A stretch of DNA of 64,000 bases from Mycolicibacterium sp. (GTDB lineage: Bacteria; Actinomycetota; Actinomycetes; Mycobacteriales; Mycobacteriaceae). Shown in pieces: positions 1 to 64,000 of this stretch; positions within the stretch are counted from its first letter, which is position 1; every line of letters starts with the position of its first letter. The position numbers were made by a program, and so were the translations under genes. The stretch lies in assembly GCF_050250295.1 (NCBI RefSeq), contig NZ_JBFWOX010000012.1; one strand, 5' to 3'. The notes below the pieces were generated by a model. That model worked only from the letters and a program-made list of their open reading frames with translations. It was not told where the DNA came from and ran no database searches.

Positions 1-1965
1 GCGGTTGGTGAGCCAACCGCCGGCCCGCATGTGCCAGTCGTAGGCCCCGGCCAGGTCACCGGCGGCCTCGAGGTGTTCGGCGATCAGTGCCGCGTTGTCC
101 TCCACCGAGCCCGCGGCGCGCTGCTGGATCGCGCCGGCCAGGCGCCGGTGCCATTCCGCGCGATCCGATTTCAGCTGTGATTCGTAGGCCACCGCGCGGA
201 TCAGCGGGTGCCGGAACGCGTACTCGCTCCCGGTGGGGACCGTGTCGATCAGCTCCGCACGCAGCAGCTCGTCGAGCACCGCGTCGATGCCCAACGCGGA
301 CAACAGCTGCGGCTCGAACCGGGCTCCGATCACCGACGCCGCGTTCAGCGTCGCCCGGGCCGGCGCGGTGAGCCGGTCCAGGCGGGCCTCGATGGCCGCG
401 GCGACGGTGGCGGGCACCCCGACCTCGGCGGCGTCGGTGCGGCAGGTGTAGCCGCCGGGTTCGCCGCCGAAAGCCCCGCGCTGCACCAGCTCCCGCACGA
501 TCTCCTCGACGAAGAATGGGTTGCCCGCACCCCGCTCGGCGATGACGGCCGCCAGCTCACCGACCGAGGGATCCGATCCGATCAGCTCACCCAGCAGCGT
601 CTTGACGTCCGAATCCGCCAGGGGGGCGAGGATCAGCGGGCGGGCACCGGGTAGCCGCAGCAGCGGACCGTCGTACTCGGGGCGGGAGGTGATCAGCACC
701 ACCGACGAGGTGCGTGCGATCACCGCAAGGAAATCGGCGATCAGGGTCTCGCTGACCGCGTCGATCCAGTGCGCGTCCTCGATGACGAACAGCGCCGGGT
801 GGGTGCGGGCCAGCGCGACCGTGCTGATCAAGCCCGTCAACCGGCTGCGCCTGGAGTCGGGATCCAGTTGGGGCACAGGGACGCTCGGGTCCACGATGCC
901 CAGTAGATCCTCGAGCAGGTGGACATCTAGCGGGTCGGCGTCGGGTAGCTGGCGGCGCACCAGCGTGCGTGCGGTGTCGGCGTCGACGCCGGTGACCCCG
1001 CGGCTGGCCCGCAACAGCCGGGTCACCGCGTAGAACGGGATGTCGCGGGCGTGCGACTCGCAGAACGTCCAGAACACCTCCATGCCGCGCCCCGCCGCCA
1101 GCGCTGCGGCCTCGCGGGCCACCCGGCTCTTGCCGATGCCGGGCGCCCCCACCACGTTCGCCACCCCACCGCGGCGCTGCGCCGCACCGTCGAGCATCGC
1201 CGCCAGCGCCGCCATCTCCGGACCGCGGCCCACCAGGCTCGCCTCGATGCGGCCGGGCGCCTCCTCGCGCGGCCCGATGCCGGTCAGCCGGCGCGCAGGC
1301 ACCGGACCGTCGCGGCCCTTGATGTGCACCGACTCCGGAGCGGCCAGCGCCACCTTGTGCTCGACCAGCCGGGCCGTCGCCTCGGACAGCAACACCCCAC
1401 CCGGGGGCGCGGCCGATTCCATCCGGTGGGCGAATCCGACGGTGTCGCCGGTGGCCGCGTAACGCGGTGCGCCCGAACCGATCTCACCGGCGATCACCCG
1501 GCCGGAGTCGAGGCCGACCCGGACCCGCAGGCTCACCCCGTCGCGATGCCGGACCACACGGTCCATCTCGGCCGCCTCGTGCTGGACGGCCATGGCGGCA
1601 AGACAGGCCCGGTACGCGTGGTCCTCCAACGCGGTCGGGGCGCCGAACAGCGCCATCACCCCGTCGCCGGTGTACTCGACGGTGCCGCCGTAGCGCCGGA
1701 CCGCGGTCGCCGCCCGTTCGACCAGTTCGGTGACGAGGTCGCGCAGCCGCTCCATGTCGAGGGCGGCGGCCAGGTCCATCGACCGGACCATGTCGGCGAA
1801 CAGCACCGTCACTTGCTTGTATTCGGCTGCTCGGGTGGCCACCCCCACCGGGGCTCCGCACTGGCTGCAGAACCGGGACCCCGGCGGCAGGGCCTGCCCG
1901 CACGACCCGCACGACGGCAACGTGGTCGTCGGTGCACCGCGCCCGTCGTCGGTGTGGGGCTCCAC
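1..1965 (-). CDS. Class III adenylate/guanylate cyclase fused to a P-loop (AAA/STAND-type) ATPase region; 3' end runs off the window
   Basis: Absent from the ORF track because there is no stop in the window. My own minus-strand translation from GTG at 1965 gives VEPHTDDGRGAPTTTLPSCGSCGQALPPGSRFCSQCG (zinc-ribbon-like). Cyclase motifs follow: VTVLFADMVRS, YTGDGVMALFGAP, ATGDTVGFAHRME. Then Walker A GAPGIGKSR. The frame stays open to position 1. Confidence 0.85.
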   Translation of the reverse strand, partial: MEPHTDDGRGAPTTTLPSCGSCGQALPPGSRFCSQCGAPVGVATRAAEYKQVTVLFADMVRSMDLAAALDMERLRDLVTELVERAATAVRRYGGTVEYTGDGVMALFGAPTALEDHAYRACLAAMAVQHEAAEMDRVVRHRDGVSLRVRVGLDSGRVIAGEIGSGAPRYAATGDTVGFAHRMESAAPPGGVLLSEATARLVEHKVALAAPESVHIKGRDGPVPARRLTGIGPREEAPGRIEASLVGRGPEMAALAAMLDGAAQRRGGVANVVGAPGIGKSRVAREAAALAAGRGMEVFWTFCESHARDIPFYAVTRLLRASRGVTGVDADTARTLVRRQLPDADPLDVHLLEDLLGIVDPSVPVPQLDPDSRRSRLTGLISTVALARTHPALFVIEDAHWIDAVSETLIADFLAVIARTSSVVLITSRPEYDGPLLRLPGARPLILAPLADSDVKTLLGELIGSDPSVGELAAVIAERGAGNPFFVEEIVRELVQRGAFGGEPGGYTCRTDAAEVGVPATVAAAIEARLDRLTAPARATLNAASVIGARFEPQLLSALGIDAVLDELLRAELIDTVPTGSEYAFRHPLIRAVAYESQLKSDRAEWHRRLAGAIQQRAAGSVEDNAALIAEHLEAAGDLAGAYDWHMRAGGWLTNR

Positions 1966-2031
1966 GTCAGTATCGTGGCACCGCTTCCGGGCGCTGTCTG
2001 TCGAACCGGGCCGTTGGGCGGGGGAGGGTCG

Positions 2032-2385
2032 TCAGCGGGCGAGCGGCTTGTAGAACACGATGCCGTTGCCCTTGTTGTCGTAGACGACGGCGCGGCGCTC
2101 GTGCGCGTCGTCGTACGGGGCCTTGACGATGCCGCCGCCGGCGTCCTCGATCGCCTTGGCCGCGCCGTCCACATCGTCGGTCTTGATGCCCACCACGACC
2201 TGGCCGGGGATCGGGTGATCGATGGAGGTCGCCAGCGCCAGCGTCACACCGCCGCCGTCGAGCGCCGCGAAGTGGGCGCCGTCGCGGAACTTCAGCGGGA
2301 AGCCGAGGGTCTCGGTGTAGAACGTGATCGACTCCTCGAGGTTGTCGGTCGACAGCACGATCATCCGGACCTGGGGTTCACTCAT
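2032..2385 (-). CDS. VOC/glyoxalase-bleomycin resistance family protein
   Basis: ORF 2032..2445. I take the internal ATG at 2385 (MSEPQVRMIVLSTDNLEESITFYTETLGFPL), which is preceded by GAGGAGG. The sequence is typical of small VOC-fold proteins. Confidence 0.75.
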   Translation of the reverse strand: MSEPQVRMIVLSTDNLEESITFYTETLGFPLKFRDGAHFAALDGGGVTLALATSIDHPIPGQVVVGIKTDDVDGAAKAIEDAGGGIVKAPYDDAHERRAVVYDNKGNGIVFYKPLAR

Positions 2386-2796
2386 CTGTGCCTCCTCATG
2401 GCAGTCAAGCGGTGGGGCCCGCGCCGGGGGTCCGGCGGTTCCCATCGAAGGATCTTAGGCACCGTGGTCGCGCGCCCCCGGGCATCACCACCCGCACCGG
2501 CCGGGGATCGGCGGCCGTTTGCGGCGGACCTGACCCGAGTCAGCGACGGAAATCCGGTTCTTTGGCAGTCGGCGTAGCTGTCTGATTGTCGGGCACCCTG
2601 TGGCATTTCTCTGATCCCGCCGTTTACTAGAATGTCATTCTCGAACTCATTGAGATGGTTGAGAATTGGCACTGACGTCCGGCCGGCCTGTGGCGGAGGC
2701 CGCTGGCGCCGGTTGGCGTCGGGATTTGCCGGATTTTCATTCTCATGTGCATTTTTGTGGTTACCATGGGTGTAACTGCAGAGTCGGGAGGTCCGT

Positions 2797-3801
2797 GTGC
2801 GCGCGAGATGGCCAGATGGGCGCAGATGGCCGCGGATCGCCGGAGCCACCGTCGTCGCGGTCCTCTGCGCTGCCTGCGGCCAGGACACCGGCGCCGGGGA
2901 GGTCGAGCGGGACTACAGCGACGTCGTCCACGTCGTGACGTTCTCCTCGCTGGAGCCCGGCTGGGACGCCACCACCGCCGAGTTCGCCGCGACCGACGGC
3001 CGCGGCCTCGAGGTGGAGATGGGCTCCTCGGGTGACATGGTCACGGCCCTCGCGCAGGGCAAGCACGCCGACATCGCCTACCTCAACGACGCCGATGACA
3101 TGGCCGAGCTGGTCAAGGCCGATCTGGTCCCGGACGACTGGGACAACGGGACCACCGGCGGTTACCCGTTCAGCTCGGTCGTGACGATGGTGGTGCACCC
3201 GGGCAACCCGCGCGGCATCGGCGACTGGCCCGATCTGCTGCAACCCGGCCTGGAGGTCGTCACCCCGAACCCGGTGCGGGTGGGCTCGGGGCGGTGGGCC
3301 CTGCTGGCGGCCTACGCCGCGGCCAGCCACGGAAACCTGAACCCGCAAGCCGGCCACGACTATCTGCGGCGGCTCATCCTCGAACACGTGGCGTTGGGTC
3401 CGTCCACGACCTCGCAGGCCACCGAGGATTTCCTCAACGGCCGCGGGGACGTGTTGCTCGTCTCGGAGGCCTACGCCCTGCACATGGTGCGTGAGGGACT
3501 CGACGTCGAGGTGGTGACGCCGCCCGAGACGCTGCGCACCGACTTCGCGCTGGCCATCACCAACGACGGCCTGGAGAAGCCGGGATCCACCGAGCTCGCG
3601 GAGTTCCTGTTCTCCCCGCGAGGCCAGCAGCTGTGGGCCGAGGCGGGCATCCGCCCGTCCGCACCCGTACCCGGGGTCGAGTTCCCGACCCCGCAGCGCC
3701 TGTGGACGATCGAGGACCTCGGCGGCTGGGATGCCGTCGCGCCCCGGTATTTCGGGGCCAACGGATTCATCACCGACCTGTTCGAGAAAGCGACCCAATG
3801 A
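2797..3801 (+). CDS. Sulfate/thiosulfate-binding periplasmic protein (Sbp/SubI-like) lipoprotein, no cognate permease/ATPase adjacent
   Basis: GTG start 5 nt after GGGAGG. Signal peptide with lipobox-like VLCAACG. PFSSVVTMVVHPGNPRGIGDWPDLLQPGLEVVTPNPVRVGSGRWALLAAY aligns by eye with the E. coli Sbp core. Confidence 0.75.
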   Translation: MRARWPDGRRWPRIAGATVVAVLCAACGQDTGAGEVERDYSDVVHVVTFSSLEPGWDATTAEFAATDGRGLEVEMGSSGDMVTALAQGKHADIAYLNDADDMAELVKADLVPDDWDNGTTGGYPFSSVVTMVVHPGNPRGIGDWPDLLQPGLEVVTPNPVRVGSGRWALLAAYAAASHGNLNPQAGHDYLRRLILEHVALGPSTTSQATEDFLNGRGDVLLVSEAYALHMVREGLDVEVVTPPETLRTDFALAITNDGLEKPGSTELAEFLFSPRGQQLWAEAGIRPSAPVPGVEFPTPQRLWTIEDLGGWDAVAPRYFGANGFITDLFEKATQ

Positions 3802-3816
3802 GACCCCGCGAGCGAC

Positions 3817-5457
3817 TTGCGATGTAGACCACGCCGGCGGTCCCACACCCGGGTGCCGGTGCACGCCCACGACGACAGTCCAGCAGGGGAGGGCGCATAT
3901 CGCAGGTTGCTGGACCGTAGCCTGCTGCCGGTGTGCACCCACGACGGCGATGTCATGACCTATGCCAATCGCGCTGCGGCGGTGATGCTCACCGGTTCCC
4001 CGGACGCGACAGTGGTGGGCCGCCCGATCGCCGACTTCATCCACCCGGATTCGCTGGCGGCGGTGCGCGAGCGGATCTCGCGGATGCGCGACGGCGACGT
4101 CACCCGGGCCTCGGAGATCACCGTGTTGGGGCCCGACGACACCACGCGCACGGTGCCGGTCGTCGCGGCGCGCGACACCCGGCACGGCCTGCCCCGCTAC
4201 GAGGTCCTGTTCTACGATCCGCTGTTCGGCACCGCCGCCGACGACCCCCCCGCTGCCCGCACCGCCGAGGCGATCATCAACACCGACCGGGACGGCATCA
4301 TCACCGGCTGGAACACCGACGCGCACACCCTCTACGGCCGCGCCGGACCCGACGTCATCGGCTCACCGATCGACGAGATCGTCGGAGCTGCAGTACCTCT
4401 CGATGACCTCACCGCCGCGGGCGCCCGGCGGGCGGCCACCCACGTCCGGGCCGACGGAGGTACCGTCGCGGTGCGGGTCCTGGTGGTGCGCAGCGTCGAC
4501 GGGTTCGTGCTCAGTGCGACCGCTGACGTGGTCGCCGACCGGTCCGGCTGGCGCATGCAGGCGCTGCTGGACCTGATCCACGAAGGCGTGGTGGTGATGG
4601 ACAGCGAGGGCCGGGTCGAGTACATGAACGCGGCCGCCCGGCGGATGTTCGGCAGCCAGGCCCGCGACCTCATCGGGCTGCACCACAGCAGCGGGGCGCT
4701 GGACCTGCCGATGTTCGCCCCGAACGGCGAGCAGATCAGCACGGAATCGCATCCGATCCGCTGGATCCAGAAGACCGGGCTGAGCCTGGGTGGTGACGTG
4801 GGGATCGACCGCCTCGACGGCGAGCGGGTGTGGATCAACGGGCACGGCGCGTTGATCGACCCGGACGATCCGGTGCACTCGTCGGTGCTGTTCTCGTTCA
4901 CCGACATCACCGCCCACCACGACGCGCGGACCCGGCTGCTGCACGATGCCACGCACGACGCGCTGACCGGCCTGCCCAACCGGGTGCATGCGCTCAACCG
5001 GGCCGCCGCCGGGCTGGCCCGGACCGGCCCGGGGCGGCTGGCGGCGGTGTTGTTCATCGACCTGGACCGGTTGAAGACCGTCAACGACCGGCACGGGCAC
5101 CCGATCGGCGACGACGTCCTGCGGATCGCCGCCCAGCGGATGCGCGCGGCGGCCAGGGCCGACGACGTGGTGGCCCGCATCGGCGGCGACGAGTTCGTCG
5201 TGCTGTTGATGGGGGCGGTCGCCCCGGGCGAGGTCGACGCGATCGCCCGCCGCCTGCACGAGGTCCTCGCCGACGAGGTCGTCGTCGGATCGTTGCGGTT
5301 GCGGATCGGGGCCAGCATCGGCATCACGACCATCGCCGACTGCGAAACTCGCACGCTCGCCGAGGTCCTCCGCGACGCCGATGCCGCGATGTACCGGGCC
5401 AAGGCCCGCGGACCGGCCAACACGGCCCACTTCCACCCCGACCCCGCGGGTTCCTAA
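3817..5457 (+). CDS. PAS-PAS-GGDEF diguanylate cyclase
   Basis: 546-aa ORF with repeated PAS-like segments and a C-terminal GGDEF domain (DALTGLPNR, RIGGDEFVVLL). The start is uncertain: TTG 3817 or GTG 3853. Confidence 0.85.
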   Translation: MRCRPRRRSHTRVPVHAHDDSPAGEGAYRRLLDRSLLPVCTHDGDVMTYANRAAAVMLTGSPDATVVGRPIADFIHPDSLAAVRERISRMRDGDVTRASEITVLGPDDTTRTVPVVAARDTRHGLPRYEVLFYDPLFGTAADDPPAARTAEAIINTDRDGIITGWNTDAHTLYGRAGPDVIGSPIDEIVGAAVPLDDLTAAGARRAATHVRADGGTVAVRVLVVRSVDGFVLSATADVVADRSGWRMQALLDLIHEGVVVMDSEGRVEYMNAAARRMFGSQARDLIGLHHSSGALDLPMFAPNGEQISTESHPIRWIQKTGLSLGGDVGIDRLDGERVWINGHGALIDPDDPVHSSVLFSFTDITAHHDARTRLLHDATHDALTGLPNRVHALNRAAAGLARTGPGRLAAVLFIDLDRLKTVNDRHGHPIGDDVLRIAAQRMRAAARADDVVARIGGDEFVVLLMGAVAPGEVDAIARRLHEVLADEVVVGSLRLRIGASIGITTIADCETRTLAEVLRDADAAMYRAKARGPANTAHFHPDPAGS

Positions 5458-5564
5458 AGGCCGCCGCGGCGCGGGACTTTCGTCCCTCGCCTGGCGTCAG
5501 CGGTGGCGATAACGTCGACGTAGCAGACGGCAACAGTCCGTCGGTCCATCAAGGAGGCACACCG

Positions 5565-6452
5565 ATGTCCACGAATCCCGAACCTCTCGGCGTCATCGTC
5601 GGAGTCGACGGCTCGGCGGCGGCGCGGGTAGCGGTCGACTGGGCCGCCCGGACCGCCGCACGGCGCAACGTTCCACTGACGCTGGTGCACATCCTGCCGA
5701 GCGCTGCCGTGCAGGGCTGGGTGCAGGTGCCGCTGCCGCCGTCCTTCTTCGAGGACGAGCAGCGTGAGGCCCGCGACATCCTCGCCGACGCCCGCGGTGT
5801 CGCCGAGGCCGCCGCCGGCGGTCCCGACGCCATCCGCCTCGACGAGAAGATCCTGTCCGGTCAGGCCGTGCCGGTGCTGTCGGATCTGTCCAAGGATGCC
5901 GAGCTGATCGTGGTCGGCAGCCGCGGTCTGGGCAACTGGGGACGGCGGCTGCTCGGATCGGTCAGCACCGGGCTGGTCCACCATGCGCACTGCCCGGTAG
6001 CGGTGATCCACGACGAGGACCCGCTGATCCCGCATCCCGACCGGGCCCCGGTGGTGGTCGGCATCGACGGGTCGCCGGCCTCCGAACACGCCACCGCGAT
6101 CGCGTTCGACGAGGCCTCGCGCCGCAACGTCGACCTGATCGCCGTACACACCTGGAGCGACGCCGGCTACGAGCTGCCCGACCTGTCCTGGTCGCAGGTG
6201 CAGCCCGAGGAGGACATGCTGCTCGCCGAGCGGCTCGCCGGGTGGCAGGAGCGCTACCCGGACGTCCCCGTGCGCCGGGTGGTGTGCCGTGACCAGCCGG
6301 CCCGCCGACTGCTGGCGGAAGCTGAGAACGCCCAGCTGCTGGTCGTCGGCAGCCACGGCAGGGGCGGGTTCGCCGGGATGCTGCTCGGCTCGGTGGGCGC
6401 GGAGGTGGTGCAGTCGGCGCGGATCCCCGTGATCGTGGCCAGGCGGTCATGA
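5565..6452 (+). CDS. Tandem-domain universal stress protein (UspA family)
   Basis: ATG 5565 is preceded by AAGGAGG. Two USP repeats are present (VIVGVDGSAAA...LIVVGSRG and VVVGIDGSPAS...LLVVGSHGRGG). Confidence 0.85.
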   Translation: MSTNPEPLGVIVGVDGSAAARVAVDWAARTAARRNVPLTLVHILPSAAVQGWVQVPLPPSFFEDEQREARDILADARGVAEAAAGGPDAIRLDEKILSGQAVPVLSDLSKDAELIVVGSRGLGNWGRRLLGSVSTGLVHHAHCPVAVIHDEDPLIPHPDRAPVVVGIDGSPASEHATAIAFDEASRRNVDLIAVHTWSDAGYELPDLSWSQVQPEEDMLLAERLAGWQERYPDVPVRRVVCRDQPARRLLAEAENAQLLVVGSHGRGGFAGMLLGSVGAEVVQSARIPVIVARRS

Positions 6453-7081
6453 CCACCGGCCGGGCGCGCCCTTGGCTGGCGACGGCAATGGCGTTGGGCG
6501 CGTTGGCCATCGGCTACCGCTCCCGGATCCGGCCGTGGATGTACACCTGGGGTGCCACCCGCGCCGAGTGCGCCGAGAAGCTCCCCGGCGACGAGCTCGT
6601 GGATCCGGGGCGGCCACACACCACCCGGGCGGTCACCGTCGACGCCGGACCCGAGGACGTGTGGCCGTGGCTGGCCCAGATCGGTGAGGACCGCGGCGGG
6701 TTCTACAGCTACAGCAGGCTCGAGCGCGCGGTCGGCGCGGACATCCACAACGCCGAGGTCATCCACCCCGAGTGGCAGGACCTCACCGTCGGCGACACCG
6801 TGTGGCTCGCGCGCCGCGGCGGCGAGCGGGGACGGCAAGTGGTCGCCGCCGTCGAGCCCAAGTCGCATCTGGTGCTGATGACCCCGGCCGACTACGACCG
6901 CGTGCAGCGCGGCGAACCGGCCGGGGGCAGCTGGTCGTTCCACCTGCGCCCCGAGGGCGGGCTGACTCGGCTGCTGGCGCGCGGCAACGGCGGCTACACC
7001 GGCAACGCCGTCTACGACATCGCGCACTTCGTCATGGAGCGCAAGATGCTGCTGGGGATCCAGCACCGGGCCGAGCGGTAG
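6449..7081 (+). CDS. SRPBCC (START/polyketide-cyclase-like) superfamily protein with N-terminal hydrophobic segment
   Basis: ATGA overlap with the usp stop. VWPWLAQIGEDRGGFYSY is typical of mycobacterial SRPBCC proteins. The call rests on motif recognition only. Confidence 0.6.
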   Translation: MTTGRARPWLATAMALGALAIGYRSRIRPWMYTWGATRAECAEKLPGDELVDPGRPHTTRAVTVDAGPEDVWPWLAQIGEDRGGFYSYSRLERAVGADIHNAEVIHPEWQDLTVGDTVWLARRGGERGRQVVAAVEPKSHLVLMTPADYDRVQRGEPAGGSWSFHLRPEGGLTRLLARGNGGYTGNAVYDIAHFVMERKMLLGIQHRAER

Positions 7082-7092
7082 CTCGCTGAGCG

Positions 7093-8235
7093 TTACCGGG
7101 CGGTCAGCCAGGCGTACCGCTGGACGTGGTGATCGGTGGAGCCGAACTCGAACTGCAGCGCGGTGAGCCGCTTGAAGTAGTGCCCGACGGCCAGCTCCTC
7201 GGTCATGCCCATGCCGCCGTGCAGCTGGACCGCCTGCTGGCCGACGAACCGGGCCGCCCGGCCGACGGTCGCCTTGGCCGCCGAGACCGCTCGGGCCCGG
7301 GTCGCCTCGTCGGCTTGCAGGTTGAGGACCGCCAAACGCGCTGCAGCGGCGGCTTGTTCGACCTCCATGTACATGTCCACCATGCGGTGCTGAAGCACCT
7401 GGAAGCTGCCGATCGGCTGGCCGAACTGCTGGCGGTGCTTGGCGTAGTCGACGGTGTCGGCGAGCACCTTGCGCATCGCGCCCACCGCCTCGGCGCACAC
7501 CGCGGCGGCTCCCTCGTCGCGTGCCCGCGACACCGATTGCCACGCACCGCCTTCGGGGCCGAGCAGGGCGGCCGCGGGCACCCGCACGCCGTCGAACTCG
7601 AGATCGGATGCGCGCCGGTCGTCGACGGTGCGGTAGTGGTGCGCCATCAGACCCGACACCTCATCCTTGACGTCGACGGCGAACAGTGAGATGCCGTCTT
7701 CGTCGGCCGGCTGCCCGGACGTCCTGGCGGTGACCAGGACAGTGTCGGCCAGCGGAGTGCCCACCGAGACGATCTTCGAGCCGGTGAGCACCCAGTGCGC
7801 GCCGTCGCGCTCGGCGCGCGTGGAGACGTTCTGCCAGAACTCACCCGATGTCGGCTCGGTCGCGGCCAGCGTGACGATGGCAGAGCCCGAGACGATCCTG
7901 TCCACCAGCGCGGCGGCCAGATCGCCGCCGGCACGGCGCAGCAGCCCCGCCGCGACGACCGCGGTATCGACGTACGGTTCGACCACCAGTGCGTGCCCGA
8001 GCGCCTCGGCGATGAGCATCATCTCGACCGGGCCGCCGCCGATGCCGCCGTACTCCTCGGGGATGGCCGCGCCGAGGATGCCCAGCTCCTCGGCGAACGC
8101 CCGCCAGATGTCGGGCTGCCAGCCGGCCCCGGTCTTGGCCGCCGACCGGCTCTTCTCCAGGTCGTAGCGGGTGGCCAGGAATCGGGTCAGTCCGTCGCGC
8201 AGCAGGGTCTGTTCGTCGGTCAGGGTGAAGTCCAT
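7093..8235 (-). CDS. Acyl-CoA dehydrogenase family protein (downstream member of an abutting pair)
   Basis: 380 aa with ACAD N, middle and C domains recognisable (EEYGGIGG, GSKIVSVG, QLHGGMGMTEE). The C-terminal motif reads QFEFGSTDHH rather than YEGT. Confidence 0.85.
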   Translation of the reverse strand: MDFTLTDEQTLLRDGLTRFLATRYDLEKSRSAAKTGAGWQPDIWRAFAEELGILGAAIPEEYGGIGGGPVEMMLIAEALGHALVVEPYVDTAVVAAGLLRRAGGDLAAALVDRIVSGSAIVTLAATEPTSGEFWQNVSTRAERDGAHWVLTGSKIVSVGTPLADTVLVTARTSGQPADEDGISLFAVDVKDEVSGLMAHHYRTVDDRRASDLEFDGVRVPAAALLGPEGGAWQSVSRARDEGAAAVCAEAVGAMRKVLADTVDYAKHRQQFGQPIGSFQVLQHRMVDMYMEVEQAAAAARLAVLNLQADEATRARAVSAAKATVGRAARFVGQQAVQLHGGMGMTEELAVGHYFKRLTALQFEFGSTDHHVQRYAWLTAR

Positions 8236-9468
8236 TTACAGCCCCAATGCAGCTTTGGCCAGGATGTTGCGCTGAATCTCGTTGCTACCGGCGTAGATCG
8301 AGCCGGCCCGGTCGTTGAGGTAGCGAAGCGGTGCCACCGCCTGCCACGGCTCCCCGCTGACGTAGTCAGCCGCAGGCGGCTCGAAGTCGGCGATCGGCCC
8401 GCCGGGGCAGGTGGCGTGCGGTTGATACACCCGGCCGCGCGGGCCCGCCGCCTCCATGGCGAGCTCGGTGATGGCCTGGCTGAGCTCGGTGCCGAGGACC
8501 TTGAGCATCGAGGACTTCGCGCCGGGGTTGCCGCCCCCGGCGACCACAGCCAGCACCTGGTACTCCAGGATCTCGAGCACCTCGGTGCGGATGCGCGCAT
8601 CGGCGAGCTTGCGGGCGAACGCCGGATCCTCGATCAGCCGGCCGCCGGCCGGGCCGGGCGCATCGGCGGCCACCGCGGCGATCTCCTCGGCCATCACCTG
8701 CAGGCCCGGAGCCACCGCCCCGCCGCCGCGTTCGAACTCCAACAGGTACTTGGCCACCGTCCAGCCGTCGTCGATCGCACCGATGACGTTGGTCTTCGGG
8801 ATCCGCACCTCGTCGAAGAACACCTGGTTCTGCACCTCCTCACCGGAGGTCATCACCAGCGGCCGGATCTGGATGCCCGGCGTGGACATGTCGACGAGCA
8901 CGAACGTGATGCCCCGCTGCTTCTTGTCGGTGCGGGTGGTCCGCACCAGGGCGAACATCCAATTGGCCTCGCGGGCATGCGTCGTCCAGATCTTGCTGCC
9001 CGTGCACACCAGGTGGTCGCCGTCGTCGCGGGCGGCCATCGACAGCGCGGCCAGGTCCGAGCCCGCCTCGGGTTCGGAGTACCCCTGACAGAAGAACACC
9101 TCGCCGGTGAGGATCCGCGGCAGGAAGTAGTCCTTCTGCTCGTCGGTGCCGAACTTGATGATCGCGTGGGCGACCATCCTGATGCCCATCGGTGACAGCG
9201 ACGGGGCGCCGGCGAGCGTGGATTCCCGGCTGAAGATGTAGTGCTGGGTCAGGGTCCAGTCGCAGCCGCCGTAGGCGACCGGCCAGGCCGGCGCCGCCCA
9301 GCCCCGTTCGTGCAGGATCCGCTGCCATTCCATGCTGGCGTCGTGGTCGGAGTAGACGCTGGTCATGAGCCGGCCCGCCCGGCGCAGCTCCGGGGTGAGC
9401 TTCTCGTCGAGAAAGGCGCGCACTTCATCGCGGAACGCGAGGTCGGTCGGTGACCACTGCAGGTCCAT
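8236..9468 (-). CDS. Acyl-CoA dehydrogenase family protein (upstream member of pair)
   Basis: ORF 8236..9495. I prefer ATG 9468 (MDLQWSPTDLAFRDEV). ACAD motifs are present (GYSEPEAGSDL, GSKIWTT). The terminal motif is IYAGSNEIQRNI, with Ala at the canonical catalytic Glu position. Its stop TAA is followed immediately by the ATG of the next gene. Confidence 0.85.
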   Translation of the reverse strand: MDLQWSPTDLAFRDEVRAFLDEKLTPELRRAGRLMTSVYSDHDASMEWQRILHERGWAAPAWPVAYGGCDWTLTQHYIFSRESTLAGAPSLSPMGIRMVAHAIIKFGTDEQKDYFLPRILTGEVFFCQGYSEPEAGSDLAALSMAARDDGDHLVCTGSKIWTTHAREANWMFALVRTTRTDKKQRGITFVLVDMSTPGIQIRPLVMTSGEEVQNQVFFDEVRIPKTNVIGAIDDGWTVAKYLLEFERGGGAVAPGLQVMAEEIAAVAADAPGPAGGRLIEDPAFARKLADARIRTEVLEILEYQVLAVVAGGGNPGAKSSMLKVLGTELSQAITELAMEAAGPRGRVYQPHATCPGGPIADFEPPAADYVSGEPWQAVAPLRYLNDRAGSIYAGSNEIQRNILAKAALGL

Positions 9469-9603
9469 CGGGTCCCTCTCTGCTCGGGGCTCCACACAGA
9501 GTAAACCTAGTTAGTTATGTGGTGGAGGGTCGGGGGTTGCGGACGGCCCCGCCGGGGGCTTCGTCCGCCATCGCGGCCACCCATGCGTTCCTCGGTTCCG
9601 GCA

Positions 9604-9706
9604 TTGTTGCCACTTTTCGGTGGCAACTTCGCAAAGTTGCGTACTCCGATCTGCTTCGTTGTTGCCACGGCCTCTGATGGCAAATCCAGATGCCGAGAAT
9701 GGCAAC
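9604..9706. promoter_or_regulatory. Array of TTGCCA/TGGCAA repeats in the divergent fadE / FAD-like-protein intergenic region
   Basis: GTTGCCAC-TTTTCG-GTGGCAAC (9606-9627) is a perfect 8-bp inverted repeat. It overlaps GCAACTT-CGCA-AAGTTGC (9623-9640). TTGTTGCCAC is repeated at 9604 and 9659. Further TGGCAA copies lie at 9678 and 9700. Confidence 0.45.
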
Positions 9707-9812
9707 GGATTGGGTCGAATCGGTTTTTACCGCTATCCTTACTCGGTTCGTTTGAATTAGGTATTCACATCGACAATCAAATGCGATAACGGCAAATTCA
9801 AGGGAAATAACC

Positions 9813-10622
9813 GTGGAGTGGGATCTCGGGTGGGACGACGAAGTGGACGTCGTGTGCACCGACGCCGGCGTCGCGGGCCTGGCCGCGGCCATCGCCGCGG
9901 TCGAAGCCGGGGCCGAGGTCTTCCTGGCCGACGCCTCTGTTCACCAGTCGCTCAGCGCTCCATTGAACCAGCGAGGCTGGTTCGACCCCGACACCGAACA
10001 CAGCGAGTCGGCAGCTTATCTTGCCGAGCTGAGCGCCGACCTCGATCTGGCGATATTGCGTCAGGTCGACCCGGATCTGCCGATCCGGCTGGTACGGGCG
10101 CACCTTGCCCCGGCCGGAAAGGGCGTGCCGCCGCTGTTCGGGTCGGAGCTGCGGCAATGGGCCGCACGTTGCATCCCGTCGCCGTCGGGATACATCTACA
10201 CCCGGATGGCCGACCGGATCTCCACCGCCACGGAGGCCGCCGACGGCGAGCGGTTCGACGTCGCCGAGATCGGCACGATGACGCCCGACCCGGACGACGT
10301 CGCCGGTTCGGTCACCGGCTGGCTGTGGGATCGGGCCCGCGACTGCGGGGTGGTCGCGGAGTCGCACATCGCATTCGACCATCTGGTCATCGCCGAAGGC
10401 ATGGTCGCCGGGGCGGCGTTCCGCACCGCGGACGGACAGGTGACCGTCCGGGCGCGCCATGGCGTGCTGCTGTGCCGCGCCGGTTTTCCCGGCGGCGCGT
10501 CCACGCTCGCCCCCGGTGCCGTGGGCGCGGAGTTCCGGGTGGCGCTGGTCGGCAAGGCGGCCAGCCGGTTCGGCCGCGTCGAGCTGCTCACCTCGGATCC
10601 GGCGGCCTCGGTCAGGACGTGA
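9813..10622 (+). CDS. Conserved hypothetical protein with degenerate N-terminal FAD/Rossmann-like motif
   Basis: GTG start. DVVCTDAGVAGLAAAIAAVEAGAEVFL resembles a dinucleotide-binding fold, but the first Gly of GxGxxG is missing. Function not assignable. Confidence 0.45.
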   Translation: MEWDLGWDDEVDVVCTDAGVAGLAAAIAAVEAGAEVFLADASVHQSLSAPLNQRGWFDPDTEHSESAAYLAELSADLDLAILRQVDPDLPIRLVRAHLAPAGKGVPPLFGSELRQWAARCIPSPSGYIYTRMADRISTATEAADGERFDVAEIGTMTPDPDDVAGSVTGWLWDRARDCGVVAESHIAFDHLVIAEGMVAGAAFRTADGQVTVRARHGVLLCRAGFPGGASTLAPGAVGAEFRVALVGKAASRFGRVELLTSDPAASVRT

Positions 10623-10640
10623 ACGGTCAGGGCTGACGGC

Positions 10641-12485
10641 TCAGAACGTCAGCGGGATGCGTCCCTTGGCCAGCAGCGACTCCATCGCCGGGCCCGCGAT
10701 CGGGCGGGACAACAGGAAGCCCTGCGCCCGATGACATCCGTGGCGCAGCAGTGTGAGCGCGGCGGCCTCGGTCTCCACGCCCTCGGCCACCAGCTCCAAA
10801 CCGAACGCTTCGGCGAGCGCGATGACGGCCCGCACGATCGCCAGGTCGCCGGGGTCTGACCCGAGTTCGCGCACGAAACTCCGGTCGATCTTCAACGTGT
10901 CGACCGGCAACGACTTCAGGTGCGACAACGCGCTGTACCCGGTCCCGAAATCGTCGATCGCCACCCGCACGCCGGCCTCCTTGAGCCCGGCCAGCGTGAT
11001 CCGGGTGGTCTCGATGTCCTGCACCACCACGCTCTCCGTGATCTCCAGGCACACCGATCCGCGTTCCAGGTCGAACTCCTTCATGATGTCGGCGACCGAA
11101 TCGACGAAACCGTCGGTGACCAGTTGCACCGGAGAGACATTGACCCGGAGCACACAGTTCCTGCCCACACCTCGCGACAGCCAACCGGCGTATTCGGCAC
11201 ACGCGGTGCGCAGCACCCACCGGCCCAGCTCACCGGCGAGGTTGATCGACTCGGCGACCCCGATGAAGGAGTCCGGGGACAGCAGGCCGCGGGTCGGGTG
11301 CTGCCAGCGCACCAGGGCCTCGGCGGCCAGCACGTCGCCGGTGCGCATGTCGACCTCGGGTAGGAAGTGCAGCAGCAGCGCGCCGTTCTCGATCACGCTC
11401 TGCAGGTGCAGCTCGATGTCGTTGCGGAACTCGCTCTTCATCGACATGTCGTCGGTGAACAACGCGACCTGGTTGCCGCCCGAACTCTTGGCGGTCAGCA
11501 CCGCCTGGTCGGCGCGTCGCAGCAGGTCCGATGTGGCGTCCTGGCCCGGGATCCCGAGCGCCACCCCGATGCTGACCGTGCGGGTGAGCATCTCCCCGTC
11601 GATCGACACGCGCTCCCGCAGCGCCGCCTGCAGCCGGTAGGCCAGGGCCTCGGCCTCCTCGGCGGCCATCGGGGTGGTGGGCACGACGACGAACTCGTCG
11701 CCGCCGAGCCGGGCGATGAAATTCGGTCCGTCGGCGCCGCGGCGAAGACGCTCCGCCAGGACGCGGATGAACCAGTCGCCCGCGGTGTGGCCGAGGTAGT
11801 CGTTGATCGCCTTGAGCCGGTCGAGGTCGAAGAACAGCGCCGACACCGGGCCCGGTTGGCCCTGGGCGAGGCGCTCGTCGAGGTGCGCCAGCAGTGCCCT
11901 GCGGTTGTAGAGCCCGGTCAGGTCGTCGTGCTCGGCCAGGTAGCGCAGCTGCTCCTCGGCCTGCACCCGGGCCTGCACCTGCGCGAACAGCGAGGCGATG
12001 GCCTCCAGGGCGCTGAGCTCGTCGGGATTCCACTCGCGGTCGCCGAACTTGATGAAGCCGATCGCACCGGTGGTGACCTCGCCGGACAGCAGCGGCGCCG
12101 CCGCCATGGACGTCGCCGGGATGGACCGGCTCTCCTCGATGCGCTTCTGATAGTCGTCGGTGGCGGGCTCGGGTCGCAGCACCACCGGTTTCTTGGCGTG
12201 CTCGGACACCGCGAAGACCGGGTCGGCGTCGGCGAAGTAGACCAGCGCGAGCGGGTCCGGATCGGGGATGTCGGGCCGGACCGGCCATTCGGCGATCAGC
12301 CTGGAGGCCCGGATCGAATGGTCGTTGTACCGGAGGAAGCTGGCGTCGACGCCGAGGAAGGAGTTGAGATCGGCGAGCACGCGCTGCGTGACCTGAACCG
12401 ACGTTGCCGCGGTCGCCGCCATCAGCTGAGTGGCCACGGAGGTGACGACCAGGTCGAGGCTGCGAGGGGATGCGTTCTCTGACAT
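10641..12485 (-). CDS. GAF-GGDEF-EAL bifunctional c-di-GMP turnover protein
   Basis: 614 aa. N-terminal GAF-like region, then GGDEF (DDLTGLYNRR, RLGGDEFVVV), then EAL (AAEALVRW, DDFGTGYS). Confidence 0.9.
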   Translation of the reverse strand: MSENASPRSLDLVVTSVATQLMAATAATSVQVTQRVLADLNSFLGVDASFLRYNDHSIRASRLIAEWPVRPDIPDPDPLALVYFADADPVFAVSEHAKKPVVLRPEPATDDYQKRIEESRSIPATSMAAAPLLSGEVTTGAIGFIKFGDREWNPDELSALEAIASLFAQVQARVQAEEQLRYLAEHDDLTGLYNRRALLAHLDERLAQGQPGPVSALFFDLDRLKAINDYLGHTAGDWFIRVLAERLRRGADGPNFIARLGGDEFVVVPTTPMAAEEAEALAYRLQAALRERVSIDGEMLTRTVSIGVALGIPGQDATSDLLRRADQAVLTAKSSGGNQVALFTDDMSMKSEFRNDIELHLQSVIENGALLLHFLPEVDMRTGDVLAAEALVRWQHPTRGLLSPDSFIGVAESINLAGELGRWVLRTACAEYAGWLSRGVGRNCVLRVNVSPVQLVTDGFVDSVADIMKEFDLERGSVCLEITESVVVQDIETTRITLAGLKEAGVRVAIDDFGTGYSALSHLKSLPVDTLKIDRSFVRELGSDPGDLAIVRAVIALAEAFGLELVAEGVETEAAALTLLRHGCHRAQGFLLSRPIAGPAMESLLAKGRIPLTF

Positions 12486-12793
12486 CGTGCAGTCAGACTA
12501 CGGGTGGCGCAGCCGTTGCGGCCGGGCGCCGCGAGCAACGTGTCGGTGGCGACAGCGCCGCGACCTGTGGCAGGAGCGCGCTGCGGGTGACACCAGACGG
12601 TTCGGCTGTCAGCTGACCAACGCCCGTCGGCATAGCGCTGAGCAGCACCGCGAATGGCGTTGACAGCTCGGGAGGTTCGCCGCCAGGGCGGCCGCCGGGC
12701 CGAAACCGCAGGGTCGGCACCGCGGCAGGGTGACCGATCCGGTGTGCCGAAGTGCACATCCGGCTGATCCCGCGACCTCGCCCCGCGCCGGGC

Positions 12794-13543
12794 TTACAAC
12801 GCTTGGTCGCGGAGTGAGCCGCCGGCCGCGGCCGCCGGCATCGACCGGTCCATGGCGAGGATCTCGTTGAAGATCTTCGACACCTGCGCCGGCTCGGCGT
12901 GCTGGATGAAGGTGCGCCGGTCCCACCACATCATCTTGGTGCGGTACCGCGGGTCGGGATACGGCGTCGCCGGGATCGCGGCGACGACGCCGCCGGAGGA
13001 CTTCCATTTGTCCAACACGTGGGCCGCCGACGTGGCCATGCAGAACTGCAGGTCCATGGCGGCCATCGCCTGGAAGGCGGTGCGCGCCAGCACCCGCGTC
13101 ACCCCCTTGGAGCGGTCGGCGTCATCGGTGACGAACGCCGACTTCATCTCCAGGATCCCGAACGGGACCCGGTCACTGATCATCTTCCGGACCGCCGTCA
13201 GCCCGGGCTGACCTTCCCATTCGACGACGGCGTGCGAATCCTCGGGGCAGGTCAGCGGTCCTTTCGCGCGGACCCCGCCGATCACCCGGCCCTCGCCGTC
13301 CAGCGCCGCCCAGAACAGTGCGGTGTCGTGCCCGTCCCGGATGGTGTCCATCTCCAGCGCGCACTCGACGCCGTGCTTGCGGTAGCTGCGTTCGGCACCG
13401 CGAAGGTATTCGTCCCATAAACCGGGGTCCAGATCGGGCTGCGACATCACCAACGTGCATTCCGCGTCGTCGTCCCACCAGCTGTGCCGACGGGAAAGGC
13501 GGAATTCGTTGAGGGGGGCGGGCTCGAGTGGCGCGATCGACAT
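12794..13543 (-). CDS. Hypothetical GNAT-fold protein, LuxI/FeeM-type N-acyl synthase-like (tentative)
   Basis: ORF 12794..13573 (TTG start); I prefer ATG 13543. The segments EMDTIRDGHDTALFWAALDGEGRVIGGVRA, ILEMKSAFV and RSKGVTRVLARTAF resemble the autoinducer-synthase/GNAT core by eye. No search was possible. Confidence 0.4.
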   Translation of the reverse strand: MSIAPLEPAPLNEFRLSRRHSWWDDDAECTLVMSQPDLDPGLWDEYLRGAERSYRKHGVECALEMDTIRDGHDTALFWAALDGEGRVIGGVRAKGPLTCPEDSHAVVEWEGQPGLTAVRKMISDRVPFGILEMKSAFVTDDADRSKGVTRVLARTAFQAMAAMDLQFCMATSAAHVLDKWKSSGGVVAAIPATPYPDPRYRTKMMWWDRRTFIQHAEPAQVSKIFNEILAMDRSMPAAAAGGSLRDQAL

Positions 13544-14120
13544 GTTTTTCCCATCGTTGGGCAGAAGGCGCAAAGCGGAAGCGCCCGGCTGCCTACCATC
13601 TGTTTTCGGCTAGGGGGGTGAATACGACAAGATCAGTATGTCGCGTTACGACTCGAATTCCAGCTAGCCGATGAATATTTTCTCATTTCCGGATTGTCTG
13701 TTAACAATCCGGTGGCTCCACGGTGTGCCCGTGATCTGCGCTCGGCAAGCTCGAATTCGGGAGACTTGACTGGTCTCGACGGCGCAATTCAACGTCAGCG
13801 AACCCAGGTCGAGTGGACTTTTATCATTTCAGGTGCTCGGGCGGCTTTTGGAAGCCGATTCGCTAACGAGGCACCTGAGCCGTCGGTATTCGGGCCGGGC
13901 CTCACAGCGGGTCGGTTCGCGGCCCCGGCGGACGCTCCCGCGGGCCCGGTGATTCGTCGATCTGACCACTTAGCTACCTCGCACCGGTGCAACCGATGGC
14001 ACGACCGATGGCCAACCGTCGGTCAATACCGCTGGGGCGCTGTGGCACTGTGAGAGCCGCACCATTTCGACTCGGAGATATCGAGGCCGCCCCGGCGGCC
14101 CCGGCCACAGGGAGGTAGCC

Positions 14121-14573
14121 GTGAAGAAGTTCAACGATCTGGCGGAGTTCGTCGCCGCCGAAGGCAGCGAGCTGGGTCCGACGGAATGGCTGGAGATCAC
14201 CCAGGACCGCGTCAACTTGTTCGCCGATGCGACCGATGACCATCAGTGGATCCATGTCGATCCGGCCCGCGCGGCGGAGGGGCCCTTCGGCGGCACCATC
14301 GCGCACGGGCTGCTGACGCTGTCGCTGATCCCGCACTTCACCCATCAGCTGTACTCGGTCGGCAACGTCGCCATGGCGATCAACTACGGCTACAACAAGG
14401 TCCGGTTCATCACGCCGGTCCGGGTCGGCGCCAAGCTGCGGGCGCGCGCGCAGATCACGGCGATCACCCAACTCGACAGCGCCGTGCAGGCCACCTTGGC
14501 CACGACGGTGGAGATCGAGGGTTCCGACAAGCCGGCGGCGGTGGCCGAATCGATCGTGCGGTTCATCGGCTGA
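14121..14573 (+). CDS. MaoC-like (R)-specific enoyl-CoA hydratase, single hot-dog
   Basis: GTG start after GGGAGG. Motif DDHQWIHVDPARAAEGPFGGTIAHGLLT. Confidence 0.85.
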   Translation: MKKFNDLAEFVAAEGSELGPTEWLEITQDRVNLFADATDDHQWIHVDPARAAEGPFGGTIAHGLLTLSLIPHFTHQLYSVGNVAMAINYGYNKVRFITPVRVGAKLRARAQITAITQLDSAVQATLATTVEIEGSDKPAAVAESIVRFIG

Positions 14574-14646
14574 GGTCGCGCCGTTCACGAGCGTCAGCCG
14601 CCGTTGACGTACGTCAAAAGGGCTCGTAGATTGCCTTTCGGCGTGA

Positions 14647-15671
14647 GGAGTGACGGTCCATCAGGTCGGCGGGAACTGGTCCTTCGGTAACCCGAACGGC
14701 CACAGCAGCGCCTACCGGTCGCTGCACATCGACACCTCCAGGCCCGGCTGTCACTGCGCGACTACCCGATGCCCGGGCGGTATCCGGAGTTCCCGCACCA
14801 CTCCCAGGTGAAGGCCTACCTCGACGAGTACGCCGACGTGTTCGGGCTGCGCGAGGCCATCGAGTTCGGCAACGGCGTGGTCCGCGCCAGCCGCTGCGAC
14901 GGGCGCGGTGCGCACGGTGGCTGGCGGATACTCGCCCAGGCCGGTGCCGAGCGGCGCTTCGACCTCTTGGTCGTCGCCAACGGACGGATCGTGCCGAAGT
15001 ACATCGCCGGGCGTCCGGGTGACACCTTCTGGCGGACCACGCCCTATCTACCGCTGTCCTGACAGCGCAAGGCGGTGCAACTCGTCGCGCCGATGCTGGG
15101 CACCGATCCGAGGCGCTACGGCCTGCCGCCGGCCGATCACAAACTGTTCGAGGCCCATCCCACCCAGTCGGTGGAGTTGCCGCTGCGGCTGGGACCCGGC
15201 GACGTGACCCCCAAACCCAACGTGGCCCGCCTGGACGGACACACCGTGCACTTCGTCGACGGCAGCAGCGCCGACTTCGACGTGATCGTCTACGCGACCG
15301 GATAGAACATCACGTTCCCGTGCCCGGACTTCGTCAGCGCACTCGACAACCACATCCGGCTCTACAAGCAGATGTTCGTGCCCGGCATCGACGACCTGGT
15401 GTTCATCGGGTTCGCGCAGGCGGTGCCGACGTTGTTCCCGTTCGTCGAATGCCAGTCGCGGCTGCTGGCCGTCTACGCCGTCGGCCGCTACGCGCTGCCG
15501 TCCGTCGACGAGATGGAACGGACCATCGACGCCGACCAGCGACTGCACGCCGGGCACTGCACCGACCGGCCCCGCCACACCCAGCAGGTGGATTACTACG
15601 TCTACGAACACGACCTGCGCAAGCGCGAACTGCCCGCAGGCCTGCGCCGCGCGCAACCGGTGGCGCGGTGA
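14647..15671 (+). pseudogene. Decayed flavin-containing monooxygenase (FMO-like) gene
   Basis: Fragments lie in three frames: QVGGNWSFGNPNGHSSAYRSLHIDTSR, MPGRYPEFPHHSQVKAYLDEYADVFGL...LLVVANG, and DFDVIVYATG*NITFP...FIGFAQ. No N-terminal GxGxxG is present. There is a frameshift near 14742, the central NADPH-binding region is missing, and an in-frame TAG lies at 15303-15305. Confidence 0.75.
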
Positions 15672-15975
15672 CCCGGCTCCAGGTCCGCTTCCGCAGCGGC
15701 CAAGACCTCTGCAACGCTTGGCATTTCACCAGTGGTGAGGCCGGACGGCCGGTCGTGGTGATGGCGCACGGATTCGGCAGCACCAAGGACTCGGGCTGGC
15801 ACCGTTCGCCGAGCGGTTCGTTTCGGCCGGCCTCGACGTGTTGGCCTTCGACTACCGCGGCTTCGGTGACTCCGAAGGGACACCACGGCAATCGCTTTCG
15901 GTCGCCCGCCCGGCGGGGGCACCCGTGGTTCGACAAGGCGGTAGCCGACCAGATCGCGTTCCTGGCCCGGGTGCT
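15668..15975 (+). pseudogene. Remnant of an alpha/beta-hydrolase gene
   Basis: GTG 15668 overlaps the preceding TGA. RPVVVMAHGFGSTKDSG is followed, after a 1-nt frameshift near 15795, by LAPFAERFVSAGLDVLAFDYRGFGDSEG. The nucleophile elbow and most of the C-terminal half are missing. The remnant runs into the convergent SDR gene. Confidence 0.6.
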
Positions 15976-16790
15976 CAGTACTGCGTCGAGCCCAGGTCGA
16001 CCGGGATCGCTGCGGCCGTAACGTATCTCGACTCGTCACTGGCCAGCCAGCACACCGCGTCGGCGATGTCGTCGGGTTGAGCCACCCAATCGGGCAGGAA
16101 CGGCGTCATCATGTGCGACAGCGCCGGGTTCGTCTCGGCGGCGCGGGTCAGCTCGCTCACCATGTCACCGGTGCCCATGCCGGTGTTGACCGGGCCGGGG
16201 TGCAGGCTGTTCACCCGGATCGCGTGCTTGCCGAGCTCGGCGGCGAACGCGCGCGCCATCCCGGTCACCGCGTGCTTGCTGGTGGTGTAGTGCAGCATGA
16301 ACGGCTGCATCTTCATCCCGGCCGCCGAGCTGATCAGGATGATCGAGCCGCCCCGGCCGCCGGCGATGATCTGGTCCGCCCCCGCCATCACCGTGTTCCA
16401 GGTGCCGGTCACGTTGACGTCGATGACGTCGCGGAAATCCTCCGGGCGGATCTGGTCCCAGGTCTGCGGGGCGGCGATGCCGGCGTTGGCGACGATGACG
16501 TCCAGCCGGCCGAACCGTGCGACACCGGCCGCCACCGCGTCGCGCAGACCGGCGGCGTCGCGGGTGTCGACCGCCGCGGTGTGGATGCGTCGGCCGGTCT
16601 TCTCGACCAGCCGCACCGTCTCGTCGAGATCCGCCCGCGTCGCGGAGTCATACCGCACGCACGGCGGCAGCGGCCCGGCGATGTCGACGGCGATGATGTC
16701 GGCGCCTTCGGTCGCCATCCGCACCGCGTGCGCGCGGCCCTGCCCGCGGGCCGCGCCGGTGATGAACGCGACCCGGCCCTCGAGCCTCAT
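15975..16790 (-). CDS. SDR oxidoreductase of the mycofactocin-coupled (carveol dehydrogenase-like) type
   Basis: Motifs ITGAARGQGRAHA, NAGI and YTTSKHA, with a C-terminal VDLGSTQY tail. The AARGQGRAHA signature is what I associate with that SDR subfamily. Confidence 0.8.
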   Translation of the reverse strand: MRLEGRVAFITGAARGQGRAHAVRMATEGADIIAVDIAGPLPPCVRYDSATRADLDETVRLVEKTGRRIHTAAVDTRDAAGLRDAVAAGVARFGRLDVIVANAGIAAPQTWDQIRPEDFRDVIDVNVTGTWNTVMAGADQIIAGGRGGSIILISSAAGMKMQPFMLHYTTSKHAVTGMARAFAAELGKHAIRVNSLHPGPVNTGMGTGDMVSELTRAAETNPALSHMMTPFLPDWVAQPDDIADAVCWLASDESRYVTAAAIPVDLGSTQY

Positions 16791-16818
16791 CGCGTTCCTC
16801 TGCTCTTCGCGCGAGCGC

Positions 16819-17982
16819 TCATCGTGACGCCGCCCTGACGAGTCCGCCCCCGATGATCAACCGCTGGATCTCGCTGGTGCCCTCGTAGAGCCGCAACAGC
16901 CGCACGTCGCGGTAGATCCGCTCCACCGGGACATCGCGCATGTAGCCGCTGCCACCGTGCACCTGGACCGCGAGATCGGCGACCTTGCCCGCCATTTCGG
17001 TGCAGAAGAGCTTGGCCACCGATGGGGCGATCCGGCGGTCCTCGCCGCTGACCCACTTGCTCGCGGCGTCGCGGACCAGCGCGCGGCCCGCCATCACCCC
17101 GGTCTGCTGGTCGGCGAGCATCGCCTGCACGAGCTGGAACTCGCCGATCGGGACACCGCCTTGGGTCGCGGTCGCGGCGTAGGCCACCGACTCGTCGAGC
17201 GCGCGCTGCGCCGCGCCGACCGACAGCGCGGCGATGTGCACCCGGCCCCGCGCCAGCGAGGTCATCGCCGCGCGGTAACCGATGTCCTCGGCGCCACCCA
17301 CCAGCGCGCCGGCGGGCACCCGGACGTCGGTGAAGCTGACGTCGGCCGTCCACGCCCCTTCCTGTCCCATCTTCTTGTCCTTGCCGCCCACCTCCACCCC
17401 CGGGGTGTCGGCGGGAACGAGGAACACCGCGATCCCGGCGCCGTCGGCGTCGGCGGGCCGGCACCGGGCGAACGTGATGAACAGATCGGCGGTCGGGGCG
17501 TTGGTGATGAACCGCTTCTGGCCGTTGATGATCCAGTCGCCGCCGTGGCGCTCGGCGGCGCTGCGCAGGCCGGACGGGTTCGAGCCCGCCCCCGGTTCGG
17601 TGAGCGCGAACGAGGCGACGACGTCGCCGGAGGCGATGCGCTCGAGCCACGCCGCCTTCTGTTCGTCGGTGCCGTAGCCGACCAGGACCTGCCCGGCGAT
17701 GCCGTTGTTGGTGCCGAACATCGAGCGCAACGCCAACGACGTGTACCCGAGCTCCATCGCGAGCTCGACGTCCTGGGCCAGGTTCAACCCGAGGCCACCC
17801 CACTGCTGGGGGATCGCATAGCCGAACAGGCCCATCGCCTTGGCCTGGGCGCGCAAATCGTCGGGCACCCGGTCCTCGGTCAGGATCTCCTGTTCGCGCG
17901 GCACCACCGCGGAGCGGACGAAGTGGCGAGTCTGGGCGAGGATGTCGCGGAAATCCTCGTCGCCGACGTCGGCGGTAGTCAT
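16819..17982 (-). CDS. Acyl-CoA dehydrogenase (canonical)
   Basis: 387 aa. Motifs [17 protein letters not shown], and [13 protein letters not shown] with the canonical catalytic Glu. Confidence 0.9.
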
Positions 17983-18042
17983 CGTGGGGGTGCTCCTGTG
18001 CTCGGGCCCGTCAGGGAACAGCGGGGGCGCAGTCGAGCCAAT

Positions 18043-18061
18043 ATCGTATATGAAATACGAT
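18043..18061. promoter_or_regulatory. Perfect palindrome ATCGTAT-ATGAA-ATACGAT in the divergent fadE / fabG-like promoter region
   Basis: Read directly at 18043-18061. It has the same 8-3-8 geometry as the TACTGTAA-N3-TTACAGTA sites but different bases. Confidence 0.4.
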
Positions 18062-18115
18062 CATCGCCTGGACGGTGCGTCCGGTTCTGTCGGTCACGAG
18101 GATGGGTGGACGAAG

Positions 18116-18856
18116 GTGTCGTTGCTGTCAGGTCGAGTCGCGGTGATCACCGGGGGAGCGCAGGGGTTGGGCCTGGCCATCGCACAACGCTTCGTGGCCG
18201 AGGGTGCGCGAGTCGTGCTCGGTGACGTCAACCTCGAAGCCACCCGGGCCGCCGCCGACGAGCTCGGTGGCGCGGACGTCGCTCGCGCGGTGCGCTGCGA
18301 CGTCACCAGCTCGGCGGAGGTCGACGCGTTGGTCGCCGATGCCGTCGACGGTTTCGGCGGACTTGACATCATGGTCAACAACGCCGGCATCACCCGCGAC
18401 GCGACGATGCGCAAGATGACCGAGGACCAGTTCGACCAGGTGATCGCGGTGCACGTGAAGGGCACCTGGAACGGTCTGCGCGCCGCGGCCGCGGTGATGC
18501 GCGAACAGAAGCGCGGCGCGATCGTGAACATGTCGTCGATCTCGGGCAAGGTCGGCATGATCGGGCAGACCAACTACTCCGCGGCCAAGGCCGGCATCGT
18601 CGGCATGACCAAGGCGGCGTCCAAGGAACTGGCCTACCTCGGGGTGCGGGTCAACGCGATCCAGCCCGGGCTGATCCGCTCGGCGATGACAGAAGCCATG
18701 CCGCAACGCATTTGGGACTCCAAGGTGGCCGAGGTCCCGCTGGGGCGGGCGGGCGAGCCCGAGGAGGTCGCCAACGTCGCGCTGTTCCTGGCCTCGGACC
18801 TGTCGTCCTACATGACCGGCACGGTCCTCGAGGTCACCGGGGGGCGTCACCTCTGA
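18116..18856 (+). CDS. 3-oxoacyl-(ACP/CoA) reductase-like SDR (FabG family)
   Basis: GTG 18116 lies within ORF 17840..18856. Motifs [24 protein letters not shown]. Confidence 0.85.
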
Positions 18857-20073
18857 TGCGCGATGCGGTCATCTGCGAACCCGTGCGCACACCGATCGGG
18901 CGCTACAACGGGATGTTCAAGGCGATGACCGCGGTCGAGTTGGGCGTCTGCGCGCTGCAAGGCCTGCTGGCCCGCACCGGGGTGGCGCCCGAGGCGGTAC
19001 AGGACGTCATCGTCGGGCACTGCTACCCCAGCATGGAGGCCCCCGCGATCGGGCGGGTCATCGCGCTGGACGCCGGCCTGCCGGTCACCGTCCCGGGCAT
19101 GCAGATCGACCGCCGGTGCGGCTCCGGCTTGCAGGCGGTGATCCAAGCGGTCCTTCAAGTGGCGACTGGCGCCAACGATCTCGTTGTCGCCGGCGGCGCC
19201 GAATCGATGAGCAATGTGGTGTTCCATTCGACGGACATGCGCTGGGGCGGTGCCAGGACCGGCATCACCGTGCACGACGCGCTGGCCCGCGGGCGCACTA
19301 CCGCAGGCGGCAAGAACTACCCGGTGCCGGGCGGGATGCTCGAGACAGCGGAGAACCTGCGGCGGCAGTACGCGATCCCGCGCGAGGAACAGGACGAGCT
19401 GGCGGTGCGCTCGCATCAACGGGCCGTCGCCGCGCAGAAGGACGGCCTGCTGGCCGAGACGATCGTGCCGGTCACGGTACGCGGCCGAGGCGGTGACGAG
19501 GTCATCGACACCGACGAGCATCCCCGCGCGGACACGTCGGTGCAAACCCTGGCCAAGCTCGAACCCGTTCTCGGCGCTTCTGATCCGGACGCCACCGTGA
19601 CGGCGGGCAACTCCAGCGGGCAGAACGACGCCGCGTCGATGTGCCTCGTGACCACCCCGGAGAAGGCCGCGGAACTGGGCCTGCGCCCGCTGGTGCGGCT
19701 GGTGTCGTGGAGCGTGGCCGGGGTGGCGCCCAACATCATGGGCATCGGTCCGGTGCCGGCCACCGAAGCCGCCCTGCGCCGAGCCGGGCTCGGGCTCGCC
19801 GACATGGATCTGATCGAACTCAACGAGGCGTTCGCCGCCCAGGCGCTGGCCTGCATGCGCGAATGGCGGTTCACCCCAACCGATCTGGAACGCACCAACG
19901 TGCACGGCTCGGGCATCTCGCTCGGCCACCCGGTCGGGGCCACCGGCGGGCGGATGCTCGCCACCCTGGCCCGCGAACTGGACCGGCGCGGCGGTCGCTA
20001 CGGCCTCGAGACGATGTGCATCGGCGGCGGTCAGGGCCTGGCCGCGGTGTTCGAAAGGGTGACGGCGGAATGA
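18856..20073 (+). CDS. Acetyl-CoA C-acyltransferase (thiolase)
   Basis: ATG 18856 overlaps the TGA of the preceding gene. [16 protein letters not shown], active-site IDRRCGSGLQAV, and C-terminal CIGGGQG. Confidence 0.9.
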   Translation: MRDAVICEPVRTPIGRYNGMFKAMTAVELGVCALQGLLARTGVAPEAVQDVIVGHCYPSMEAPAIGRVIALDAGLPVTVPGMQIDRRCGSGLQAVIQAVLQVATGANDLVVAGGAESMSNVVFHSTDMRWGGARTGITVHDALARGRTTAGGKNYPVPGGMLETAENLRRQYAIPREEQDELAVRSHQRAVAAQKDGLLAETIVPVTVRGRGGDEVIDTDEHPRADTSVQTLAKLEPVLGASDPDATVTAGNSSGQNDAASMCLVTTPEKAAELGLRPLVRLVSWSVAGVAPNIMGIGPVPATEAALRRAGLGLADMDLIELNEAFAAQALACMREWRFTPTDLERTNVHGSGISLGHPVGATGGRMLATLARELDRRGGRYGLETMCIGGGQGLAAVFERVTAE

Positions 20074-21263
20074 CCAGACTCGCGCAGACGCTGGGGTTGA
20101 CCGAGTACCAGACCGAGATCGTCGCCACCGTGCGGCAATTCGTCGACAAGGAGGTCATTCCGACCGCGCAGGAGCTCGAGCACTCCGATACGTATCCGCA
20201 GGCGATCGTCGACGCGATGCGGGAGATGGGGCTGTTCGGGCTGATGATCCCGCAGGAGTACGGCGGGCTGGGCGAGTCGCTGCTGACCTACGCGCTGTGC
20301 GTGGAGGAGCTGGCGCGCGGGTGGATGAGCGTGTCGGGGGTGATCAACACCCATTTCATCGTCGCCTACATGCTCCGCCAGCACGGCACGGACGCGCAGA
20401 AGCAGAGGTTCCTGCCGCGGATGGCCACCGGGGAGACCCGGGGCGCGTTCTCGATGTCGGAGCCGGAGCTGGGGTCCGATGTGGCGGCGATCCGCACCCG
20501 GGCCCGGCGCAACGACGACGGCACGTACACCCTCGACGGCCAGAAGATGTGGCTGACCAACGGCGGCAGCTCGACGTTGGTGGCCGCGTTGGTGCGCACC
20601 GATGAGGGCGCCGACAAGCCGCACCGCAACCTGACCGCGTTCCTGGTCGAGAAGCCGGTCGGTTTCGGCGAAGTGGTGCCGGGCCTGACGGTCCCGGGCA
20701 AGCTGGACAAGCTGGGCTACAAGGGCATCGACACCACCGAGTTGATCTTCGACGGGTACCGGGCCGAGGCCGCCGACATCCTGGGGGAGGCACCGGGGCA
20801 GGGGTTCTTCCAGATGATGGACGGGGTCGAGGTCGGGCGGGTCAACGTGTCGGCGCGGGCGTGCGGGGTGGGGATCCGGGCGTTCGAGTTGGCGGCGCGG
20901 TATGCCCAGCAGCGCAGCACGTTCGGCAAGCCGATCGCCGAGCATCAGGCGATCGCGTTCCAGTTGGCCGAGATGGCCACCAAGATCGAGGCGGCGCACC
21001 TGATGATGGTCAACGCGGCGCGGCTCAAGGATTCCGGCGAGCGCAACGATGTGGCTGCCGGGATGGCGAAGTACTTCGCCAGCGAGGTCTGCGCGGAGGT
21101 GACCCAGCAGAGTTTCCGCATCCACGGTGGCTACGGCTACTCCAAGGAGTACGAGATCGAGCGGCTGATGCGCGATGCCCCCTTCCTGCTGATCGGCGAG
21201 GGCACCAGCGAGATCCAGAAGAACATCATCAGCAAACGCCTGCTCGCCGACTACCGGATCTGA
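20070..21263 (+). CDS. Acyl-CoA dehydrogenase (canonical)
   Basis: ATGA overlap with the thiolase stop. Motifs FSMSEPELGSD, RIHGGYGYS, IGEGTSEIQKNII. Confidence 0.9.
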   Translation: MTRLAQTLGLTEYQTEIVATVRQFVDKEVIPTAQELEHSDTYPQAIVDAMREMGLFGLMIPQEYGGLGESLLTYALCVEELARGWMSVSGVINTHFIVAYMLRQHGTDAQKQRFLPRMATGETRGAFSMSEPELGSDVAAIRTRARRNDDGTYTLDGQKMWLTNGGSSTLVAALVRTDEGADKPHRNLTAFLVEKPVGFGEVVPGLTVPGKLDKLGYKGIDTTELIFDGYRAEAADILGEAPGQGFFQMMDGVEVGRVNVSARACGVGIRAFELAARYAQQRSTFGKPIAEHQAIAFQLAEMATKIEAAHLMMVNAARLKDSGERNDVAAGMAKYFASEVCAEVTQQSFRIHGGYGYSKEYEIERLMRDAPFLLIGEGTSEIQKNIISKRLLADYRI

Positions 21264-21269
21264 AACCCC

Positions 21270-21956
21270 GTGAGCATCCCCGAGTTCGCGGCCCGGCCCC
21301 AGTTGGCCGAGGACGTCGCACGCTTCGTGCGCCGGCGCATCTTCGAGGGCACCTACCCGGCCGGGCAGTACATCCGGCTCGAACAGCTCGCCGACGAACT
21401 CGGCATCAGCGTCACCCCGGTGCGCGAGGCTCTCTTCGGGCTGCGGGCCGAGGGCCTGCTGACCCAGCTGCCGCGTCGCGGCTTCGTCGTGCTGCCGATC
21501 ACCCGGCGCGACATCGCCGACGTCGCCGACGTCCAGGCCCACATCGGCGGCGTGCTGGCCAGCAGGGCCGCTGACCACATCACCGACGAGCAGCTGCAGA
21601 CACTCGGCGCCATCCAGGACCGGCTGGAGGCCGCCTACCGCGCCGACGACCACGAGGCCGCGGTGCGCCTCAACCACGCGTTCCACCGCGGCATCAACCT
21701 CGCGGCGGCCTCGCCCAAACTCGCCCAGCTGATGGGGCAGATCACCCGTTTCGCGCTGGAGACGGCCTATCCCACGGTCGAGGGCTGGCCGTCGCACGCC
21801 ACCCGCGATCACCGGCTGTTGTTGACGGCGCTGAAGAACCGCGACGGTGACGCCGCCCGGGCGGCCATGTCGGATCACCTGCGCGCCGCCGCCACTCCGC
21901 TCATCGACCACTTGACCCGACGCGGCGTCGTCGACCCCGGCGATAACATACTGTAA
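21270..21956 (+). CDS. GntR-family transcriptional regulator, FadR/FCD subfamily
   Basis: N-terminal wHTH (LEQLADELGISVTPVREALFGLRAEGLL) and a C-terminal all-helical FCD-like domain. It lies 6 nt after the ACAD stop. Confidence 0.85.
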   Translation: MSIPEFAARPQLAEDVARFVRRRIFEGTYPAGQYIRLEQLADELGISVTPVREALFGLRAEGLLTQLPRRGFVVLPITRRDIADVADVQAHIGGVLASRAADHITDEQLQTLGAIQDRLEAAYRADDHEAAVRLNHAFHRGINLAAASPKLAQLMGQITRFALETAYPTVEGWPSHATRDHRLLLTALKNRDGDAARAAMSDHLRAAATPLIDHLTRRGVVDPGDNIL

Positions 21957-21967
21957 GTCTTACAGTC
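21949..21967. promoter_or_regulatory. Operator-like palindrome TACTGTAAGTCTTACAGTC
   Basis: ACTGTAAG-T-CTTACAGT is a perfect 8-bp inverted repeat. It overlaps the GntR stop codon (TAA 21954-21956) and ends 25 nt upstream of the CoA-transferase ATG. Confidence 0.6.
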
Positions 21968-21991
21968 CGATTATCGACGAAGAGGCGGGTC

Positions 21992-23203
21992 ATGGGCAAC
22001 GGCTCCACGGGCGGCCCGACCGCCGTCCTCGACGGCGTACGCGTGCTCGACTACGGCCGGTTCATCGCCGCGCCCTGGTGTTCGGCGCTGCTGGCCGACA
22101 TGGGTGCCGACGTGGTGCGGGTGGAGAAACGCGAAGGGGGCGAGGACCGTTGGGTCCAGCCGGTCACCGACGGTGGCGAGGGCGGCACCTTCCTGCAGTG
22201 CAACCGCAACAAGCGCTCGCTGACGCTGGACTCGACCACCGCCGAGGGCAGGGTGATCACCTGCAGGCTGGTCGCCGGCGCCGACATCGTGGTCGCCAAC
22301 ATGCCCGCGGCGGCGATGCGGGCCAGCGGACTGGACTACGACACGCTGCGGGCGATCAACCCCGATATCATCCTGGCCAGTGCCACCGCGTACGGCGAGG
22401 GCGGCCCGTACAGCGACCGGATCGGCTTCGACGGCGCCGGACAGGTGATGTCGGGCGCGGTGTACCGGCAGGGGCTGGCCGACCAACCGATCCGAACCGT
22501 GGTGCCCTACGCCGACTTCGGCACCGCGCTGACGCTGACCATCGGCGTGATGATGGCGCTGTACCACCGCGACCGCACCGGTGAGGGTCAGCACGTACAG
22601 GGGGCGTTGCTGCCCACCGCGATGATGCTGTCGAACGCCTTCCTGATCGAACGAGACCTGCTCGGCGCGGACAAGCCCCGGATGGGCAACCGCGGTACCT
22701 CGGTGGCGCCCTGCGACCTGTACCGCACCCGCGACGACGGCTGGGTGCTGCTGCAGATCGCTGGTGCGCCCATGTTCACCCGGTGGTGCGCGCTGGTCGG
22801 CCGGCCCGAGCTCGTCGACGATCCGCGTTTCGCCGACGACGACCTGCGCTGGCGCAATGGCGACGTGCTCAACGACATCATGGCGCGATGGTGCGCCGAC
22901 AAGACCAAGACCGAGCTCCTCGCACTGCTGGAGTCTGCGAAACTGCCTGCCGCACCGTTGCACTCGCCGCAGGAGGTGCTCGACGACCCGCACGTGGCGG
23001 AGATGGGCTACCTGCAGCGGGTACCGTTCCCCGGTGCGGCCCATGATGTGCCGCTCATCGAGACCCCGTTCCGGCTCTCGGCCACCCCGGGCACCATCCG
23101 CAGCCGCGCCCCACTGCTGGGCGAGCACACCGAGGAGATCCTCGGCGAGATCGGCTACACCGGTGACCAGGTCGCTCGGCTGCGGGAGCAGCGGGTGGTG
23201 TGA
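21992..23203 (+). CDS. Family III CoA-transferase (CaiB/BaiF type)
   Basis: 403 aa. Motifs LDGVRVLDYGRFIAAPW, GADVVRVE, DRIGFDGAGQVMSG. Confidence 0.9.
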   Translation: MGNGSTGGPTAVLDGVRVLDYGRFIAAPWCSALLADMGADVVRVEKREGGEDRWVQPVTDGGEGGTFLQCNRNKRSLTLDSTTAEGRVITCRLVAGADIVVANMPAAAMRASGLDYDTLRAINPDIILASATAYGEGGPYSDRIGFDGAGQVMSGAVYRQGLADQPIRTVVPYADFGTALTLTIGVMMALYHRDRTGEGQHVQGALLPTAMMLSNAFLIERDLLGADKPRMGNRGTSVAPCDLYRTRDDGWVLLQIAGAPMFTRWCALVGRPELVDDPRFADDDLRWRNGDVLNDIMARWCADKTKTELLALLESAKLPAAPLHSPQEVLDDPHVAEMGYLQRVPFPGAAHDVPLIETPFRLSATPGTIRSRAPLLGEHTEEILGEIGYTGDQVARLREQRVV

Positions 23204-23206
23204 CGG

Positions 23207-24634
23207 TCAGTGCAGGGCGGCGCGGACCGCGGTCAGATCGGGTTTGCCCGACGGCGTGCGCGGGATCGCCTCGGTGAGCACGACCTCGGTCGGGATCTCG
23301 TAGTGTGCCAACCGGGTTCGCAGATAGGTCAGCAGCTCGTCGGGATCGGCGTGTCCGCCGGCGCGTAATTCCACCATGGCGACCGGCGTTTCGCCAAGGC
23401 GCGGATCCACCCGGCCGACGACGACGGCGCCGGCGACGGCGGGGTGGGTCTCCAGCGCCGATCTCACGTCGTCGGGCATGACCTTGAACCCGCCGCGGTT
23501 GATGGCCTGATCGGCGCGGCCGAGGATCCACACGAAGCCGTCCTCGTCGATGCGGGCCAGGTCGGTGGTCTGCAGCCACTGTCGGCTCTCCGCGAGCTGG
23601 GCGGGGATGACCTCGAGCAGTCCGGGTTGGCCGGGCGGCAGCGGCCTGCGGTGCTCGTCGACGACGCGCAGCGCGGCGCCCGGGTTGGCCCGGCCCACGC
23701 TGCCGCGCTTGTCGCGCCAGTACTTCTGGTGATCGGCGAGCGTCCAGCCCGCCACGCCGCCGCCGAATTCGGTGGCGGCATAGGAGATCAGCACGGGGAT
23801 GCCGAACTTAGCGGTGAACGCGTCGGCGTCGTCGGCGGACAGTGGGGCGGTGCCGGAGGTCACCACGGCGATCCCGGCGAGGTCCCCGCGGGTCAGGTCG
23901 GAGTGCAACACCATCCGCAGCGCGGCCGGCACCAGCGACACCGCGCGGGGCCGGTGTTCGCGCACCGCGTCGGCCCACCCCTGCAGGTCGAACTTCGGCA
24001 GCAGCACGAAGGGCCGGGCCTCGGCCAGGCACAACAGGATTCGGTAGACCCCGCCGATGTGTACCAGCGGTGAGTTGACGATCGCGACGCCGCGGCGCAG
24101 CTCGGTCGGGCCCGGTCCCGAGGACAGCACGCTGCGGGCGAGCATGTCATAGGTGAGCTCGACACGCTTCGGCGGCCCGGTGGTGCCGCTGGTCAGCATC
24201 GACACCGCCACCCCGGGCCGGTCGTTCACTGGGCCGCGGGCGCCAACGCGGACCTGTGGTGCGTCGTCGAGGCCGGCGATGGCGACGGTGGTGGCCGTGC
24301 TGTCCGGGGCCAGTGATGCGAGGTCCTCGGGGGTGCCGATGAGCGTCGGCAGCCGCAGCGCCTTGATGTCGGCGCGGGTGCGGGCGTCGCCACGGGCCGG
24401 GTTGATGGCGACGACGGTGCCGCCGCCGGCGAGCACGCCCAGCAGCGCGGCGACGTGGCCGGGTGTATTGCGCAGCATGATCCCGGCGCGGTCGGTGCCG
24501 ACCACTGTGCGGATGCGCCGTGCCACGGTGTCGACCTGCCCCCAGGTGTACCACCGGTGTTCGAACTGGATCGCGCCGGCCGCCGGGTCCAGGCTCAGAA
24601 CGCCGTCGATGCGCTGGGACAGCGGATGGCGCAT
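23207..24634 (-). CDS. AMP-dependent synthetase/ligase (acyl-CoA synthetase-like)
   Basis: ATG 24634 (MRHPLSQRIDG) overlaps the TGA of the upstream crotonase. AMP-binding motif MLTSGTTGPPKRV. C-terminal GKPDLTAVRAAL. Confidence 0.8.
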   Translation of the reverse strand: MRHPLSQRIDGVLSLDPAAGAIQFEHRWYTWGQVDTVARRIRTVVGTDRAGIMLRNTPGHVAALLGVLAGGGTVVAINPARGDARTRADIKALRLPTLIGTPEDLASLAPDSTATTVAIAGLDDAPQVRVGARGPVNDRPGVAVSMLTSGTTGPPKRVELTYDMLARSVLSSGPGPTELRRGVAIVNSPLVHIGGVYRILLCLAEARPFVLLPKFDLQGWADAVREHRPRAVSLVPAALRMVLHSDLTRGDLAGIAVVTSGTAPLSADDADAFTAKFGIPVLISYAATEFGGGVAGWTLADHQKYWRDKRGSVGRANPGAALRVVDEHRRPLPPGQPGLLEVIPAQLAESRQWLQTTDLARIDEDGFVWILGRADQAINRGGFKVMPDDVRSALETHPAVAGAVVVGRVDPRLGETPVAMVELRAGGHADPDELLTYLRTRLAHYEIPTEVVLTEAIPRTPSGKPDLTAVRAALH

Positions 24635-25413
24635 CAGCGGATTCGGGGTGCACGTTTGGGGATCTCCCGTTGTGCCAGTTCGGTCTTGGCGATCGGGTTG
24701 CCGAGCCGGGTGTAGATCAGCCCTTGGTCCATCGCGGCCCGGTAGGGCTTGTCCAGCGACTCCCAGATGGCCTTGACGGTGCCCTGGGTGGCCGTCGGCG
24801 GTTTGGCGGCGATGGTGGCCGCGATCTCGTGCGCCCTGGACCACAGGTGGGTCTCGTCGACCACCTCGGTGACCAGGCCGATGCGCAGCGCGGTCTGGGC
24901 GCTGACGCGTTCGTCGTTGCCCATCAACGCCATTCGCAGTGTGTCGCCCAGGCCGATGCGGCGCATCAGACCGATGGGTTCGAGCGCGGAGACCAGGCCC
25001 GCGCTGACGTGGGAGTCGAAGAACGTCGCGCCCTGTGAGCAGATCACCACGTCGGCCTCGTTGACGAAGTACAGCGCGCCTGCGGTGCAGATGCCCTGCA
25101 CCGCGCACACCACCGGCTTCCACATCTTCTGCCACTTGGGGCTGAGCAACTCGCCGGGATCCTCGTGGTTCCACACGATGTCGGGTTGACCGTAGCGGCT
25201 CCTGACGTCCAGGCCGGCGCTGAACGCCCGCTCACCGGCCGCCCGCAGCACGACGGCGTTGACGCCCTCGTCGGCCTTGACGGTGTGCCAGGCGTCGCGC
25301 ATCTCCTGACACATGGTGCGGTTGAACGCGTTGAGCACCTCGGGCCTGTCGAGCGTGATCGTCGCGACCCGGGCGTCGTGGTCGAGGTCGAGCAGGATGG
25401 TCTGGTAGTCCAT
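24634..25413 (-). CDS. Enoyl-CoA hydratase/isomerase (crotonase) family
   Basis: I prefer ATG 25413 (MDYQTILLDL), 5 nt after GAGGAA; the track start is 25431. Motifs ITLDRPEVLNAF, FSAGLDV. Confidence 0.85.
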   Translation of the reverse strand: MDYQTILLDLDHDARVATITLDRPEVLNAFNRTMCQEMRDAWHTVKADEGVNAVVLRAAGERAFSAGLDVRSRYGQPDIVWNHEDPGELLSPKWQKMWKPVVCAVQGICTAGALYFVNEADVVICSQGATFFDSHVSAGLVSALEPIGLMRRIGLGDTLRMALMGNDERVSAQTALRIGLVTEVVDETHLWSRAHEIAATIAAKPPTATQGTVKAIWESLDKPYRAAMDQGLIYTRLGNPIAKTELAQREIPKRAPRIR

Positions 25414-25421
25414 CGGGTTCC

Positions 25422-26273
25422 TCACCGGCACTGCCAGACGGGCGCGCGTTTCTCGACGAAGGCCCGCGGCCCCTCCTTGGCGTCCTCGGTGCGCACCACC
25501 CGCTCACGGAACGTCTCGGCCAGGATCTCCCCCTCGAGCAGCGGCAGGTCCAGTGTCTTGTGGATCGCCAGCCGGGTGCCCCGGACCGCCAGCGGGGCGT
25601 TGAAGTTCACGATGTCGGCGATCTCGTGGGCGCGGTCGAGCAGCGCGTCGTGGTCGACCACCTCGGTGATCATCCCGAGCTCGTAGGCGCGCTGGGCGCT
25701 CATCCGTTCGTGCTTGCCCATCAACGCCATCCGCAATGCCACCGACCGCGGCAGCGCGCGGGCCAGCCGGACCATCTCCCGCGCGGCGACCAGGCCGATG
25801 CTGACGTGGGGGTCGAAGAAGGTCGCACGCTCCGAGGCGATGACGATGTCGCCGGTGGTGACCCAGTCCAGCCCGGCGCCGCAGCAGATCCCGTTGATCG
25901 CGGCCAGCACCGGTTTGGCCATCCGCCGGAACGGGGGAGTGCCCTCCTGGGGGGCTTCCCACTGGTCGTAGGTGGACAGGTAGGGCCGCTCGTAGACGAC
26001 CTTGCCGTCGGCGGGGATCTCGGTGACGTCGGCGCCGGTGCAGAACGCCCGGCCGGTGCCGGTGACGATGATCAGCCAGATGCCGTCGTCGTTCTCGGCT
26101 TCGTCGTAGGCGGCCCGCAACTCGGTGATCATGTGCGGTGACAGCGCGTTGAGCGCTTCGGGCCGGTTCAGCGTGATCGTCGCCGTGTGGCCGTCGACGT
26201 CGTAGCCGATGGTGTCGTAGTCGTGCGAACTCACGTGCCTTCTTTCGTCAGCTGCCCGTTGTCTGCCCGTCAT
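25422..26273 (-). CDS. Enoyl-CoA hydratase/isomerase family
   Basis: ATGA overlap with the upstream gene. Motifs ITLNRPEALNAL, FCTGADV, GICCGAGLDW. Confidence 0.85.
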   Translation of the reverse strand: MTGRQRAADERRHVSSHDYDTIGYDVDGHTATITLNRPEALNALSPHMITELRAAYDEAENDDGIWLIIVTGTGRAFCTGADVTEIPADGKVVYERPYLSTYDQWEAPQEGTPPFRRMAKPVLAAINGICCGAGLDWVTTGDIVIASERATFFDPHVSIGLVAAREMVRLARALPRSVALRMALMGKHERMSAQRAYELGMITEVVDHDALLDRAHEIADIVNFNAPLAVRGTRLAIHKTLDLPLLEGEILAETFRERVVRTEDAKEGPRAFVEKRAPVWQCR

Positions 26274-27124
26274 CTGCCCTGGAAGCGAGGCGCCCGGCGG
26301 GCCCGGAACGCGGCCAGCCCTTCCTTGAAATCATCGGTCCGGCAGGATAGTTCGAGGCTGGCCAGCTCGTGGGCCATGGATTGCGGCAAGGTGGCCAGTG
26401 CGCTGTGGCCGATGGCCGCCTTGGCCAGCCCGATCGCGACCGTCGGGCCGGTGGCCAGCCGGGCCACCAGTTCCTCTGCGGCGGCGTCGATCTCGTCGGG
26501 CGGTGCGGCGTGATGGATCAGCCCCCAGTCGGCGGCCTCGGCGCCGGTCACCTTCTCGCCGAGCATCAGCATGCGCTTGGCGCGGGCCACCCCGGCCAGG
26601 CGGGGCAGCAGCCACGTCGAACCGGAATCCGGGCTGAACCCCCGGTCGACGAACGGCTCCCAGAAGTTCGCATCGGTGGCGGCGACGGTGAAGTCCGCGG
26701 CCAGCGCGAGGTTGGCGCCGAGCCCGACCGCCCAGCCCCGCACCGTGCAGACGACCGGCAGCTGGATGGTGGCCACCAGTTCGACGACGCGGTTGGCCTG
26801 GAGCGGGACGCGCCGGACGAGATTTCCGGGGCGAGGTTTGCGATCGGCGCTGTTGGTGCTCGCCCAGTCCGCGCCCGAGCAGAAGTCGGATCCAGCCCCG
26901 GTCAGGTGGATCACCCGCAGCGCGTCGTCGGTGGCCGCTCGGGTAAGGATCGCGATGAGCTCGTCGATCATCCTGTGGCTCAGCGAATTACGCCGTGCGG
27001 GTCGGTCCAGGGTGATTCGCAGGACGGCGCCGTCGCCCGCGGTTCGTACCGCGCCTGTGTCCGCGTCGTCACGCACCGGGCACCGTCCCTTCGGCACTGC
27101 ACCGCGAGCTATACAGATAGCCAT
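26270..27124 (-). CDS. Enoyl-CoA hydratase/isomerase family
   Basis: Motifs ITLDRPARRNSL, FCSGADW, GWAVGLGANLALAAD. The start could instead be GTG 27076. Confidence 0.8.
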   Translation of the reverse strand: MAICIARGAVPKGRCPVRDDADTGAVRTAGDGAVLRITLDRPARRNSLSHRMIDELIAILTRAATDDALRVIHLTGAGSDFCSGADWASTNSADRKPRPGNLVRRVPLQANRVVELVATIQLPVVCTVRGWAVGLGANLALAADFTVAATDANFWEPFVDRGFSPDSGSTWLLPRLAGVARAKRMLMLGEKVTGAEAADWGLIHHAAPPDEIDAAAEELVARLATGPTVAIGLAKAAIGHSALATLPQSMAHELASLELSCRTDDFKEGLAAFRARRAPRFQGR

Positions 27125-27185
27125 ACAGTTAGTACTACAATTACTATCCTGTACAACTTAGCAAGGAAAGGCTGTCGAGGGAACA

Positions 27186-27974
27186 GTGTCGTCTCAGCTG
27201 CCGACGCCGCGCATTCGCCAGCCGCGGGTCGCCGAACTCGTGGCGTCCCGGCTGCGCGGTGACATCCTGGCCGGCCGCCTCAAGGAGGGCGACGTGCTGC
27301 CGTCACAGGAGGCGCTGTTCGCCGAGTTCGGGGTCAGCCCACCCGCGGTGCGGGAGGCCATCCACATCCTGGAATCCGATGGCCTGGTCTCGGTGCGGCG
27401 CGGCAACGTCGGCGGGGCCGTGGTGCACCTGCCGTCGGCCGAACGCACGGCCGAGATGATCGGCATGGTGTTGCAGACGCGCTCGGCGACTCCCGCCGAC
27501 GTCAGCGAGGCGCTGCTGCACCTGGAGCCGATCTGCGCCGGGATGTGCGCGGCCCGCGAGGACCGACTGACCGAGGTGGTGCCGTTCCTGCGGGCGGCCA
27601 TCGATACGCAGGTCGAACAGTTCGACGTCACGGCCCGCTACGTGCCCAACGCGCGCCGCTTCCACGAGGCGATCGTGTCGCGGTGCGGCAACGAGCCGAT
27701 GATCCTGCTCATCGGCGCGCTGGAGGTCATCTGGTCGGCGCACGAGTCCGCGGTGTGGAGCGACGAGTACCAGCCGGGGGATCCGATGCGGCCCACCACG
27801 ATGGCCGCGGCGCTGCGCGATCACCGGCGACTGCTCGACGCGATCGTCGAAGGGAACTCCGTACGGGCGGTCCGTCTTGCGCAGGATCACCTGGCGGCCG
27901 CGCGACGCAACACGCTGGCCGCCGGGTCGGACCGGACCATCGAGGCGAAGCTGATCGCCGATCGCGACAGATGA
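27186..27974 (+). CDS. GntR-family transcriptional regulator, FadR/FCD subfamily
   Basis: GTG start. wHTH (LPSQEALFAEFGVSPPAVREAIHILESDGLV) plus an FCD-like C-terminal domain. Divergent from the three-crotonase operon. Confidence 0.85.
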   Translation: MSSQLPTPRIRQPRVAELVASRLRGDILAGRLKEGDVLPSQEALFAEFGVSPPAVREAIHILESDGLVSVRRGNVGGAVVHLPSAERTAEMIGMVLQTRSATPADVSEALLHLEPICAGMCAAREDRLTEVVPFLRAAIDTQVEQFDVTARYVPNARRFHEAIVSRCGNEPMILLIGALEVIWSAHESAVWSDEYQPGDPMRPTTMAAALRDHRRLLDAIVEGNSVRAVRLAQDHLAAARRNTLAAGSDRTIEAKLIADRDR

Positions 27975-28002
27975 AAAACCCGGCAACCATGAGGAATTCG
28001 TC

Positions 28003-28902
28003 ATGACAACCACCGGCGACCATCGGGTGCTCTTCGATGTCGACAAGGACAAGCGCATCGCCACCATCACGCTGAACAACCCTGCGCAGCGCAACGCCTA
28101 CGACGCCGCGATGCGTGACCTGCTGGCGCGCTGTCTGGACCGGGTCGCCGAGGACGACGATCTGACCGTGGTGCTGCTGCGCGGATCCGGCGGGGTGTTC
28201 AGCGCCGGGGCGGATATGAACAACGCCTATGGCTGGTACGGGCAGTCGGGTTCCGGTGCGCCGACAGGATCCGGTGAGCGGCGGCCGAGCCAGCGCAGGC
28301 GGCTGACCGTGGACCGCAAGACGTTCGGCTTCTATCACGACCTGATGGGTTTCCCGAAGGTCACAGTGGGCGAGATCACCGGGTACGCACTCGGCGGGGG
28401 CTTCGAGATCGCACTGATGACCGACATCTCGGTGATCGCCCGCGACGCCAGGATCGGCATGCCCGCCACGCGTTTCCTCGGGCCGGCCCTGGGCAGCCTG
28501 CACATGTTCTTCCACCGGCTCGGGCCCGTGCTGGCGCGCCGGCTGCTGTTGACCGGCGACGTCATCCGGGCCGGCGACGTCGAGCATCTGGGCGTGTTCA
28601 CCGAGACCTGTGCCCCCACCGCGGTGCCGGCCCGGGCGCGGTACTGGGCCGAGAAGGCCGCGAAGATGCCCGCCGACGGCGTCGTCATCGCCAAGGAGGC
28701 GTTCCGGCTCGTCGAGCAGGGCCAGGCCTACCAGGGCGAGGAGGTCACCAGCTACCTCATCCACGCCTACGGCACGAACCTGCAGTTCGCCCCCGGAGAG
28801 TTCAACTTCGTCAAGACGCGCGCGCGGTACGGCACCAAGGAGGCGTTCCGGCTGCGGGACGAGCATTTCCACGTCGCCGAGCCGGACCCGGATGGTCCGT
28901 GA
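28003..28902 (+). CDS. Enoyl-CoA hydratase/isomerase family
   Basis: ATG follows GAGGAA. Motifs ITLNNPAQRNAY, FSAGADM, GYALGGGFEIALMTD. Confidence 0.85.
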   Translation: MTTTGDHRVLFDVDKDKRIATITLNNPAQRNAYDAAMRDLLARCLDRVAEDDDLTVVLLRGSGGVFSAGADMNNAYGWYGQSGSGAPTGSGERRPSQRRRLTVDRKTFGFYHDLMGFPKVTVGEITGYALGGGFEIALMTDISVIARDARIGMPATRFLGPALGSLHMFFHRLGPVLARRLLLTGDVIRAGDVEHLGVFTETCAPTAVPARARYWAEKAAKMPADGVVIAKEAFRLVEQGQAYQGEEVTSYLIHAYGTNLQFAPGEFNFVKTRARYGTKEAFRLRDEHFHVAEPDPDGP

Positions 28903-28980
28903 TCCGGCCCACCTACTACCAGCGCTACAATATCTGCTAGTTTTGTAACGTCTGTCCGCCATGGAACCGAGGTCGAGAGC

Positions 28981-30156
28981 ATGCCAACACCCGTCATCGT
29001 CGGTGCTGCCAGGACGGCCATCGGCCGCTCGTTCAAGGGCGCCCTGGTCAACACCCCACCCGAGACGCTGATCACCGCGGTGCTGCCGGAGATCATCCGG
29101 CGCTCCGGTGTCGACCCCGCGGACGTCGACGACCTGATTTTCGCCGAATCCCATTACGGCGGCGGTGATCTCGCGCGTTATGCGGCCGATGCGACGGGGC
29201 TGGCGCACGTGCCGGGGCAGTCGGTGAACCGGCACTGCGCGGGCAGTCTGACCGCGATCGGCAATGCGTCGGCGCAGATCGGCTCCGGGATGGAGCGCGT
29301 GCTGATCGCCGGTGGCGTGCAGTCGCTGTCGATGACGCCGCTGGTCAACTGGCGCATCCCAGGTCCGGAGCTGAAGTTCGAGGAGCGCTGGATGCCGCCC
29401 ACGCACGTGGAGACGCCCGACGCGCCGACCCGCGACATGTCGATCACCGTCGGCTGGAACACCGCGCAGGCCGCGGGCATCACCCGCGAGGAGATGGACG
29501 CCTGGGCCGCGCGCTCACACCAGCGCGCCGTCGCCGCCATCGACGCCGGCAAGTTCGTCGACGAGATCGTCCCGCTCAAGGTCGAACAGTTCGATGGCAC
29601 GGTGGTCGACTTCAGCGTCGACGAACACCCCCGCCGCGACACCACCGTCGAGAAGCTCGCGGCGCTCAAGGTGCTGCACCCCGAGATCGAGGGCTTCTCG
29701 ATCACCGCGGGCAACAGCAGCGGCACCAACGACGCGGCGGCCGGCGTCGCCGTCGTCGAGGCCGGCTACGCCGCCGCCAACAACCTCGACGTGATGGCCA
29801 CCGTGCGGGCCTGGGGTGCGGTGGGGGTGGCCCCACGCGACACCGGGCTGGGCGGGGTGAAGGTCATCGGCAAGGTCCTCGACCGTGCCGGGCTGGACCC
29901 GTCGGACGTGACGCTCTGGGAGATCAACGAGGCCTTCGCGTCCGTGCCGATCGCGGCGGTGCGCGAGTACGGCCTCGACGAGCAGCGGGTGAACTTCTCC
30001 GGAAGCGGTTGCAGCCTCGGCCATCCCATCGCGGCCTCGGGTGCGCGGATGGTCACCACGCTGGTCTACGAGCTGCGCCGTCGCGGCGGCGGCATCGGGG
30101 TCGCCGCGATGTGCGCCGGCGGCGGCCAGGGCGGCGCGGTCGTCGTCGAGGTCTGA
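28981..30156 (+). CDS. Acetyl-CoA C-acyltransferase (thiolase)
   Basis: Motifs VIVGAARTAIGRSFKG, NRHCAGSL, GCSLGHPIAASG, CAGGGQG. Confidence 0.9.
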   Translation: MPTPVIVGAARTAIGRSFKGALVNTPPETLITAVLPEIIRRSGVDPADVDDLIFAESHYGGGDLARYAADATGLAHVPGQSVNRHCAGSLTAIGNASAQIGSGMERVLIAGGVQSLSMTPLVNWRIPGPELKFEERWMPPTHVETPDAPTRDMSITVGWNTAQAAGITREEMDAWAARSHQRAVAAIDAGKFVDEIVPLKVEQFDGTVVDFSVDEHPRRDTTVEKLAALKVLHPEIEGFSITAGNSSGTNDAAAGVAVVEAGYAAANNLDVMATVRAWGAVGVAPRDTGLGGVKVIGKVLDRAGLDPSDVTLWEINEAFASVPIAAVREYGLDEQRVNFSGSGCSLGHPIAASGARMVTTLVYELRRRGGGIGVAAMCAGGGQGGAVVVEV

Positions 30157-30179
30157 CCCGACCGCTACCACGCACCCTT

Positions 30180-30242
30180 CGCCGAAATTGCATTCCAGCA
30201 GGAAAAGTTCGAGTGGCGCCCTGCTGGAATGCAATTTCGGCG
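30180..30242 (-). repeat. 63-bp REP-like palindromic element, copy 1 (loop inverted relative to copies 2-4)
   Basis: Arms are CGCCGAAATTGCATTCCAGCAG and CTGCTGGAATGCAATTTCGGCG. The 19-nt loop is GAAAAGTTCGAGTGGCGCC. It lies between the convergent thiolase and TetR genes. Confidence 0.95.
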
Positions 30243-30257
30243 AAATGGGGGGACCTG

Positions 30258-31004
30258 TCAGCGTTTGCGCGCGGTGCTCTTGGTGGCCTTGCGGGCGGGT
30301 TTGGCGCTCGTCCCGATGAGCCGTTCGGCGTGACCGAGGATGCACTGCAGGCCGAACTCGAAGTTGCGGTCGTCCGGCGCGCTCAGGTGGTGGCCCTCCC
30401 GGGTGACCGCGGCCAGCAGCGGCGCGCTCTGCGGATCGAACGCCATCGTCTCGTCGATGTCGCCGTGGGCGTCCTCGCCGGCCAGGTTCTTGTCCCGCAG
30501 CCGCTGCAGCACCACCGAACCACGCACGTGCACCGAGATCGCCGAGTAGGTGTCGAAGGCGTCGTCGGGTGAGAGACCCGCCTCGACCAGGCTGCCGATC
30601 GCCTTCTCCACCTCCTGCGCGCCCACTTTCGCCGCGCGCGGGCTCAGCGCCGAGCGGATCAGGATCAGGTCGGCCAGGATCGGGTTGCCCAGGAAGGTCT
30701 CTCGCATCGAGCGGGCGTGATTGGCCAACGTCTCGCGCCAGTCCTTGGCCTCGACGTAGGGCGTGGCGAAGGCGTACTGACTCAACGCGCGGTCGGTCAT
30801 CGCGTTGAGCAGGTCGTCCTTCTTGCGGAAATACCAGTAGATGCTCGTGACGCCGACACCGAGGTGCTTGCCCAGCAGCGGCATGCTCAGGTTGTCGATG
30901 CCGACCTGCTCGGCCAGTTCGAAGGCGCCCTTGATGATGTCGTCGGGGTTGATGGATCCGCGTTCGCGCCGTGGCCGCTTCTGCGCGGCCGCCTGCTTCG
31001 CCAC
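30258..31004 (-). CDS. TetR/AcrR-family transcriptional regulator
   Basis: GTG start. HTH motif LSMPLLGKHLGVGVTSIYWYFRKKDDLL. Lys/Arg-rich C-terminal tail. Confidence 0.9.
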   Translation of the reverse strand: MAKQAAAQKRPRRERGSINPDDIIKGAFELAEQVGIDNLSMPLLGKHLGVGVTSIYWYFRKKDDLLNAMTDRALSQYAFATPYVEAKDWRETLANHARSMRETFLGNPILADLILIRSALSPRAAKVGAQEVEKAIGSLVEAGLSPDDAFDTYSAISVHVRGSVVLQRLRDKNLAGEDAHGDIDETMAFDPQSAPLLAAVTREGHHLSAPDDRNFEFGLQCILGHAERLIGTSAKPARKATKSTARKR

Positions 31005-31247
31005 TGTCGGGCACCTCCATCGTCTCGATGCTGCGTGAGCAGCCGCCGAAGCGGCATAGTAGTCCTGCGTCCGGCGACAGCGGCCACGCTGGCCTGCAGC
31101 TTTGCCGCCGCGTCGCGGTGTCCCCGCGTCCGCGACCTTACCGTCGGGGTGCGGACCGGCCGCTGCGGTCAGCGTTCCGCCCTTTTACCGTAAGTCCTAT
31201 AGTAAGTTTTTCCGGCATCGGCGACATCGGAAGGTGAAGGGCGACAG

Positions 31248-32009
31248 GTGGCAGACGAGGTTCTACTGGAACGCCGAGACCGGGTGCTGATCATCACGAT
31301 CAACCGTCCGGAGGCGCGCAACGCGTTCAACCTCGCGGTGGCGCGGGGGCTGGCCGACGCCATGGACGAACTCGACGACACCCCCGAGCTGTCGGTGGCG
31401 ATCATCACCGGGGCCGGCGGTAACTTCTGCGCGGGCATGGATCTCAAGGCGTTCATGGCCGGCGAGGTGCCCGCCATAGAGGGTCGCGGCATCGGCTTCA
31501 CCGAACGGCCCCCGCGCAAACCGGTCATCGCTGCGGTGGAGGGTTACGCGCTCGCCGGTGGCACCGAGATCGTGTTGGCCACCGACCTGATCGTGGCGGC
31601 CAGGAACGCGAAGTTCGGCATCCCCGAGGTGAAGCGGGGGCTGGTGGCCGCCGGCGGCGGACTGCTGCGGCTGCAGAAGCGGATTCCCTACCAGAAGGCG
31701 CTCGAGCTCGCGCTCACCGGCGACAGCTTCACTGCCGAGGAGGCATCGGCGTGGGGCTTCGTCAACGTGCTGACCGAACCCGGCGAGGCGCTGGACGGCG
31801 CGCTGGCGCTGGCCGAACGCATCACCGCCAACGGGCCGCTCGCGGTGGCCGCCACCAAGGAGGTCATCGTCAAGTCGGCAGACTGGACCGAGGCCGAGAT
31901 GTGGAAGAAGCAGGGCGAGATCGTCTTCCCGGTCTTCTCGTCCAAGGATGCCAGGGAGGGCGCGACGGCGTTCGCCGAGAAACGCAAGCCGAACTGGACG
32001 GGGTCCTGA
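31248..32009 (+). CDS. Enoyl-CoA hydratase
   Basis: GTG start. Motifs ITINRPEARNAF, FCAGMDLK, GYALAGGTEIVLATD. Confidence 0.9.
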   Translation: MADEVLLERRDRVLIITINRPEARNAFNLAVARGLADAMDELDDTPELSVAIITGAGGNFCAGMDLKAFMAGEVPAIEGRGIGFTERPPRKPVIAAVEGYALAGGTEIVLATDLIVAARNAKFGIPEVKRGLVAAGGGLLRLQKRIPYQKALELALTGDSFTAEEASAWGFVNVLTEPGEALDGALALAERITANGPLAVAATKEVIVKSADWTEAEMWKKQGEIVFPVFSSKDAREGATAFAEKRKPNWTGS

Positions 32010-32028
32010 CCGGCCCACGCACCGCCGA

Positions 32029-32826
32029 ATGGACCTGGGCCTGCGGGACGCCACCGCCGTCGTCGTCGGCGGCGGCAGGGGCATGGGCCTGGCCGCCGCG
32101 CATTGCTTCGCCGACGATGGGGCGCGCGTCGCGCTGATCGGCCGGTCCCGCGAGGTGCTCGACGCCGCCGCTGCCCAACTGCGGCAGCGGGGCAGCCCGG
32201 ACGCCGTCGGCGTGGTCGCCGACATTGCCGATGAGGCGGCCGTCGAGCGGGCCTTCGCCGCGGTGGCCCGGCGGTGGAACGGTGAGCTGAACATCCTCGT
32301 CAACGCCGTCGGCCCGGCGGTGCGGGGCAGTTTCGACGACCTGTCCGACGCCGACTGGACCCGGGCCGTCGACGAGGGCGCGATGGGCATGGTGCGCTCC
32401 GTGCGGGCCGCGCTGCCGCTGCTGCGGGCCGCGGAATGGGCGCGCATCGTGAACTTCTCCGCCCACTCGACCCAGCGCCAGAGCGTCATCCTGCCGGCCT
32501 ACACCGCGGCCAAGGCGATGGTCACCAGCATCTCGAAGAACCTGTCGCTGCTGCTGGCCCGCGATGAGATCCTGGTCAATGTGGTGTCACCGGGCAGCAT
32601 CGCCTCCGAGGCGCTGGTGGGCTGGGCCGAGTCGGTGGGTATCGACGGTTCCGATCCGTACGCGTTGATGTCGGCGATCGACGAGCATTTCGGCCATCCC
32701 GCGCACCTGCCGCGCGCGGGTCTGCCGGCCGAGATCGGCCCCGTGGTGGCGTTCCTGGCGTCCCGGCGCAACTCCTACATGACGGGCGCGAACGTCAACG
32801 TCGACGGCGGCAGTGACTTCACCTGA
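32029..32826 (+). CDS. SDR-family oxidoreductase
   Basis: ATG 32029 lies within ORF 31948..32826. Motifs VVVGGGRGMGLAAA, YTAAKAM. Confidence 0.8.
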   Translation: MDLGLRDATAVVVGGGRGMGLAAAHCFADDGARVALIGRSREVLDAAAAQLRQRGSPDAVGVVADIADEAAVERAFAAVARRWNGELNILVNAVGPAVRGSFDDLSDADWTRAVDEGAMGMVRSVRAALPLLRAAEWARIVNFSAHSTQRQSVILPAYTAAKAMVTSISKNLSLLLARDEILVNVVSPGSIASEALVGWAESVGIDGSDPYALMSAIDEHFGHPAHLPRAGLPAEIGPVVAFLASRRNSYMTGANVNVDGGSDFT

Positions 32827-32988
32827 CGGAACCGCGGTTCTGAGGATGGATATCGGTGTAGTGCAACGACTTTCGCCATCGGTGTGCCGGCCCGACCCGG
32901 GCCGGCGTACCACCAGGACGAGCACCTGCCCGAGCCATTACCGATAGGTGTACAGTATGGGCATCTATCAGGCGGAGGAGGTCTGTCG

Positions 32989-33816
32989 GTGGGTGCTGTC
33001 GATCGGGCCGCGGAGCCGGTCCTGTTCGATCTGCGCGACAGCGGCGTCGCGGTGCTGACGCTGAACCGTCCGGAGCGGATGAACGCCTGGGGTGGCGGTC
33101 TGGCCCACGCCTTCTACCGCTGCATCGACCGTGCCGAGGCCGACCCCGCCGTCCGGGTCATTGTGCTCACCGGCAACGGCCGGGCGTTCTGCGCCGGCGC
33201 CGACATGGGCGACTTGGACACGATCGGCGAAGCCACGGAATCCAGCGACACCGACGTCACCCAGCTCGTCGGGGAACGGCACCCGCACTTCGTCACCGAA
33301 CTGCGCACGCCGCTGATCGCGGCCATCAACGGGGCGTGCGCCGGGATCGGGCTGACGCAGGCGCTGATGTGCGACGTCCGCTTCGCCGCCGCCGGCGCGA
33401 AGTTCACCACCGCGTTCGCCCGCCGCGGTCTGATCGCCGAGTACGGCATCTCTTGGATCCTGCCGCGGATCGTCGGGTGGGGCGCCGCGCAGGACCTGCT
33501 GCTGTCCGGACGTACCTTCTCCGCCGAGGAGGCCAAGGCGCTCGGCCTGGTCAAGGACGTCGTCGCGGCCGAACACCTGATGACGCACACGCTGGCCTAC
33601 GCCGAGGACCTGGCCCGCAACTGCGCCCCCAGCTCCCTGGCGGTGATCAAGAGCCAGCTCTACCGGGACGCGTCGCGAAACCTGCACGACGCCAGTGCCG
33701 ATGCGGAGAAACTGATGCACGAGTCGATGCTGCGCCCTGACTTCATCGAGGGCATCACCGCCTTCTTCGAGAAGAGACCGCCGAATTTCCCGCCGCTGAA
33801 GGAGGACACGCCGTGA
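32989..33816 (+). CDS. Enoyl-CoA hydratase/isomerase family
   Basis: GTG 32989 is preceded by GGAGGAGG. Motifs LTLNRPERMNAW, FCAGADMG, GACAGIGLTQALMCD. Confidence 0.85.
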   Translation: MGAVDRAAEPVLFDLRDSGVAVLTLNRPERMNAWGGGLAHAFYRCIDRAEADPAVRVIVLTGNGRAFCAGADMGDLDTIGEATESSDTDVTQLVGERHPHFVTELRTPLIAAINGACAGIGLTQALMCDVRFAAAGAKFTTAFARRGLIAEYGISWILPRIVGWGAAQDLLLSGRTFSAEEAKALGLVKDVVAAEHLMTHTLAYAEDLARNCAPSSLAVIKSQLYRDASRNLHDASADAEKLMHESMLRPDFIEGITAFFEKRPPNFPPLKEDTP

Positions 33817-35051
33817 CAGCGGACCAGCCCCTGGACTACCAGGCGATCGACGTGGACAACCACTACTACGAACCGCTCGACGCGTTCACCCGGCACCTGC
33901 CCAAGGAGTTCCGCAGCCGCGGGGTGCAGATGCTCACCGACGGCAAGCGCACCTACGCCGTGTTCGGCGGTGTGGTCAACCACTTCATCCCGAACCCCGC
34001 GTTCGACCCGATCATCGAACCCGGTTGCCTGGACCTGTTGTTCCGCGGGGAGATCCCCGACGGTGTGGACCCGGCGTCGCTGATGAAGGTCGACCGGCTG
34101 GCCGATCACCCCGAGTACCAGAACCGCGACGCCCGGGTGGCCATCCTCGACAAGCAGAACCTCGAAACCGTGTTCATGCTCCCGACATTCGCCTGCGGCG
34201 TGGAGGAAGGCCTCAAGCGCGACATCGAGGCCACCATGGTGTCGCTGCACGCGTTCAACCTGTGGCTCGACGAGGACTGGGGATTCAACCGGTCCGACGG
34301 CCGGATCCTGGCCGCGCCGATCATCTCGCTGGCCGATCCCGAAAAGGCCGTGGACGAAGTCGAATTCGTGCTGGACCGGGGCGCCAGGATCGTCTGCGTG
34401 CGGCCCGCGCCGGTACCCGGGGCGGTCAAGCCGCGTTCCCTCGGCGACCCGGCGCACGACCCGGTGTGGGCACGGCTGGCCGAGGCCGGGGTGCCGGTGG
34501 TGTTCCACCTCTCCGACTCCGGCTACATGGCGGTCCCGGCGCTGTGGGGCGGCAGCGGCGTGTTCCGCGGTTTCGGCAAGCGTGACCCGCTCGACATGGT
34601 GCTCATGGACGACCGCGCGATCCACGACACCCTGGCCTCGATGATCGTGCACCAGGTGTTCACCCGGCATCCGGACCTGAAGGTGGCCAGCATCGAGAAC
34701 GGCTCCTACTTCGTCCACCGGTTGATCAAGCGGCTGAAGAAATCCGCCAACACCGCGCCCTACCACTACAAGGAAGACCCGGTCGAGCAGCTCAAGAACA
34801 ACGTCTGGATAGCGCCGTACTACGAGGACGACGTCAAGCTGCTCGCCGACACCATCGGGGTGGACAAGATCCTGTTCGGCTCGGACTGGCCGCACGGTGA
34901 AGGCCTGGCCGACCCGATGGCGTTCACCGCCGACATCCCGCAGTTCCCCGAGTTCAGCGCCGAGGACACCCGAAAGGTCATGCGCGACAACGCCCTCACC
35001 CTCGTAGGCAGCTCCATGGCTTCTGTTCCCCTTCGCAGCGGTGGGGCCTGA
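33813..35051 (+). CDS. Amidohydrolase_2 (ACMSD/metal-dependent hydrolase) family protein
   Basis: GTGA overlap with the echA stop. IDVDNHYYEP near the N-terminus and FGSDWPHGEG near the C-terminus. Confidence 0.75.
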   Translation: MTADQPLDYQAIDVDNHYYEPLDAFTRHLPKEFRSRGVQMLTDGKRTYAVFGGVVNHFIPNPAFDPIIEPGCLDLLFRGEIPDGVDPASLMKVDRLADHPEYQNRDARVAILDKQNLETVFMLPTFACGVEEGLKRDIEATMVSLHAFNLWLDEDWGFNRSDGRILAAPIISLADPEKAVDEVEFVLDRGARIVCVRPAPVPGAVKPRSLGDPAHDPVWARLAEAGVPVVFHLSDSGYMAVPALWGGSGVFRGFGKRDPLDMVLMDDRAIHDTLASMIVHQVFTRHPDLKVASIENGSYFVHRLIKRLKKSANTAPYHYKEDPVEQLKNNVWIAPYYEDDVKLLADTIGVDKILFGSDWPHGEGLADPMAFTADIPQFPEFSAEDTRKVMRDNALTLVGSSMASVPLRSGGA

Positions 35052-35053
35052 CG

Positions 35054-36667
35054 GTGCCGGAGTGGACCATCGGCGGTGTCGTCGACGCCATCGCCGACGC
35101 GGTACCGGACCGGCTGATGACGGTCTGCGGAGCGCGCAGGAGCACCTACGCCCAGACCGCGGAGCGCACCCGCCGGCTGGCGAACTTCCTGAGCGCCAGC
35201 GGTATCGGTGCCCACCGGGAGCGCGACGGTCTGCACGGCTGGCAGTGCGGGCAGGATCGGGTCGCGCTGATCATGCACAACGACCTGTACCCGGACATGG
35301 TGATCGGCGCGCTGAAGGCCCGCGCGGTGCCGGTCAACGTGAACTACCACTACACCCCGAGAGAAGTCGACGAACTGCTGGCCTATCTGCGGCCGCGGGC
35401 GGTCATCGCGCACCGGTCGCTGGGTGCGAAGTTCGCCGACGTCCTGCCCGGTGCCGGGGTGGACCTGATGATCTCCATCGACGACGGCGGCGGCGCGCCC
35501 GAGCCCAGCGGTGCGGTGTCCCTGGACGACGCGCTGGCCGCCGGCGGCGTCGACCGACCGATCGCGCCGTCACCCGACGACGTGATGATGATCTGCACCG
35601 GCGGCACCACCGGCCGGCCCAAGGGCGTGATGTGGCGGCAATCCGACACCTACGTCGTCTCGATGAACGGGGCCGACCACGAGTCGGTCGACGAGATCGA
35701 CGCCAAGGTGGCGCACGCCGGTCCGCCGTGGTTCGCGGTGTCCCCGCTGATGCACGCCGCCGGGATGTGGACGGCCTTCGCGGCGCTGCTGAGCGGGCAG
35801 ACCGTGATCCTCTACGACAGGCCGACGCTGGACGCGGCGGCGGTGCTCGAGACCGCCGAACGCGAGCAGGTCGGGCTGATGACGATGGTCGGCGACGCGT
35901 ACGCCGCGCCGCTGATCGCCGAACTGCGCCGCCGCCCTTACGATCTGTCGTCGCTGTTCGCCATCGGGACCGGCGGGGCGGCCACCAATCAGCGCCACCA
36001 GGACACGTTGCTCGAACTGCTCCCGAACATCACGCTGATCAACGGCTACGGGTCCTCGGAGACCGGGAACATGGCGTTCGGGCGCAGCGTGCGCGACGAC
36101 CGCAAGGAGACCTTCGAGCGGCGGGACGGGGTGGTGGTGCTGTCCGAGGACCGCAGCCGGTTACTGCGGCCGGGCGAGCGTGAGGTCGGCTGGGTGGCGC
36201 GCGAAGGGCGGATACCGTTGGGCTACTTCGACGATGCCGAGGCCACCCGCGGCACCTTCCCCGAGGTCGAGGGCCGTCGCGTGGTGATCTCCGGGGACCG
36301 GGCGGCCCTGGAGGCCGACGGCACGCTGCGGCTGTACGGGCGGGATTCGCTGGTGGTCAACACCGGTGGGGAGAAGGTGTTCGTGGAGGAGGTCGAGGAG
36401 GTGCTGCGCGCACAGGGCGGCGTCGCCGATGCGCTGGTGGTCGGGCGCGACAGCGACCGCTGGGGGCAGGAACTCGTCGCGCTGATCGAACCGCAGCCGG
36501 GTGTCGACGTCGACCCCGATGCGCTGCGGCTCGCCTGCACGACCGCGCTGGCCGGGTTCAAGGCCCCCAAGGAGTTCGTCGTGGTCGACAGGGTGCGCCG
36601 CCTGGGCAACGGCAAGGCGGACTACCGCTGGGCCAAGGGCCGGGTGGCCGTGGTGGGGCAGCCATGA
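35054..36667 (+). CDS. Acyl-CoA synthetase (FadD-like AMP-binding enzyme)
   Basis: Motifs MICTGGTTGRPKGVMW, NGYGSSETG, VVNTGGEKVF, GNGKADYRWAK. Confidence 0.9.
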   Translation: MPEWTIGGVVDAIADAVPDRLMTVCGARRSTYAQTAERTRRLANFLSASGIGAHRERDGLHGWQCGQDRVALIMHNDLYPDMVIGALKARAVPVNVNYHYTPREVDELLAYLRPRAVIAHRSLGAKFADVLPGAGVDLMISIDDGGGAPEPSGAVSLDDALAAGGVDRPIAPSPDDVMMICTGGTTGRPKGVMWRQSDTYVVSMNGADHESVDEIDAKVAHAGPPWFAVSPLMHAAGMWTAFAALLSGQTVILYDRPTLDAAAVLETAEREQVGLMTMVGDAYAAPLIAELRRRPYDLSSLFAIGTGGAATNQRHQDTLLELLPNITLINGYGSSETGNMAFGRSVRDDRKETFERRDGVVVLSEDRSRLLRPGEREVGWVAREGRIPLGYFDDAEATRGTFPEVEGRRVVISGDRAALEADGTLRLYGRDSLVVNTGGEKVFVEEVEEVLRAQGGVADALVVGRDSDRWGQELVALIEPQPGVDVDPDALRLACTTALAGFKAPKEFVVVDRVRRLGNGKADYRWAKGRVAVVGQP

Positions 36668-36692
36668 CCCAGAATGTGAGCATGGGGCAGCC

Positions 36693-37532
36693 ATGACCCA
36701 CCGCGTCATCGATTGCCTGGTCAATGTCCACTTCGGTGAGACCGCCAGCCAACCCGACTACATGCTCAAGGTCCGCGACGACTACTTCAAGGGTCCGCAG
36801 TCGCTCTACGACCAGGTCGAACTGCCGGCGCTGCTCGACGAGATGGCCGAGCACGGTGTCGAGAAGGCCATCCTGATGGACAACCTGGCCAAGCCGTCGG
36901 TTACCGCACGCAAGTTCGTCGACGAGCGTCCGGACAAGTTCGCGCTGGCGGTCGGCGGGATCGACCTGCTGCGCCCGATACCGTCGCTGCGCGAGCTGTC
37001 GTCCATGGTCGCCGATCTGCCCATCGCGTATGCCGTTGTCGGGCCGAGTTTCTGGGGCGACGGGGCGTACCCGCCCAGCGACGCCGTCTACTACCCGCTC
37101 TACACCAAGTGTGCCGAGCTCGGGCTGCCGCTGTGCATCAACACCGGACTGCCCGGCCCGCCGATCCCCGGCGAGGTGCAGAACCCGATCCACCTCGACC
37201 GGGTGTGCGTGCGCTTCCCCGAGTTGAAGCTGTGCATGATCCACGGCGCCGACCCGTGGTGGGAGCTGGCGATCCGGCTGCTGATCAAGTACGCCAACCT
37301 GCGGATCATGACCTCGGCGTGGTCGCCGAAACGGCTGCCGGAGAGCCTGCTGCATTTCATGCGCACCCGCGGCGCGAACAAGGTGATCTTCGCCTCCGAC
37401 TGGCCGGTGCTGCGGCAGAGCCGCGTCGTGCCCGAGGCGCTGGCGCTGGAGCTGCCGCCCGAGGTGCTCGACAAGTACCTGTACCACAACGCCGACACGT
37501 TCTTCTTCAGCCGCGCAGAACAGGAGACCTGA
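36693..37532 (+). CDS. Amidohydrolase_2 family protein
   Basis: ATG 36693 lies within ORF 36501..37532. Motifs MTHRVIDCLVNVHF, MIHGADPW, FASDWPV. Confidence 0.75.
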   Translation: MTHRVIDCLVNVHFGETASQPDYMLKVRDDYFKGPQSLYDQVELPALLDEMAEHGVEKAILMDNLAKPSVTARKFVDERPDKFALAVGGIDLLRPIPSLRELSSMVADLPIAYAVVGPSFWGDGAYPPSDAVYYPLYTKCAELGLPLCINTGLPGPPIPGEVQNPIHLDRVCVRFPELKLCMIHGADPWWELAIRLLIKYANLRIMTSAWSPKRLPESLLHFMRTRGANKVIFASDWPVLRQSRVVPEALALELPPEVLDKYLYHNADTFFFSRAEQET

Positions 37533-37534
37533 CC

Positions 37535-38575
37535 GTGGACCGGTACGAACTGCGCAGGCTCGACTACAGCCTGTCCGAGGACCATCAGGCGCTGCAAGCC
37601 GCCTACAAGGACTTCTTCGCTACCCACTGCAGCATCGAGACCGTGCGCGCGGCCGAGGGGTCCGGGGTCGACAAGAACCTCTGGGAACGGTTGTGCGCCA
37701 TGGGCGCGACGACGATGGCGGTACCGGAATCCGCCGGCGGGGACGGCGCCACCCTGGTCGACCTGACCCTGGTCGCCGAGGAACTCGGCCGGGCGCTGGC
37801 GCCGGTGCCGTGGATCGACCACGTCTGCGCGGCACGGCTGTTGGCCCGGTTCGGCGCCGCCGACGCCGACGTCGTCACCGGTACCCGGCTGGTGTCCCTG
37901 GATCCACAGCAGCACAACACATCCGGGATCCGGCTGATCCCGGCGGGCTCGGTGGCCGACCACATCGTCGTGCGCGAGGGGGACGAGGTGGTGCGGCTGA
38001 CGTTCTCGACGCGGCCGGCCGGGGTGGACAACATCGCCAAGCTGCCGATGGCGTGGGTGGACCCGGCGGGCGCGGATGCCCGCACGGTGCTCGCCGCCGG
38101 GCCCGACGCGCTCGCCGAATATCAACGCGCCCTGGACGAGTGGCGGCTGCTGACCGGTGCCGCGCTGGTCGGCCTGGTCGAGGCGACCATGACGATCGCG
38201 GCGGAGTTCGCCAAGACCCGCTACACCCTGGGTGTACCGATCGCCACGCTGCAGGCCATCTCCCATCCCCTGGCCAACATCGCGATCACCGTGTCGGCCG
38301 GTCGCAATCTGGCCCGCCGGGCGGCGTGGTTCCTCGACAACGAACCCGAGGAGCGCCGCGAGCTCGCGCCGTCGGTGTTCGTGTTCATGGCCGAGGAAGC
38401 GGCCAAGGCGGCCACCATGGCCGTCCACGTCCAGGGCGGTCTCGGGGTGTCGGCGGAGGCCGCCGCGACCGCCTACCTGGTGCGGGCCCGCGGCTGGCCG
38501 CTGGCCGGCGGTGATCCTGGCGTCGTCGCCGCCTATCTCGCCGGGATCGTCGCCGAACGCGAAGGACAGGACTGA
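37535..38575 (+). CDS. Acyl-CoA dehydrogenase-like protein, short partner subunit
   Basis: GTG 37535 follows CAGGAGA and lies 2 nt after the preceding stop. It has an ACAD-like fold (PESAGGDGATLVDL, FAKTRYTLGVPIATLQAISH) but no YEGT-type motif. Confidence 0.7.
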   Translation: MDRYELRRLDYSLSEDHQALQAAYKDFFATHCSIETVRAAEGSGVDKNLWERLCAMGATTMAVPESAGGDGATLVDLTLVAEELGRALAPVPWIDHVCAARLLARFGAADADVVTGTRLVSLDPQQHNTSGIRLIPAGSVADHIVVREGDEVVRLTFSTRPAGVDNIAKLPMAWVDPAGADARTVLAAGPDALAEYQRALDEWRLLTGAALVGLVEATMTIAAEFAKTRYTLGVPIATLQAISHPLANIAITVSAGRNLARRAAWFLDNEPEERRELAPSVFVFMAEEAAKAATMAVHVQGGLGVSAEAAATAYLVRARGWPLAGGDPGVVAAYLAGIVAEREGQD

Positions 38576-38578
38576 GCA

Positions 38579-39769
38579 ATGGATTTCGGGCGGGTACCGT
38601 TGTCCGACGAGGACCAGAGGTTCCAGGACGAGGTCCGGTCGTTCCTCGCCGAGATCGTCACCGAGGACGTGATCCGCCGGGACCGCGAGACCGGGGACAA
38701 CTTCGACGAGGGCGTCCACCTCGCGCTCGGGGCGGCCGGCTACCTGGACCGGGACTGGAACCCCGCCTCCGCGCGGCCGTTCACCCGGCTGCAGCGGCGC
38801 ATCTGGGAGCTGGAGAAGCGCCGCGCCCATGTGCCGTGGGTGACGTCGGGGACCACGGCGATGATCGCCAGGTCCGTCGAGAAGTTCGGCTCGGCGGACC
38901 TCAAGGACGAAGTGCTGCCGCGGGTCTACAGCGGGCACGTGCGGCTCTGCCTGGGCTACACCGAACCCGAGGGCGGCTCCGACGTGGCCACCTGCAAGAC
39001 CCGCGCGGTCCGGGACGGGTCGGGCTGGGTGATCAACGGGTCGAAGATGTTCACCACCGGCGCGCACAACTGCCAGTACGTCTTCCTGATCACCAACACC
39101 GACCCGAGCGCGCCGAAACACAAGAGCCTCACCATGTTCCTGGTTCCACTAGCCTCGCCCGGCATCGAGATCCAGGGCATCCGCACCGTCGACGGGGACC
39201 GCACCAACATCGTCTACTACAGCGACGTCCGCGTCGACGACCGCTACCGGCTCGGCGCGGTCAACGACGGCTGGACGGTGGTACGCGAACCGCTCAACGC
39301 CGAACACGGGGCGGTGGAAGCGGCCGACGACGGCCTGGCCGACGTGTCGATCATGACGCACCAGGCGATGTTCATGGCCGACGCGGTGGACAAGGCCGCC
39401 GCCCGGTCGACCGTCGCGGACCCGAACGGGCGCAGGCTGCTCGACGACGGTGCGGTGGCCTACCGGCTGGGGCGCAGCGTGGCCCGGCTGGAGGCGTCGC
39501 TGTCGGCGCCGTCGATCTTCGGCAGGGTGGCGCTGGCCCAGACGATGCGCGACATCTCACCCGATCTGATGGACATCCTGGGCGCGGCGTCGGCGCTGCC
39601 GCAGGGCACCGACGGCGCCGCCGACGACGGCGCGTCGGAGTACATCTACCGGTTCGCGCCGCTGGTGGGTATCTACGGCGGCACGCTCGAGGTGTTCCGC
39701 AACATGATCGCGCAGTACGTCCTGGGCCTGGGCAAGCCGAGCTACGCACCCCCGGCGGCCAAGACGTAG
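38579..39769 (+). CDS. Acyl-CoA dehydrogenase family protein (pair partner)
   Basis: Starts 3 nt after the previous stop. Motifs GYTEPEGGSDV, GSKMFTTG. The terminal motif IYGGTLEVFRNMI has Gly at the canonical Glu position. Confidence 0.85.
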   Translation: MDFGRVPLSDEDQRFQDEVRSFLAEIVTEDVIRRDRETGDNFDEGVHLALGAAGYLDRDWNPASARPFTRLQRRIWELEKRRAHVPWVTSGTTAMIARSVEKFGSADLKDEVLPRVYSGHVRLCLGYTEPEGGSDVATCKTRAVRDGSGWVINGSKMFTTGAHNCQYVFLITNTDPSAPKHKSLTMFLVPLASPGIEIQGIRTVDGDRTNIVYYSDVRVDDRYRLGAVNDGWTVVREPLNAEHGAVEAADDGLADVSIMTHQAMFMADAVDKAAARSTVADPNGRRLLDDGAVAYRLGRSVARLEASLSAPSIFGRVALAQTMRDISPDLMDILGAASALPQGTDGAADDGASEYIYRFAPLVGIYGGTLEVFRNMIAQYVLGLGKPSYAPPAAKT

Positions 39770-39776
39770 CGGTTCT

Positions 39777-39839
39777 CGCCGAAATTGCATTCCAGCAGAG
39801 GGTTACTCGAACTTTCGCTGCTGGAATGCAATTTCGGCG
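39777..39839 (+). repeat. 63-bp REP-like palindromic element, copy 2
   Basis: Same 22-bp arms as copy 1. Loop AGGGTTACTCGAACTTTCG. Starts 7 nt after the ACAD stop and is followed by a G-run tract. Confidence 0.95.
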
Positions 39840-39875
39840 GGGAGGGGGTGGGGCTCAGAGGGCGGGGAGGGGGGC

Positions 39876-41021
39876 TCAGGTGGTGAGGATCGTCGCGCCG
39901 GCGGTGCCCGGCGCGCCGTACAACTGAGCGAAGCCGACCTTCGGGTGACCGGGGATCTGCCGGTCGCCGGCCTGCCCCCGCAATTGCCGGACGATCTCGT
40001 GCACCTGCCGCAGACCCGACGCGCCGATCGGCTCGCCGTTGGCCAGTAGCCCGCCGTCGGTGTTGACCGGCATGGTCCCGCCGATCTCGGTGGCGCCGTC
40101 GACGATCAGCTTCTCCTGCTCGCCGTCGGCGCAGAACCCGGCTTCGGCCATGTGGATGATCTCGGCGCCGGCGTCGGTGTCCTGCAACTGGATCACGTCC
40201 ACCTCGGACGGTCCGATACCGGCCTTCTCGAACGCGGCCCGGGACGCGTACACGGAGGGTGCCACATCCTCCTCGACGGGAGCGAACGTGGTGTTGACCT
40301 CGTAGGCGCCATATCTGCGGGTGCGGATCTCCACCGCGCGGACGTAGACCGGTTTGCCCGTGTAGCGGTGCGCGAGGTCGGCGCGGCACATCACCACCGC
40401 GGCGGAGCCTTCGTCGGGGGAGCAGAACATGTACTGCGTCAACGGATAGTTCAGCATCGGCGAGTGCAGGACGGTGTCCTCATCCATCGGTGTGCGGCGG
40501 AACGCGTTGGGGTTCAGCGCGCCGTTGCGCAGGTTCTTGGTGACGACCTTGGCCAGCGTGCGCTGGCCGATGCCGTGGTCGTGCAGGTAGCGGTTGGCCT
40601 TCATACCGAAGAACTGGGTGGTCAGGTATTGGCCGTTCTCGGCGTACCAGCTGGGCATGCCGACCAGTGCCGGGTCTTCGGTGAACGCACCGCGCGGGTG
40701 CTTGTCAAGGCCGACGGCGATCCCGATGTCGTAGTCGCCCAAACGAATTCCGTCCGCACACACCTTGGTGGCGCTGGCCGCGGTGGCGCAGGCGTTGAAC
40801 ACGTTGGTGAACGGGATGCCGGACAGACCGACCATGCCGACGATCGCGTCGGGGTTGGCGACGGTCCAGCTGCCGCCGACGCCGAACTGGATGTCGGTCC
40901 ACGAGACCCCGGCATCGGCGACGGCGGCGGTGATGGCCTCGACGCCCATCTGCATGGCGCTCTTGCCGTCGAACCGGCCGAACGGATGCAGCCCGACCCC
41001 GATGATCGCGACCTCGTGCAT
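39876..41021 (-). CDS. SCP2-type thiolase / lipid-transfer protein (Ltp-like)
   Basis: Motifs MHEVAIIGVGLHPFGR, FNACATAASA, NTDGGLLANGEPIGASG. RBS GGGAGAGGA. Confidence 0.85.
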   Translation of the reverse strand: MHEVAIIGVGLHPFGRFDGKSAMQMGVEAITAAVADAGVSWTDIQFGVGGSWTVANPDAIVGMVGLSGIPFTNVFNACATAASATKVCADGIRLGDYDIGIAVGLDKHPRGAFTEDPALVGMPSWYAENGQYLTTQFFGMKANRYLHDHGIGQRTLAKVVTKNLRNGALNPNAFRRTPMDEDTVLHSPMLNYPLTQYMFCSPDEGSAAVVMCRADLAHRYTGKPVYVRAVEIRTRRYGAYEVNTTFAPVEEDVAPSVYASRAAFEKAGIGPSEVDVIQLQDTDAGAEIIHMAEAGFCADGEQEKLIVDGATEIGGTMPVNTDGGLLANGEPIGASGLRQVHEIVRQLRGQAGDRQIPGHPKVGFAQLYGAPGTAGATILTT

Positions 41022-41042
41022 CGTGGCATCCTCTCCCGTCAG

Positions 41043-41870
41043 CTATCCGCGCCGGCGCACCAGCTGGGCCTGCTGGACGGCCGCCACCGGCCCGGTCTGG
41101 TCGAACAGCATCCCGCGTGAGACACCGACTCCGTCGGCGCCGTAGTGGTTTTCCGAACGCACCCCGATCCACGGCCCGTCTGGCAACCGGTTGATGTGCA
41201 CGGCCAGGTCGGTGTTGAGGAACGTGTAGGCCCCGGTGTCGAGCCGGCTGCCCATCCCGTTGGCGATGTCGGCGACGGCGAACAGCCGCTGCGCCGGGGT
41301 CATCTCCTCACCGGCGACCAGGTCGACCAGCGGCCTGGCCCAGCACTCGGCCTGCTCGCTGTGCAGGATGTCGTTGAGCCAGCGCCAGTCCAGACTCTGG
41401 ATGTAGGTGCGCTCGGTGTTCTCGTCGGGCAACCGGCGTCGGCCCTCGGCGACCGGCCGCAGCGGGGTGGCCGGAGACGGGGGCAGCGCCAGCGGCTCCG
41501 AGCGCAGGAAGCGCCACGCGGACGCGGTCGCGACCGGCCGCGGTGTGCCGTCGGGGCCCGCGGCGAGCATCTGCGCGCTGATCAGTTCGATCCTGCGGCC
41601 CGGTCGTTCGACCTCGGCTCGGACCCACAGGTCGCCGGTGACCGGGACCGGGCCCAGCAGGTCGACGACGACGCGGCTGAGCCGGGTGTCCGCACGCGCC
41701 GCGTATCGTTCGGTCGCCCGCACCAGGAGTGCGGACACCGGTGCGGCGTTCTGCATGTCGGGCCCCCACGTGCTGATGACGTGGTCGGAGGCGGTGAACC
41801 GCTCCCCGCGCGGGTCGTCGGTGTCGACGAGGTCGTAGTAGGCGTCGGTCACGTCCGTCCTGTCTTGCAC
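41043..41870 (-). CDS. Acyl-CoA thioesterase-like (double hot-dog) family protein
   Basis: 275 aa, GTG start. The sequence resembles the TesB-like thioesterase-superfamily proteins common next to Ltp genes. Motif-level recognition only. Confidence 0.55.
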   Translation of the reverse strand: MQDRTDVTDAYYDLVDTDDPRGERFTASDHVISTWGPDMQNAAPVSALLVRATERYAARADTRLSRVVVDLLGPVPVTGDLWVRAEVERPGRRIELISAQMLAAGPDGTPRPVATASAWRFLRSEPLALPPSPATPLRPVAEGRRRLPDENTERTYIQSLDWRWLNDILHSEQAECWARPLVDLVAGEEMTPAQRLFAVADIANGMGSRLDTGAYTFLNTDLAVHINRLPDGPWIGVRSENHYGADGVGVSRGMLFDQTGPVAAVQQAQLVRRRG

Positions 41871-41950
41871 GCGGTGGCGGCCATCAGCAGGATAGGGTGA
41901 GATTTACTGAAAGCACAACCGGATGGATTACAGGAGATGGTCGCCGAGAG

Positions 41951-42325
41951 TCAGGCCGGGTCGATGAGCGCACGGAACCGCTCGGCGGGGAAGACGGTGG
42001 CACCCGCGTCGCTGACCCGCTCGGACAGCGCCCGGTCGGACGTAGCGACCCGGATCTGGCCGGGGTGTGCGTCGGCGCGGACCAGCCGGACGATCTCGTC
42101 GTCGGCCGAATTCGGTGCGGCGGCGGGCGCGCTCGCCACCGTCACCGCCGTCGCCTCGATGGCCGGTGCCGGCGGACGCTCGAACACCACCGTCACCTGC
42201 TCGCCCTCGGCGATCGCCCAGCGGTCGAGGTTGGCCACCAGCGTCGCCATCGCCCGGTGGCGATCGCGCCACCAGCCGTCGGGCCGTGACCCGATCACGT
42301 TCATTCCATCGACAATCCAGCGCAT
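41951..42325 (-). CDS. NYN/YacP-like small predicted RNA-binding or nuclease domain protein
   Basis: ATG 42325 lies at the 3' end of shadow ORF 41951..43678. MRWIVDGMNVIGSRPDGWWRDR ... SADDEIV ... VATSDRAL resembles YacP/Rae1-type NYN domains. Confidence 0.6.
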   Translation of the reverse strand: MRWIVDGMNVIGSRPDGWWRDRHRAMATLVANLDRWAIAEGEQVTVVFERPPAPAIEATAVTVASAPAAAPNSADDEIVRLVRADAHPGQIRVATSDRALSERVSDAGATVFPAERFRALIDPA

Positions 42326-42361
42326 CGTCCGCAGACTAGCGAAGTAGCCCCGTGCAGGGAG

Positions 42362-44560
42362 GTGGCCAACGTGGTTGAGAAGACGGATGTGGTTCAGAAG
42401 GTGACGTTCTGTCGGATCTGCGAGCCGCTGTGCGGCATGGTCGCCACCGTCGAGGACGGCAGGCTGGTCGCGTTGCGTCCCGACAGGGAGCACCCGCTCT
42501 CGGCCGGGTTCGCCTGCCAGAAGGGCATCGCGTTCACCGAGGTCGTCAACGACCCCGACCGCGTCACCACCCCGATGCGGCGGACGGCCGACGGCTTCGT
42601 GCCGGTCAGCTGGGACGAGGCGCTCACCGACATCAGCGCGCGGCTCACCCGCGTGCTGCGCGAGCGCGGGCCGGGCGCGGTCGGCTGGTACATGGGCAAC
42701 CCCGGGGCGTTCAGCTACGCCCACGTCGCCGCCATCATGACGTTCATCAAGGGGCTGGGCCGGCGCACGCACTTCTACACCGCCTCCTCGCAGGACACCA
42801 ACAGCCGGCTGATGGCCAGTCAATTGCTCTACGGCACCCCGACCTCGGTGCCGATCCCGGACCTGACCCGGACCGACCTGCTCGTCGTCATGGGGGCCAA
42901 TCCGGTGGTGTCCCATGGCAGTTTCCTGACCGCGCCGCGCATCAAGGACCGCATGCACGACATCGTCCGGCGCGGCGGCCGGGTGGTGGTGATCGACCCG
43001 CGCAGGACCGAGACCGCGGCCCAGTTCGAATGGTGCGGCATCGTTCCCGACACCGATGCGCTGCTGTTGTTGTCGATGCTGCAGGTGATGTTCGCCGACG
43101 ATCTGGCGCACACGCGTGAGATCGATTCGCAGACCGAGGGTCTGGACTGGCTGCGGGCCCAGGTGGCACCGTTCCCGCCGGAGGCCACCGCGGCGCGCAC
43201 CGGCGTCGACGCCGATGTGGTGCGCGAGCTGGCGCGCGATCTCGCGACGACGCCGCGTGCGGCGGTGTACGGCCGGCTGGGCACGTGCGTCGGGCGGCAC
43301 GGCACGCTGACGTCGTACCTGATCGACGTCGTGAACCTCGTCGCGGGGAATCTGGACCAACCCGGCGGTTCGGTGATCGGCGGTATGGGTCTTCCCGGCC
43401 AGCGGCTGGTCAACATCGGCATGGGTGCGCTGCTGCGCCGCACGTACCGGCGCGGACGCTCCCGCATCGGCGGGTTCCGGGCCATCATCGCTTCCGAGCC
43501 CGCGGCGCTGATGGCCAAGGAGATGACCACCCCCGGCCCCCGCCAGCTCCGCGCGATGTTCATCAGCGCGGGAAATCCCGTGCTGTCGGTACCCAACGGC
43601 GACGAGCTGGCCACGGCCCTGGACTCGCTGGAACTCGCTGTCGCGCTGGACTTCTACCTGACCGAGACGGCGGCGCACTGTGACTATCTGCTGCCGGTGA
43701 CCACGATGTACGAACGCGACGATTTCCCGCTGGTGTTCCAGCCCTTCCAGGTAACACCGTTCCGGCAGGCCACCGAGGCCGTCATCGCGCCGGTGGGGCA
43801 GGCCCGCCAGGAATGGCAGATCGTCGGCGAGCTGATCCAGCGGATGTCGGGGCAGTCGCGGGTCTTCGGTGCCGTCGCCGCATCGGGACGGGTGTTGCGC
43901 CGGCTCGGAATCCCGTTCACGTCACGACGACTCGCCGACGGGATCATCCGGGCCTGTGCGGGTGGTGACCGGTTCGGGCTGCGCCGCGGTGGGCTCACCT
44001 TCACCCGGCTGGCCCGGGACCACCCGCACGGCATGGTGCTCTCGCCGCACCTGCGCACCGGCGTGCTCGCGGAGGCGATCGCCTATCCCCGCGGCCGGAT
44101 CCGGTTGGCGCACGACGACATCGCCGCCGAGATCGCGACCATGGTGCGCTGGGAGCAGCCCGACGGATACCCGTTGCGGATGGTCGGGATGCGCGAGCAA
44201 CGGTCGGAGAACTCGTGGATGCACAACGCGCCGTTGCTGATGCGGGGGGAGCGGGGACAGCACGGGTTGATGAACGCCGACGACGCCGCGGAGCTGGGTG
44301 TCGGCGACGGCAGCGAGGTCCGGGTCAACTCGCCCTACGGGCAGATCACGGTGCCGGTCACGCTGACCAAGGACATCGTGCCCGGCGTGATCGCGCTGCC
44401 GCACGGCTGGGGTCACGACGGTACCGGCGGGTGGCGGGTGGCCAACCGGGCCGGCGGCGCCAACGTCAACCGGCTGACCTCCAGCGACCCCGCCGACGTC
44501 GAGAACCTGGCCGGGATGGCCTGGCTGACAGGTGTGCCGGTGCGCGTCACCCCTGCCTGA
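42362..44560 (+). CDS. Molybdopterin (MopB superfamily) oxidoreductase, stand-alone
   Basis: N-terminal 4Fe-4S motif CRICEPLCG...FACQKG. About 730 aa with a C-terminal molybdopterin dinucleotide-binding-like region (PGVIALPHGWGH). The start may be GTG 42371, 8 nt after GGGAGG. Confidence 0.85.
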   Translation: MANVVEKTDVVQKVTFCRICEPLCGMVATVEDGRLVALRPDREHPLSAGFACQKGIAFTEVVNDPDRVTTPMRRTADGFVPVSWDEALTDISARLTRVLRERGPGAVGWYMGNPGAFSYAHVAAIMTFIKGLGRRTHFYTASSQDTNSRLMASQLLYGTPTSVPIPDLTRTDLLVVMGANPVVSHGSFLTAPRIKDRMHDIVRRGGRVVVIDPRRTETAAQFEWCGIVPDTDALLLLSMLQVMFADDLAHTREIDSQTEGLDWLRAQVAPFPPEATAARTGVDADVVRELARDLATTPRAAVYGRLGTCVGRHGTLTSYLIDVVNLVAGNLDQPGGSVIGGMGLPGQRLVNIGMGALLRRTYRRGRSRIGGFRAIIASEPAALMAKEMTTPGPRQLRAMFISAGNPVLSVPNGDELATALDSLELAVALDFYLTETAAHCDYLLPVTTMYERDDFPLVFQPFQVTPFRQATEAVIAPVGQARQEWQIVGELIQRMSGQSRVFGAVAASGRVLRRLGIPFTSRRLADGIIRACAGGDRFGLRRGGLTFTRLARDHPHGMVLSPHLRTGVLAEAIAYPRGRIRLAHDDIAAEIATMVRWEQPDGYPLRMVGMREQRSENSWMHNAPLLMRGERGQHGLMNADDAAELGVGDGSEVRVNSPYGQITVPVTLTKDIVPGVIALPHGWGHDGTGGWRVANRAGGANVNRLTSSDPADVENLAGMAWLTGVPVRVTPA

Positions 44561-44588
44561 CACTCGCCCCCAGAGGGCACCCCTGACT

Positions 44589-44651
44589 CGCCGAAATTGC
44601 ATTCCAGCAGGCCTTTACTCGAACTTCCTCTGCTGGAATGCAATTTCGGCG
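44589..44651 (+). repeat. 63-bp REP-like palindromic element, copy 3
   Basis: Same arms as copy 1. Loop GCCTTTACTCGAACTTCCT. Lies between the convergent Mo-oxidoreductase and CoA-transferase genes. Confidence 0.95.
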
Positions 44652-44697
44652 AGAAGAAGAGCGGGGGCGAGGGCGACGCGCACGAGGGAGCGTGGGG

Positions 44698-45909
44698 TCA
44701 GGCGATGGCGCCGCTGTCCTTGAGGGCCTCGATGCGGTCCCAGTCCAGGCCGATCTCGATCAGCACGATCTCGGTGTGCTCGCTGGCCTGCGGGGCCCGG
44801 GTGGTCTGCAGCGGCTCGTGGTTGAACTGCACCGGGCCGCGCACCACCTTGAACGGCTTGCCGCCGTCGGCAGCCTCCACCTCGACGACCATGTCGTTGG
44901 CCAGGGCCTGGTCGTCGGTGCCGAGGTCGACCAGGCTCTGGAACGGCGCCCACTGGCCCCTCATGGTCCTCAGATGCCGGCGCCAGTACTCGAACGGCTT
45001 GCCGCGGATCGACTCGGCGATCAACTCCACTGCGGCCGGGGCGTTCTCGATCAGCGGCAGCACATCGCAGAACCGGGGGTCGTCGGCGAGCTCGGGCAGC
45101 CCGAGGTGTTCGAACGCATCGCGGATGTAGCCGGTCGGGCTGACGATGCACAGGTTGATGGTGCCGCCGTCGGAGGTCTGGTAGTTGGCCATGAACGGGT
45201 TGACCGACGCCGTGGCGCCCGGCATCAGCGAGCGCATGGTCTCCCCGGTCTCCATGCCCTGGGTGACGCTGGCCCCGGCCGCCCACCACGCGGTGCTCAG
45301 CAGCGACACGTCGAGCTCCACCGCCTCGCCGGTGCGTTCCCGGTGGAACAGCGCCGCCGAGATCCCACCGGCGATGTTCATCCCGCCGATCGAATCCCCG
45401 AACGCCGGGATGCCCTGTGGCAGGGCACCTCCGATCTCCTCGGGGGTCAGGGCGTGGCCCACCCCGCTGCGGGTCCAGAACGCGGTGCCGTCGAATCCAC
45501 CGACGGTGCGTTCGGGGCCCTTGTCGCCGTAGGCGCTGCCGCGAGCGTAGATGATGTCCGGGTTCGCCGCGCGGATGTGCTCGACATCGAACCTGTTCTT
45601 CTGCCGAGCCTGGGGCAGGTAGTTGGTCAGGAACACATCGGAGGTCTTGGCGATCTCGTAGAGCACCTCCTGCCCGTCCGGGGTGGACACGTCGATGCCG
45701 ACGCTGCGCTTGCCGCGGTTGGGGTGCTCGATGAGCGGATGGCGGTCCGGATCCAGTTGGAAACCACCCATATTGATGAAACCGCGCTGGGTGTCCCCAC
45801 GCAACGGATGTTCGACCTTGATGACGTCGGCGCCCCAGTCGGCCAGGATCGCGCCCGCGGCGGGCACGAACGTGAACTGTGCAACCTCGAGGACGCGCAC
45901 GCCCTCCAT
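44698..45909 (-). CDS. Family III CoA-transferase (CaiB/BaiF type)
   Basis: ATG 45909 (MEGVRVLEVAQFTFVPAAGAILADWGADVIKVEHP). The upstream part of track ORF 44698..47202 is a GC-shadow extension. Confidence 0.9.
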   Translation of the reverse strand: MEGVRVLEVAQFTFVPAAGAILADWGADVIKVEHPLRGDTQRGFINMGGFQLDPDRHPLIEHPNRGKRSVGIDVSTPDGQEVLYEIAKTSDVFLTNYLPQARQKNRFDVEHIRAANPDIIYARGSAYGDKGPERTVGGFDGTAFWTRSGVGHALTPEEIGGALPQGIPAFGDSIGGMNIAGGISAALFHRERTGEAVELDVSLLSTAWWAAGASVTQGMETGETMRSLMPGATASVNPFMANYQTSDGGTINLCIVSPTGYIRDAFEHLGLPELADDPRFCDVLPLIENAPAAVELIAESIRGKPFEYWRRHLRTMRGQWAPFQSLVDLGTDDQALANDMVVEVEAADGGKPFKVVRGPVQFNHEPLQTTRAPQASEHTEIVLIEIGLDWDRIEALKDSGAIA

Positions 45910-45971
45910 CACCTTGACCACGTCGATTCCCTTCCTGTCTCCGCCTGCAGGGCAGTGTAGCCGAGTAGCGA

Positions 45972-45990
45972 TACTGTAATCGTTACCGTT
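45972..45990. promoter_or_regulatory. Operator-like palindrome TACTGTAATCGTTACCGTT
   Basis: Lies in the divergent CoA-transferase / ALDH intergenic region. It matches the TACTGTAA-N3-TTACAGTA core with 2 mismatches. Confidence 0.5.
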
Positions 45991-46023
45991 GGTCATCCAA
46001 GATCGTTCGTGGAGGAGGTGCCG

Positions 46024-47565
46024 GTGTCCGACGCCGTGGTCCAGCGCGCCGAGACCAGCCTCGACTGGGGGCGCCGGGCGGCGCAGCGGGCCGAGCGCAG
46101 GATGCTGATCGCCGGCGAGCTCGTCGACGCCGCGTCCGGTGCGCAGTTCGACAACTTCAGCCCCGCCACCGGCGCCGTCCTGGGTCCGACCGCCGCCGCC
46201 GGCGAGCCGGACATGGACCGGGCGATCGGCGCGGCGCGCACCGCGTTCGACACCGGCGACTGGTCGACCAACCGGGCGCTGCGCACCCGCTGCCTCGACC
46301 AGCTGCAGTTCGCCCTCGAGGCCGAGAAGGAGCAACTGCGAACCGAACTGGTGGCCGAGGCCGGCTGCCCGGTGCTGACCACCGAGTCGGCGCAACTGGA
46401 GTGGCCGCTGGCCGACGCGCTGCGGTACCCGACGCAGCTGATCGACACCTTCGAATGGGAACGCGTGCTCGACGGCGGCGGCCTGTTCGGTGAGCGCAAC
46501 ATCCGCACCGTGGTCAAGGAACCCGTCGGCGTGGTCGCCGCGATCACGCCGTCGAACTTCCCGATCGAGGTGATCCTCAACAAGCTCGGGCCGGCGCTGG
46601 CCGCGGGCAACACCGTCGTCCTCAAGTCCGACCCGCACACGCCGTGGAACGCCACCCGGCTGGGCCGGCTCGTCGCCGAGCGCACCGACATCCCGCCCGG
46701 TGTGCTCAACGTGGTCACCACCCCCGACAACGACGTCGCCGCCCTGCTGGGCACCGATCCGCGCGTGGATCTGGTGTCCTTCACCGGGTCCACCACGGTC
46801 GGCAGGCAGCTGATGCGCCAGGGTGCCGACTCGATGAAGCGGATGTTCCTCGAACTCGGCGGCAAGTCGGCCGCCATCGTGCTCGACGACGCCAACCCGG
46901 CGGTGATCGTGCCGACCGCGGTCGGGGTCTGCGTGCACGCCGGGCAGGCCTGCGCGGCGACCAGCCGGATGCTGGTGCATCGGTCGCTCTACGGCCAGGC
47001 GGTCGCCGACATCACCGCGGCGTATCAGGCTGTCCCGGTGGGGGATCCGGTCGATCCGGGCACGTTCGTCGGGCCGGTGACCAGCTCCGCGCAGCGGCAG
47101 CGGGTGCTGGCCGCGATCGAGGGTGCCCGCCGCGACGGCGCCGAGATCACCGCCGGCGGCGGCCCGGCCGCCGGGTTGCCGCAGCACCTGGCCGGCGGCC
47201 ACTACGTGGCCCCCACGGTGATCACCGGTGTGGACAACAGCGCCGCGATCGCCCAGCAGGAGGTGTTCGGCCCGGTGCTGGTGGTGCTGCCGTTCGACGA
47301 GGACGACGACGCCGTGCGGATCGCCAACGACAGTGCGTTCGGGCTGGCGGGCGCGGTGTGGTCGCGCTCGGCCGAGCGGGCGATGGGCATCGCGCGCCGC
47401 GTGCGCACCGGGTCCTTCGGCGTCAACGGCGGCATGTTCTACGGCGCCGACGCCCCGTTCGGCGGCTACAAGAACAGTGGCCTCGGACGGCAGTGCGGCA
47501 TCGAAGGATTCGGGCAGTACCTGGAGACCAAGACGATCGCCCGCCGGGAGCGCCGGCCGGGCTGA
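46024..47565 (+). CDS. Aldehyde dehydrogenase family protein
   Basis: I prefer GTG 46024, 5 nt after GGAGGAGG; the track start is 46009. Motifs ELGGKSA, VHAGQACAATSR, PFGGYKNSGLGR. Confidence 0.9.
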   Translation: MSDAVVQRAETSLDWGRRAAQRAERRMLIAGELVDAASGAQFDNFSPATGAVLGPTAAAGEPDMDRAIGAARTAFDTGDWSTNRALRTRCLDQLQFALEAEKEQLRTELVAEAGCPVLTTESAQLEWPLADALRYPTQLIDTFEWERVLDGGGLFGERNIRTVVKEPVGVVAAITPSNFPIEVILNKLGPALAAGNTVVLKSDPHTPWNATRLGRLVAERTDIPPGVLNVVTTPDNDVAALLGTDPRVDLVSFTGSTTVGRQLMRQGADSMKRMFLELGGKSAAIVLDDANPAVIVPTAVGVCVHAGQACAATSRMLVHRSLYGQAVADITAAYQAVPVGDPVDPGTFVGPVTSSAQRQRVLAAIEGARRDGAEITAGGGPAAGLPQHLAGGHYVAPTVITGVDNSAAIAQQEVFGPVLVVLPFDEDDDAVRIANDSAFGLAGAVWSRSAERAMGIARRVRTGSFGVNGGMFYGADAPFGGYKNSGLGRQCGIEGFGQYLETKTIARRERRPG

Positions 47566-48768
47566 TCAGGCTTTGCGGAACGTCACCGGCAGCGCGGTCG
47601 GTGACCGGAACGGCTGACCGTGGATGTGCGGGTCGGCCTCGGTGACCAGCTGGATGTCACGCAGCCGCGACAGCAGGCACTCGACGGCCACCCGGGTCTC
47701 CATCCGGGCCAGGTGCAACCCCATGCAGGTGTGCTCCCCGGCGGCGAAGGAGATGTGCGGCACCGGCGTGCGGAAGACGTCGAACTCCTCGGAGCGTTCC
47801 CAGCGACGCTCGTCGCGGTTGGCCGAGCCGATGCAGACATCGATCACCGAGCCAGCGGGGATCGGCACCCCGGCCACCTCGGTATCCTCGGTCGCCAACC
47901 GCTGCACCGTGGTCAGCGGGGTCTCGTAGCGCAACCCCTCTTCGATCGCCGGCCCGATCAACCTGTGATCGGCACTGACCGCGTCGAACTGGTCGGGATG
48001 GGTCAGCAACAGGTACAACAGGTTTCCCGACGACCGGTAGGTGGTCTCCAGCCCGGCCGGCAGCAGCAGCCGCAGGAACGAGTAGATCGCTTCGTCGCTG
48101 AGCCGGTCACCGTCGATCTCGGCGCGCACCAGATCGCCGATGATGTCCTCGGTCGGCGTACAGCGGCGTTTCTCGATCTGGCCGAGGAAGTAGTCCTTCA
48201 GCGCCGCCGACGCCTCGAACGCCCGCTTGTAGCTGACCGCGTAGCTGATCAGCTCCACCGCGCGCTTGCGGAACCACGGCAGGTCCTCGGCCGGCAACCC
48301 CAGCAGCCTCGAGATCACCCGGGTCGGGAACTCGAAGGTGAAGTCGCCCACCAGGTCTGCCCGGCCGTCGTCGACGAACTCGTCGATCAGCGCGTTGACG
48401 ACCGGACGCACGATCTCGGGTTCCCAGCGCGCCAGCGAGCGCGATTTGAACGCCGCCGACACCAGATTGCGGTGCTCCCAGTGCGGTTTGCCCTCCATCG
48501 CCAGGATGGTCGGACCGATGAACAAACCGATGGTGGAGTCATAGATCGTGGAGTTGAACGCCTTGCCGTCGCGGAGCACCCGGTTGACTGCCTCGAAGGA
48601 CACCGCGGCATAGAGGTTCTCGGGGCGCAGCGAGTCCGGTGTCCTGGACCAGTCCATCACCGACCCGCGGAACACGCCGCCCTGTTCGCGCCGCCGCGCG
48701 AACAGGGGGTAGGGGTCGCGCAGGTCGATCGGCTCGTCACTGGTGACGTCCCGCACCGGGGTATCCAC
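47566..48768 (-). CDS. Cytochrome P450
   Basis: GTG start after GGGAGG. I-helix LLPAGLETT, EGLRYE, and heme loop FAAGEHTCMGLHLAR. Confidence 0.9.
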   Translation of the reverse strand: MDTPVRDVTSDEPIDLRDPYPLFARRREQGGVFRGSVMDWSRTPDSLRPENLYAAVSFEAVNRVLRDGKAFNSTIYDSTIGLFIGPTILAMEGKPHWEHRNLVSAAFKSRSLARWEPEIVRPVVNALIDEFVDDGRADLVGDFTFEFPTRVISRLLGLPAEDLPWFRKRAVELISYAVSYKRAFEASAALKDYFLGQIEKRRCTPTEDIIGDLVRAEIDGDRLSDEAIYSFLRLLLPAGLETTYRSSGNLLYLLLTHPDQFDAVSADHRLIGPAIEEGLRYETPLTTVQRLATEDTEVAGVPIPAGSVIDVCIGSANRDERRWERSEEFDVFRTPVPHISFAAGEHTCMGLHLARMETRVAVECLLSRLRDIQLVTEADPHIHGQPFRSPTALPVTFRKA

Positions 48769-48802
48769 GTGGCCTCCCGTCGGCGCCCGGCTGGCGCGCT
48801 GC

Positions 48803-48841
48803 TACACCGACATACTGTAATAGTTACAGTATGTCGGTGTA
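48803..48841. promoter_or_regulatory. 39-bp palindrome with 18-bp perfect arms centred on TACTGTAA-TAG-TTACAGTA
   Basis: TACACCGACATACTGTAA TAG TTACAGTATGTCGGTGTA, read directly. It lies between the divergent P450 (start 48768) and ALDH (start 48921). Confidence 0.7.
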
Positions 48842-48920
48842 CAGTTGTGGGACCGCTCGGTCGGGAACCGGCCGACCGACGGTGGTCCGGTCACGCTGAA
48901 TCCGACGGAGGTCTCTGCCC

Positions 48921-50396
48921 ATGGCAGCACCGTTCGACGACCGCCGCCACCCGGGCACGCTCACGGCCGCCGTCGAACACCAGCGCCGGGCATTCGTCGC
49001 CGACGGCCCACCGGATGCCGCCCTGCGCCGCAACCGGATCGATCGGCTGCTGGCTCTAGTGCTGGACAACACCGACGACTTCGTCGACGCGATGGCAGCC
49101 GACTTCGGCACCCGGCCGCGCGCCGGGTCGCTGTTCGCCGAGATCATGGGCATGCTCTCGGTCATCGAGCACACCAGAGCCCATGTGCGGCAATGGATGA
49201 AACCCGTCACGGTGCTGCCGGTGGCACGCCCGTTCGGGCTGCGCGGCGAGGTGCATCCGTCGCCGCTGGGCGTGGTCGGGATCATCGGGCCGTGGAACTT
49301 CCCGGTGAACCTCGTCATCCTGCCCGCCGCAGCGGCTTTCGCCGCGGGCAACCGCGTGATGATCAAGATGTCGGAGGTCACCCCGCGCACCGCCGAGTTG
49401 ATGAAGACCCTGGCGCCCGCCTACTTCGACCCCGCCGAACTGACCGTCGTCACCGGCGACGCCGAGGTCGCGGCCCGGTTCGCGGCGCTGCCGTTCGACC
49501 ACTTGTTCTTCACCGGGTCGCCGCGCGTCGGGGCGCTGGTCGCGCAGGCCGCCGCGGCGAACCTGGTGCCGGTGACCCTCGAGCTGGGCGGCAAGAACCC
49601 GGTGGTGGTGTCGCCCCACGCCGATCTGCACCGCGCCGCCGCGCGCATCGCGGCCGCCCGCATGATCAACGGCGGGCAGGTGTGCGTGTGCCCGGACCAC
49701 GTCTTCGTGCCCGCCGGCAGGGTCGAGGCGTTCGTGGCCGTCGCCCGCGACACGTTGCGCGGCATGTTCCCGTCGATCCTGGCCAACGACGACTACTGCT
49801 CGGCGGTCGACGAGGCCAACTTCGACCGGATCGTCGGCCTCGTCGAAGACGCCCGCGCCAAGGGCGCCCGGGTCGAGACCGTGGCACCGCCGCACGAGGT
49901 GCTGCCGGACCGCAACACGCGCAAGATCGCGCCCACGCTGCTGCTCGACGTCGACGACAGCATGCACATCGCCGACGAGGAGACCTTCGGGCCCGTCCTG
50001 ACCGTGCGCCCCTACACCGAGCTGCGCGATGTCGTCGACTATCTCATCGCACGCCCGGCCCCGCTGGTGGCCTACTGGTTCGGTCCGGACGACGCCGACT
50101 TCCGGACCTTTGTGTGCCACACCCGCAGCGGCGGAGTGGCCCGCAATGACTTTGCCGCCCAGATGATTCCGTCGGCGGCGCCGTTCGGCGGCGTCGGCCG
50201 CAGCGGCACGGGCGCCTACCACGGCAAGGCAGGCTTCGACGCGTTCAGCCACTACCGCACGGTCGTCGGCAGCGATCTGCCGGTCACGATCACCGGCCGC
50301 GCGGCACCGCCGTTCACCCCGGTCACCCGCATCGGCACCGCCCTGAGCCTGCAGCTGGCGCGGCGCCGGACCCGGCGGCGGCTCAGGACGCGGTGA
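48921..50396 (+). CDS. Aldehyde dehydrogenase (coniferyl-aldehyde dehydrogenase-like subfamily)
   Basis: ATG follows GGAGG. Motifs ELGGKNP, INGGQVCVCPDHVFV, PFGGVGRSGTGAYHG. Confidence 0.9.
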   Translation: MAAPFDDRRHPGTLTAAVEHQRRAFVADGPPDAALRRNRIDRLLALVLDNTDDFVDAMAADFGTRPRAGSLFAEIMGMLSVIEHTRAHVRQWMKPVTVLPVARPFGLRGEVHPSPLGVVGIIGPWNFPVNLVILPAAAAFAAGNRVMIKMSEVTPRTAELMKTLAPAYFDPAELTVVTGDAEVAARFAALPFDHLFFTGSPRVGALVAQAAAANLVPVTLELGGKNPVVVSPHADLHRAAARIAAARMINGGQVCVCPDHVFVPAGRVEAFVAVARDTLRGMFPSILANDDYCSAVDEANFDRIVGLVEDARAKGARVETVAPPHEVLPDRNTRKIAPTLLLDVDDSMHIADEETFGPVLTVRPYTELRDVVDYLIARPAPLVAYWFGPDDADFRTFVCHTRSGGVARNDFAAQMIPSAAPFGGVGRSGTGAYHGKAGFDAFSHYRTVVGSDLPVTITGRAAPPFTPVTRIGTALSLQLARRRTRRRLRTR

Positions 50397-52035
50397 CGGC
50401 CTGCTCGCGGGCCCACCGATAATCGGCCTTGCCGGCCGGGCTGCGCTCGATCGCCGGCCGGAACACCACCGCCTTGGGCAGCTTGTAGCGGGCGATCACC
50501 GTCGCGGCGTGCTCGATCAACTCCCCGGCCGTCGCGTTCGCCCCGTCGGCGAGGGCGACGACCGCGACCACCTCCTGGCCCCAGCGCTCGCTCGGCCGGC
50601 CGGCCACCACGACGTCGGCGACGGCCGGGTGCGAGGCGATCGCCGACTCCACCTCCTCGGCGAAGATCTTCTCGCCGCCGGAGTTGATGGTCACCGAATC
50701 GCGGCCCAGCAGTTCGACGGCGCCGTCGGCGAGGTGGCGCGCGCGATCGCCGGGCACCGAGTACCGGACTCCGGCGATGACCGGGAAGGTGGCCGCGGTC
50801 TTGGCGGCGTCGCCCTTGTAGCCCAGCGGCACGTAGCCGCGCTGGGCCAGCCAGCCGATCCCGTCGTGGCCAGGCGCCAGGATCGAGCTGAGATTCTCTG
50901 CGGCGACGAAGGTATCGGGTCCGGCGTTGAACGTGCCGGTCGATACCGCGCCCGGCGCGGACATGTGCGTCATCTGCGCGCCGGTCTCCGAGGATCCGAC
51001 ACCGTCGACCACCATCAGGTTGGGCTTGGCGTCGATCAGGCGTTGTTTGGCGGTCGGCGTCAGCTGCGCACCGCCGTTGGCCACCACCGCCAGCGAGGAC
51101 AGGTCGACGTCGGTGCGCGCGAACGCGTCGGCCAGCGGGCGGGCCATCGCGTCGCCGACGACGGTGACGGCCAGCGCCTTCTCCCGCTCGATCGTGGCCA
51201 CCACGTCGTCGACGTCGAGGTGGCTCGTGACGGCGGAGAACACCACGGTCTGACCGGTGTTCATCGCGGTGAAGACCGCCCACTGCGCGGCGCCGTGCAT
51301 CAGCGGCGGCAGCACCATCAGCGTCGAGGTGGGCGCCGTGGCGCAGCGCTGAGCGAGGTCGTCCAGCGTCGTGACCAGCTCGCCGGTGTAGAGGCTGCGG
51401 CCGCCGAACGACGTCATGAAGATGTCGTGCTGGCGCCACAGCACGCCCTTGGGCATGCCGGTGGTGCCGCCGGTGTAGAGCACATAGAGGTCGTCGGGCG
51501 ACGGCTCGACGGGCGGCGGTGTGGCCGGGCCTTCGGCCACGATCGACTCGTAATCCACGGCACCGGGCAACAATTCGATGCCCGAGTCATCGGCGATCTG
51601 GATCAGCAGCTTCAGCGCGGGCAGCTCGGCGCGCACCTCGGCCAGCCGCGGCGCGAACGCGGCGTGGTACAGCAGCGCGGTCGCACCGGAGTCGGCCAGC
51701 AGGTACTGCAGCTCGGCCTTGACGTAGCGGTAGTTGACGTTGAACGGGGCGACACGGGCCCGCCAGGCGCCCAGCATCCCCTCGACGTACTCGGGCCCGT
51801 TGTGGGCGTAGATGCCGAGCAGGTCTTGCCCGACCTCGTGGCCCGCCAGCTGCGAGCGTTCGGTGTGACAACCCAGGCCTCGGGCGTGCAGGAACGCGGC
51901 CAACCGGGTCGAGCGCTCCACGATCTGCGCATATGTGTAGCGGCGCTCGCCATGGACGATGAACTCGCGGTCGCCGATCACCGCCGCGACGGCGTCGGCG
52001 GCGGCCGGGACGGTGAACTCTGTCGGCTCGGTCAT
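50383..52035 (-). CDS. Acyl-CoA synthetase (FadD-like)
   Basis: Motifs VLYTGGTTGMPKGVLW, DGVGSSETG, TINSGGEKIF, PAGKADYRWAREQA. Its 3' end overlaps the convergent ALDH by 14 nt. Confidence 0.9.
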   Translation of the reverse strand: MTEPTEFTVPAAADAVAAVIGDREFIVHGERRYTYAQIVERSTRLAAFLHARGLGCHTERSQLAGHEVGQDLLGIYAHNGPEYVEGMLGAWRARVAPFNVNYRYVKAELQYLLADSGATALLYHAAFAPRLAEVRAELPALKLLIQIADDSGIELLPGAVDYESIVAEGPATPPPVEPSPDDLYVLYTGGTTGMPKGVLWRQHDIFMTSFGGRSLYTGELVTTLDDLAQRCATAPTSTLMVLPPLMHGAAQWAVFTAMNTGQTVVFSAVTSHLDVDDVVATIEREKALAVTVVGDAMARPLADAFARTDVDLSSLAVVANGGAQLTPTAKQRLIDAKPNLMVVDGVGSSETGAQMTHMSAPGAVSTGTFNAGPDTFVAAENLSSILAPGHDGIGWLAQRGYVPLGYKGDAAKTAATFPVIAGVRYSVPGDRARHLADGAVELLGRDSVTINSGGEKIFAEEVESAIASHPAVADVVVAGRPSERWGQEVVAVVALADGANATAGELIEHAATVIARYKLPKAVVFRPAIERSPAGKADYRWAREQAVTAS

Positions 52036-52227
52036 GGCAGGGACTCTAGACGGACAGATGCCCGGAGTGGACAGGTGCCTGGATACTGTATGGTCATGGT
52101 GCGGTCGTCCAGGTGCCGAGCAGCGCGTCGGTGGTGGTCACCCTCGCCGGCAGGGCCCGTCGACGCGGCGCCGCAGCAGGCAGTGCACGAGCGCGGTGAT
52201 GGGCGGGCGCCATCAGCTCCGCGGGCC

Positions 52228-53223
52228 TCACCGAGCGGGAACCTCGTAAAACTGTTGGGCCCATTTCCGCATCGTCATATAGGGTTTCGCGTCGATCTTG
52301 GCCAGCGGCGGGTGCTCGACGTACTTCTGATAGCGCCAGATCTCACAGTCCTCCCACACGGTCTTGAGGAACTGCCGCTCGACCTTCTCGCGAACCTCAG
52401 GTGGCGGCGCGTCCGACGTCTCACCGGCGACCTTGGGCCACCAGATCGAATAGAAGATGTCGGAGACCTCGTCGTCGACGGGGGTGCACGCGAAGATCAG
52501 CCGGTGGTTCGAGGAGCCCTCGAAGGCGCTCACCGCGAAACCCAGGCCGCTGAAGTGGCTGTGGATGTTCAGCGCCATCGCGTCCGGGTCGTCGCTGCGG
52601 GGGTCGGGCCAGCCGGTCAGGAACCGCCACTCCTCGTCGACGTGTTCCCAGTGCAGGCACACCGGGGTGACCGTCGCCTTGTGCACGTACCGGAAATGTG
52701 AACTGTCCGGGCCGTTCTCGGCAACGATCTGGGGATGCACCGGGATCGCGTCGGCTCGGCTGGAGAACTCCGGGTAGGGCCGGTAGTAGGCGCTGGGGTC
52801 GGTCTCGAACTGCGGGAACTTGTGGAAGAGGTCGGGGATCTCCCACCTCGGCGGCTCGCCCGCGGGCTGGTGCCACACGAAGATGCACCCGTACTGCTCC
52901 CGGACCGGATACGACCGCAACCGCAGCGCGCGGTTGGGGCGGTCGGGCTGATACGGGATGTAGGTGTTGTCGCCCTTCGGCCCCCACCGCCAGCCGTGGA
53001 ACGGGCACTCGATGCAGTCGCCGACGACCGTCCCGCCGTGCCCGATGTGCGCGCCGAGGTGCTTGTAGTGTGCCTCCAGCACGTGCAGCTGTCCGGCCTT
53101 ATCGCGATAGGCGGCCAGGTCTTCCCCGAAGTACCTGAGCGCCTTGACTTCACCGATCGGGTACTCCGCGGACCACCCGATCATGAACCATCCGGTCACC
53201 TTCCAGGTGAACGGGACCTTCAT
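52228..53223 (-). CDS. Rieske-type non-heme iron oxygenase alpha subunit (KshA-like architecture) with atypical cluster motif
   Basis: ATG 53223 (MKVPFTWKVTGWF). The Rieske region reads AHYKHLGAHIGHGGTVVGDCIECPFHGWRWG, so Tyr53 (codon 53065-53067) sits where the first Cys ligand is expected. Confidence 0.75.
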   Translation of the reverse strand: MKVPFTWKVTGWFMIGWSAEYPIGEVKALRYFGEDLAAYRDKAGQLHVLEAHYKHLGAHIGHGGTVVGDCIECPFHGWRWGPKGDNTYIPYQPDRPNRALRLRSYPVREQYGCIFVWHQPAGEPPRWEIPDLFHKFPQFETDPSAYYRPYPEFSSRADAIPVHPQIVAENGPDSSHFRYVHKATVTPVCLHWEHVDEEWRFLTGWPDPRSDDPDAMALNIHSHFSGLGFAVSAFEGSSNHRLIFACTPVDDEVSDIFYSIWWPKVAGETSDAPPPEVREKVERQFLKTVWEDCEIWRYQKYVEHPPLAKIDAKPYMTMRKWAQQFYEVPAR

Positions 53224-53283
53224 GGGCGACCCCCTGCCGCGGCGGATCGGCCGGATCCGCACACACGTTTCTCTGGACGTCGA

Positions 53284-53302
53284 TACTGTAACAGTGACAG
53301 TA
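53284..53302. promoter_or_regulatory. Operator-like palindrome TACTGTAACAGTGACAGTA
   Basis: Lies between the divergent Rieske oxygenase (start 53223) and the BVMO remnant (start 53324). One mismatch to the core. The flanking bases extend it to ATACTGT...ACAGTAT. Confidence 0.6.
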
Positions 53303-53323
53303 TGGTGAGCCCGGAGGAACTCA

Positions 53324-54734
53324 GTGACGAGCGAGCATGGCCGATTCGATGCGATCGTTGTCGGTGCGGGGTTCTCCGGACTCTACGCGCTGCACCATCT
53401 GCGGGCGCGCGGGCTGCGCGTGCGGGTGCTCGAACGCGAGAACGCCGTCGGCGGCCGTGGTTGGTCAACCCTTATCCGGGGGCGCGCTGCGACATCGAGA
53501 GCATCGAGTACTCCTACAGCTTCTCCGAGCAGATCCAGCAGGAGTGGATGTGGCCCGAGACCATGCCGGCACAACCGGAGATCGAGGCGTACCTGAACTT
53601 CGTCGCCGACCGCCTCGACCTGCGCCGCGACATCACCTTCGACACCGAGGTCGTCGCGATGACATTCGACGAGGACACCGCCGAGTGGCTGGTGGCGACG
53701 GCGACGGGGGAGTCGTTCGTCGCCCCGTTCGTCGTCGCCGCCACCGGCATCCTGTCGGTGCCGTTGGAGCCGTCGATCTCGGCGATGGACACCTTCACGG
53801 GTCAATCCGTGTTCACCAGCCGCTGGCCGCACCACGGAATGGACCTGGCGGATCGTCGAATCGGGGTGATCGGCACCGGGTCCACCGGTGTGCAACTGAT
53901 CCCGGTGGTGGCGCGGGACGCCGCTCACCTCACCGTGTTCCAGCGGTCCCCGGCGTACACGTTGCCGGAGGTGCGCGCGTTCGAGTCGGGTGAGCTCGAC
54001 GAACTCGAGGCCCGCTACCCCGAGATCCGCGATGCGCAGCGCGAGCACCCGGGGGGTGCGGCGCGGCATCGTCACCGACCCGGACACTGCCAGGGCGCTG
54101 ACCCCGACCTACCCCTTCGCGTGCAAACGCCCGATCATCGACCAGGGCTACTACCAGACCTTCAACCGCGAAAACGTGACTCTGGTCGACCTGCGCACCG
54201 ACCCGATCGTGTCGGTGCGGCCCGGGATGATCGAGACCGGGCGCGGCCTGCACGAGTTCGACGTCATCGTTTACGCAACGGGTTTCGACGGGATGACCGG
54301 CGCGCTGCGTTGCATCGCCGTCCGCGGCCGGGCCGGGTCGTCGCTGGGGGAATTCTGGGCCACCGAGGGACCGCTGAGCTACCTCGGCATGGCCGACCAT
54401 CCAAGGTCCCGGAAGCCCCTCGGCGGCAGCGATTTTCGTCGCCGCGATGGAGCAGAACGTGGAATGGATCGGTGCCTGTATCGCGCACCTGCGCGAGCAG
54501 GGCTACCGGACGATCGAGGCACTGTCCGACGCGCAACAGGACTGGATCGACCCGGCCACCGCGCTGGTGGCGCCCACCGTGCTGGTCCACCCGTCCTGTC
54601 ACTCCTGGTACAACGGCGGCAACGTGCCCGGCAAGAAACGCATGTACATGGGTTACACCGCGGGCATCCCCGAGTACCGCAGACGGTGCGACGGGATCGC
54701 CGCCGACGGTTACACGGGGTTCAAGCTCGCGTGA
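53324..54734 (+). pseudogene. Baeyer-Villiger (cyclohexanone-type) flavin monooxygenase, disrupted
   Basis: Segment 1 FDAIVVGAGFSGLYALHHL...ENAVGG runs to a frameshift near 53456. Segment 2 WLVNPYPGARCDIES...RIGVIGTGSTGVQ runs to a frameshift at the G-run 54051-54056. Segment 3 IVTDPDTARALTP...VIVYATGFDGMTG...YLGMA ends at a junction near 54395, where the expected GFPN-type segment is missing. Segment 4 TIQGPGSPS...MEQNVEWI...GYTGFKLA runs to the stop. Confidence 0.8.
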
Positions 54735-54795
54735 AGTAGGCCATGGCAGGATCACCGGGAACCGGCACATGCGGCCGCGAGCAAGGAGACTGGGC

Positions 54796-55836
54796 GTGAC
54801 ACGGGTGCTCGACGAACTGGGGTTCTATCTGCTGGCCGGCGCCGGGGGCGACGGTCCGGCCACGTTGATGGACGAGGCGCGCCGCGGTGAGGAGCTCGGC
54901 TTCGGCACCGCCTTTCTCTCCGAACGGTGGAACGTCAAGGAGGCGTCGTCGCTGACCGGCGCCGCGCTCGCGGTCACCAGCCGCATGCAGATCGCGACCG
55001 CGGCCACCAACCACAACACCCGGCACCCGCTGATCACCGGATCGTGGGCGACCACGATGCACCGACTCTCGGGCGGACGGTTCACGCTGGGCATCGGCCG
55101 CGGCATCGGCGCGATCCACACCGCGTTCGGCATCCCGGCGGTGACCACCGCGCAGATGGCGGATTTCACGCAGGTGATGCGCAGGCTCTGGCGCGGCGAG
55201 CTGATCTTCAACCACGACGGGCCGCTCGGCACGTACCCGGTGCTGTTCCTCGACCCGGATTTCCGCGAGGACATCCGGCTGGCGATCGTCGCGTTCGGCC
55301 CGCAGACCCTCGCACTCGGTGGGCGCGAATTCGACGACGTCATCCTGCACACCTACTTCACCCCGGAGACGCTGCAGCGTGCCGTCAGGACGGTCAAGGA
55401 CGCCGCGGAGCAGGCGGGCCGGGACCCGGCGTCGGTGCGGGTGTGGTCGTGCTTCGCCACCGTCGGCGACCACCTGCCCGAGGAGTTGCGGCTGAAGAAG
55501 ACCGTCGCCCGGCTGGCCACCTACCTGCAGGGCTACGGTGACCTGCTGGTCAACACCAACGGCTGGGATCCGGCTGTGCTGCAACGCTTCCGCGACGACT
55601 CGGTGGTTCAGTCGATCCCCGGCGGCATTGACCACAAGGCGACCGCCGAGCAGATCGAGCACATCGCCACGCTGATCCCAGACGAGTGGCTGGAGCCGTC
55701 GGCGACCGGCTCGCCCCAGCAGTGCGCGGACCGGGTCCGCAAGGAATTCGACTACGGCGCCGACGCGGTGATCATGCACGGTGCCACCCCCGACGAACTG
55801 GAGCCGATCGTCGCCGCCTACGTGAGTTCGGCGTGA
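54796..55836 (+). CDS. Luciferase-like monooxygenase (LLM) class, probably F420-dependent oxidoreductase
   Basis: GTG follows AAGGAGA. Motifs LGFGTAFLSERWN, RFTLGIGRG. About 346 aa, typical of actinobacterial LLM/F420 families. Confidence 0.8.
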   Translation: MTRVLDELGFYLLAGAGGDGPATLMDEARRGEELGFGTAFLSERWNVKEASSLTGAALAVTSRMQIATAATNHNTRHPLITGSWATTMHRLSGGRFTLGIGRGIGAIHTAFGIPAVTTAQMADFTQVMRRLWRGELIFNHDGPLGTYPVLFLDPDFREDIRLAIVAFGPQTLALGGREFDDVILHTYFTPETLQRAVRTVKDAAEQAGRDPASVRVWSCFATVGDHLPEELRLKKTVARLATYLQGYGDLLVNTNGWDPAVLQRFRDDSVVQSIPGGIDHKATAEQIEHIATLIPDEWLEPSATGSPQQCADRVRKEFDYGADAVIMHGATPDELEPIVAAYVSSA

Positions 55837-55880
55837 TACGCGTCGCTGAGCGGTGACGAGCACGCCGAAGCCGCAGGGGG

Positions 55881-57377
55881 TCAGGGCGTGATGACGGTGC
55901 GGGCCACCGGCTCGGCGGCGGCCTGGCGGCTGTAGAGGCCGCGTTCGAGCGCGTCGAGCAGCACGTCGCGGGTCTCCTGGGGGTGGATCAGGTCGTCGAA
56001 GCCGAGATGGCCGGCCGACCGGAACGACGCGTCGACCTCGGCCTGGCGCAGCTTGGTCTCCACGTCCTCGGGGGCGTGCGACGCCTTGCTCAGCGCCGCG
56101 GCGCTCATCGCGCCCATCGTCGCGCCCGGGTACGCGAACGTCGCGCTCTGGTTGTCGAATCCCAACAGCGACATCACCATCGACCCGAACCCGTACGCCT
56201 TGCGCAGCGTCACATGCAGCTTGATCGTCGTCGCTGCGGTCTGCGCGGCGAACATCCGAGCACCACTGCGCAGCACGCCGGTGCGCTCCGAACGGCTGCC
56301 GGGCAGCATCCCCGGGTTGTCGGCGAGGAAGACGATCGGCACGTGGAACGCGTCGGCGACCGTGATGAAATGCGCTGCCTTGTCGGCGGCGTCGGCGTCG
56401 ATGGAGCCGGCCAGTACCTTGGGCTGGTTGGCCACCACCGCGACCGGATGCCCGCCCAGGCGCGCCAGCGCGGTGATCATCGCCGGCCCGAACGTCGGCT
56501 GCACCTCGAACCAGTCGGTGTCGTCGAAGACGATGTCGAGCACCTTGCGCATGTCGTACACGCGGCGGTTTCCGCGCGGCACGATGTCCAGCAGCTCCGG
56601 GGTCGGCCGAGGCGCCGCCGCGTCGTCGGCCGGCCGGTCCGGCGGATACGACCAGGCGCTGGACGGGAAGTACGACAGATAGCGCCGGATGTCGCCGAGC
56701 GCCGCGGCATCGTCCTGGCCCAGGTTGTGGATGACCCCGCTGGCCAGCGCCACCGCCGGCCCGCCCAGGTCCTCTTTCGAAATCTCCTCGCCCGTGGACT
56801 CTTTGACCACCGGCGGGCCGGCGGTGAAGATCGCCCCCTGGGTCGTCATAATGGTCCAGTCGCAGACCGGCGCCACCAGGGCGCCGTGCCCGGCCGACGG
56901 GCCGAACAGCCCGCCCACCATGGGCACCTTGCCCGAGCACCGCGCCTGGGCCAGCAGGTCGGTCGGGGTGCGGCCGTAATGCTCACCGCTGGGCCGGAAT
57001 CCGGCACCCTCCAGCAGCATCACCAACGGCACCCGGTCCCGCAGCGCCAACTCGGCGAGCCGGTAGCGCTTGGCATTGCCGCCCGGGCCGATGCTGCCCG
57101 CCAGCGTGGTGAAGTCCTCGGCGCCGACGAGCACCGGCCTGCCGTCGATCACGCCGGAGCCCGCCACGATGCCGTCGGCGGCGATGTCACCGCCGACCAG
57201 GGTGCCGAACTCGCGGAACGACCCCTTGTCCAAAAGGTGCTCGATGCGGCCGCGGGCGTCGAGCTTGCCGGCGGCGCGGTGCCGGGCGAGGCGGTCTTGC
57301 CCGCCCATGGCGCGGGACACCGCACGCCGGCGCGCCAACTCGTCGAGGGTGTCCCGCCAATCGTCGGTCCCGGCCAT
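55881..57377 (-). CDS. Acyl-CoA carboxylase carboxyltransferase (beta) subunit, AccD-like
   Basis: ATG 57377 follows AGGAG. Motifs GKLDARGRIEHLLDKGSF, GAEDFTTLAGSIG, PIVFLADNPGMLPG. Confidence 0.85.
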   Translation of the reverse strand: MAGTDDWRDTLDELARRRAVSRAMGGQDRLARHRAAGKLDARGRIEHLLDKGSFREFGTLVGGDIAADGIVAGSGVIDGRPVLVGAEDFTTLAGSIGPGGNAKRYRLAELALRDRVPLVMLLEGAGFRPSGEHYGRTPTDLLAQARCSGKVPMVGGLFGPSAGHGALVAPVCDWTIMTTQGAIFTAGPPVVKESTGEEISKEDLGGPAVALASGVIHNLGQDDAAALGDIRRYLSYFPSSAWSYPPDRPADDAAAPRPTPELLDIVPRGNRRVYDMRKVLDIVFDDTDWFEVQPTFGPAMITALARLGGHPVAVVANQPKVLAGSIDADAADKAAHFITVADAFHVPIVFLADNPGMLPGSRSERTGVLRSGARMFAAQTAATTIKLHVTLRKAYGFGSMVMSLLGFDNQSATFAYPGATMGAMSAAALSKASHAPEDVETKLRQAEVDASFRSAGHLGFDDLIHPQETRDVLLDALERGLYSRQAAAEPVARTVITP

Positions 57378-57441
57378 GCGCAGACTCCTGTCCTCTCGCG
57401 ACGTTGACCTTACTGAATTGCTTACTGTAGCTTCGACCATC

Positions 57442-58479
57442 ATGGGTGCTGGAGGCGGCCTGAAGGTGGACGCCGGCGTCGTCAGTCAACTAACCGCAGT
57501 TCCGGGCGCCGCGAGCACGCTGGAGCGGCGCGGCTACGACGGCTGCTGGACCGCCGAGATCAACCACGACCCGTTCCTGCCGCTGACGCTGGCCGCCGAG
57601 CACACCAGCACCATCGAGCTCGGCACCAGTATCGCGGTGGCGTTCGCCCGCACCCCGATGACAGTGGCCCAGATCGGCTGGGACCTGCAGGAGTACTCGC
57701 GCGGCCGGTTCCTGCTCGGGCTCGGGTCGCAGATCAAGCCGCATGTGGAGAAGCGGTTCAGCATGCCGTGGGGCTCACCGGTGGCGCGGATGCGGGAGTT
57801 CGTGGCGGCGCTGCGGGCGATCTGGGCGTGCTGGCGCGACGGCGACCCGCTGGATTTCCGCGGCGAGTTCTACACGCACACGCTGATGACGCCGATGTTC
57901 ACCCCGTCGGCCCACCCCTACGGCGACCCCGAGATCTTCCTGGCCGCGGTCGGGGACCGGATGACCGAGATGTGCGGCGAGGTCGCCGACGGTCTACTAA
58001 CACATGCGTTCTCCACCCGGCGCTATCTCGAGGAGGTGACCCTGCCGACGCTGCGGCGCGGTCTCGAGAGGGCCGGGCGGCGGCGCGAGGACGTGCAGGT
58101 GGCCAGCCCGTTGTTCGTCGTGACCGGCCGCGGCGAACAGGAGCTGGCGGCGGCCGCGGCGGCGACGCGTAAGCAGATCGCGTTCTACGCCTCCACCCCG
58201 GCCTACCGCGGCGTGCTGGAGCTACACGGGTGGGGTGAGCTGCAGGCCGAGCTGCACCGGCTCTCCCGCCGAGGCGACTGGGACCCGATGGGCTCGCTGA
58301 TCGACGACACCATGCTCACCGAATTCGCGGTCGTCGCCGTCGTCGACGAGTTGGTGCCGCGGATCCGGAGCCGGTGCGACGGCCTGATCGACCGTGTGCT
58401 GGTGGGGTTTCTGTCATCCATCGACGAGGCGACCGTCGCGGAGGTCGTCGCACAACTGCAAGCTGGGGAGGCGCAGTGA
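57442..58479 (+). CDS. Luciferase-like monooxygenase class, probably F420-dependent oxidoreductase
   Basis: Motifs LERRGYDGCWTAEINHDPF, RFLLGLGSQ. The start is uncertain (ATG 57442 or a downstream GTG). Confidence 0.8.
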   Translation: MGAGGGLKVDAGVVSQLTAVPGAASTLERRGYDGCWTAEINHDPFLPLTLAAEHTSTIELGTSIAVAFARTPMTVAQIGWDLQEYSRGRFLLGLGSQIKPHVEKRFSMPWGSPVARMREFVAALRAIWACWRDGDPLDFRGEFYTHTLMTPMFTPSAHPYGDPEIFLAAVGDRMTEMCGEVADGLLTHAFSTRRYLEEVTLPTLRRGLERAGRRREDVQVASPLFVVTGRGEQELAAAAAATRKQIAFYASTPAYRGVLELHGWGELQAELHRLSRRGDWDPMGSLIDDTMLTEFAVVAVVDELVPRIRSRCDGLIDRVLVGFLSSIDEATVAEVVAQLQAGEAQ

Positions 58480-59714
58480 CCGTTCGCATTGCCGACGAGG
58501 CGGCCAGGGTCTTCACCGACCCCAGCGCATACGCCGACGAATACCGGCTACATGCCGCGATGACGCATCTGCGCGCCCACACCCCGGTCGCGTGGGTGGA
58601 GGTCGAGGGCTACAACCCGTTCTGGGCCATCACCAAGCACGCCGACATCATGGCCATCGAACGCGACAACACCGTCTTCACGAACTCCCCCCGGCCGGTG
58701 CTGACGACGGCCGAGGGCGACGCTCAGCACGCCACCATGGGGGTCAGCACGCTGATCCACATGGACGACCCGCAGCACCGCAAGGTCAGGGCCATCGGCG
58801 CGGACTGGTTCCGGCCAAAGGCCATGCGGGCGTTGAAAGTTCGCGTCGACGAACTGGCCGCCACGTTCGTCGACCAGATGGGTGCGCGCGGCGGCGAGTG
58901 CGACTTCGCGCAGGAAGTCGCCGTGAACTTCCCGCTGTACGTCATCATGTCGCTGCTCGGCATCCCCGAATCGGACTTCGGGCGGATGCTGACCTACACC
59001 CAGGAGCTGTTCGGCAACGACGACGCCGAACTGCAACGCGGCGCGAGCATGGAGGAGCGCGGGCTGGCGCTGTTCGACATGTTCACCTACTTCAACGAAC
59101 TGACCGCGGCCCGGCGGGCTCGGCCCACCGACGACCTGGCGTCGGCCATCGCCAACGCCCGCATCGACGGTGAACCCCTGTCCGACATCGACACGGTGTC
59201 CTACTACCTCATCGTCGCCACCGCGGGCCACGACACCACCAGCGCGACGATCTCGGGTGGGCTGCAGGCGCTGATCGAGCACCCCGACCAGCTGGCCCGC
59301 CTGCAGCAGGATCCGGACCTGCTGCCGCTTGCGGTCGAGGAGATGATCCGGTGGGTCACGCCGGTCAAGGAGTTCATGCGAACGGCCCAGCGCGACACCG
59401 TGGTTCGCGGGGTGGAGATCGCGGCGGGGGAGTCGGTGCTGCTGTCCTACCCGTCGGGTAACCGCGACGAGGACGTGTTCAGCGACCCCTTCCGGTTCGA
59501 CGTCGGGCGTGACCCCAACAAGCACATCGCGTTCGGGCACGGGGTGCACTTCTGTCTGGGTGCGGCGCTGGCGCGCATGGAGATCCACAGCTTCTTCGCC
59601 GCGCTGCTGCCTCGGCTGACCGCAGTGGAGCTGGCCGGGCCGCCCGAGCACGTGGCGACGGTGTTCGTCGGCGGGCTCAAACACCTCCCGATCCGCTACA
59701 CCCTGACCGACTGA
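58476..59714 (+). CDS. Cytochrome P450
   Basis: GTGA overlap with the LLM stop. Motifs VATAGHDTTS, EEMIRW, and heme loop FGHGVHFCLGAALAR. Confidence 0.9.
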   Translation: MTVRIADEAARVFTDPSAYADEYRLHAAMTHLRAHTPVAWVEVEGYNPFWAITKHADIMAIERDNTVFTNSPRPVLTTAEGDAQHATMGVSTLIHMDDPQHRKVRAIGADWFRPKAMRALKVRVDELAATFVDQMGARGGECDFAQEVAVNFPLYVIMSLLGIPESDFGRMLTYTQELFGNDDAELQRGASMEERGLALFDMFTYFNELTAARRARPTDDLASAIANARIDGEPLSDIDTVSYYLIVATAGHDTTSATISGGLQALIEHPDQLARLQQDPDLLPLAVEEMIRWVTPVKEFMRTAQRDTVVRGVEIAAGESVLLSYPSGNRDEDVFSDPFRFDVGRDPNKHIAFGHGVHFCLGAALARMEIHSFFAALLPRLTAVELAGPPEHVATVFVGGLKHLPIRYTLTD

Positions 59715-59789
59715 CGCGGCCACCCCGCACGCGCCACGCGCGACCCACTCGCTCGCGCCACGCGCGCCCACTCGCTCGCGCCCACCTCG

Positions 59790-59852
59790 CGCCGAAATTG
59801 CATTCCAGCAGGGCCTCACTCGAACTTTCGCTGCTGGAATGCAATTTCGGCG
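59790..59852 (+). repeat. 63-bp REP-like palindromic element, copy 4
   Basis: Same arms as copy 1. Loop GGCCTCACTCGAACTTTCG. Preceded by a 23/24-bp tandem duplication at 59731-59777. Confidence 0.95.
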
Positions 59853-59907
59853 GGGAAGTGCCGGCTGTCGGGGGTGGCGGCCGCCTCGGCGGGCTCGCGG
59901 GTGCCGG

Positions 59908-61215
59908 CTAGCTTCCGGAGTTGCCGCGGGCGGCGGCGTGCAGCGCGTCGAAATGACCTGCGCCCCCGCCACGCTCACCTTCCTGGTGGTGTGACAGCGC
60001 CCGGATGGAGACGTCGTGGCCTTCGGCGGCCTTGCGCAGCGCGCCGACGGTGGCCTGGTCCTTGGGGATGTGGGTGAACGGATCCCAGTGATACCAGCGC
60101 ATGGCGTTCTGGTAGGTCATCTTGTCGATCTCGTCGTCGGGTACGTCGTTGGCGTCGAGCACCTCGCCGAGTTGCTCGGGCGCGCCCGGCCACATCGAGT
60201 CGCTGTGCGGGTAGTCGGCCTCCCAGCAGATGTTGTCCACCCCGATCTGATTGCGCAGCGCGACCCCGACGGGATCGGAGATGAAGCAGGTCAAGAAGTG
60301 CTCCCGGAACACCTCGCTGGGCAGCTTGGGCCCGAAGTCCTGCCCGGTCCAGGTCGAGTGCATCTCATAGGTGCGGTCCACCCGTTCCAGGAAGTACGGG
60401 ATCCAGCCGGTGCCCCCCTCGGACAGCGCGATCTTGAGCGACGGGTACTCCTTGATCGGCCGCGACCACAACAGGTCCGCCGCGGCCTGCACGATGTTCA
60501 TCGGCTGCAGCGTGATCATCACGTCCATCGGGGCATCCGGTGCGGTGATGGCCAGCCGCCCCGACGAGCCGATGTGCACGTTGAGCACCGTGTCGGTGTC
60601 GACCAACGCGTCCCACATCGGCTTCCAGTGGTCGAAGTCGTGGAAGCTCGGATAGCCCATCGCCGCCGGGTTCTCGGTGAACGTCAGCGAGTGCACACCG
60701 CGCTCGGCGTTGCGGCGGATCTCCTTGGCACACTCGACCGGATCCCAGATCACCGGCAGCGTCATCGGGATGAACCGCCCCGGATAGGCGCCGCACCATT
60801 CCTCGACGTGCCAGTCGTTGTACGCCTTCACCAGCGCCAGCGAGAACTCCGGATCCTCGGTGGCGAACAGCCGCCCGGCAAAGCCCGGGAACGACGGAAA
60901 ACACATCGAGCCCAGGATCCCGCCGGCGTTCATGTCCTTGACCCGCTCATCGACCCGCCAGCAGCCCGGCCGGATCTCGTCGAGCCCCTGCGGCTCGAGC
61001 CCGTACTCCTGCTTCGGCCGGCCCGCCACGGCGTTGAGCGCCACATTCGGGATCACCACATCCCGGAACTGCCAGGTATCCGAACCGTCCGGGTTGTGCA
61101 CCAGCCGCGGCGCCTCACCGAGGTACTTCTGCGGCAGATGATTGGCGAACATGTCCGGCGGCTCCACGATGTGGTCGTCCACGCTGATCAGGATCATATC
61201 GTCCTTGTGCACCAC
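59908..61215 (-). CDS. Amidohydrolase_2 family protein
   Basis: Motifs ISVDDHIVEPPD, WEADYPHSDS. Start is GTG 61215, or the ATG six codons downstream. Confidence 0.75.
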   Translation of the reverse strand: MVHKDDMILISVDDHIVEPPDMFANHLPQKYLGEAPRLVHNPDGSDTWQFRDVVIPNVALNAVAGRPKQEYGLEPQGLDEIRPGCWRVDERVKDMNAGGILGSMCFPSFPGFAGRLFATEDPEFSLALVKAYNDWHVEEWCGAYPGRFIPMTLPVIWDPVECAKEIRRNAERGVHSLTFTENPAAMGYPSFHDFDHWKPMWDALVDTDTVLNVHIGSSGRLAITAPDAPMDVMITLQPMNIVQAAADLLWSRPIKEYPSLKIALSEGGTGWIPYFLERVDRTYEMHSTWTGQDFGPKLPSEVFREHFLTCFISDPVGVALRNQIGVDNICWEADYPHSDSMWPGAPEQLGEVLDANDVPDDEIDKMTYQNAMRWYHWDPFTHIPKDQATVGALRKAAEGHDVSIRALSHHQEGERGGGAGHFDALHAAARGNSGS

Positions 61216-61295
61216 GACGTTCCGTTCTGTGCGCCCTTACCGTAGGGACGACAGTTTAGCCCGGCGCGGGTGGCCGCCTCAATGGATCCCCGATC

Positions 61296-62675
61296 TCAGG
61301 GGCCCAGTTCGACCAGGGTGTCGAGCGACTGGTCCTTGGTCTCACGCATCACCAGGATCGCGACGAACGTCAGCGCCGCCGCGATGAACAGGTACAGACC
61401 GACCCACGAGACGCCGTAGGACGCGGCGAGCCAGGTCGCGATGAACGGGGCCACGGCAGCGCCGAGGATGCTCGACACGTTGTAGGAGATGCCGGATCCG
61501 GTGTAGCGCACGTTGGTCGGGAACATCTCGGGGAGCACAGCGCTCATCGGCGCGAACGTGAACCCCATCAAGGTCATGCCGATGATCAGGAACACCAGCA
61601 TGGTGCCGAACGAGGTGTCGGCCGACCCCAGCATCGGGGCGAACAGCGCGCCGTAGGCCATGATCCCTGCCGTGACGATCAGCAGCAGCCGGCGTCGGCC
61701 GATCCGGTCGGCCAGATAACCCGACACGGGCAGCGCCCCGGCGAAGAACAGCACCGCGATCAACTGCATCTGCAGGAAGTCGACGTACGGGAACCCGAGC
61801 CCGGTGCCCTCCGGCGGCTTCTTGCCGGTGCCGAAGCTCAGCACCCACGTGGTGACGATGTAGAACAGCGTGTAGGTCGCCAGCATCACGAAAGTGCCGA
61901 TGATGAGCTGCCGCCAGCTGCTCCGGAAGACCTCGGCCAGCGGCGCTTTCACCTTCTCACCCCGCTCGACCGCACGCGTGAAGACCGGGGTCTCCAGGAT
62001 GCGCAGCCGCACGTACAGGCCGATGACCACCATCACCGCGCTCAGCAGGAACGGCACCCGCCAGCCCCACGTCAGGAACGTGCCGTCCAGGTCGGGGCTG
62101 ACATTGCTGTGGCCGAGCATCAGGATCAACGTGATGAACAGGCCGTTGGCCAGCAGGAAGCCGAACGGCGCGCCGAGCTGCGGCCACATCGCCGCCCAGC
62201 CCCGCTTACCGGGTTTCGCGGTCTCGGTGGCCAGCAGCGCCGCCCCGCTCCACTCCCCGCCCAGCGCCAGGCCCTGGGAGAACCGCATCAGCGCGAGCAG
62301 GGCCGGGGCGACGAGGCCGACCTGTGAGTATGTCGGCAGCAGGCCGATCGCGAACGTCGCGATCCCCATCAGCAGCAGCGAGGCCACCAGCGTCGTCTTG
62401 CGGCCGGCACGATCACCGAAGTGGCCGAACAGGATCGAGCCCAGCGGGCGTGCCACGAACGCCAGGCCGAACGTCGCCAGCGACGCCAGCAGCGCGGTGG
62501 TGGCGTCGCCCTTGGGGAAGAACAGGTGCGGGAACACCGACACCGCCGCGGTCGCGTAGATGTAGAAGTCGTAGAACTCGATCGTCGTCCCGACCATCGA
62601 CGCGACCACGATCCGTCGGCGCGGAACGCCGTCGACGAGATCGTGGTCGGTGACCGCGTTGCTCATAGCTGACAC
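61296..62675 (-). CDS. MFS transporter, metabolite:H+ symporter (MHS) type
   Basis: 459 aa with about 12 hydrophobic segments. Motifs GHFGDRAGRK and QGLALGGEWSGA are typical of the MHS family. Confidence 0.85.
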   Translation of the reverse strand: MSAMSNAVTDHDLVDGVPRRRIVVASMVGTTIEFYDFYIYATAAVSVFPHLFFPKGDATTALLASLATFGLAFVARPLGSILFGHFGDRAGRKTTLVASLLLMGIATFAIGLLPTYSQVGLVAPALLALMRFSQGLALGGEWSGAALLATETAKPGKRGWAAMWPQLGAPFGFLLANGLFITLILMLGHSNVSPDLDGTFLTWGWRVPFLLSAVMVVIGLYVRLRILETPVFTRAVERGEKVKAPLAEVFRSSWRQLIIGTFVMLATYTLFYIVTTWVLSFGTGKKPPEGTGLGFPYVDFLQMQLIAVLFFAGALPVSGYLADRIGRRRLLLIVTAGIMAYGALFAPMLGSADTSFGTMLVFLIIGMTLMGFTFAPMSAVLPEMFPTNVRYTGSGISYNVSSILGAAVAPFIATWLAASYGVSWVGLYLFIAAALTFVAILVMRETKDQSLDTLVELGP

Positions 62676-62758
62676 CCCCGTTCGGCAGGGACATCATGCC
62701 AGCCGGCGATCTTGTTGCGCCGGTGGTACACGCAGACGCGCCGGGAACGAGCGCCGAT

Positions 62759-62962
62759 TCAGCAGCAGCGGGCCCCCGGGTCGGCGTCGGCCTGCGCGTG
62801 CCGGTGCCGCCAGTATTCGCGTTCCGACATCGGCGCGCGGTCGGCGTGCACTCGGGCGTGGTGCTCGAGGTAGCGCTGATAGTGGTTGTCGCCCATCAGG
62901 GATTTCCAGTACCAACCGATGTGGCCGAGGACCCGGCGTGTGCTGTCGCTCGCCCATCCCAC
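62759..62962 (-). CDS. YbdD/YjiX (DUF466) family small protein, CstA-associated
   Basis: 67 aa ending GARCC. WYWKSLMGDNHYQRYLEHH...MSEREYW fits the family as I remember it. Lies immediately downstream of cstA. Confidence 0.65.
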   Translation of the reverse strand: MGWASDSTRRVLGHIGWYWKSLMGDNHYQRYLEHHARVHADRAPMSEREYWRHRHAQADADPGARCC

Positions 62963-64000
62963 TGCTTGCTCACCTCTTTCTCGGCCGAGGTCAGGAACAT
63001 GCCCGACGGGGCGAACATGCGTGAGGGCACCGGAACGTCCTCGGACAGCGGGCTGCCCCGCCCGCGGATGACCCGCAGCGCCATCACCACCCCCGCGGCG
63101 AAGACGACGATCACCAGCACGGCGAACACGATCGACAACGTGCCCTGGATGAAGGTGTTGCGGATGACCGCGTCGAGCTGCCCGGCGTCCTTGGCCGCGC
63201 CGAAGCTGGTCTGCCCGGCATCGCGGGCGTTGCGGTACTGGAAGTGCTGGGTCCAGTAGCCGACCTTGGGATCACCGGAGAAGATCTTCTGCCAGGACGC
63301 CGTCATCGTCACGATCAGGTCCCACAGCAACGGAACACCGGGTATCCACGCCCACTTCAGCAGCCGGCGTTTGATGACGACCACCGTGACGACGGTCAGC
63401 GCGATCGCGGCGAGCAGCTGGTTGGCGATGCCGAACAGCGGGAACAGCGTGTTGATGCCGCCGAGCGGATCGGTGACGCCCATCAGCAGGATCGACCCCC
63501 ACGCCGCGACGACGATCACGCTGCAGATCCATGCTCCGATGCGCCAGCTCGGGTTGCGCAGTTTCTTCAGCGGCCCACCCAGGTTGCCCAGCCCGTCGGA
63601 GAGCATGAAGCGCGCCACCCGGGTGCCGGCGTCGACCGTCGTCAGGATGAACAGCGCTTCGAACATGATCGCGAAGTGGTACCAGAACGCCTTCAGCGTC
63701 TCGCCGCCGAAGACCTTGTGCAGCACCTCCGACATCCCGAAGGCCAGTGTCGGCGCGCCACCGGTACGCGACACGATGGAGTTCTCGCCGACACTGCGGG
63801 CGGCGTCGTCGATCTCCTGCGCGGTGATCGGCGCCCCGGACAGCCCGAGGCCGTTGACGTAGTCGGCCGCGCTCTGGGCGGTGGTACCTGTCGAGGCGGC
63901 CGGGGCGTTCATCGTGAAGTACAGGTGCTGGTTCAGGATCGCGGCGGTGATCAGCGCCATGATGGCGACGAACGACTCGGTGAGCATGCCGCCGTAGCCG
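62896..64000 (-). CDS. cstA: Carbon starvation protein A (CstA) peptide/pyruvate transporter family; 5' end outside window
   Basis: Highly hydrophobic translation (TESFVAIMALITAA, FPLFGIANQLLAAIAL) typical of the CstA C-terminal half. The frame is still open at position 64000. Confidence 0.8.
   Translation of the reverse strand, partial: GYGGMLTESFVAIMALITAAILNQHLYFTMNAPAASTGTTAQSAADYVNGLGLSGAPITAQEIDDAARSVGENSIVSRTGGAPTLAFGMSEVLHKVFGGETLKAFWYHFAIMFEALFILTTVDAGTRVARFMLSDGLGNLGGPLKKLRNPSWRIGAWICSVIVVAAWGSILLMGVTDPLGGINTLFPLFGIANQLLAAIALTVVTVVVIKRRLLKWAWIPGVPLLWDLIVTMTASWQKIFSGDPKVGYWTQHFQYRNARDAGQTSFGAAKDAGQLDAVIRNTFIQGTLSIVFAVLVIVVFAAGVVMALRVIRGRGSPLSEDVPVPSRMFAPSGMFLTSAEKEVSKQWDGRATAHAGSSATSVGTGNP

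What the first reader, a model, noticed from the sequence alone, without database searches (positions are those of the whole stretch)
21949..61256. Recurrent AT-rich palindrome ATACTGTAA-N3-TTACAGTAT marks promoter regions across the catabolic cluster (candidate regulon)
Four strong sites were read directly: 21949-21967 TACTGTAAGTCTTACAGTC; 45972-45990 TACTGTAATCGTTACCGTT; 48813-48831 TACTGTAATAGTTACAGTA; 53284-53302 TACTGTAACAGTGACAGTA. Four weaker sites share the same 8-3-8 geometry: 31186-31204 TACCGTAAGTCCTATAGTA; 32939-32957 TACCGATAGGTGTACAGTA; 57411-57429 TACTGAATTGCTTACTGTA; 61238-61256 TACCGTAGGGACGACAGTT. Every site lies in a divergent or upstream intergenic region: CoA-transferase; CoA-transferase/ALDH; P450/ALDH; Rieske/BVMO; TetR/echA; echA; carboxyltransferase/LLM-P450; amidohydrolase. 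A 16-position AT-rich palindrome is not expected even once by chance in 64 kb of high-GC DNA. This implies one dimeric regulator co-ordinates operons that look functionally heterogeneous. Candidates in the window are the TetR (30258-31004, with a weak site in its own divergent promoter) and the two FCD-type GntR proteins (21270-21956, whose stop codon is overlapped by a strong site, and 27186-27974).
Basis: partly seen in the sequence, partly recalled or inferred. Interest (0 to 1): 0.75.

Follow-up and report, generated by a model that had tools for sequence, protein, structure and literature searches.

The report
Shared repressor-binding site across lipid-degradation operons
A 19-base palindrome recurs in front of about ten operons of a fat/steroid-like degradation gene cluster in a soil Mycolicibacterium and is strongly conserved in related species; it is most likely the binding site of the TetR-type repressor encoded in the cluster, which makes it a solid but conventional regulon prediction.

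Summary
TACTGTAA-N3-TTACAGTA occurs 6 times at ≤3 mismatches (0 expected) and 14 times at ≤5 (0.61 expected). Eleven sites beat every shuffle in a PWM scan. All lie in promoter regions between 21.9 and 61.3 kb.

The sites are conserved at the same promoters in 160 related loci:
- The P450/ALDH site is perfect in 22 of 29 loci, while its flanks and 3-nt spacer vary freely.
- None of 288 sites (≤3 mismatches) in 2.4 Mb falls inside a conserved gene.
- Operon-internal genes have no site.

In several promoters a half-site coincides with a −10-like hexamer (TACAGT/TATAGT), or the site fills the −35/−10 spacer. This points to repression by promoter occlusion.

The best candidate binder is the TetR (30258-31004):
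- Its own upstream site is invariant in 78 of 81 species and stays with the gene after rearrangements.
- Its DNA-reading helices are invariant.
- A paralogue with the same recognition helix sits in the P450 operon behind a perfect or near-perfect site in other genomes.

GntR1 has a different conserved palindrome (18043-18061) at its own operon's promoter. The motif also does not fit FadR-type GntR geometry.

This is a new member of a known kind: a TetR repressor regulon. Binding and ligand are untested.

The parts
48813..48831 (.). Operator, perfect consensus TACTGTAATAGTTACAGTA, in the P450 (47566-48768, -) / ALDH (48921-50396, +) divergent promoter
   Evidence: 0 mismatches; PWM 33.6 bits. 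The orthologous site is perfect in 22 of 29 loci and has 1 mismatch in 7 of 29, with unconserved flanks and spacer.
45972..45990 (.). Operator TACTGTAATCGTTACCGTT in the CoA-transferase III (44698-~45960, -) / ALDH (46009-47565, +) divergent promoter
   Evidence: 2 mismatches; PWM 27.6. Sites with 1-2 mismatches are present upstream of the orthologous ALDH1 in 7 of 9 loci and of CoAT2 in 8 of 15.
21949..21967 (+). Operator TACTGTAAGTCTTACAGTC. It ends 24 nt upstream of the CoA-transferase III start (ATG 21992) and overlaps the TAA stop codon of GntR1.
   Evidence: 1 mismatch; PWM 27.5; sequence read. No orthologous comparison was available: in the three loci where this CoA-transferase follows the thiolase, it has no site of its own.
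57411..57429 (.). Operator TACTGAATTGCTTACTGTA between the carboxyltransferase (55881-~57400, -) and the F420-type LLM oxidoreductase (~57442-58479, +). It lies between a −35-like TTGACC and a −10-like TAGCTT, 8 nt before the ATG.
   Evidence: 3 mismatches; PWM 26.5. The same sequence, including its spacer, is conserved in 13-14 loci.
53284..53302 (.). Operator TACTGTAACAGTGACAGTA, centred in the 61-bp gap between the KshA-like Rieske oxygenase (52228-53262, -) and the disrupted BVMO gene (53324-, +)
   Evidence: 1 mismatch; PWM 25.2. A site of ≤5 mismatches is present upstream of the KshA orthologue in 72 of 74 loci. The left half is invariant and the right half is variable.
31186..31204 (.). 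Operator TACCGTAAGTCCTATAGTA in the TetR (-) / enoyl-CoA hydratase (31248, +) divergent promoter; candidate autoregulatory site
   Evidence: 3 mismatches; PWM 24.9. The orthologous site TACTGTAAGnCCTATAGTA is nearly invariant in 78 of 81 loci while the flanks vary. It is retained in rearranged loci L022, L046 and L059.
32939..32957 (+). Operator TACCGATAGGTGTACAGTA upstream of the operon echA(GTG 32989)-amidohydrolase-fadD-amidohydrolase-fadE-fadE. Its right half, TACAGT, is a −10-like hexamer, with a conserved TTGCGG 19 nt upstream.
   Evidence: 4 mismatches; PWM 21.6. The same site is conserved in 67 of 67 loci, with a conserved −35-like block.
27112..27142 (.). Two overlapping weak sites 12 bp apart (27112-27130 TACAGATAGCCATACAGTT and 27124-27142) in the divergent promoter of echA-echA-echA-fadD (-) and GntR2-echA(-thiolase) (+)
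   Evidence: 5 mismatches each; PWM 21.6 and 16.1. The orthologous site has 3-5 mismatches in 63 of 67 loci, always next to the echA start.
41905..41923 (-). Degenerate site upstream of the thioesterase-thiolase-like operon (41870 -> 39876, -)
   Evidence: 5 mismatches; PWM 13.9, just above the shuffle maximum of 11.8. Related genomes carry 1-2 mismatch sites upstream of the thiolase-like gene and the Mo-oxidoreductase gene.
61238..61256 (-). Weak candidate site upstream of the amidohydrolase_2 gene (59908-61215, -)
   Evidence: 5 mismatches; PWM 13.5. Only one comparable locus (L103) reaches this promoter; it has a 4-mismatch palindrome 52 nt upstream of the orthologue.
28914..28932 (+). Very weak candidate site upstream of the thiolase (28981-30156, +)
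   Evidence: 5 mismatches; PWM only 6.2, within the shuffle range. The orthologous position has 3-5 mismatches in 40 of 72 loci and lies beside other conserved blocks.
30258..31004 (-). TetR-family regulator (248 aa; TetR_N + TetR_C_1), the proposed binder of the operator
   Evidence: Pfam. The closest NCBIfam model is the tetracycline repressor, matched over its full length but below the cut-off. Helices IDNLSMPLLGKHLGVGVTSIYWYFRKKD are invariant in 81 orthologues. A paralogue with the same recognition helix lies in the P450 operon of other genomes.

Best explanation
The 19-bp palindrome TACTGTAA-N3-TTACAGTA is the operator of a TetR-family repressor. In this window that repressor is the 248-aa TetR at 30258-31004.

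Proposed mechanism: a TetR dimer binds the two half-sites, whose most conserved cores (nACnGT) are 12 bp apart. The operator sits on the core promoter. In several promoters one half-site is itself a −10-like hexamer (TACAGT, TATAGT or TACTGT). At the LLM promoter the operator fills the −35/−10 spacer. Bound repressor would therefore block RNA polymerase. At divergent promoters a single dimer could shut both directions.

About ten transcription units (roughly 35 genes, 21.9-61.3 kb) are placed under one switch: enoyl-CoA hydratases, acyl-CoA dehydrogenases and ligases, thiolases, CoA-transferases, two P450s, ALDHs, a KshA-like oxygenase, LLM oxidoreductases and a carboxyltransferase. The repressor's own gene carries a conserved imperfect site. 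An unidentified ligand, probably a pathway substrate or acyl-CoA intermediate, would release the repressor.

Shown here: the sites exist, they are non-random, they sit at promoters, they are conserved, and they are linked to the TetR gene.

Inferred: binding by this TetR, repression rather than activation, the promoter elements (no transcription start sites are known), and ligand control.
For: Non-randomness: 6 sites at ≤3 mismatches against 0 expected; 14 at ≤5 against 0.61; 11 sites above all 60 shuffles.

Footprints at orthologous promoters:
- P450/ALDH: 22 of 29 perfect, with flanks and spacer near zero information.
- TetR/echA: 78 of 81.
- echA_f: 67 of 67.
- KshA: 72 of 74; carboxyltransferase/LLM: 13-14 loci.
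- 0 of 288 sites (≤3 mismatches) lie inside the 55% of 2.43 Mb covered by conserved genes.
- No site upstream of the operon-internal genes fadD_c, P450b, LLM1 or thioN.

Link to the TetR:
- The site 48-200 bp upstream of the TetR is nearly invariant. It persists in L022, L046 and L059, where the upstream neighbour has changed.
- The TetR helix-turn-helix is invariant in 81 orthologues at a mean overall identity of 80%.
- Loci chosen through the KshA gene, not through any regulator, contain a TetR paralogue in 8 loci. It is 46-57% identical, with recognition helix VGVTSIYWYFR(K/R)KD(D/E)LL. In the five loci inspected closely a 0-1 mismatch site lies within 1.5 kb, and where mapped the paralogue lies directly downstream of the P450. 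A GntR appears in only 1 of 80 loci.

Family fit: TetR_N + TetR_C_1, and a 19-bp two-fold symmetric operator.
Against: No binding experiment exists.

GntR2 is syntenic with the TetR in most genomes, and its operon also starts at a promoter carrying the motif. Linkage alone therefore cannot exclude it.

The TetR-centred loci were selected through the TetR gene, so its constant presence there is by construction.

The strongest sites lie 15-23 kb from the TetR, and its own site is one of the weaker ones.

Genomes of the M. phlei group carry a second paralogue with the same reading head. If a copy exists outside this window, it could be the main binder of the distal perfect sites.

The −10/−35 assignments are made by eye; the E. 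coli-type promoter scan found nothing.
Confidence: 0.68

Rival explanations
1. One of the two FCD-type GntR regulators (GntR2 27186-27974 or GntR1 21270-21956) binds the palindrome. The TetR would then be only a regulon member.
For: The GntR2 operon starts at a divergent promoter carrying the motif (27112/27124), and this is conserved. GntR2 is syntenic with the cluster in about 69 of 81 loci. A strong site overlaps the 3' end of GntR1. In L103 the GntR1 operon is divergent from KshA with a 1-mismatch site between them.
Against: The promoter of the SDR-thiolase-fadE-GntR1 operon has no TACTGTAA site. It carries a different palindrome instead, ATCGTATATGAAATACGAT (18043-18061). That palindrome is single-copy in the window and conserved in the 4 other loci that reach this promoter.

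From general knowledge, FadR-subfamily GntR operators have the form T-GT-N(1-3)-AC-A. Here GT and AC are 7 nt apart.

A GntR appears in 1 of 80 KshA-centred loci, against 8 with a TetR paralogue.

The GntR2 DNA-binding region varies in 39 of 69 columns. The TetR varies in 11 of 56 at the same overall identity, and none of those lie in its α2-α3 helices.
Confidence: 0.12
2. A regulator encoded outside the 64-kb window binds the strong distal sites. The most likely candidate is a copy of the TetR paralogue ('TetR-B', M. phlei type). The local TetR would then serve only the proximal variant sites with CTAT-type half-sites (27112, 31186, 32939).
For: TetR-B exists, and many genomes carry both paralogues on the same contig. 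The proximal sites share an unusual, strictly conserved half-site (CTATAGTA / CTATCGGTA / CTATCTGTA), whereas the distal sites are canonical. The two paralogues differ in helix α2 (MPLLGK against MPQLAK).
Against: The recognition helix is the same in both paralogues apart from K/R and D/E exchanges. In the window lineage and its closest relatives (L082, L121, L130) TetR-B is absent from the P450 operon, yet the distal sites stay perfect. No species from the window's closest clade appears among the 120 best TetR-B homologues, although that list is truncated.
Confidence: 0.15
3. The motif is not a regulator site. It is a promoter architecture (two back-to-back −10 hexamers), or a DNA/RNA hairpin or repeat element.
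For: Half-sites match the mycobacterial −10 pattern TANNNT. The best site is embedded in a 35-nt perfect palindrome with a predicted fold of −24 kcal/mol.
Against: Both halves are conserved at unidirectional promoters too (21949, 32939). Positions outside any −10 hexamer (A7, A8, T12, T13) are also conserved. The other sites have no hairpin stability, with z-scores of −0.1 to −0.9. The long palindrome is not conserved: the extension is 0-3 bp in 26 orthologous sites. At the KshA site one half drifts with no compensating change in the other. Flanks differ between sites, so it is not a mobile repeat.
Confidence: 0.04

Closest known systems
Tn10-type TetR / tetO
   Same: The closest sequence models are the tetracycline repressors, matched over the full length (PDB 5mru E=3e-18; NCBIfam NF010319 positions 3-196 of 199). 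Both have a 19-bp two-fold symmetric operator. Both place the operator in a divergent promoter between the repressor gene and a regulated gene, overlapping core promoter elements, with autoregulation.
   Different: The score is far below the TetR equivalog cut-off (83 against 265 bits). The operator sequence is different. The targets are about ten catabolic operons, not one efflux gene. There is a single operator per promoter rather than two tetO. The ligand is unknown.
KstR and KstR2 regulons of mycobacteria (TetR-type repressors of steroid/lipid catabolism)
   Same: One TetR-family repressor controls many lipid- or steroid-type catabolic operons (fadE, fadD, echA, P450, KshA-type genes) through a short palindrome in promoter regions. 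The regulon is conserved across mycobacteria.
   Different: The motif is different (from knowledge: KstR TnnAACnnGTTnnA, KstR2 AnCAAGnnCTTGnT). Matches to the KstR and KstR2 consensus patterns in the window all lie at coordinates inside genes. The regulator here belongs to the TetR_C_1 branch.
SimR-type TetR regulators with an N-terminal basic arm
   Same: SimR is among the PDB sequence matches (2y2z, E=4e-10). Both paralogues here carry a conserved basic N-terminal stretch, RxRRxRGSI, which could contact the AT-rich centre of the operator.
   Different: This is only an analogy. No structure or DNA contact was tested here, and SimR controls an antibiotic exporter.

Membership tests
TetR-family repressor with palindromic operator | N-terminal TetR-type helix-turn-helix plus an all-helical C-terminal ligand/dimerisation domain | tested here: met
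   PF00440 (2.9e-13) and PF02909 TetR_C_1 (1.1e-13). Full-length match to tetracycline repressors in PDB and NCBIfam.
TetR-family repressor with palindromic operator | Two-fold symmetric operator of about 15-20 bp | tested here: met
   8-3-8 palindrome. The core is exactly 19 bp, with no conserved symmetric extension.
TetR-family repressor with palindromic operator | Operator next to the regulator's own gene (autoregulation, usually at a divergent promoter) | tested here: met
   A site lies 48-200 bp upstream of the TetR in 78 of 81 loci and is retained after rearrangement.
TetR-family repressor with palindromic operator | The protein binds the operator and is released by a small-molecule ligand | not testable with these tools
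   Needs EMSA, DAP-seq and ligand screening.
Tetracycline repressor proper (NCBIfam NF010319) | Score above the curated equivalog cut-off | tested here: not met
   83.2 bits against a cut-off of 265.
FadR-subfamily GntR operator | Short palindrome with a central GT-N(1-3)-AC core (consensus recalled from the literature) | tested here: not met
   In the motif, GT (positions 5-6) and AC (14-15) are 7 nt apart, and the three central positions carry no information.
KstR / KstR2 regulon | KstR (TnnAACnnGTTnnA) or KstR2 (AnCAAGnnCTTGnT) box in promoter regions | tested here: not met
   Five near matches to TAGAACNNGTTCTA and one to the KstR2 pattern, all at coordinates inside genes.

The most novel reading that the evidence does not exclude
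Two paralogous TetR repressors have the same DNA-reading head but different ligand domains: TetR-A (248 aa, with an insertion of about 20 residues in the C-terminal domain) and TetR-B (about 211 aa). They would share one operator set, so two different metabolite signals would be integrated at the same promoters. The operator would also be built from the −10 hexamers of back-to-back promoters, so that one dimer silences both directions. In the window lineage TetR-B would have been lost and replaced by an ALDH gene with an extra operator, leaving TetR-A as sole controller.
Probability: 0.25. Interest if true: 0.5.

Novelty: new member of a known kind. Interest (0 to 1): 0.38.

Why it matters
It ties about 35 poorly annotated catabolic genes into one predicted regulon with a sharply defined operator. 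These include P450s, a KshA-like oxygenase, F420-type oxidoreductases, CoA-transferases and many β-oxidation enzymes. The regulon is conserved across many environmental mycobacteria.

The practical gain is direct. Finding the ligand of one TetR, or deleting it, should reveal the substrate of the whole pathway. The operator can also be used to find further regulon members in complete genomes.

It does not challenge any concept, because TetR-controlled lipid and steroid regulons are well known in mycobacteria.

Tried and rejected
- Literature string searches for the half-sites, with 'mycobacter' or 'TetR operator', returned only unrelated primer and sequence hits.
- A keyword search for a TetR/KshA/BVMO regulon and a search for M. 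smegmatis locus tags around MSMEG_2256 found nothing relevant. I therefore could not show that the regulon is already described. Subscription-journal papers are not covered.
- KstR and KstR2 boxes were rejected: the matches lie at coordinates inside genes.
- The hairpin or RNA-element reading was rejected: only the 48813 site folds well, and its extension is not conserved.
- The E. coli-type promoter scan found no promoters in 45.9-57.5 kb. This is uninformative for mycobacterial promoters.
- The plasmid search found no annotated plasmid copy of the distal cluster.
- The PDB sequence search found no close solved relative for the TetR or either GntR.
- Covariation between the TetR helix-turn-helix and its operator could not be used, because both are invariant.
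- An LexA-type (CTGT-N8-ACAG) or CRP-type (TGTGA-N6-TCACA) reading was rejected on spacing alone. That comparison is from memory and was not scanned.


Full report
**1. Observation**

The window is about 69% G+C.
- Against TACTGTAANNNTTACAGTA there are 6 sites with ≤3 mismatches, where 100 dinucleotide-preserving shuffles gave none.
- There are 14 sites with ≤5 mismatches, against 0.61 expected.
- A PWM built from orthologous sites puts 11 window positions above the best score of 60 shuffled windows.

The extra positions are a pair at 27112/27124 (echA/GntR2 divergent promoter) and a degenerate site at 41905. The most conserved positions are A2, C3 and G5 and their mirror images. The three central bases carry no information.

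**2. Context**

The TetR is 100% identical to a protein from a Mycolicibacterium sp.. I mapped genes by third-position G+C and Pfam.

From 16 to 62 kb the window is a dense lipid/steroid-like catabolic cluster. It holds enoyl-CoA hydratases, acyl-CoA dehydrogenases and ligases, thiolases, two family-III CoA-transferases, two ALDHs, two P450s, a KshA-like Rieske oxygenase, a BVMO, two LLM oxidoreductases, a carboxyltransferase and amidohydrolase_2 proteins.

It encodes three regulators: GntR/FCD at 21270-21956, GntR/FCD at 27186-27974, and TetR at 30258-31004. Every site above the shuffle threshold lies in a promoter-proximal gap at the head of a transcription unit. The first 21 kb have none.

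**3. Conservation**

I fetched 80 genome loci centred on TetR orthologues (74-88% identity) and 80 metagenome loci centred on the KshA-like gene (70-89%).
- TetR/echA site: present in 78 of 81 loci as TACTGTAAGnCCTATAGTA, nearly invariant, while the sequence 20 bp away is unconserved.
- echA_f site: present in 67 of 67 loci.
- P450/ALDH site: perfect in 22 of 29 loci and one mismatch off in the other 7. Flanks and the 3-nt spacer are close to zero information.
- KshA: a site in 72 of 74 loci. The carboxyltransferase/LLM, CoA-transferase/ALDH and thiolase-like/Mo-enzyme promoters also keep their sites.
- Operon-internal genes (fadD_c, P450b, LLM1, thioN): never a site.
- Across 2.43 Mb of these loci, all 288 sites with ≤3 mismatches lie outside the 55% of sequence covered by conserved protein matches.

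Binding by a local regulator remains untested.

**4. What the site does**

The footprints extend into promoter-like elements.
- Upstream of echA_f, a conserved TTGCGG lies 19 nt before the right half-site TACAGT.
- At echA_e the right half is TATAGT.
- At the LLM gene, the operator fills the gap between a conserved TTGACC and a TAGCKT hexamer that ends 8 nt before the ATG. This suggests a leaderless transcript (sequence).
- At the P450/ALDH promoter, the two half-sites read as TACAGT on opposite strands, facing outwards.

Sites end about 13-90 nt before start codons. This is the arrangement of a repressor that occludes the core promoter. No transcription start data exist, so the promoter elements are inferred.

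A structural element is unlikely. Only the 48813 site folds well, because it is embedded in a 35-nt perfect palindrome. That extension is absent from 26 orthologous sites. At the KshA site, one half drifts with no compensating change in the other.

**5. Which regulator**

Evidence pointing to the TetR:
- Its upstream site is the most constant feature of all 81 loci. It stays with the gene in rearranged loci (L022, L046, L059) where the neighbouring echA gene is gone.
- Its helices α2-α3 (IDNLSMPLLGKHLGVGVTSIYWYFRKKD) are invariant in 81 orthologues at 80% mean identity. The GntR2 DNA-binding region varies at 39 of 69 positions.
- The KshA-centred loci were not chosen through any regulator. In 8 of them there is a TetR paralogue 46-57% identical. 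Its recognition helix is the same as the window TetR's, apart from K/R and D/E exchanges. In the five loci inspected closely, a 0-1 mismatch site lies within 1.5 kb of it. Where the order was mapped, it lies directly downstream of the P450. A GntR appears in only one of the 80 loci.
- This paralogue is the M. phlei type and coexists with the first TetR in several genomes.
- A 19-bp two-fold symmetric operator in a divergent promoter is the classic TetR arrangement.

Evidence against the GntRs:
- The promoter of the SDR-thiolase-fadE-GntR1 operon carries a different palindrome, ATCGTATATGAAATACGAT (18043-18061). It is unique in the window and conserved in the four other loci that reach that promoter. 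This fits a local operator for GntR1.
- The motif does not have the short GT-N(1-3)-AC core expected for FadR-type GntR proteins. That consensus is from my own knowledge.

GntR2 cannot be excluded by linkage, because its operon also starts at a motif-bearing promoter.

**6. Open nuance**

The proximal sites near the TetR (27112, 31186, 32939) share a strictly conserved variant half-site (CTATAGTA, CTATCGGTA, CTATCTGTA). The distal sites are canonical. In genomes with two paralogues this could reflect a division of labour.

In the window lineage the second paralogue is absent from the P450 operon. An ALDH gene with its own operator (45972) occupies that place. Whether a second copy exists elsewhere in this genome could not be checked.

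**7. Comparison with known systems**

The regulator is a TetR-family protein of the TetR_C_1 branch. It resembles tetracycline repressors over its full length but scores far below their family cut-off.

Functionally, the closest analogues are the KstR and KstR2 regulons of mycobacteria. Matches to the KstR and KstR2 consensus patterns in the window all lie at coordinates inside genes, and the operator here is different.

I found no description of this motif or regulon in the searchable literature. That search does not cover subscription journals.

**8. Verdict**

The most likely binder is the local TetR (about 0.68).

This is a new member of a known kind: a well-supported but conventional repressor-operator regulon. 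Its main value is as a handle on an uncharacterised catabolic pathway.

Noticed in passing
window 18043-18061: A second, different AT-rich palindrome, ATCGTATATGAAATACGAT (7-5-7). It lies in the divergent promoter between fadE (16819-17982, -) and the SDR-thiolase-fadE-GntR1 operon. It is single-copy in the window. It is conserved as ATCATATATGAAATAYGAT in three of the four other loci that reach this promoter (L046, L053, L061) and with one further change in L103. It is a candidate GntR1 operator.
   Followed up: partly
window 53324-54740: The BVMO gene next to the 53284 operator is broken. Its homology runs through three reading frames, and about 62 residues are missing compared with the intact 552-aa orthologue in L082. 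This is either a pseudogene or assembly indels.
   Followed up: partly
window 14691-15671: An FMO/BVMO-like remnant with two in-frame stop codons, probably a decayed gene.
   Followed up: partly
window 48805-48839: The perfect operator is embedded in a 35-nt perfect palindrome, CACCGACATACTGTAATAGTTACAGTATGTCGGTG (predicted fold −24 kcal/mol). The 8-bp extension on each side is specific to this lineage and absent from 26 orthologous sites.
   Followed up: yes
window 28903-28980 and 27145-27175: Beside the weak thiolase site lie strongly conserved blocks that are not part of the motif: AGTGA-N7-TCAC and ATCTGCTAnTTTTGTAAAGTC. A similar GCTAAGTTGTACA box lies in the GntR2/echA gap. They are unexplained and may be a GntR2 operator or a 5' leader element.
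   Followed up: no
L085-L087, L105, L107, L127, L148, L157 (for example L105:16930-17565): A shorter TetR paralogue (about 211 aa, M. phlei type, roughly 50% identical) with the same recognition helix lies near the P450 gene, directly downstream of it where the order was mapped. In the window lineage, an ALDH gene plus the 45972 operator occupy that position.
   Followed up: partly
L022:9862, L041:9860, L059:9858, L031/L032:9890 and others: A second, weaker site, CCCGGTAAGGTTGACAGTA, lies 59 bp closer to the TetR start in a subset of genomes. In the window only the GGTAAGG part survives (about 31127-31140).
   Followed up: no
window 2318, 19559, 45587, 58174, 58611: There are five near matches to the KstR-type box TAGAACNNGTTCTA against 0.17 expected, but all lie at coordinates inside genes. 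This is probably a codon-composition effect, not operators.
   Followed up: no
window 52084-52090: A lone perfect half-site, TACTGTA, lies between fadD (50383-52035) and the KshA-like gene. No site is conserved upstream of the fadD orthologue in 31 loci, so it is probably chance.
   Followed up: yes

What the first reader, a model, noticed from the sequence alone, without database searches (positions are those of the whole stretch)
30180..59852. Four copies of a 63-bp perfect-stem REP-like element, exclusively at convergent gene junctions
The copies lie at 30180-30242, 39777-39839, 44589-44651 and 59790-59852. All have identical 22-bp arms (CGCCGAAATTGCATTCCAGCAG / CTGCTGGAATGCAATTTCGGCG) and a 19-nt loop with the invariant core ACTCGAACTT. 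Loop conservation gives the element polarity: copy 1 is inverted relative to copies 2-4. Each copy starts 7-75 nt after one stop codon and ends 15-55 nt before the convergent stop. Three other convergent junctions (23203/23207, 47565/47566, 50383-50396) have no spacer at all and no element. This fits a bidirectional terminator or mRNA-stabilising hairpin spread as a REP/MITE. The conserved loop suggests a protein recognition site, such as a RAYT-like transposase or a nucleoid protein. I do not recognise the family by name.
Basis: partly seen in the sequence, partly recalled or inferred. Interest (0 to 1): 0.65.

Follow-up and report, generated by a model that had tools for sequence, protein, structure and literature searches.

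The report
Mycobacterial 63-base hairpin repeat family
The four repeats are real copies of a 63-base hairpin element found about 80 times in this Mycolicibacterium genome and, with other stem sequences, across the mycobacteria including M. tuberculosis; it behaves like the REP and TRIT repeats that sit at gene ends, but it is a separate family and appears to have its own partner gene, a predicted DNA-cutting enzyme that is itself bracketed by these hairpins.

Summary
The window holds four 63-bp copies with identical 22-bp arms, all between convergent genes. The whole genome (7.28 Mb draft) holds 77 such copies, every one with a 19-nt loop.

Genome-wide, 51% lie at convergent junctions, 36% at tandem junctions and 5% at divergent junctions. 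"Exclusively convergent" is therefore true only of the window.

The element belongs to a family restricted to Mycobacterium in the broad sense (152 of 201 genomes sampled, M. tuberculosis H37Rv included). The architecture is fixed: a 22-bp stem, and a 19-nt loop with a polar core YWCTCGnnYTT centred on the dyad. The stems differ between species, with compensatory changes.

The family is not TRIT. TRIT proper (GCAGACGCA...TGCGTCTGC) has 69 or more copies in H37Rv and none here. It is not a RAYT-type REP either, because the genome has no Y1 transposase. It makes no target duplication and has no U-tract.

Loop polarity is random with respect to transcription and replication. Arms are uniform within a genome while loops are diverse. 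An IS3-family insertion sequence inserts only into the 3' arm.

A gene for a winged-helix plus DUF559/Vsr-like nuclease is bracketed by family hairpins at five or more loci in 13 genomes, H37Rv included.

Best reading: a REP-like selfish hairpin element with a new kind of partner nuclease, which gives transcripts a strong 3' hairpin. No RNA data could be obtained.

The parts
30180..30242 (-). Hairpin element copy 1: 22-bp arms, 19-nt loop. The CTCG loop strand is the minus strand. It lies between the convergent genes 28981-30156 (+) and 30258-31004 (-).
   Evidence: RNA fold -52/-50.5 kcal/mol. R1 model score 89.8 bits (G000:C12:132675-132737).
39777..39839 (+). Hairpin element copy 2, between the convergent genes 38579-39769 (+) and 39876-41021 (-).
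   Evidence: At the syntenic junction two congeners (G031, G030) have no hairpin and two others (G026, G032) have a TRIT-type hairpin.
44589..44651 (+). Hairpin element copy 3, between the convergent genes 42362-44560 (+) and 44698-45921 (-).
   Evidence: The same junction in Mycolicibacterium sp. CR10 (L063) carries an element with that species' arms and the loop flipped.
59790..59852 (+). Hairpin element copy 4, between the convergent genes 58476-59714 (+) and 59908-61215 (-). Its loop GGCCTCACTCGAACTTTCG is identical to those of three copies at unrelated loci.

Best explanation
The 63-bp unit is the local, recently expanded subtype of a hairpin-repeat family found only in mycobacteria. It is a REP-like, non-autonomous selfish element.

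Shown:
- A fixed 22-bp stem / 19-nt loop architecture.
- A polar loop core (YWCTCGnnYTT) conserved across the genus, while stems are replaced with compensatory changes.
- Gain and loss at gene junctions without target-site duplication.
- Strong accumulation just after stop codons.
- Arms that are nearly identical within a genome and species-specific between genomes.

Inferred mechanism:
- A DNA-level process that reads the loop and hairpin copies the element and keeps the arms uniform.
- The best candidate enzyme is the winged-helix plus DUF559/Vsr-like (PD-(D/E)xK) nuclease. Its gene is bracketed by family hairpins of the genome's own subtype wherever it was examined. The 1.16-kb unit hairpin-gene-hairpin carries the same 22-bp termini as the 63-bp element. 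This relationship is analogous to REP-RAYT or MITE-IS.
- Copies persist where a very stable hairpin is harmless or useful, namely at transcript 3' ends and above all between convergent genes.
- There the RNA forms a -46 to -52 kcal/mol hairpin on either strand. This most likely defines or protects 3' ends, as an exonuclease block or RNase III substrate, and does not act as a canonical U-tract terminator.
For: Family and copy number:
- 77 copies, all with a 19-nt loop.
- 80 CTCG-centred 22/19/22 hairpins against 0-2 for control tetramers.

Position:
- 67 of the 71 classifiable copies have a gene 3' end on at least one side. Convergent junctions hold 51% of copies but are 16.5% of all junctions; divergent junctions hold 5%.
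- Convergent gaps without the element also tend to hold strong hairpins: 54% reach -35 kcal/mol or lower, against 15% of divergent gaps.

Structure:
- 94.3% of cells are paired. 53 cells carry a change on both sides, against 19.8 +/- 3.3 in shuffles.

Range:
- 152 of 201 genomes of the genus have a match.
- Across the order, only this genus has real matches: 9 of 9 sampled genomes, against two single weak hits in 56 other genera.
- H37Rv and other slow growers have the same geometry and loop core with unrelated stems.

Mobility:
- Clean empty sites exist in G000 where other species carry the element, with no target duplication.
- Four G000 copies at unrelated loci have identical loops. There are 9 identical pairs against about 0.5 expected (the expectation is my own arithmetic).

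Arms versus loops:
- Pairwise difference is 2.1% in the arms and 33.5% in the loops.
- At shared junctions the arms follow each species' own variant.

DNA-level reading of polarity:
- Loop orientation is random with respect to transcription (14:14 at tandem sites) and replication.
- Yet an IS3-family insertion sequence lies in the 3' arm at all 9 junctions that show the loop.

Partner gene:
- The gene is bracketed by family hairpins in G000 C60, M. vanbaalenii, M. gilvum, M. parafortuitum, M. brisbanense, M. frederiksbergense, sp. 236, H37Rv, G160 and G063. Two further genomes have an upstream hairpin only, and two have related hairpins with another loop.
- The stop codon lies inside the downstream hairpin at a fixed position.
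- The D...EYDGxQH motif is invariant.
- The predicted fold resembles AbiEi/Rv2827c and the I-Bth0305I homing-endonuclease domain.
Against:
- Published work found little overlap between TRIT-type hairpins and mapped termination sites in M. tuberculosis (bioRxiv 10.1101/2022.06.01.494293) and showed that mycobacterial RNA polymerase needs a U-tract (PMC3993855).
- The link to the nuclease gene rests on association only.
- The gene sits at conserved loci and looks vertically inherited, so it may be simply another gene with hairpins at its ends.
- The structure model is of modest quality (pLDDT 71, pTM 0.48) and the fold matches have E-values above 0.001.
- It remains unexplained how the arms stay uniform while the loops diverge. 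Orthologous copies in some species do let their arms decay.
Confidence: 0.55

Rival explanations
1. The hairpins are recombination sites, comparable to integron attC or phage att sites. A recombinase crosses over in the conserved loop, gene cassettes such as the DUF559 gene enter and leave at these sites, and the dispersed copies are empty docking sites.
For: At the lhr-nei locus the unit reads [species-type arm, loop, other arm] - gene - [other arm, loop, species-type arm], with both loops in the same polarity. This attL/attR-like pattern is conserved in four species. Eight copies with hybrid arms exist in G000. The architecture, inverted arms around an asymmetric conserved spacer, resembles recombinase core sites.
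Against: The hybrid at C12:177744 is syntenic on both sides with an ordinary copy in M. austroafricanum, so the arm differs in place without any rearrangement. A 19-nt spacer is far longer than known tyrosine- or serine-recombinase overlap regions (my own knowledge). In sp. 236 the two flanking hairpins are direct repeats of the same hybrid, which does not fit the attL/attR pattern. No recombinase partner was identified. The cassette sits at the same locus in many species.
Confidence: 0.15
2. The hairpins are purely host-owned 3'-end hairpins (terminators or stabilisers) with no mobility enzyme. They arise and are kept uniform by template switching or gene conversion between palindromes and by selection for a common RNA-binding factor such as RNase III.
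For: Position just after stop codons. Convergent gaps generally hold strong hairpins. Other species have a different hairpin at the same junction. RNase III-type processing has been proposed for TRIT (PMC13714241). In several species 63% of junctions are co-occupied.
Against: The loop core is conserved and polar, yet its orientation is random relative to the transcript. An RNA factor reading the loop would therefore see the right strand in only half of the tandem copies. Identical loops occur at unrelated loci, and clean empty sites exist. Mismatches show no G-U bias on either strand. There is no U-tract.
Confidence: 0.15
3. The element is a classical REP/REPIN mobilised by a RAYT (Y1 transposase).
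For: General resemblance to REP: extragenic palindromes at gene ends, species-specific sequence, and a target for insertion sequences.
Against: PF01797 gives no match in a 99.99%-complete genome while six control genomes score. The arms have no GT[AG]G head. Copies are single hairpins, not inverted doublets. There is no replication-strand bias in a complete genome.
Confidence: 0.03
4. The element is a double-stranded DNA binding site for a dimeric regulator or nucleoid protein. The palindromic half-sites are bound by the protein and there is no hairpin function.
For: Perfect dyad symmetry of the arms, and conservation of arm sequence within a genome.
Against: The arms change between species by compensatory pairs while the geometry is kept. 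In other mycobacteria the stems are entirely unrelated but still pair. The sites avoid promoter-bearing divergent regions. A 19-bp asymmetric spacer is unusual for a dimer operator (my own knowledge).
Confidence: 0.05

Closest known systems
REP / REPIN elements with their RAYT genes (Enterobacteria, Pseudomonas)
   Same: Short extragenic palindromes in tens to hundreds of copies at gene 3' ends. The sequence is species-specific. They are specific targets of insertion sequences (IS3-family IS1397 and ISKpn1 insert into REPs; my own knowledge). A single-copy partner gene is flanked by the repeats.
   Different: No Y1 transposase and no GTAG head. The stem is much longer (22 bp, perfect) and the loop is 19 nt with a conserved core. 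Copies are single units, not inverted doublets. The candidate partner is a winged-helix plus DUF559/Vsr-like nuclease.
TRIT, the Tuberculosis Rho-independent terminator motif (Gardner et al. 2011, PMC3152330; PMC13714241)
   Same: Same genus range. About 64 nt, palindromic and therefore bidirectional, placed at or over stop codons, and without a U-tract. Both families coexist in many mycobacterial genomes.
   Different: TRIT proper is a different sequence family. I identified it from the hairpin after M. tuberculosis sucD. It has a conserved outer stem GCAGACGCA...TGCGTCTGC and a variable, itself palindromic centre. It has 69 or more copies in H37Rv and none in this genome. The present family has a conserved loop and interchangeable stems, with only about 8-20 copies detected in H37Rv.
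MITEs and their parent insertion sequences (for example Correia elements of Neisseria)
   Same: Terminal inverted repeats. A longer unit (1,163 bp, G000 C60:25046-26208) carries the same 22-bp termini and a gene. Copies are scattered in intergenic DNA. Correia transcripts are cut by RNase III (PMC13714241).
   Different: No target-site duplication. The gene in the longer unit is not a known transposase. That unit is single-copy and sits at a conserved locus.
Integron attC sites
   Same: Hairpin-forming sites defined by structure more than by sequence. They abut or overlap the 3' end of a cassette ORF. They are uniform within a species.
   Different: No integron integrase or cassette array was seen. 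The sites are dispersed among core genes. The conserved part is the loop, not extrahelical bases.

Membership tests
REP/REPIN-RAYT | A cognate Y1 (IS200/IS605-like, PF01797) RAYT gene is present in the genome. | tested here: not met
   0 matches in G000 (99.99% complete). The same search scored in 6 control genomes.
REP/REPIN-RAYT | A conserved GT[AG]G tetranucleotide at the 5' end of a 20-40 nt imperfect palindrome, often arranged as inverted doublets. | tested here: not met
   The arms start CGCCGAAATT. The unit is 63 bp with a perfect 22-bp stem, and copies are single.
REP/REPIN-RAYT | Extragenic, high copy number, species-specific sequence. | tested here: met
   77 copies. Exact arms are rare in other species, which carry their own compensated variants.
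TRIT (Gardner 2011) | Matches the TRIT sequence/structure motif of M. tuberculosis. The published consensus appears only in figures, so I used the hairpin after sucD, which PMC13714241 calls a TRIT. | tested here: not met
   The sucD hairpin is GGGCGAGCAGACGCATAAGCCCCCGCACGCTCGGCGTGTCGGGGGCTTATGCGTCTGCTCGCCC. This type has 69 copies in H37Rv against 6 for the control pattern and 0 in G000. Arm and loop sequences are unrelated to the window element, apart from a central CTCG.
TRIT (Gardner 2011) | Restricted to Mycobacterium; palindromic; at gene termini. | tested here: met
MITE of a DDE insertion sequence | Terminal inverted repeats together with a target-site duplication. | tested here: not met
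   Inverted repeats are present, but there are no direct repeats at the flanks of 77 + 99 copies, and complementarity or identity at the flanks is no higher than base composition predicts. Empty sites show no duplication.
MITE of a DDE insertion sequence | A parent element with the same termini that encodes a transposase. | tested here: inconclusive
   A 1,163-bp unit with the same 22-bp termini exists. Its protein is AbiEi_1 + DUF559/REase_MTES_1575, not a known transposase.
Canonical intrinsic terminator | A GC-rich hairpin followed directly by a 7-9 nt U-tract. | tested here: not met
   The flanks are G/A-rich on the 3' side. The consensus scan finds no terminator-like site at any of the three copies inside the scanned stretch 29000-46000; the fourth copy (59790-59852) was not scanned, but its 3' flank shows no T run.
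Integron attC | An adjacent IntI tyrosine recombinase, an attI site and a cassette array. | not tested
   No array-like arrangement was seen. The copies are dispersed over 40+ contigs. No integrase search was run.
IS3 family (the insertion sequence that targets the element) | About 1.2-1.5 kb, an orfA plus an orfB with an rve DDE domain, and a 3-4 bp target duplication. | tested here: met
   1,498-bp copy in M. austroafricanum (L169). OrfB matches PF00665 at E = 3e-16. The duplications are TGG and TGA. The typical TG...CA ends are not evident.

The most novel reading that the evidence does not exclude
Mycobacteria, M. tuberculosis included, may carry a REP-RAYT-like system built on a different enzyme. 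In this reading a single-copy gene for a winged-helix (AbiEi-like) plus DUF559/Vsr-EDxHD-type nuclease is the enzyme that recognises the conserved loop of the 63-nt hairpins. The gene is bracketed by two family hairpins and its stop codon lies inside the downstream hairpin. In H37Rv it is the ORF at 1197222-1198082, probably Rv1073 (that name is from memory). The enzyme would spread the hairpins and keep their arms uniform. The 63-bp elements would then be the collapsed ends of that unit. This would be a second, independently evolved class of domesticated, hairpin-associated nuclease.
Probability: 0.4. Interest if true: 0.85.

Novelty: new variant of a known kind. Interest (0 to 1): 0.68.

Why it matters
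Repeated hairpins at gene ends are a major and poorly understood feature of mycobacterial genomes. How transcripts end in mycobacteria is an open question, because canonical terminators are scarce.

This work separates a second genus-wide hairpin family from TRIT. The family is defined by a conserved loop, not a conserved stem, and it is present in M. tuberculosis.

The work also gives a concrete, testable candidate for the protein that reads the hairpin: a nuclease gene that is always bracketed by these hairpins.

If the link holds, three things follow:
- REP-RAYT-type systems have evolved more than once, with unrelated enzymes.
- It would explain why these repeats are species-specific.
- It would offer a handle on 3'-end formation, genome plasticity (the element is a dedicated landing pad for an IS3-family element) and strain typing in mycobacteria.

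Tried and rejected
- **RAYT/Y1 transposase:** searched for and absent.
- **Identity with TRIT:** the published papers give no sequence in text and no supplements are held. It is a different family.
- **Rfam:** no family at the gathering threshold. Only sub-threshold microRNA-precursor hairpins appear at permissive settings.
- **Classical MITE with target duplication:** rejected.
- **Insertion into pre-existing palindromes:** flank complementarity is no higher than base composition predicts.
- **Canonical terminator:** there is no T run.
- **RNA-strand-specific selection:** mismatches show no G-U over A-C bias (17 vs 18 in other species, 4 vs 11 in G000), and there is no orientation bias at tandem junctions (14:14).
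- **Replication-strand bias, as for IS200/IS605-type elements:** none in a complete genome (16:14 and 5:6). The positions of origin and terminus were assumed.
- **Vertical inheritance of loops:** orthologous-position loops are no more alike than random pairs (12.5 vs 12.4 of 19). At this divergence neutral sites are probably saturated, so the test is uninformative.
- **Two different insertion sequences at contig ends:** they turned out to be the two ends of one IS3-family element.
- **Plasmid or phage carriers:** none found.
- **Literature:** searches for a description of this family found nothing.
- **NCBIfam and PDB sequence searches for the nuclease-like protein:** no hits.


Full report
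**1. The observation**

The 22-nt arm CGCCGAAATTGCATTCCAGCAG occurs eight times in the window, with no mismatch, as four inverted pairs at exactly the stated coordinates. None is expected by chance (sequences). Each pair encloses a 19-nt loop containing ACTCGAACTT, and copy 1 is inverted.

With flanks, each copy folds as RNA at -45.6 to -52 kcal/mol (z = -7.3 to -9.4).

I called genes with a codon-usage caller of my own: 6,472 genes, 90% coding. All four copies lie between convergent stop codons. The window has 11 convergent junctions. The four with gaps of 101-193 nt hold the element. Six have gaps of -14 to 44 nt and no element. One has a 303-nt gap and no element.

**2. The whole genome**

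The window is C12:102496-166495 of a 7.28-Mb, 88-contig, 69.3% G+C draft.

- There are 77 complete copies, every one with a 19-nt loop.
- A search that ignores the arm sequence finds 80 hairpins. It asks only for CTCG at the centre of a 22/19/22 geometry with at least 18 Watson-Crick pairs. Seven control tetramers give 0-2.
- By context: 39 copies are convergent, 28 tandem, 4 divergent, 3 inside called ORFs and 3 at contig ends. Convergent junctions are 16.5% of all junctions.
- The element is therefore a 3'-end element, strongly enriched at convergent junctions but not exclusive to them.
- Convergent gaps without the element also tend to hold a strong unique hairpin. 54% have a 70-nt window at -35 kcal/mol or lower, against 15% of divergent and 21% of tandem gaps. 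The element thus supplies what this genome tends to have there anyway.

**3. Conservation pattern**

- Among the 77 copies the arms differ pairwise by 2.1% and the loops by 33.5%.
- Only CTCG is invariant in the loop. It occupies positions 30-33, so the dyad centre (position 32) falls within it. The pattern around it is G-S-n-n-Y-Y-W-CTCG-n-n-Y-T-T-Y-n-n.
- When copies are oriented by the loop, the 5' arm carries 8 substitutions in all and the 3' arm 28. Eight of the latter are at T46.
- Four copies at unrelated loci share an identical loop, and three others share another. That makes 9 identical pairs against about 0.5 expected from the column frequencies (the expectation is my arithmetic). 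Faithful copying to new sites therefore does occur.

**4. Range**

All are from Mycolicibacterium or Mycobacterium.
- In those copies the inner arms are the same, but positions 6 and 9-10 change together on both arms: AAATTGC/GCAATTT, AAATGGC/GCCATTT, AAACGGC/GCCGTTT, GGAATTGC/GCAATTCC and others.
- On a 61-sequence alignment, 94.3% of cells pair. 53 cells have changes on both sides, against 19.8 +/- 3.3 in shuffles.
- A covariance model built on this alignment (R1) matches 152 of 201 genomes of the genus.
- Across the order, R1 matches all 9 sampled genomes of this genus. The other 56 genera give only two single weak hits.
- In slow-grower-type genomes and in M. tuberculosis H37Rv the geometry and the loop core (..TACTCGCACTTTTG..) are the same. 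I identified H37Rv by 16 IS6110 primer sites and its 4,411,532-bp length.
- The stems there are unrelated, for example CGTTGACTCTGCGTCCACCAGG, CGCCGAGATTGACGTTTTGCAG and CGCCGAGTGAGGAATCCTGCAG.
- The loop, not the stem, is therefore the conserved determinant of the family.

**5. Not TRIT, not RAYT-REP, not a classical MITE, not a canonical terminator**

- TRIT (PMC3152330) is described as a palindromic motif at gene ends with 147 copies in M. tuberculosis. A recent atlas places the sucD 3' end inside a TRIT and proposes RNase III processing (PMC13714241).
- The hairpin after H37Rv sucD is GGGCGAGCAGACGCATAAGCCCCCG-CACGCTCGGCGTGT-CGGGGGCTTATGCGTCTGCTCGCCC.
- That type (GCAGACGCA-N34-TGCGTCTGC, up to 3 mismatches) occurs 69 times in H37Rv against 6 for the control pattern. 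It occurs 34 times in G216 and 24 in G160. It does not occur in this genome.
- By contrast, the best-counted subtype of the present family has 8 copies in H37Rv.
- The two families coexist in many genomes. At the junction syntenic with window copy 2, G026 and G032 carry a TRIT-type hairpin, while G031 and G030 carry none.
- No Y1 transposase is present.
- There is no target duplication. The flanks are pyrimidine-rich on the left and purine-rich on the right, but they are not complementary beyond what composition predicts.
- No T run follows the hairpin.
- Rfam has no such family.

**6. Gain, loss and arm uniformity**

- For 49 junctions where another species has the element and both flanks map to this genome, 31 also carry an element here and 18 do not.
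- Several of the empty sites are clean. G000 reads TGAgTCA where M. austroafricanum reads TGA + 8 nt + the element + 4 nt + TCA.
- At shared junctions the arms follow each species' own variant. The loops are no more alike than random pairs (12.5 vs 12.4 of 19). Loop orientation is the same in 22 comparisons and flipped in 9 (by locus: 11 same, 7 flipped, 2 mixed).
- Neutral sites are probably saturated at this divergence (flank identity about 83%). This comparison therefore cannot separate vertical descent with arm homogenisation from repeated insertion.
- Two things point to arms being rewritten in place. First, the rare outer-end variant ..TTTCGCGG of the G000 copy at C1:347623 recurs at the same junction in four other species.
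- Second, eight G000 copies are hybrids of one perfect species-type arm and one arm of another type, CGCCGAGATTGCG..CACGCAG. One of these hybrids is syntenic on both sides with an ordinary copy in M. austroafricanum.
- In some species orthologous copies do let their arms decay. Uniform arms therefore mark genomes where the family is active.

**7. Loop polarity is read at the DNA level**

- Loop orientation is unrelated to transcription: 14 same and 14 opposite at tandem junctions, 21:18 at convergent ones.
- In a complete genome it is unrelated to replication direction: 16:14 and 5:6.
- Arm mismatches show no G-U bias on either strand.
- An RNA factor specific for one loop strand is therefore unlikely to be the reason the loop is conserved.
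- A 1.5-kb IS3-family element does sense the polarity. It has an orfA and an rve-domain orfB (PF00665, E = 3e-16) and makes 3-bp duplications.
- All 16 of its junctions at G000 contig ends lie inside the element, at TTCCA|GCAG. All 9 junctions that show the loop lie in the 3' arm.

**8. A candidate partner gene**

- On contig C60 (25046-26208) a 1,163-bp unit has the element's two arms at its outer ends. Inside are two complete hairpins with hybrid arms and a 307-aa gene.
- The protein matches AbiEi_1 (PF09407, precomputed) and, weakly, REase_MTES_1575/DUF559.
- Across homologues D214, E225-Y226-D227-G228 and H231-Q232 are invariant.
- A modest model (pLDDT 71) resembles Rv2827c and AbiEi in its N-terminal part. 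Its C-terminal part resembles the I-Bth0305I homing-endonuclease catalytic domain, and more weakly TnsA. All of these matches have E-values above 0.001.
- The orthologue lies at the same locus (lhr-nei | mtb12-like) in M. vanbaalenii, M. gilvum and M. parafortuitum. There it has the same hairpin-gene-hairpin layout: outer arms of the species type and inner arms of the other type.
- Relatives at a second locus (recR | metallo-beta-lactamase), in M. brisbanense, M. frederiksbergense, DL440 and 21AC1, are flanked by hairpins of those species' own arm types. So is a relative at a third locus (AAA16/GerE | LysR) in sp. 236.
- In G000 the recR-locus paralogue has two hairpins of a rare subtype upstream and none downstream.
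- M. chubuense and M. psychrotolerans have related flanking hairpins with a different loop.
- In the rapid growers that have a downstream hairpin, the ORF ends 37 nt into it. The last codons AAG TTC GAG TAA/TAG (K-F-E-stop) are the loop core itself.
- In H37Rv, two family hairpins 950 bp apart (1197127-1197189 and 1198077-1198139) bracket a 286-aa ORF. This ORF is 41% identical to the G000 protein (E = 2e-70). Its TGA stop is bases 4-6 of the downstream hairpin.
- The same layout holds in G160 and G063, with those genomes' own stem types.
- About 1% of junctions in a genome carry a family hairpin. Finding one on both sides of this gene family again and again cannot be chance.
- This is the arrangement known for RAYT genes flanked by their REPs, and for insertion sequences and their MITEs, but with an unrelated enzyme. 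The evidence is association only.

**9. Verdict**

The finding is real. It is a member of a previously undescribed (as far as I could search) genus-wide mycobacterial hairpin family of the REP/TRIT kind.

Settled:
- the anatomy;
- the copy number;
- the placement;
- the covariation;
- the taxonomic range;
- that it is distinct from TRIT;
- that no RAYT is present;
- that an IS3-family element targets it.

Inferred:
- the role as an RNA 3'-end hairpin;
- the DNA-level spread and arm homogenisation;
- the winged-helix/DUF559 nuclease as partner.

I tested that lead independently here.

Noticed in passing
G000 contig ends C5, C23, C24, C26, C31, C32, C44, C45, C50, C52, C55, C60, C61, C64, C69, C88; full copy in L169 (M. 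austroafricanum DSM 44191, G089:C1:972.9-974.6 kb): A 1.5-kb IS3-family element (orfA plus rve orfB, 3-bp duplication) inserts only into the 63-bp element, at TTCCA|GCAG. At all 9 junctions that show the loop it lies in the 3' arm relative to the CTCG strand, so it senses loop polarity. Its body is missing from the assembly and it accounts for many contig breaks.
   Followed up: partly
G000 C60:25046-26208; L189, L191, L193, L196-L201; L202 (M. tuberculosis H37Rv 1197100-1198170); L203; L204: A winged-helix (AbiEi-like) plus DUF559/Vsr-like nuclease gene is bracketed by two family hairpins at several loci and in 13 genomes. Its stop codon lies at a fixed place inside the downstream hairpin. 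The H37Rv copy is probably Rv1073 (name from memory).
   Followed up: partly
L182 (H37Rv 1063960-1064200); G026/G032 junction in alignment A1; whole genome G000: TRIT proper (GCAGACGCA...TGCGTCTGC) is abundant in M. tuberculosis (69 or more copies) and present in several Mycolicibacterium genomes, but it is completely absent from this genome. The 63-bp family seems to fill the same niche here.
   Followed up: yes
G000, all 77 copies (positions within the element): Substitutions are asymmetric: 8 in the 5' arm against 28 in the 3' arm when copies are oriented by the loop. T46 to C recurs in 7-8 copies with unrelated loops. It falls exactly in the TGG triplet that the IS3-family element duplicates, so it may confer immunity to that element.
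   Followed up: no
G000 C12:169408-169470, C12:177703-177765, C8:257790-257852, C10:81008-81070, C38:6974-7036, C50:38511-38573: Eight hybrid copies have one perfect species-type arm and one arm of a second type (CGCCGAGATTGCG..CACGCAG). No copy has two arms of the second type. The second type contains CACGCAG, which I recall as a mycobacterial methyltransferase (MamB) motif; I did not check this.
   Followed up: partly
G000 C1:252905-252967 and C9:189429-189491: Two copies lie inside called ORFs. The 63-bp length is in frame (21 codons) within a 394-aa membrane-protein-like ORF. Another ORF reads through the element to give a new C-terminus. These may be tolerated in-frame insertions or gene-calling artefacts.
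   Followed up: no
window 33903-34000 (-): Rfam match to the Mycobacterium sRNA Ms_AS-1 (113.7 bits, E = 1.2e-21), antisense within a coding region.
   Followed up: no
window 15671-15975: This is the only roomy convergent gap (303 nt) in the window that has no copy of the element.
   Followed up: no
G216 (complete 6.0-Mb genome): The 41 model matches cluster at 0-3.3 Mb and 5.4-6.0 Mb. None lies between 3.3 and 5.4 Mb, so the chromosomal distribution is uneven.
   Followed up: no
Flanks of all copies (G000 and 99 copies from other species): The four bases to the left of the element are about 80% pyrimidine and the four to the right about 85% purine. The two sides are not complementary copy by copy. 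This may be a Y-run/R-run target preference.
   Followed up: partly
L171 (G089:C2:577100-579500): A second copy of the IS3-family element sits, with a TGA duplication, inside a different palindrome whose arms face outwards (GATTTCGGCGCG...CGCGCCGAAATC). This suggests that the element targets a wider class of related palindromes.
   Followed up: no
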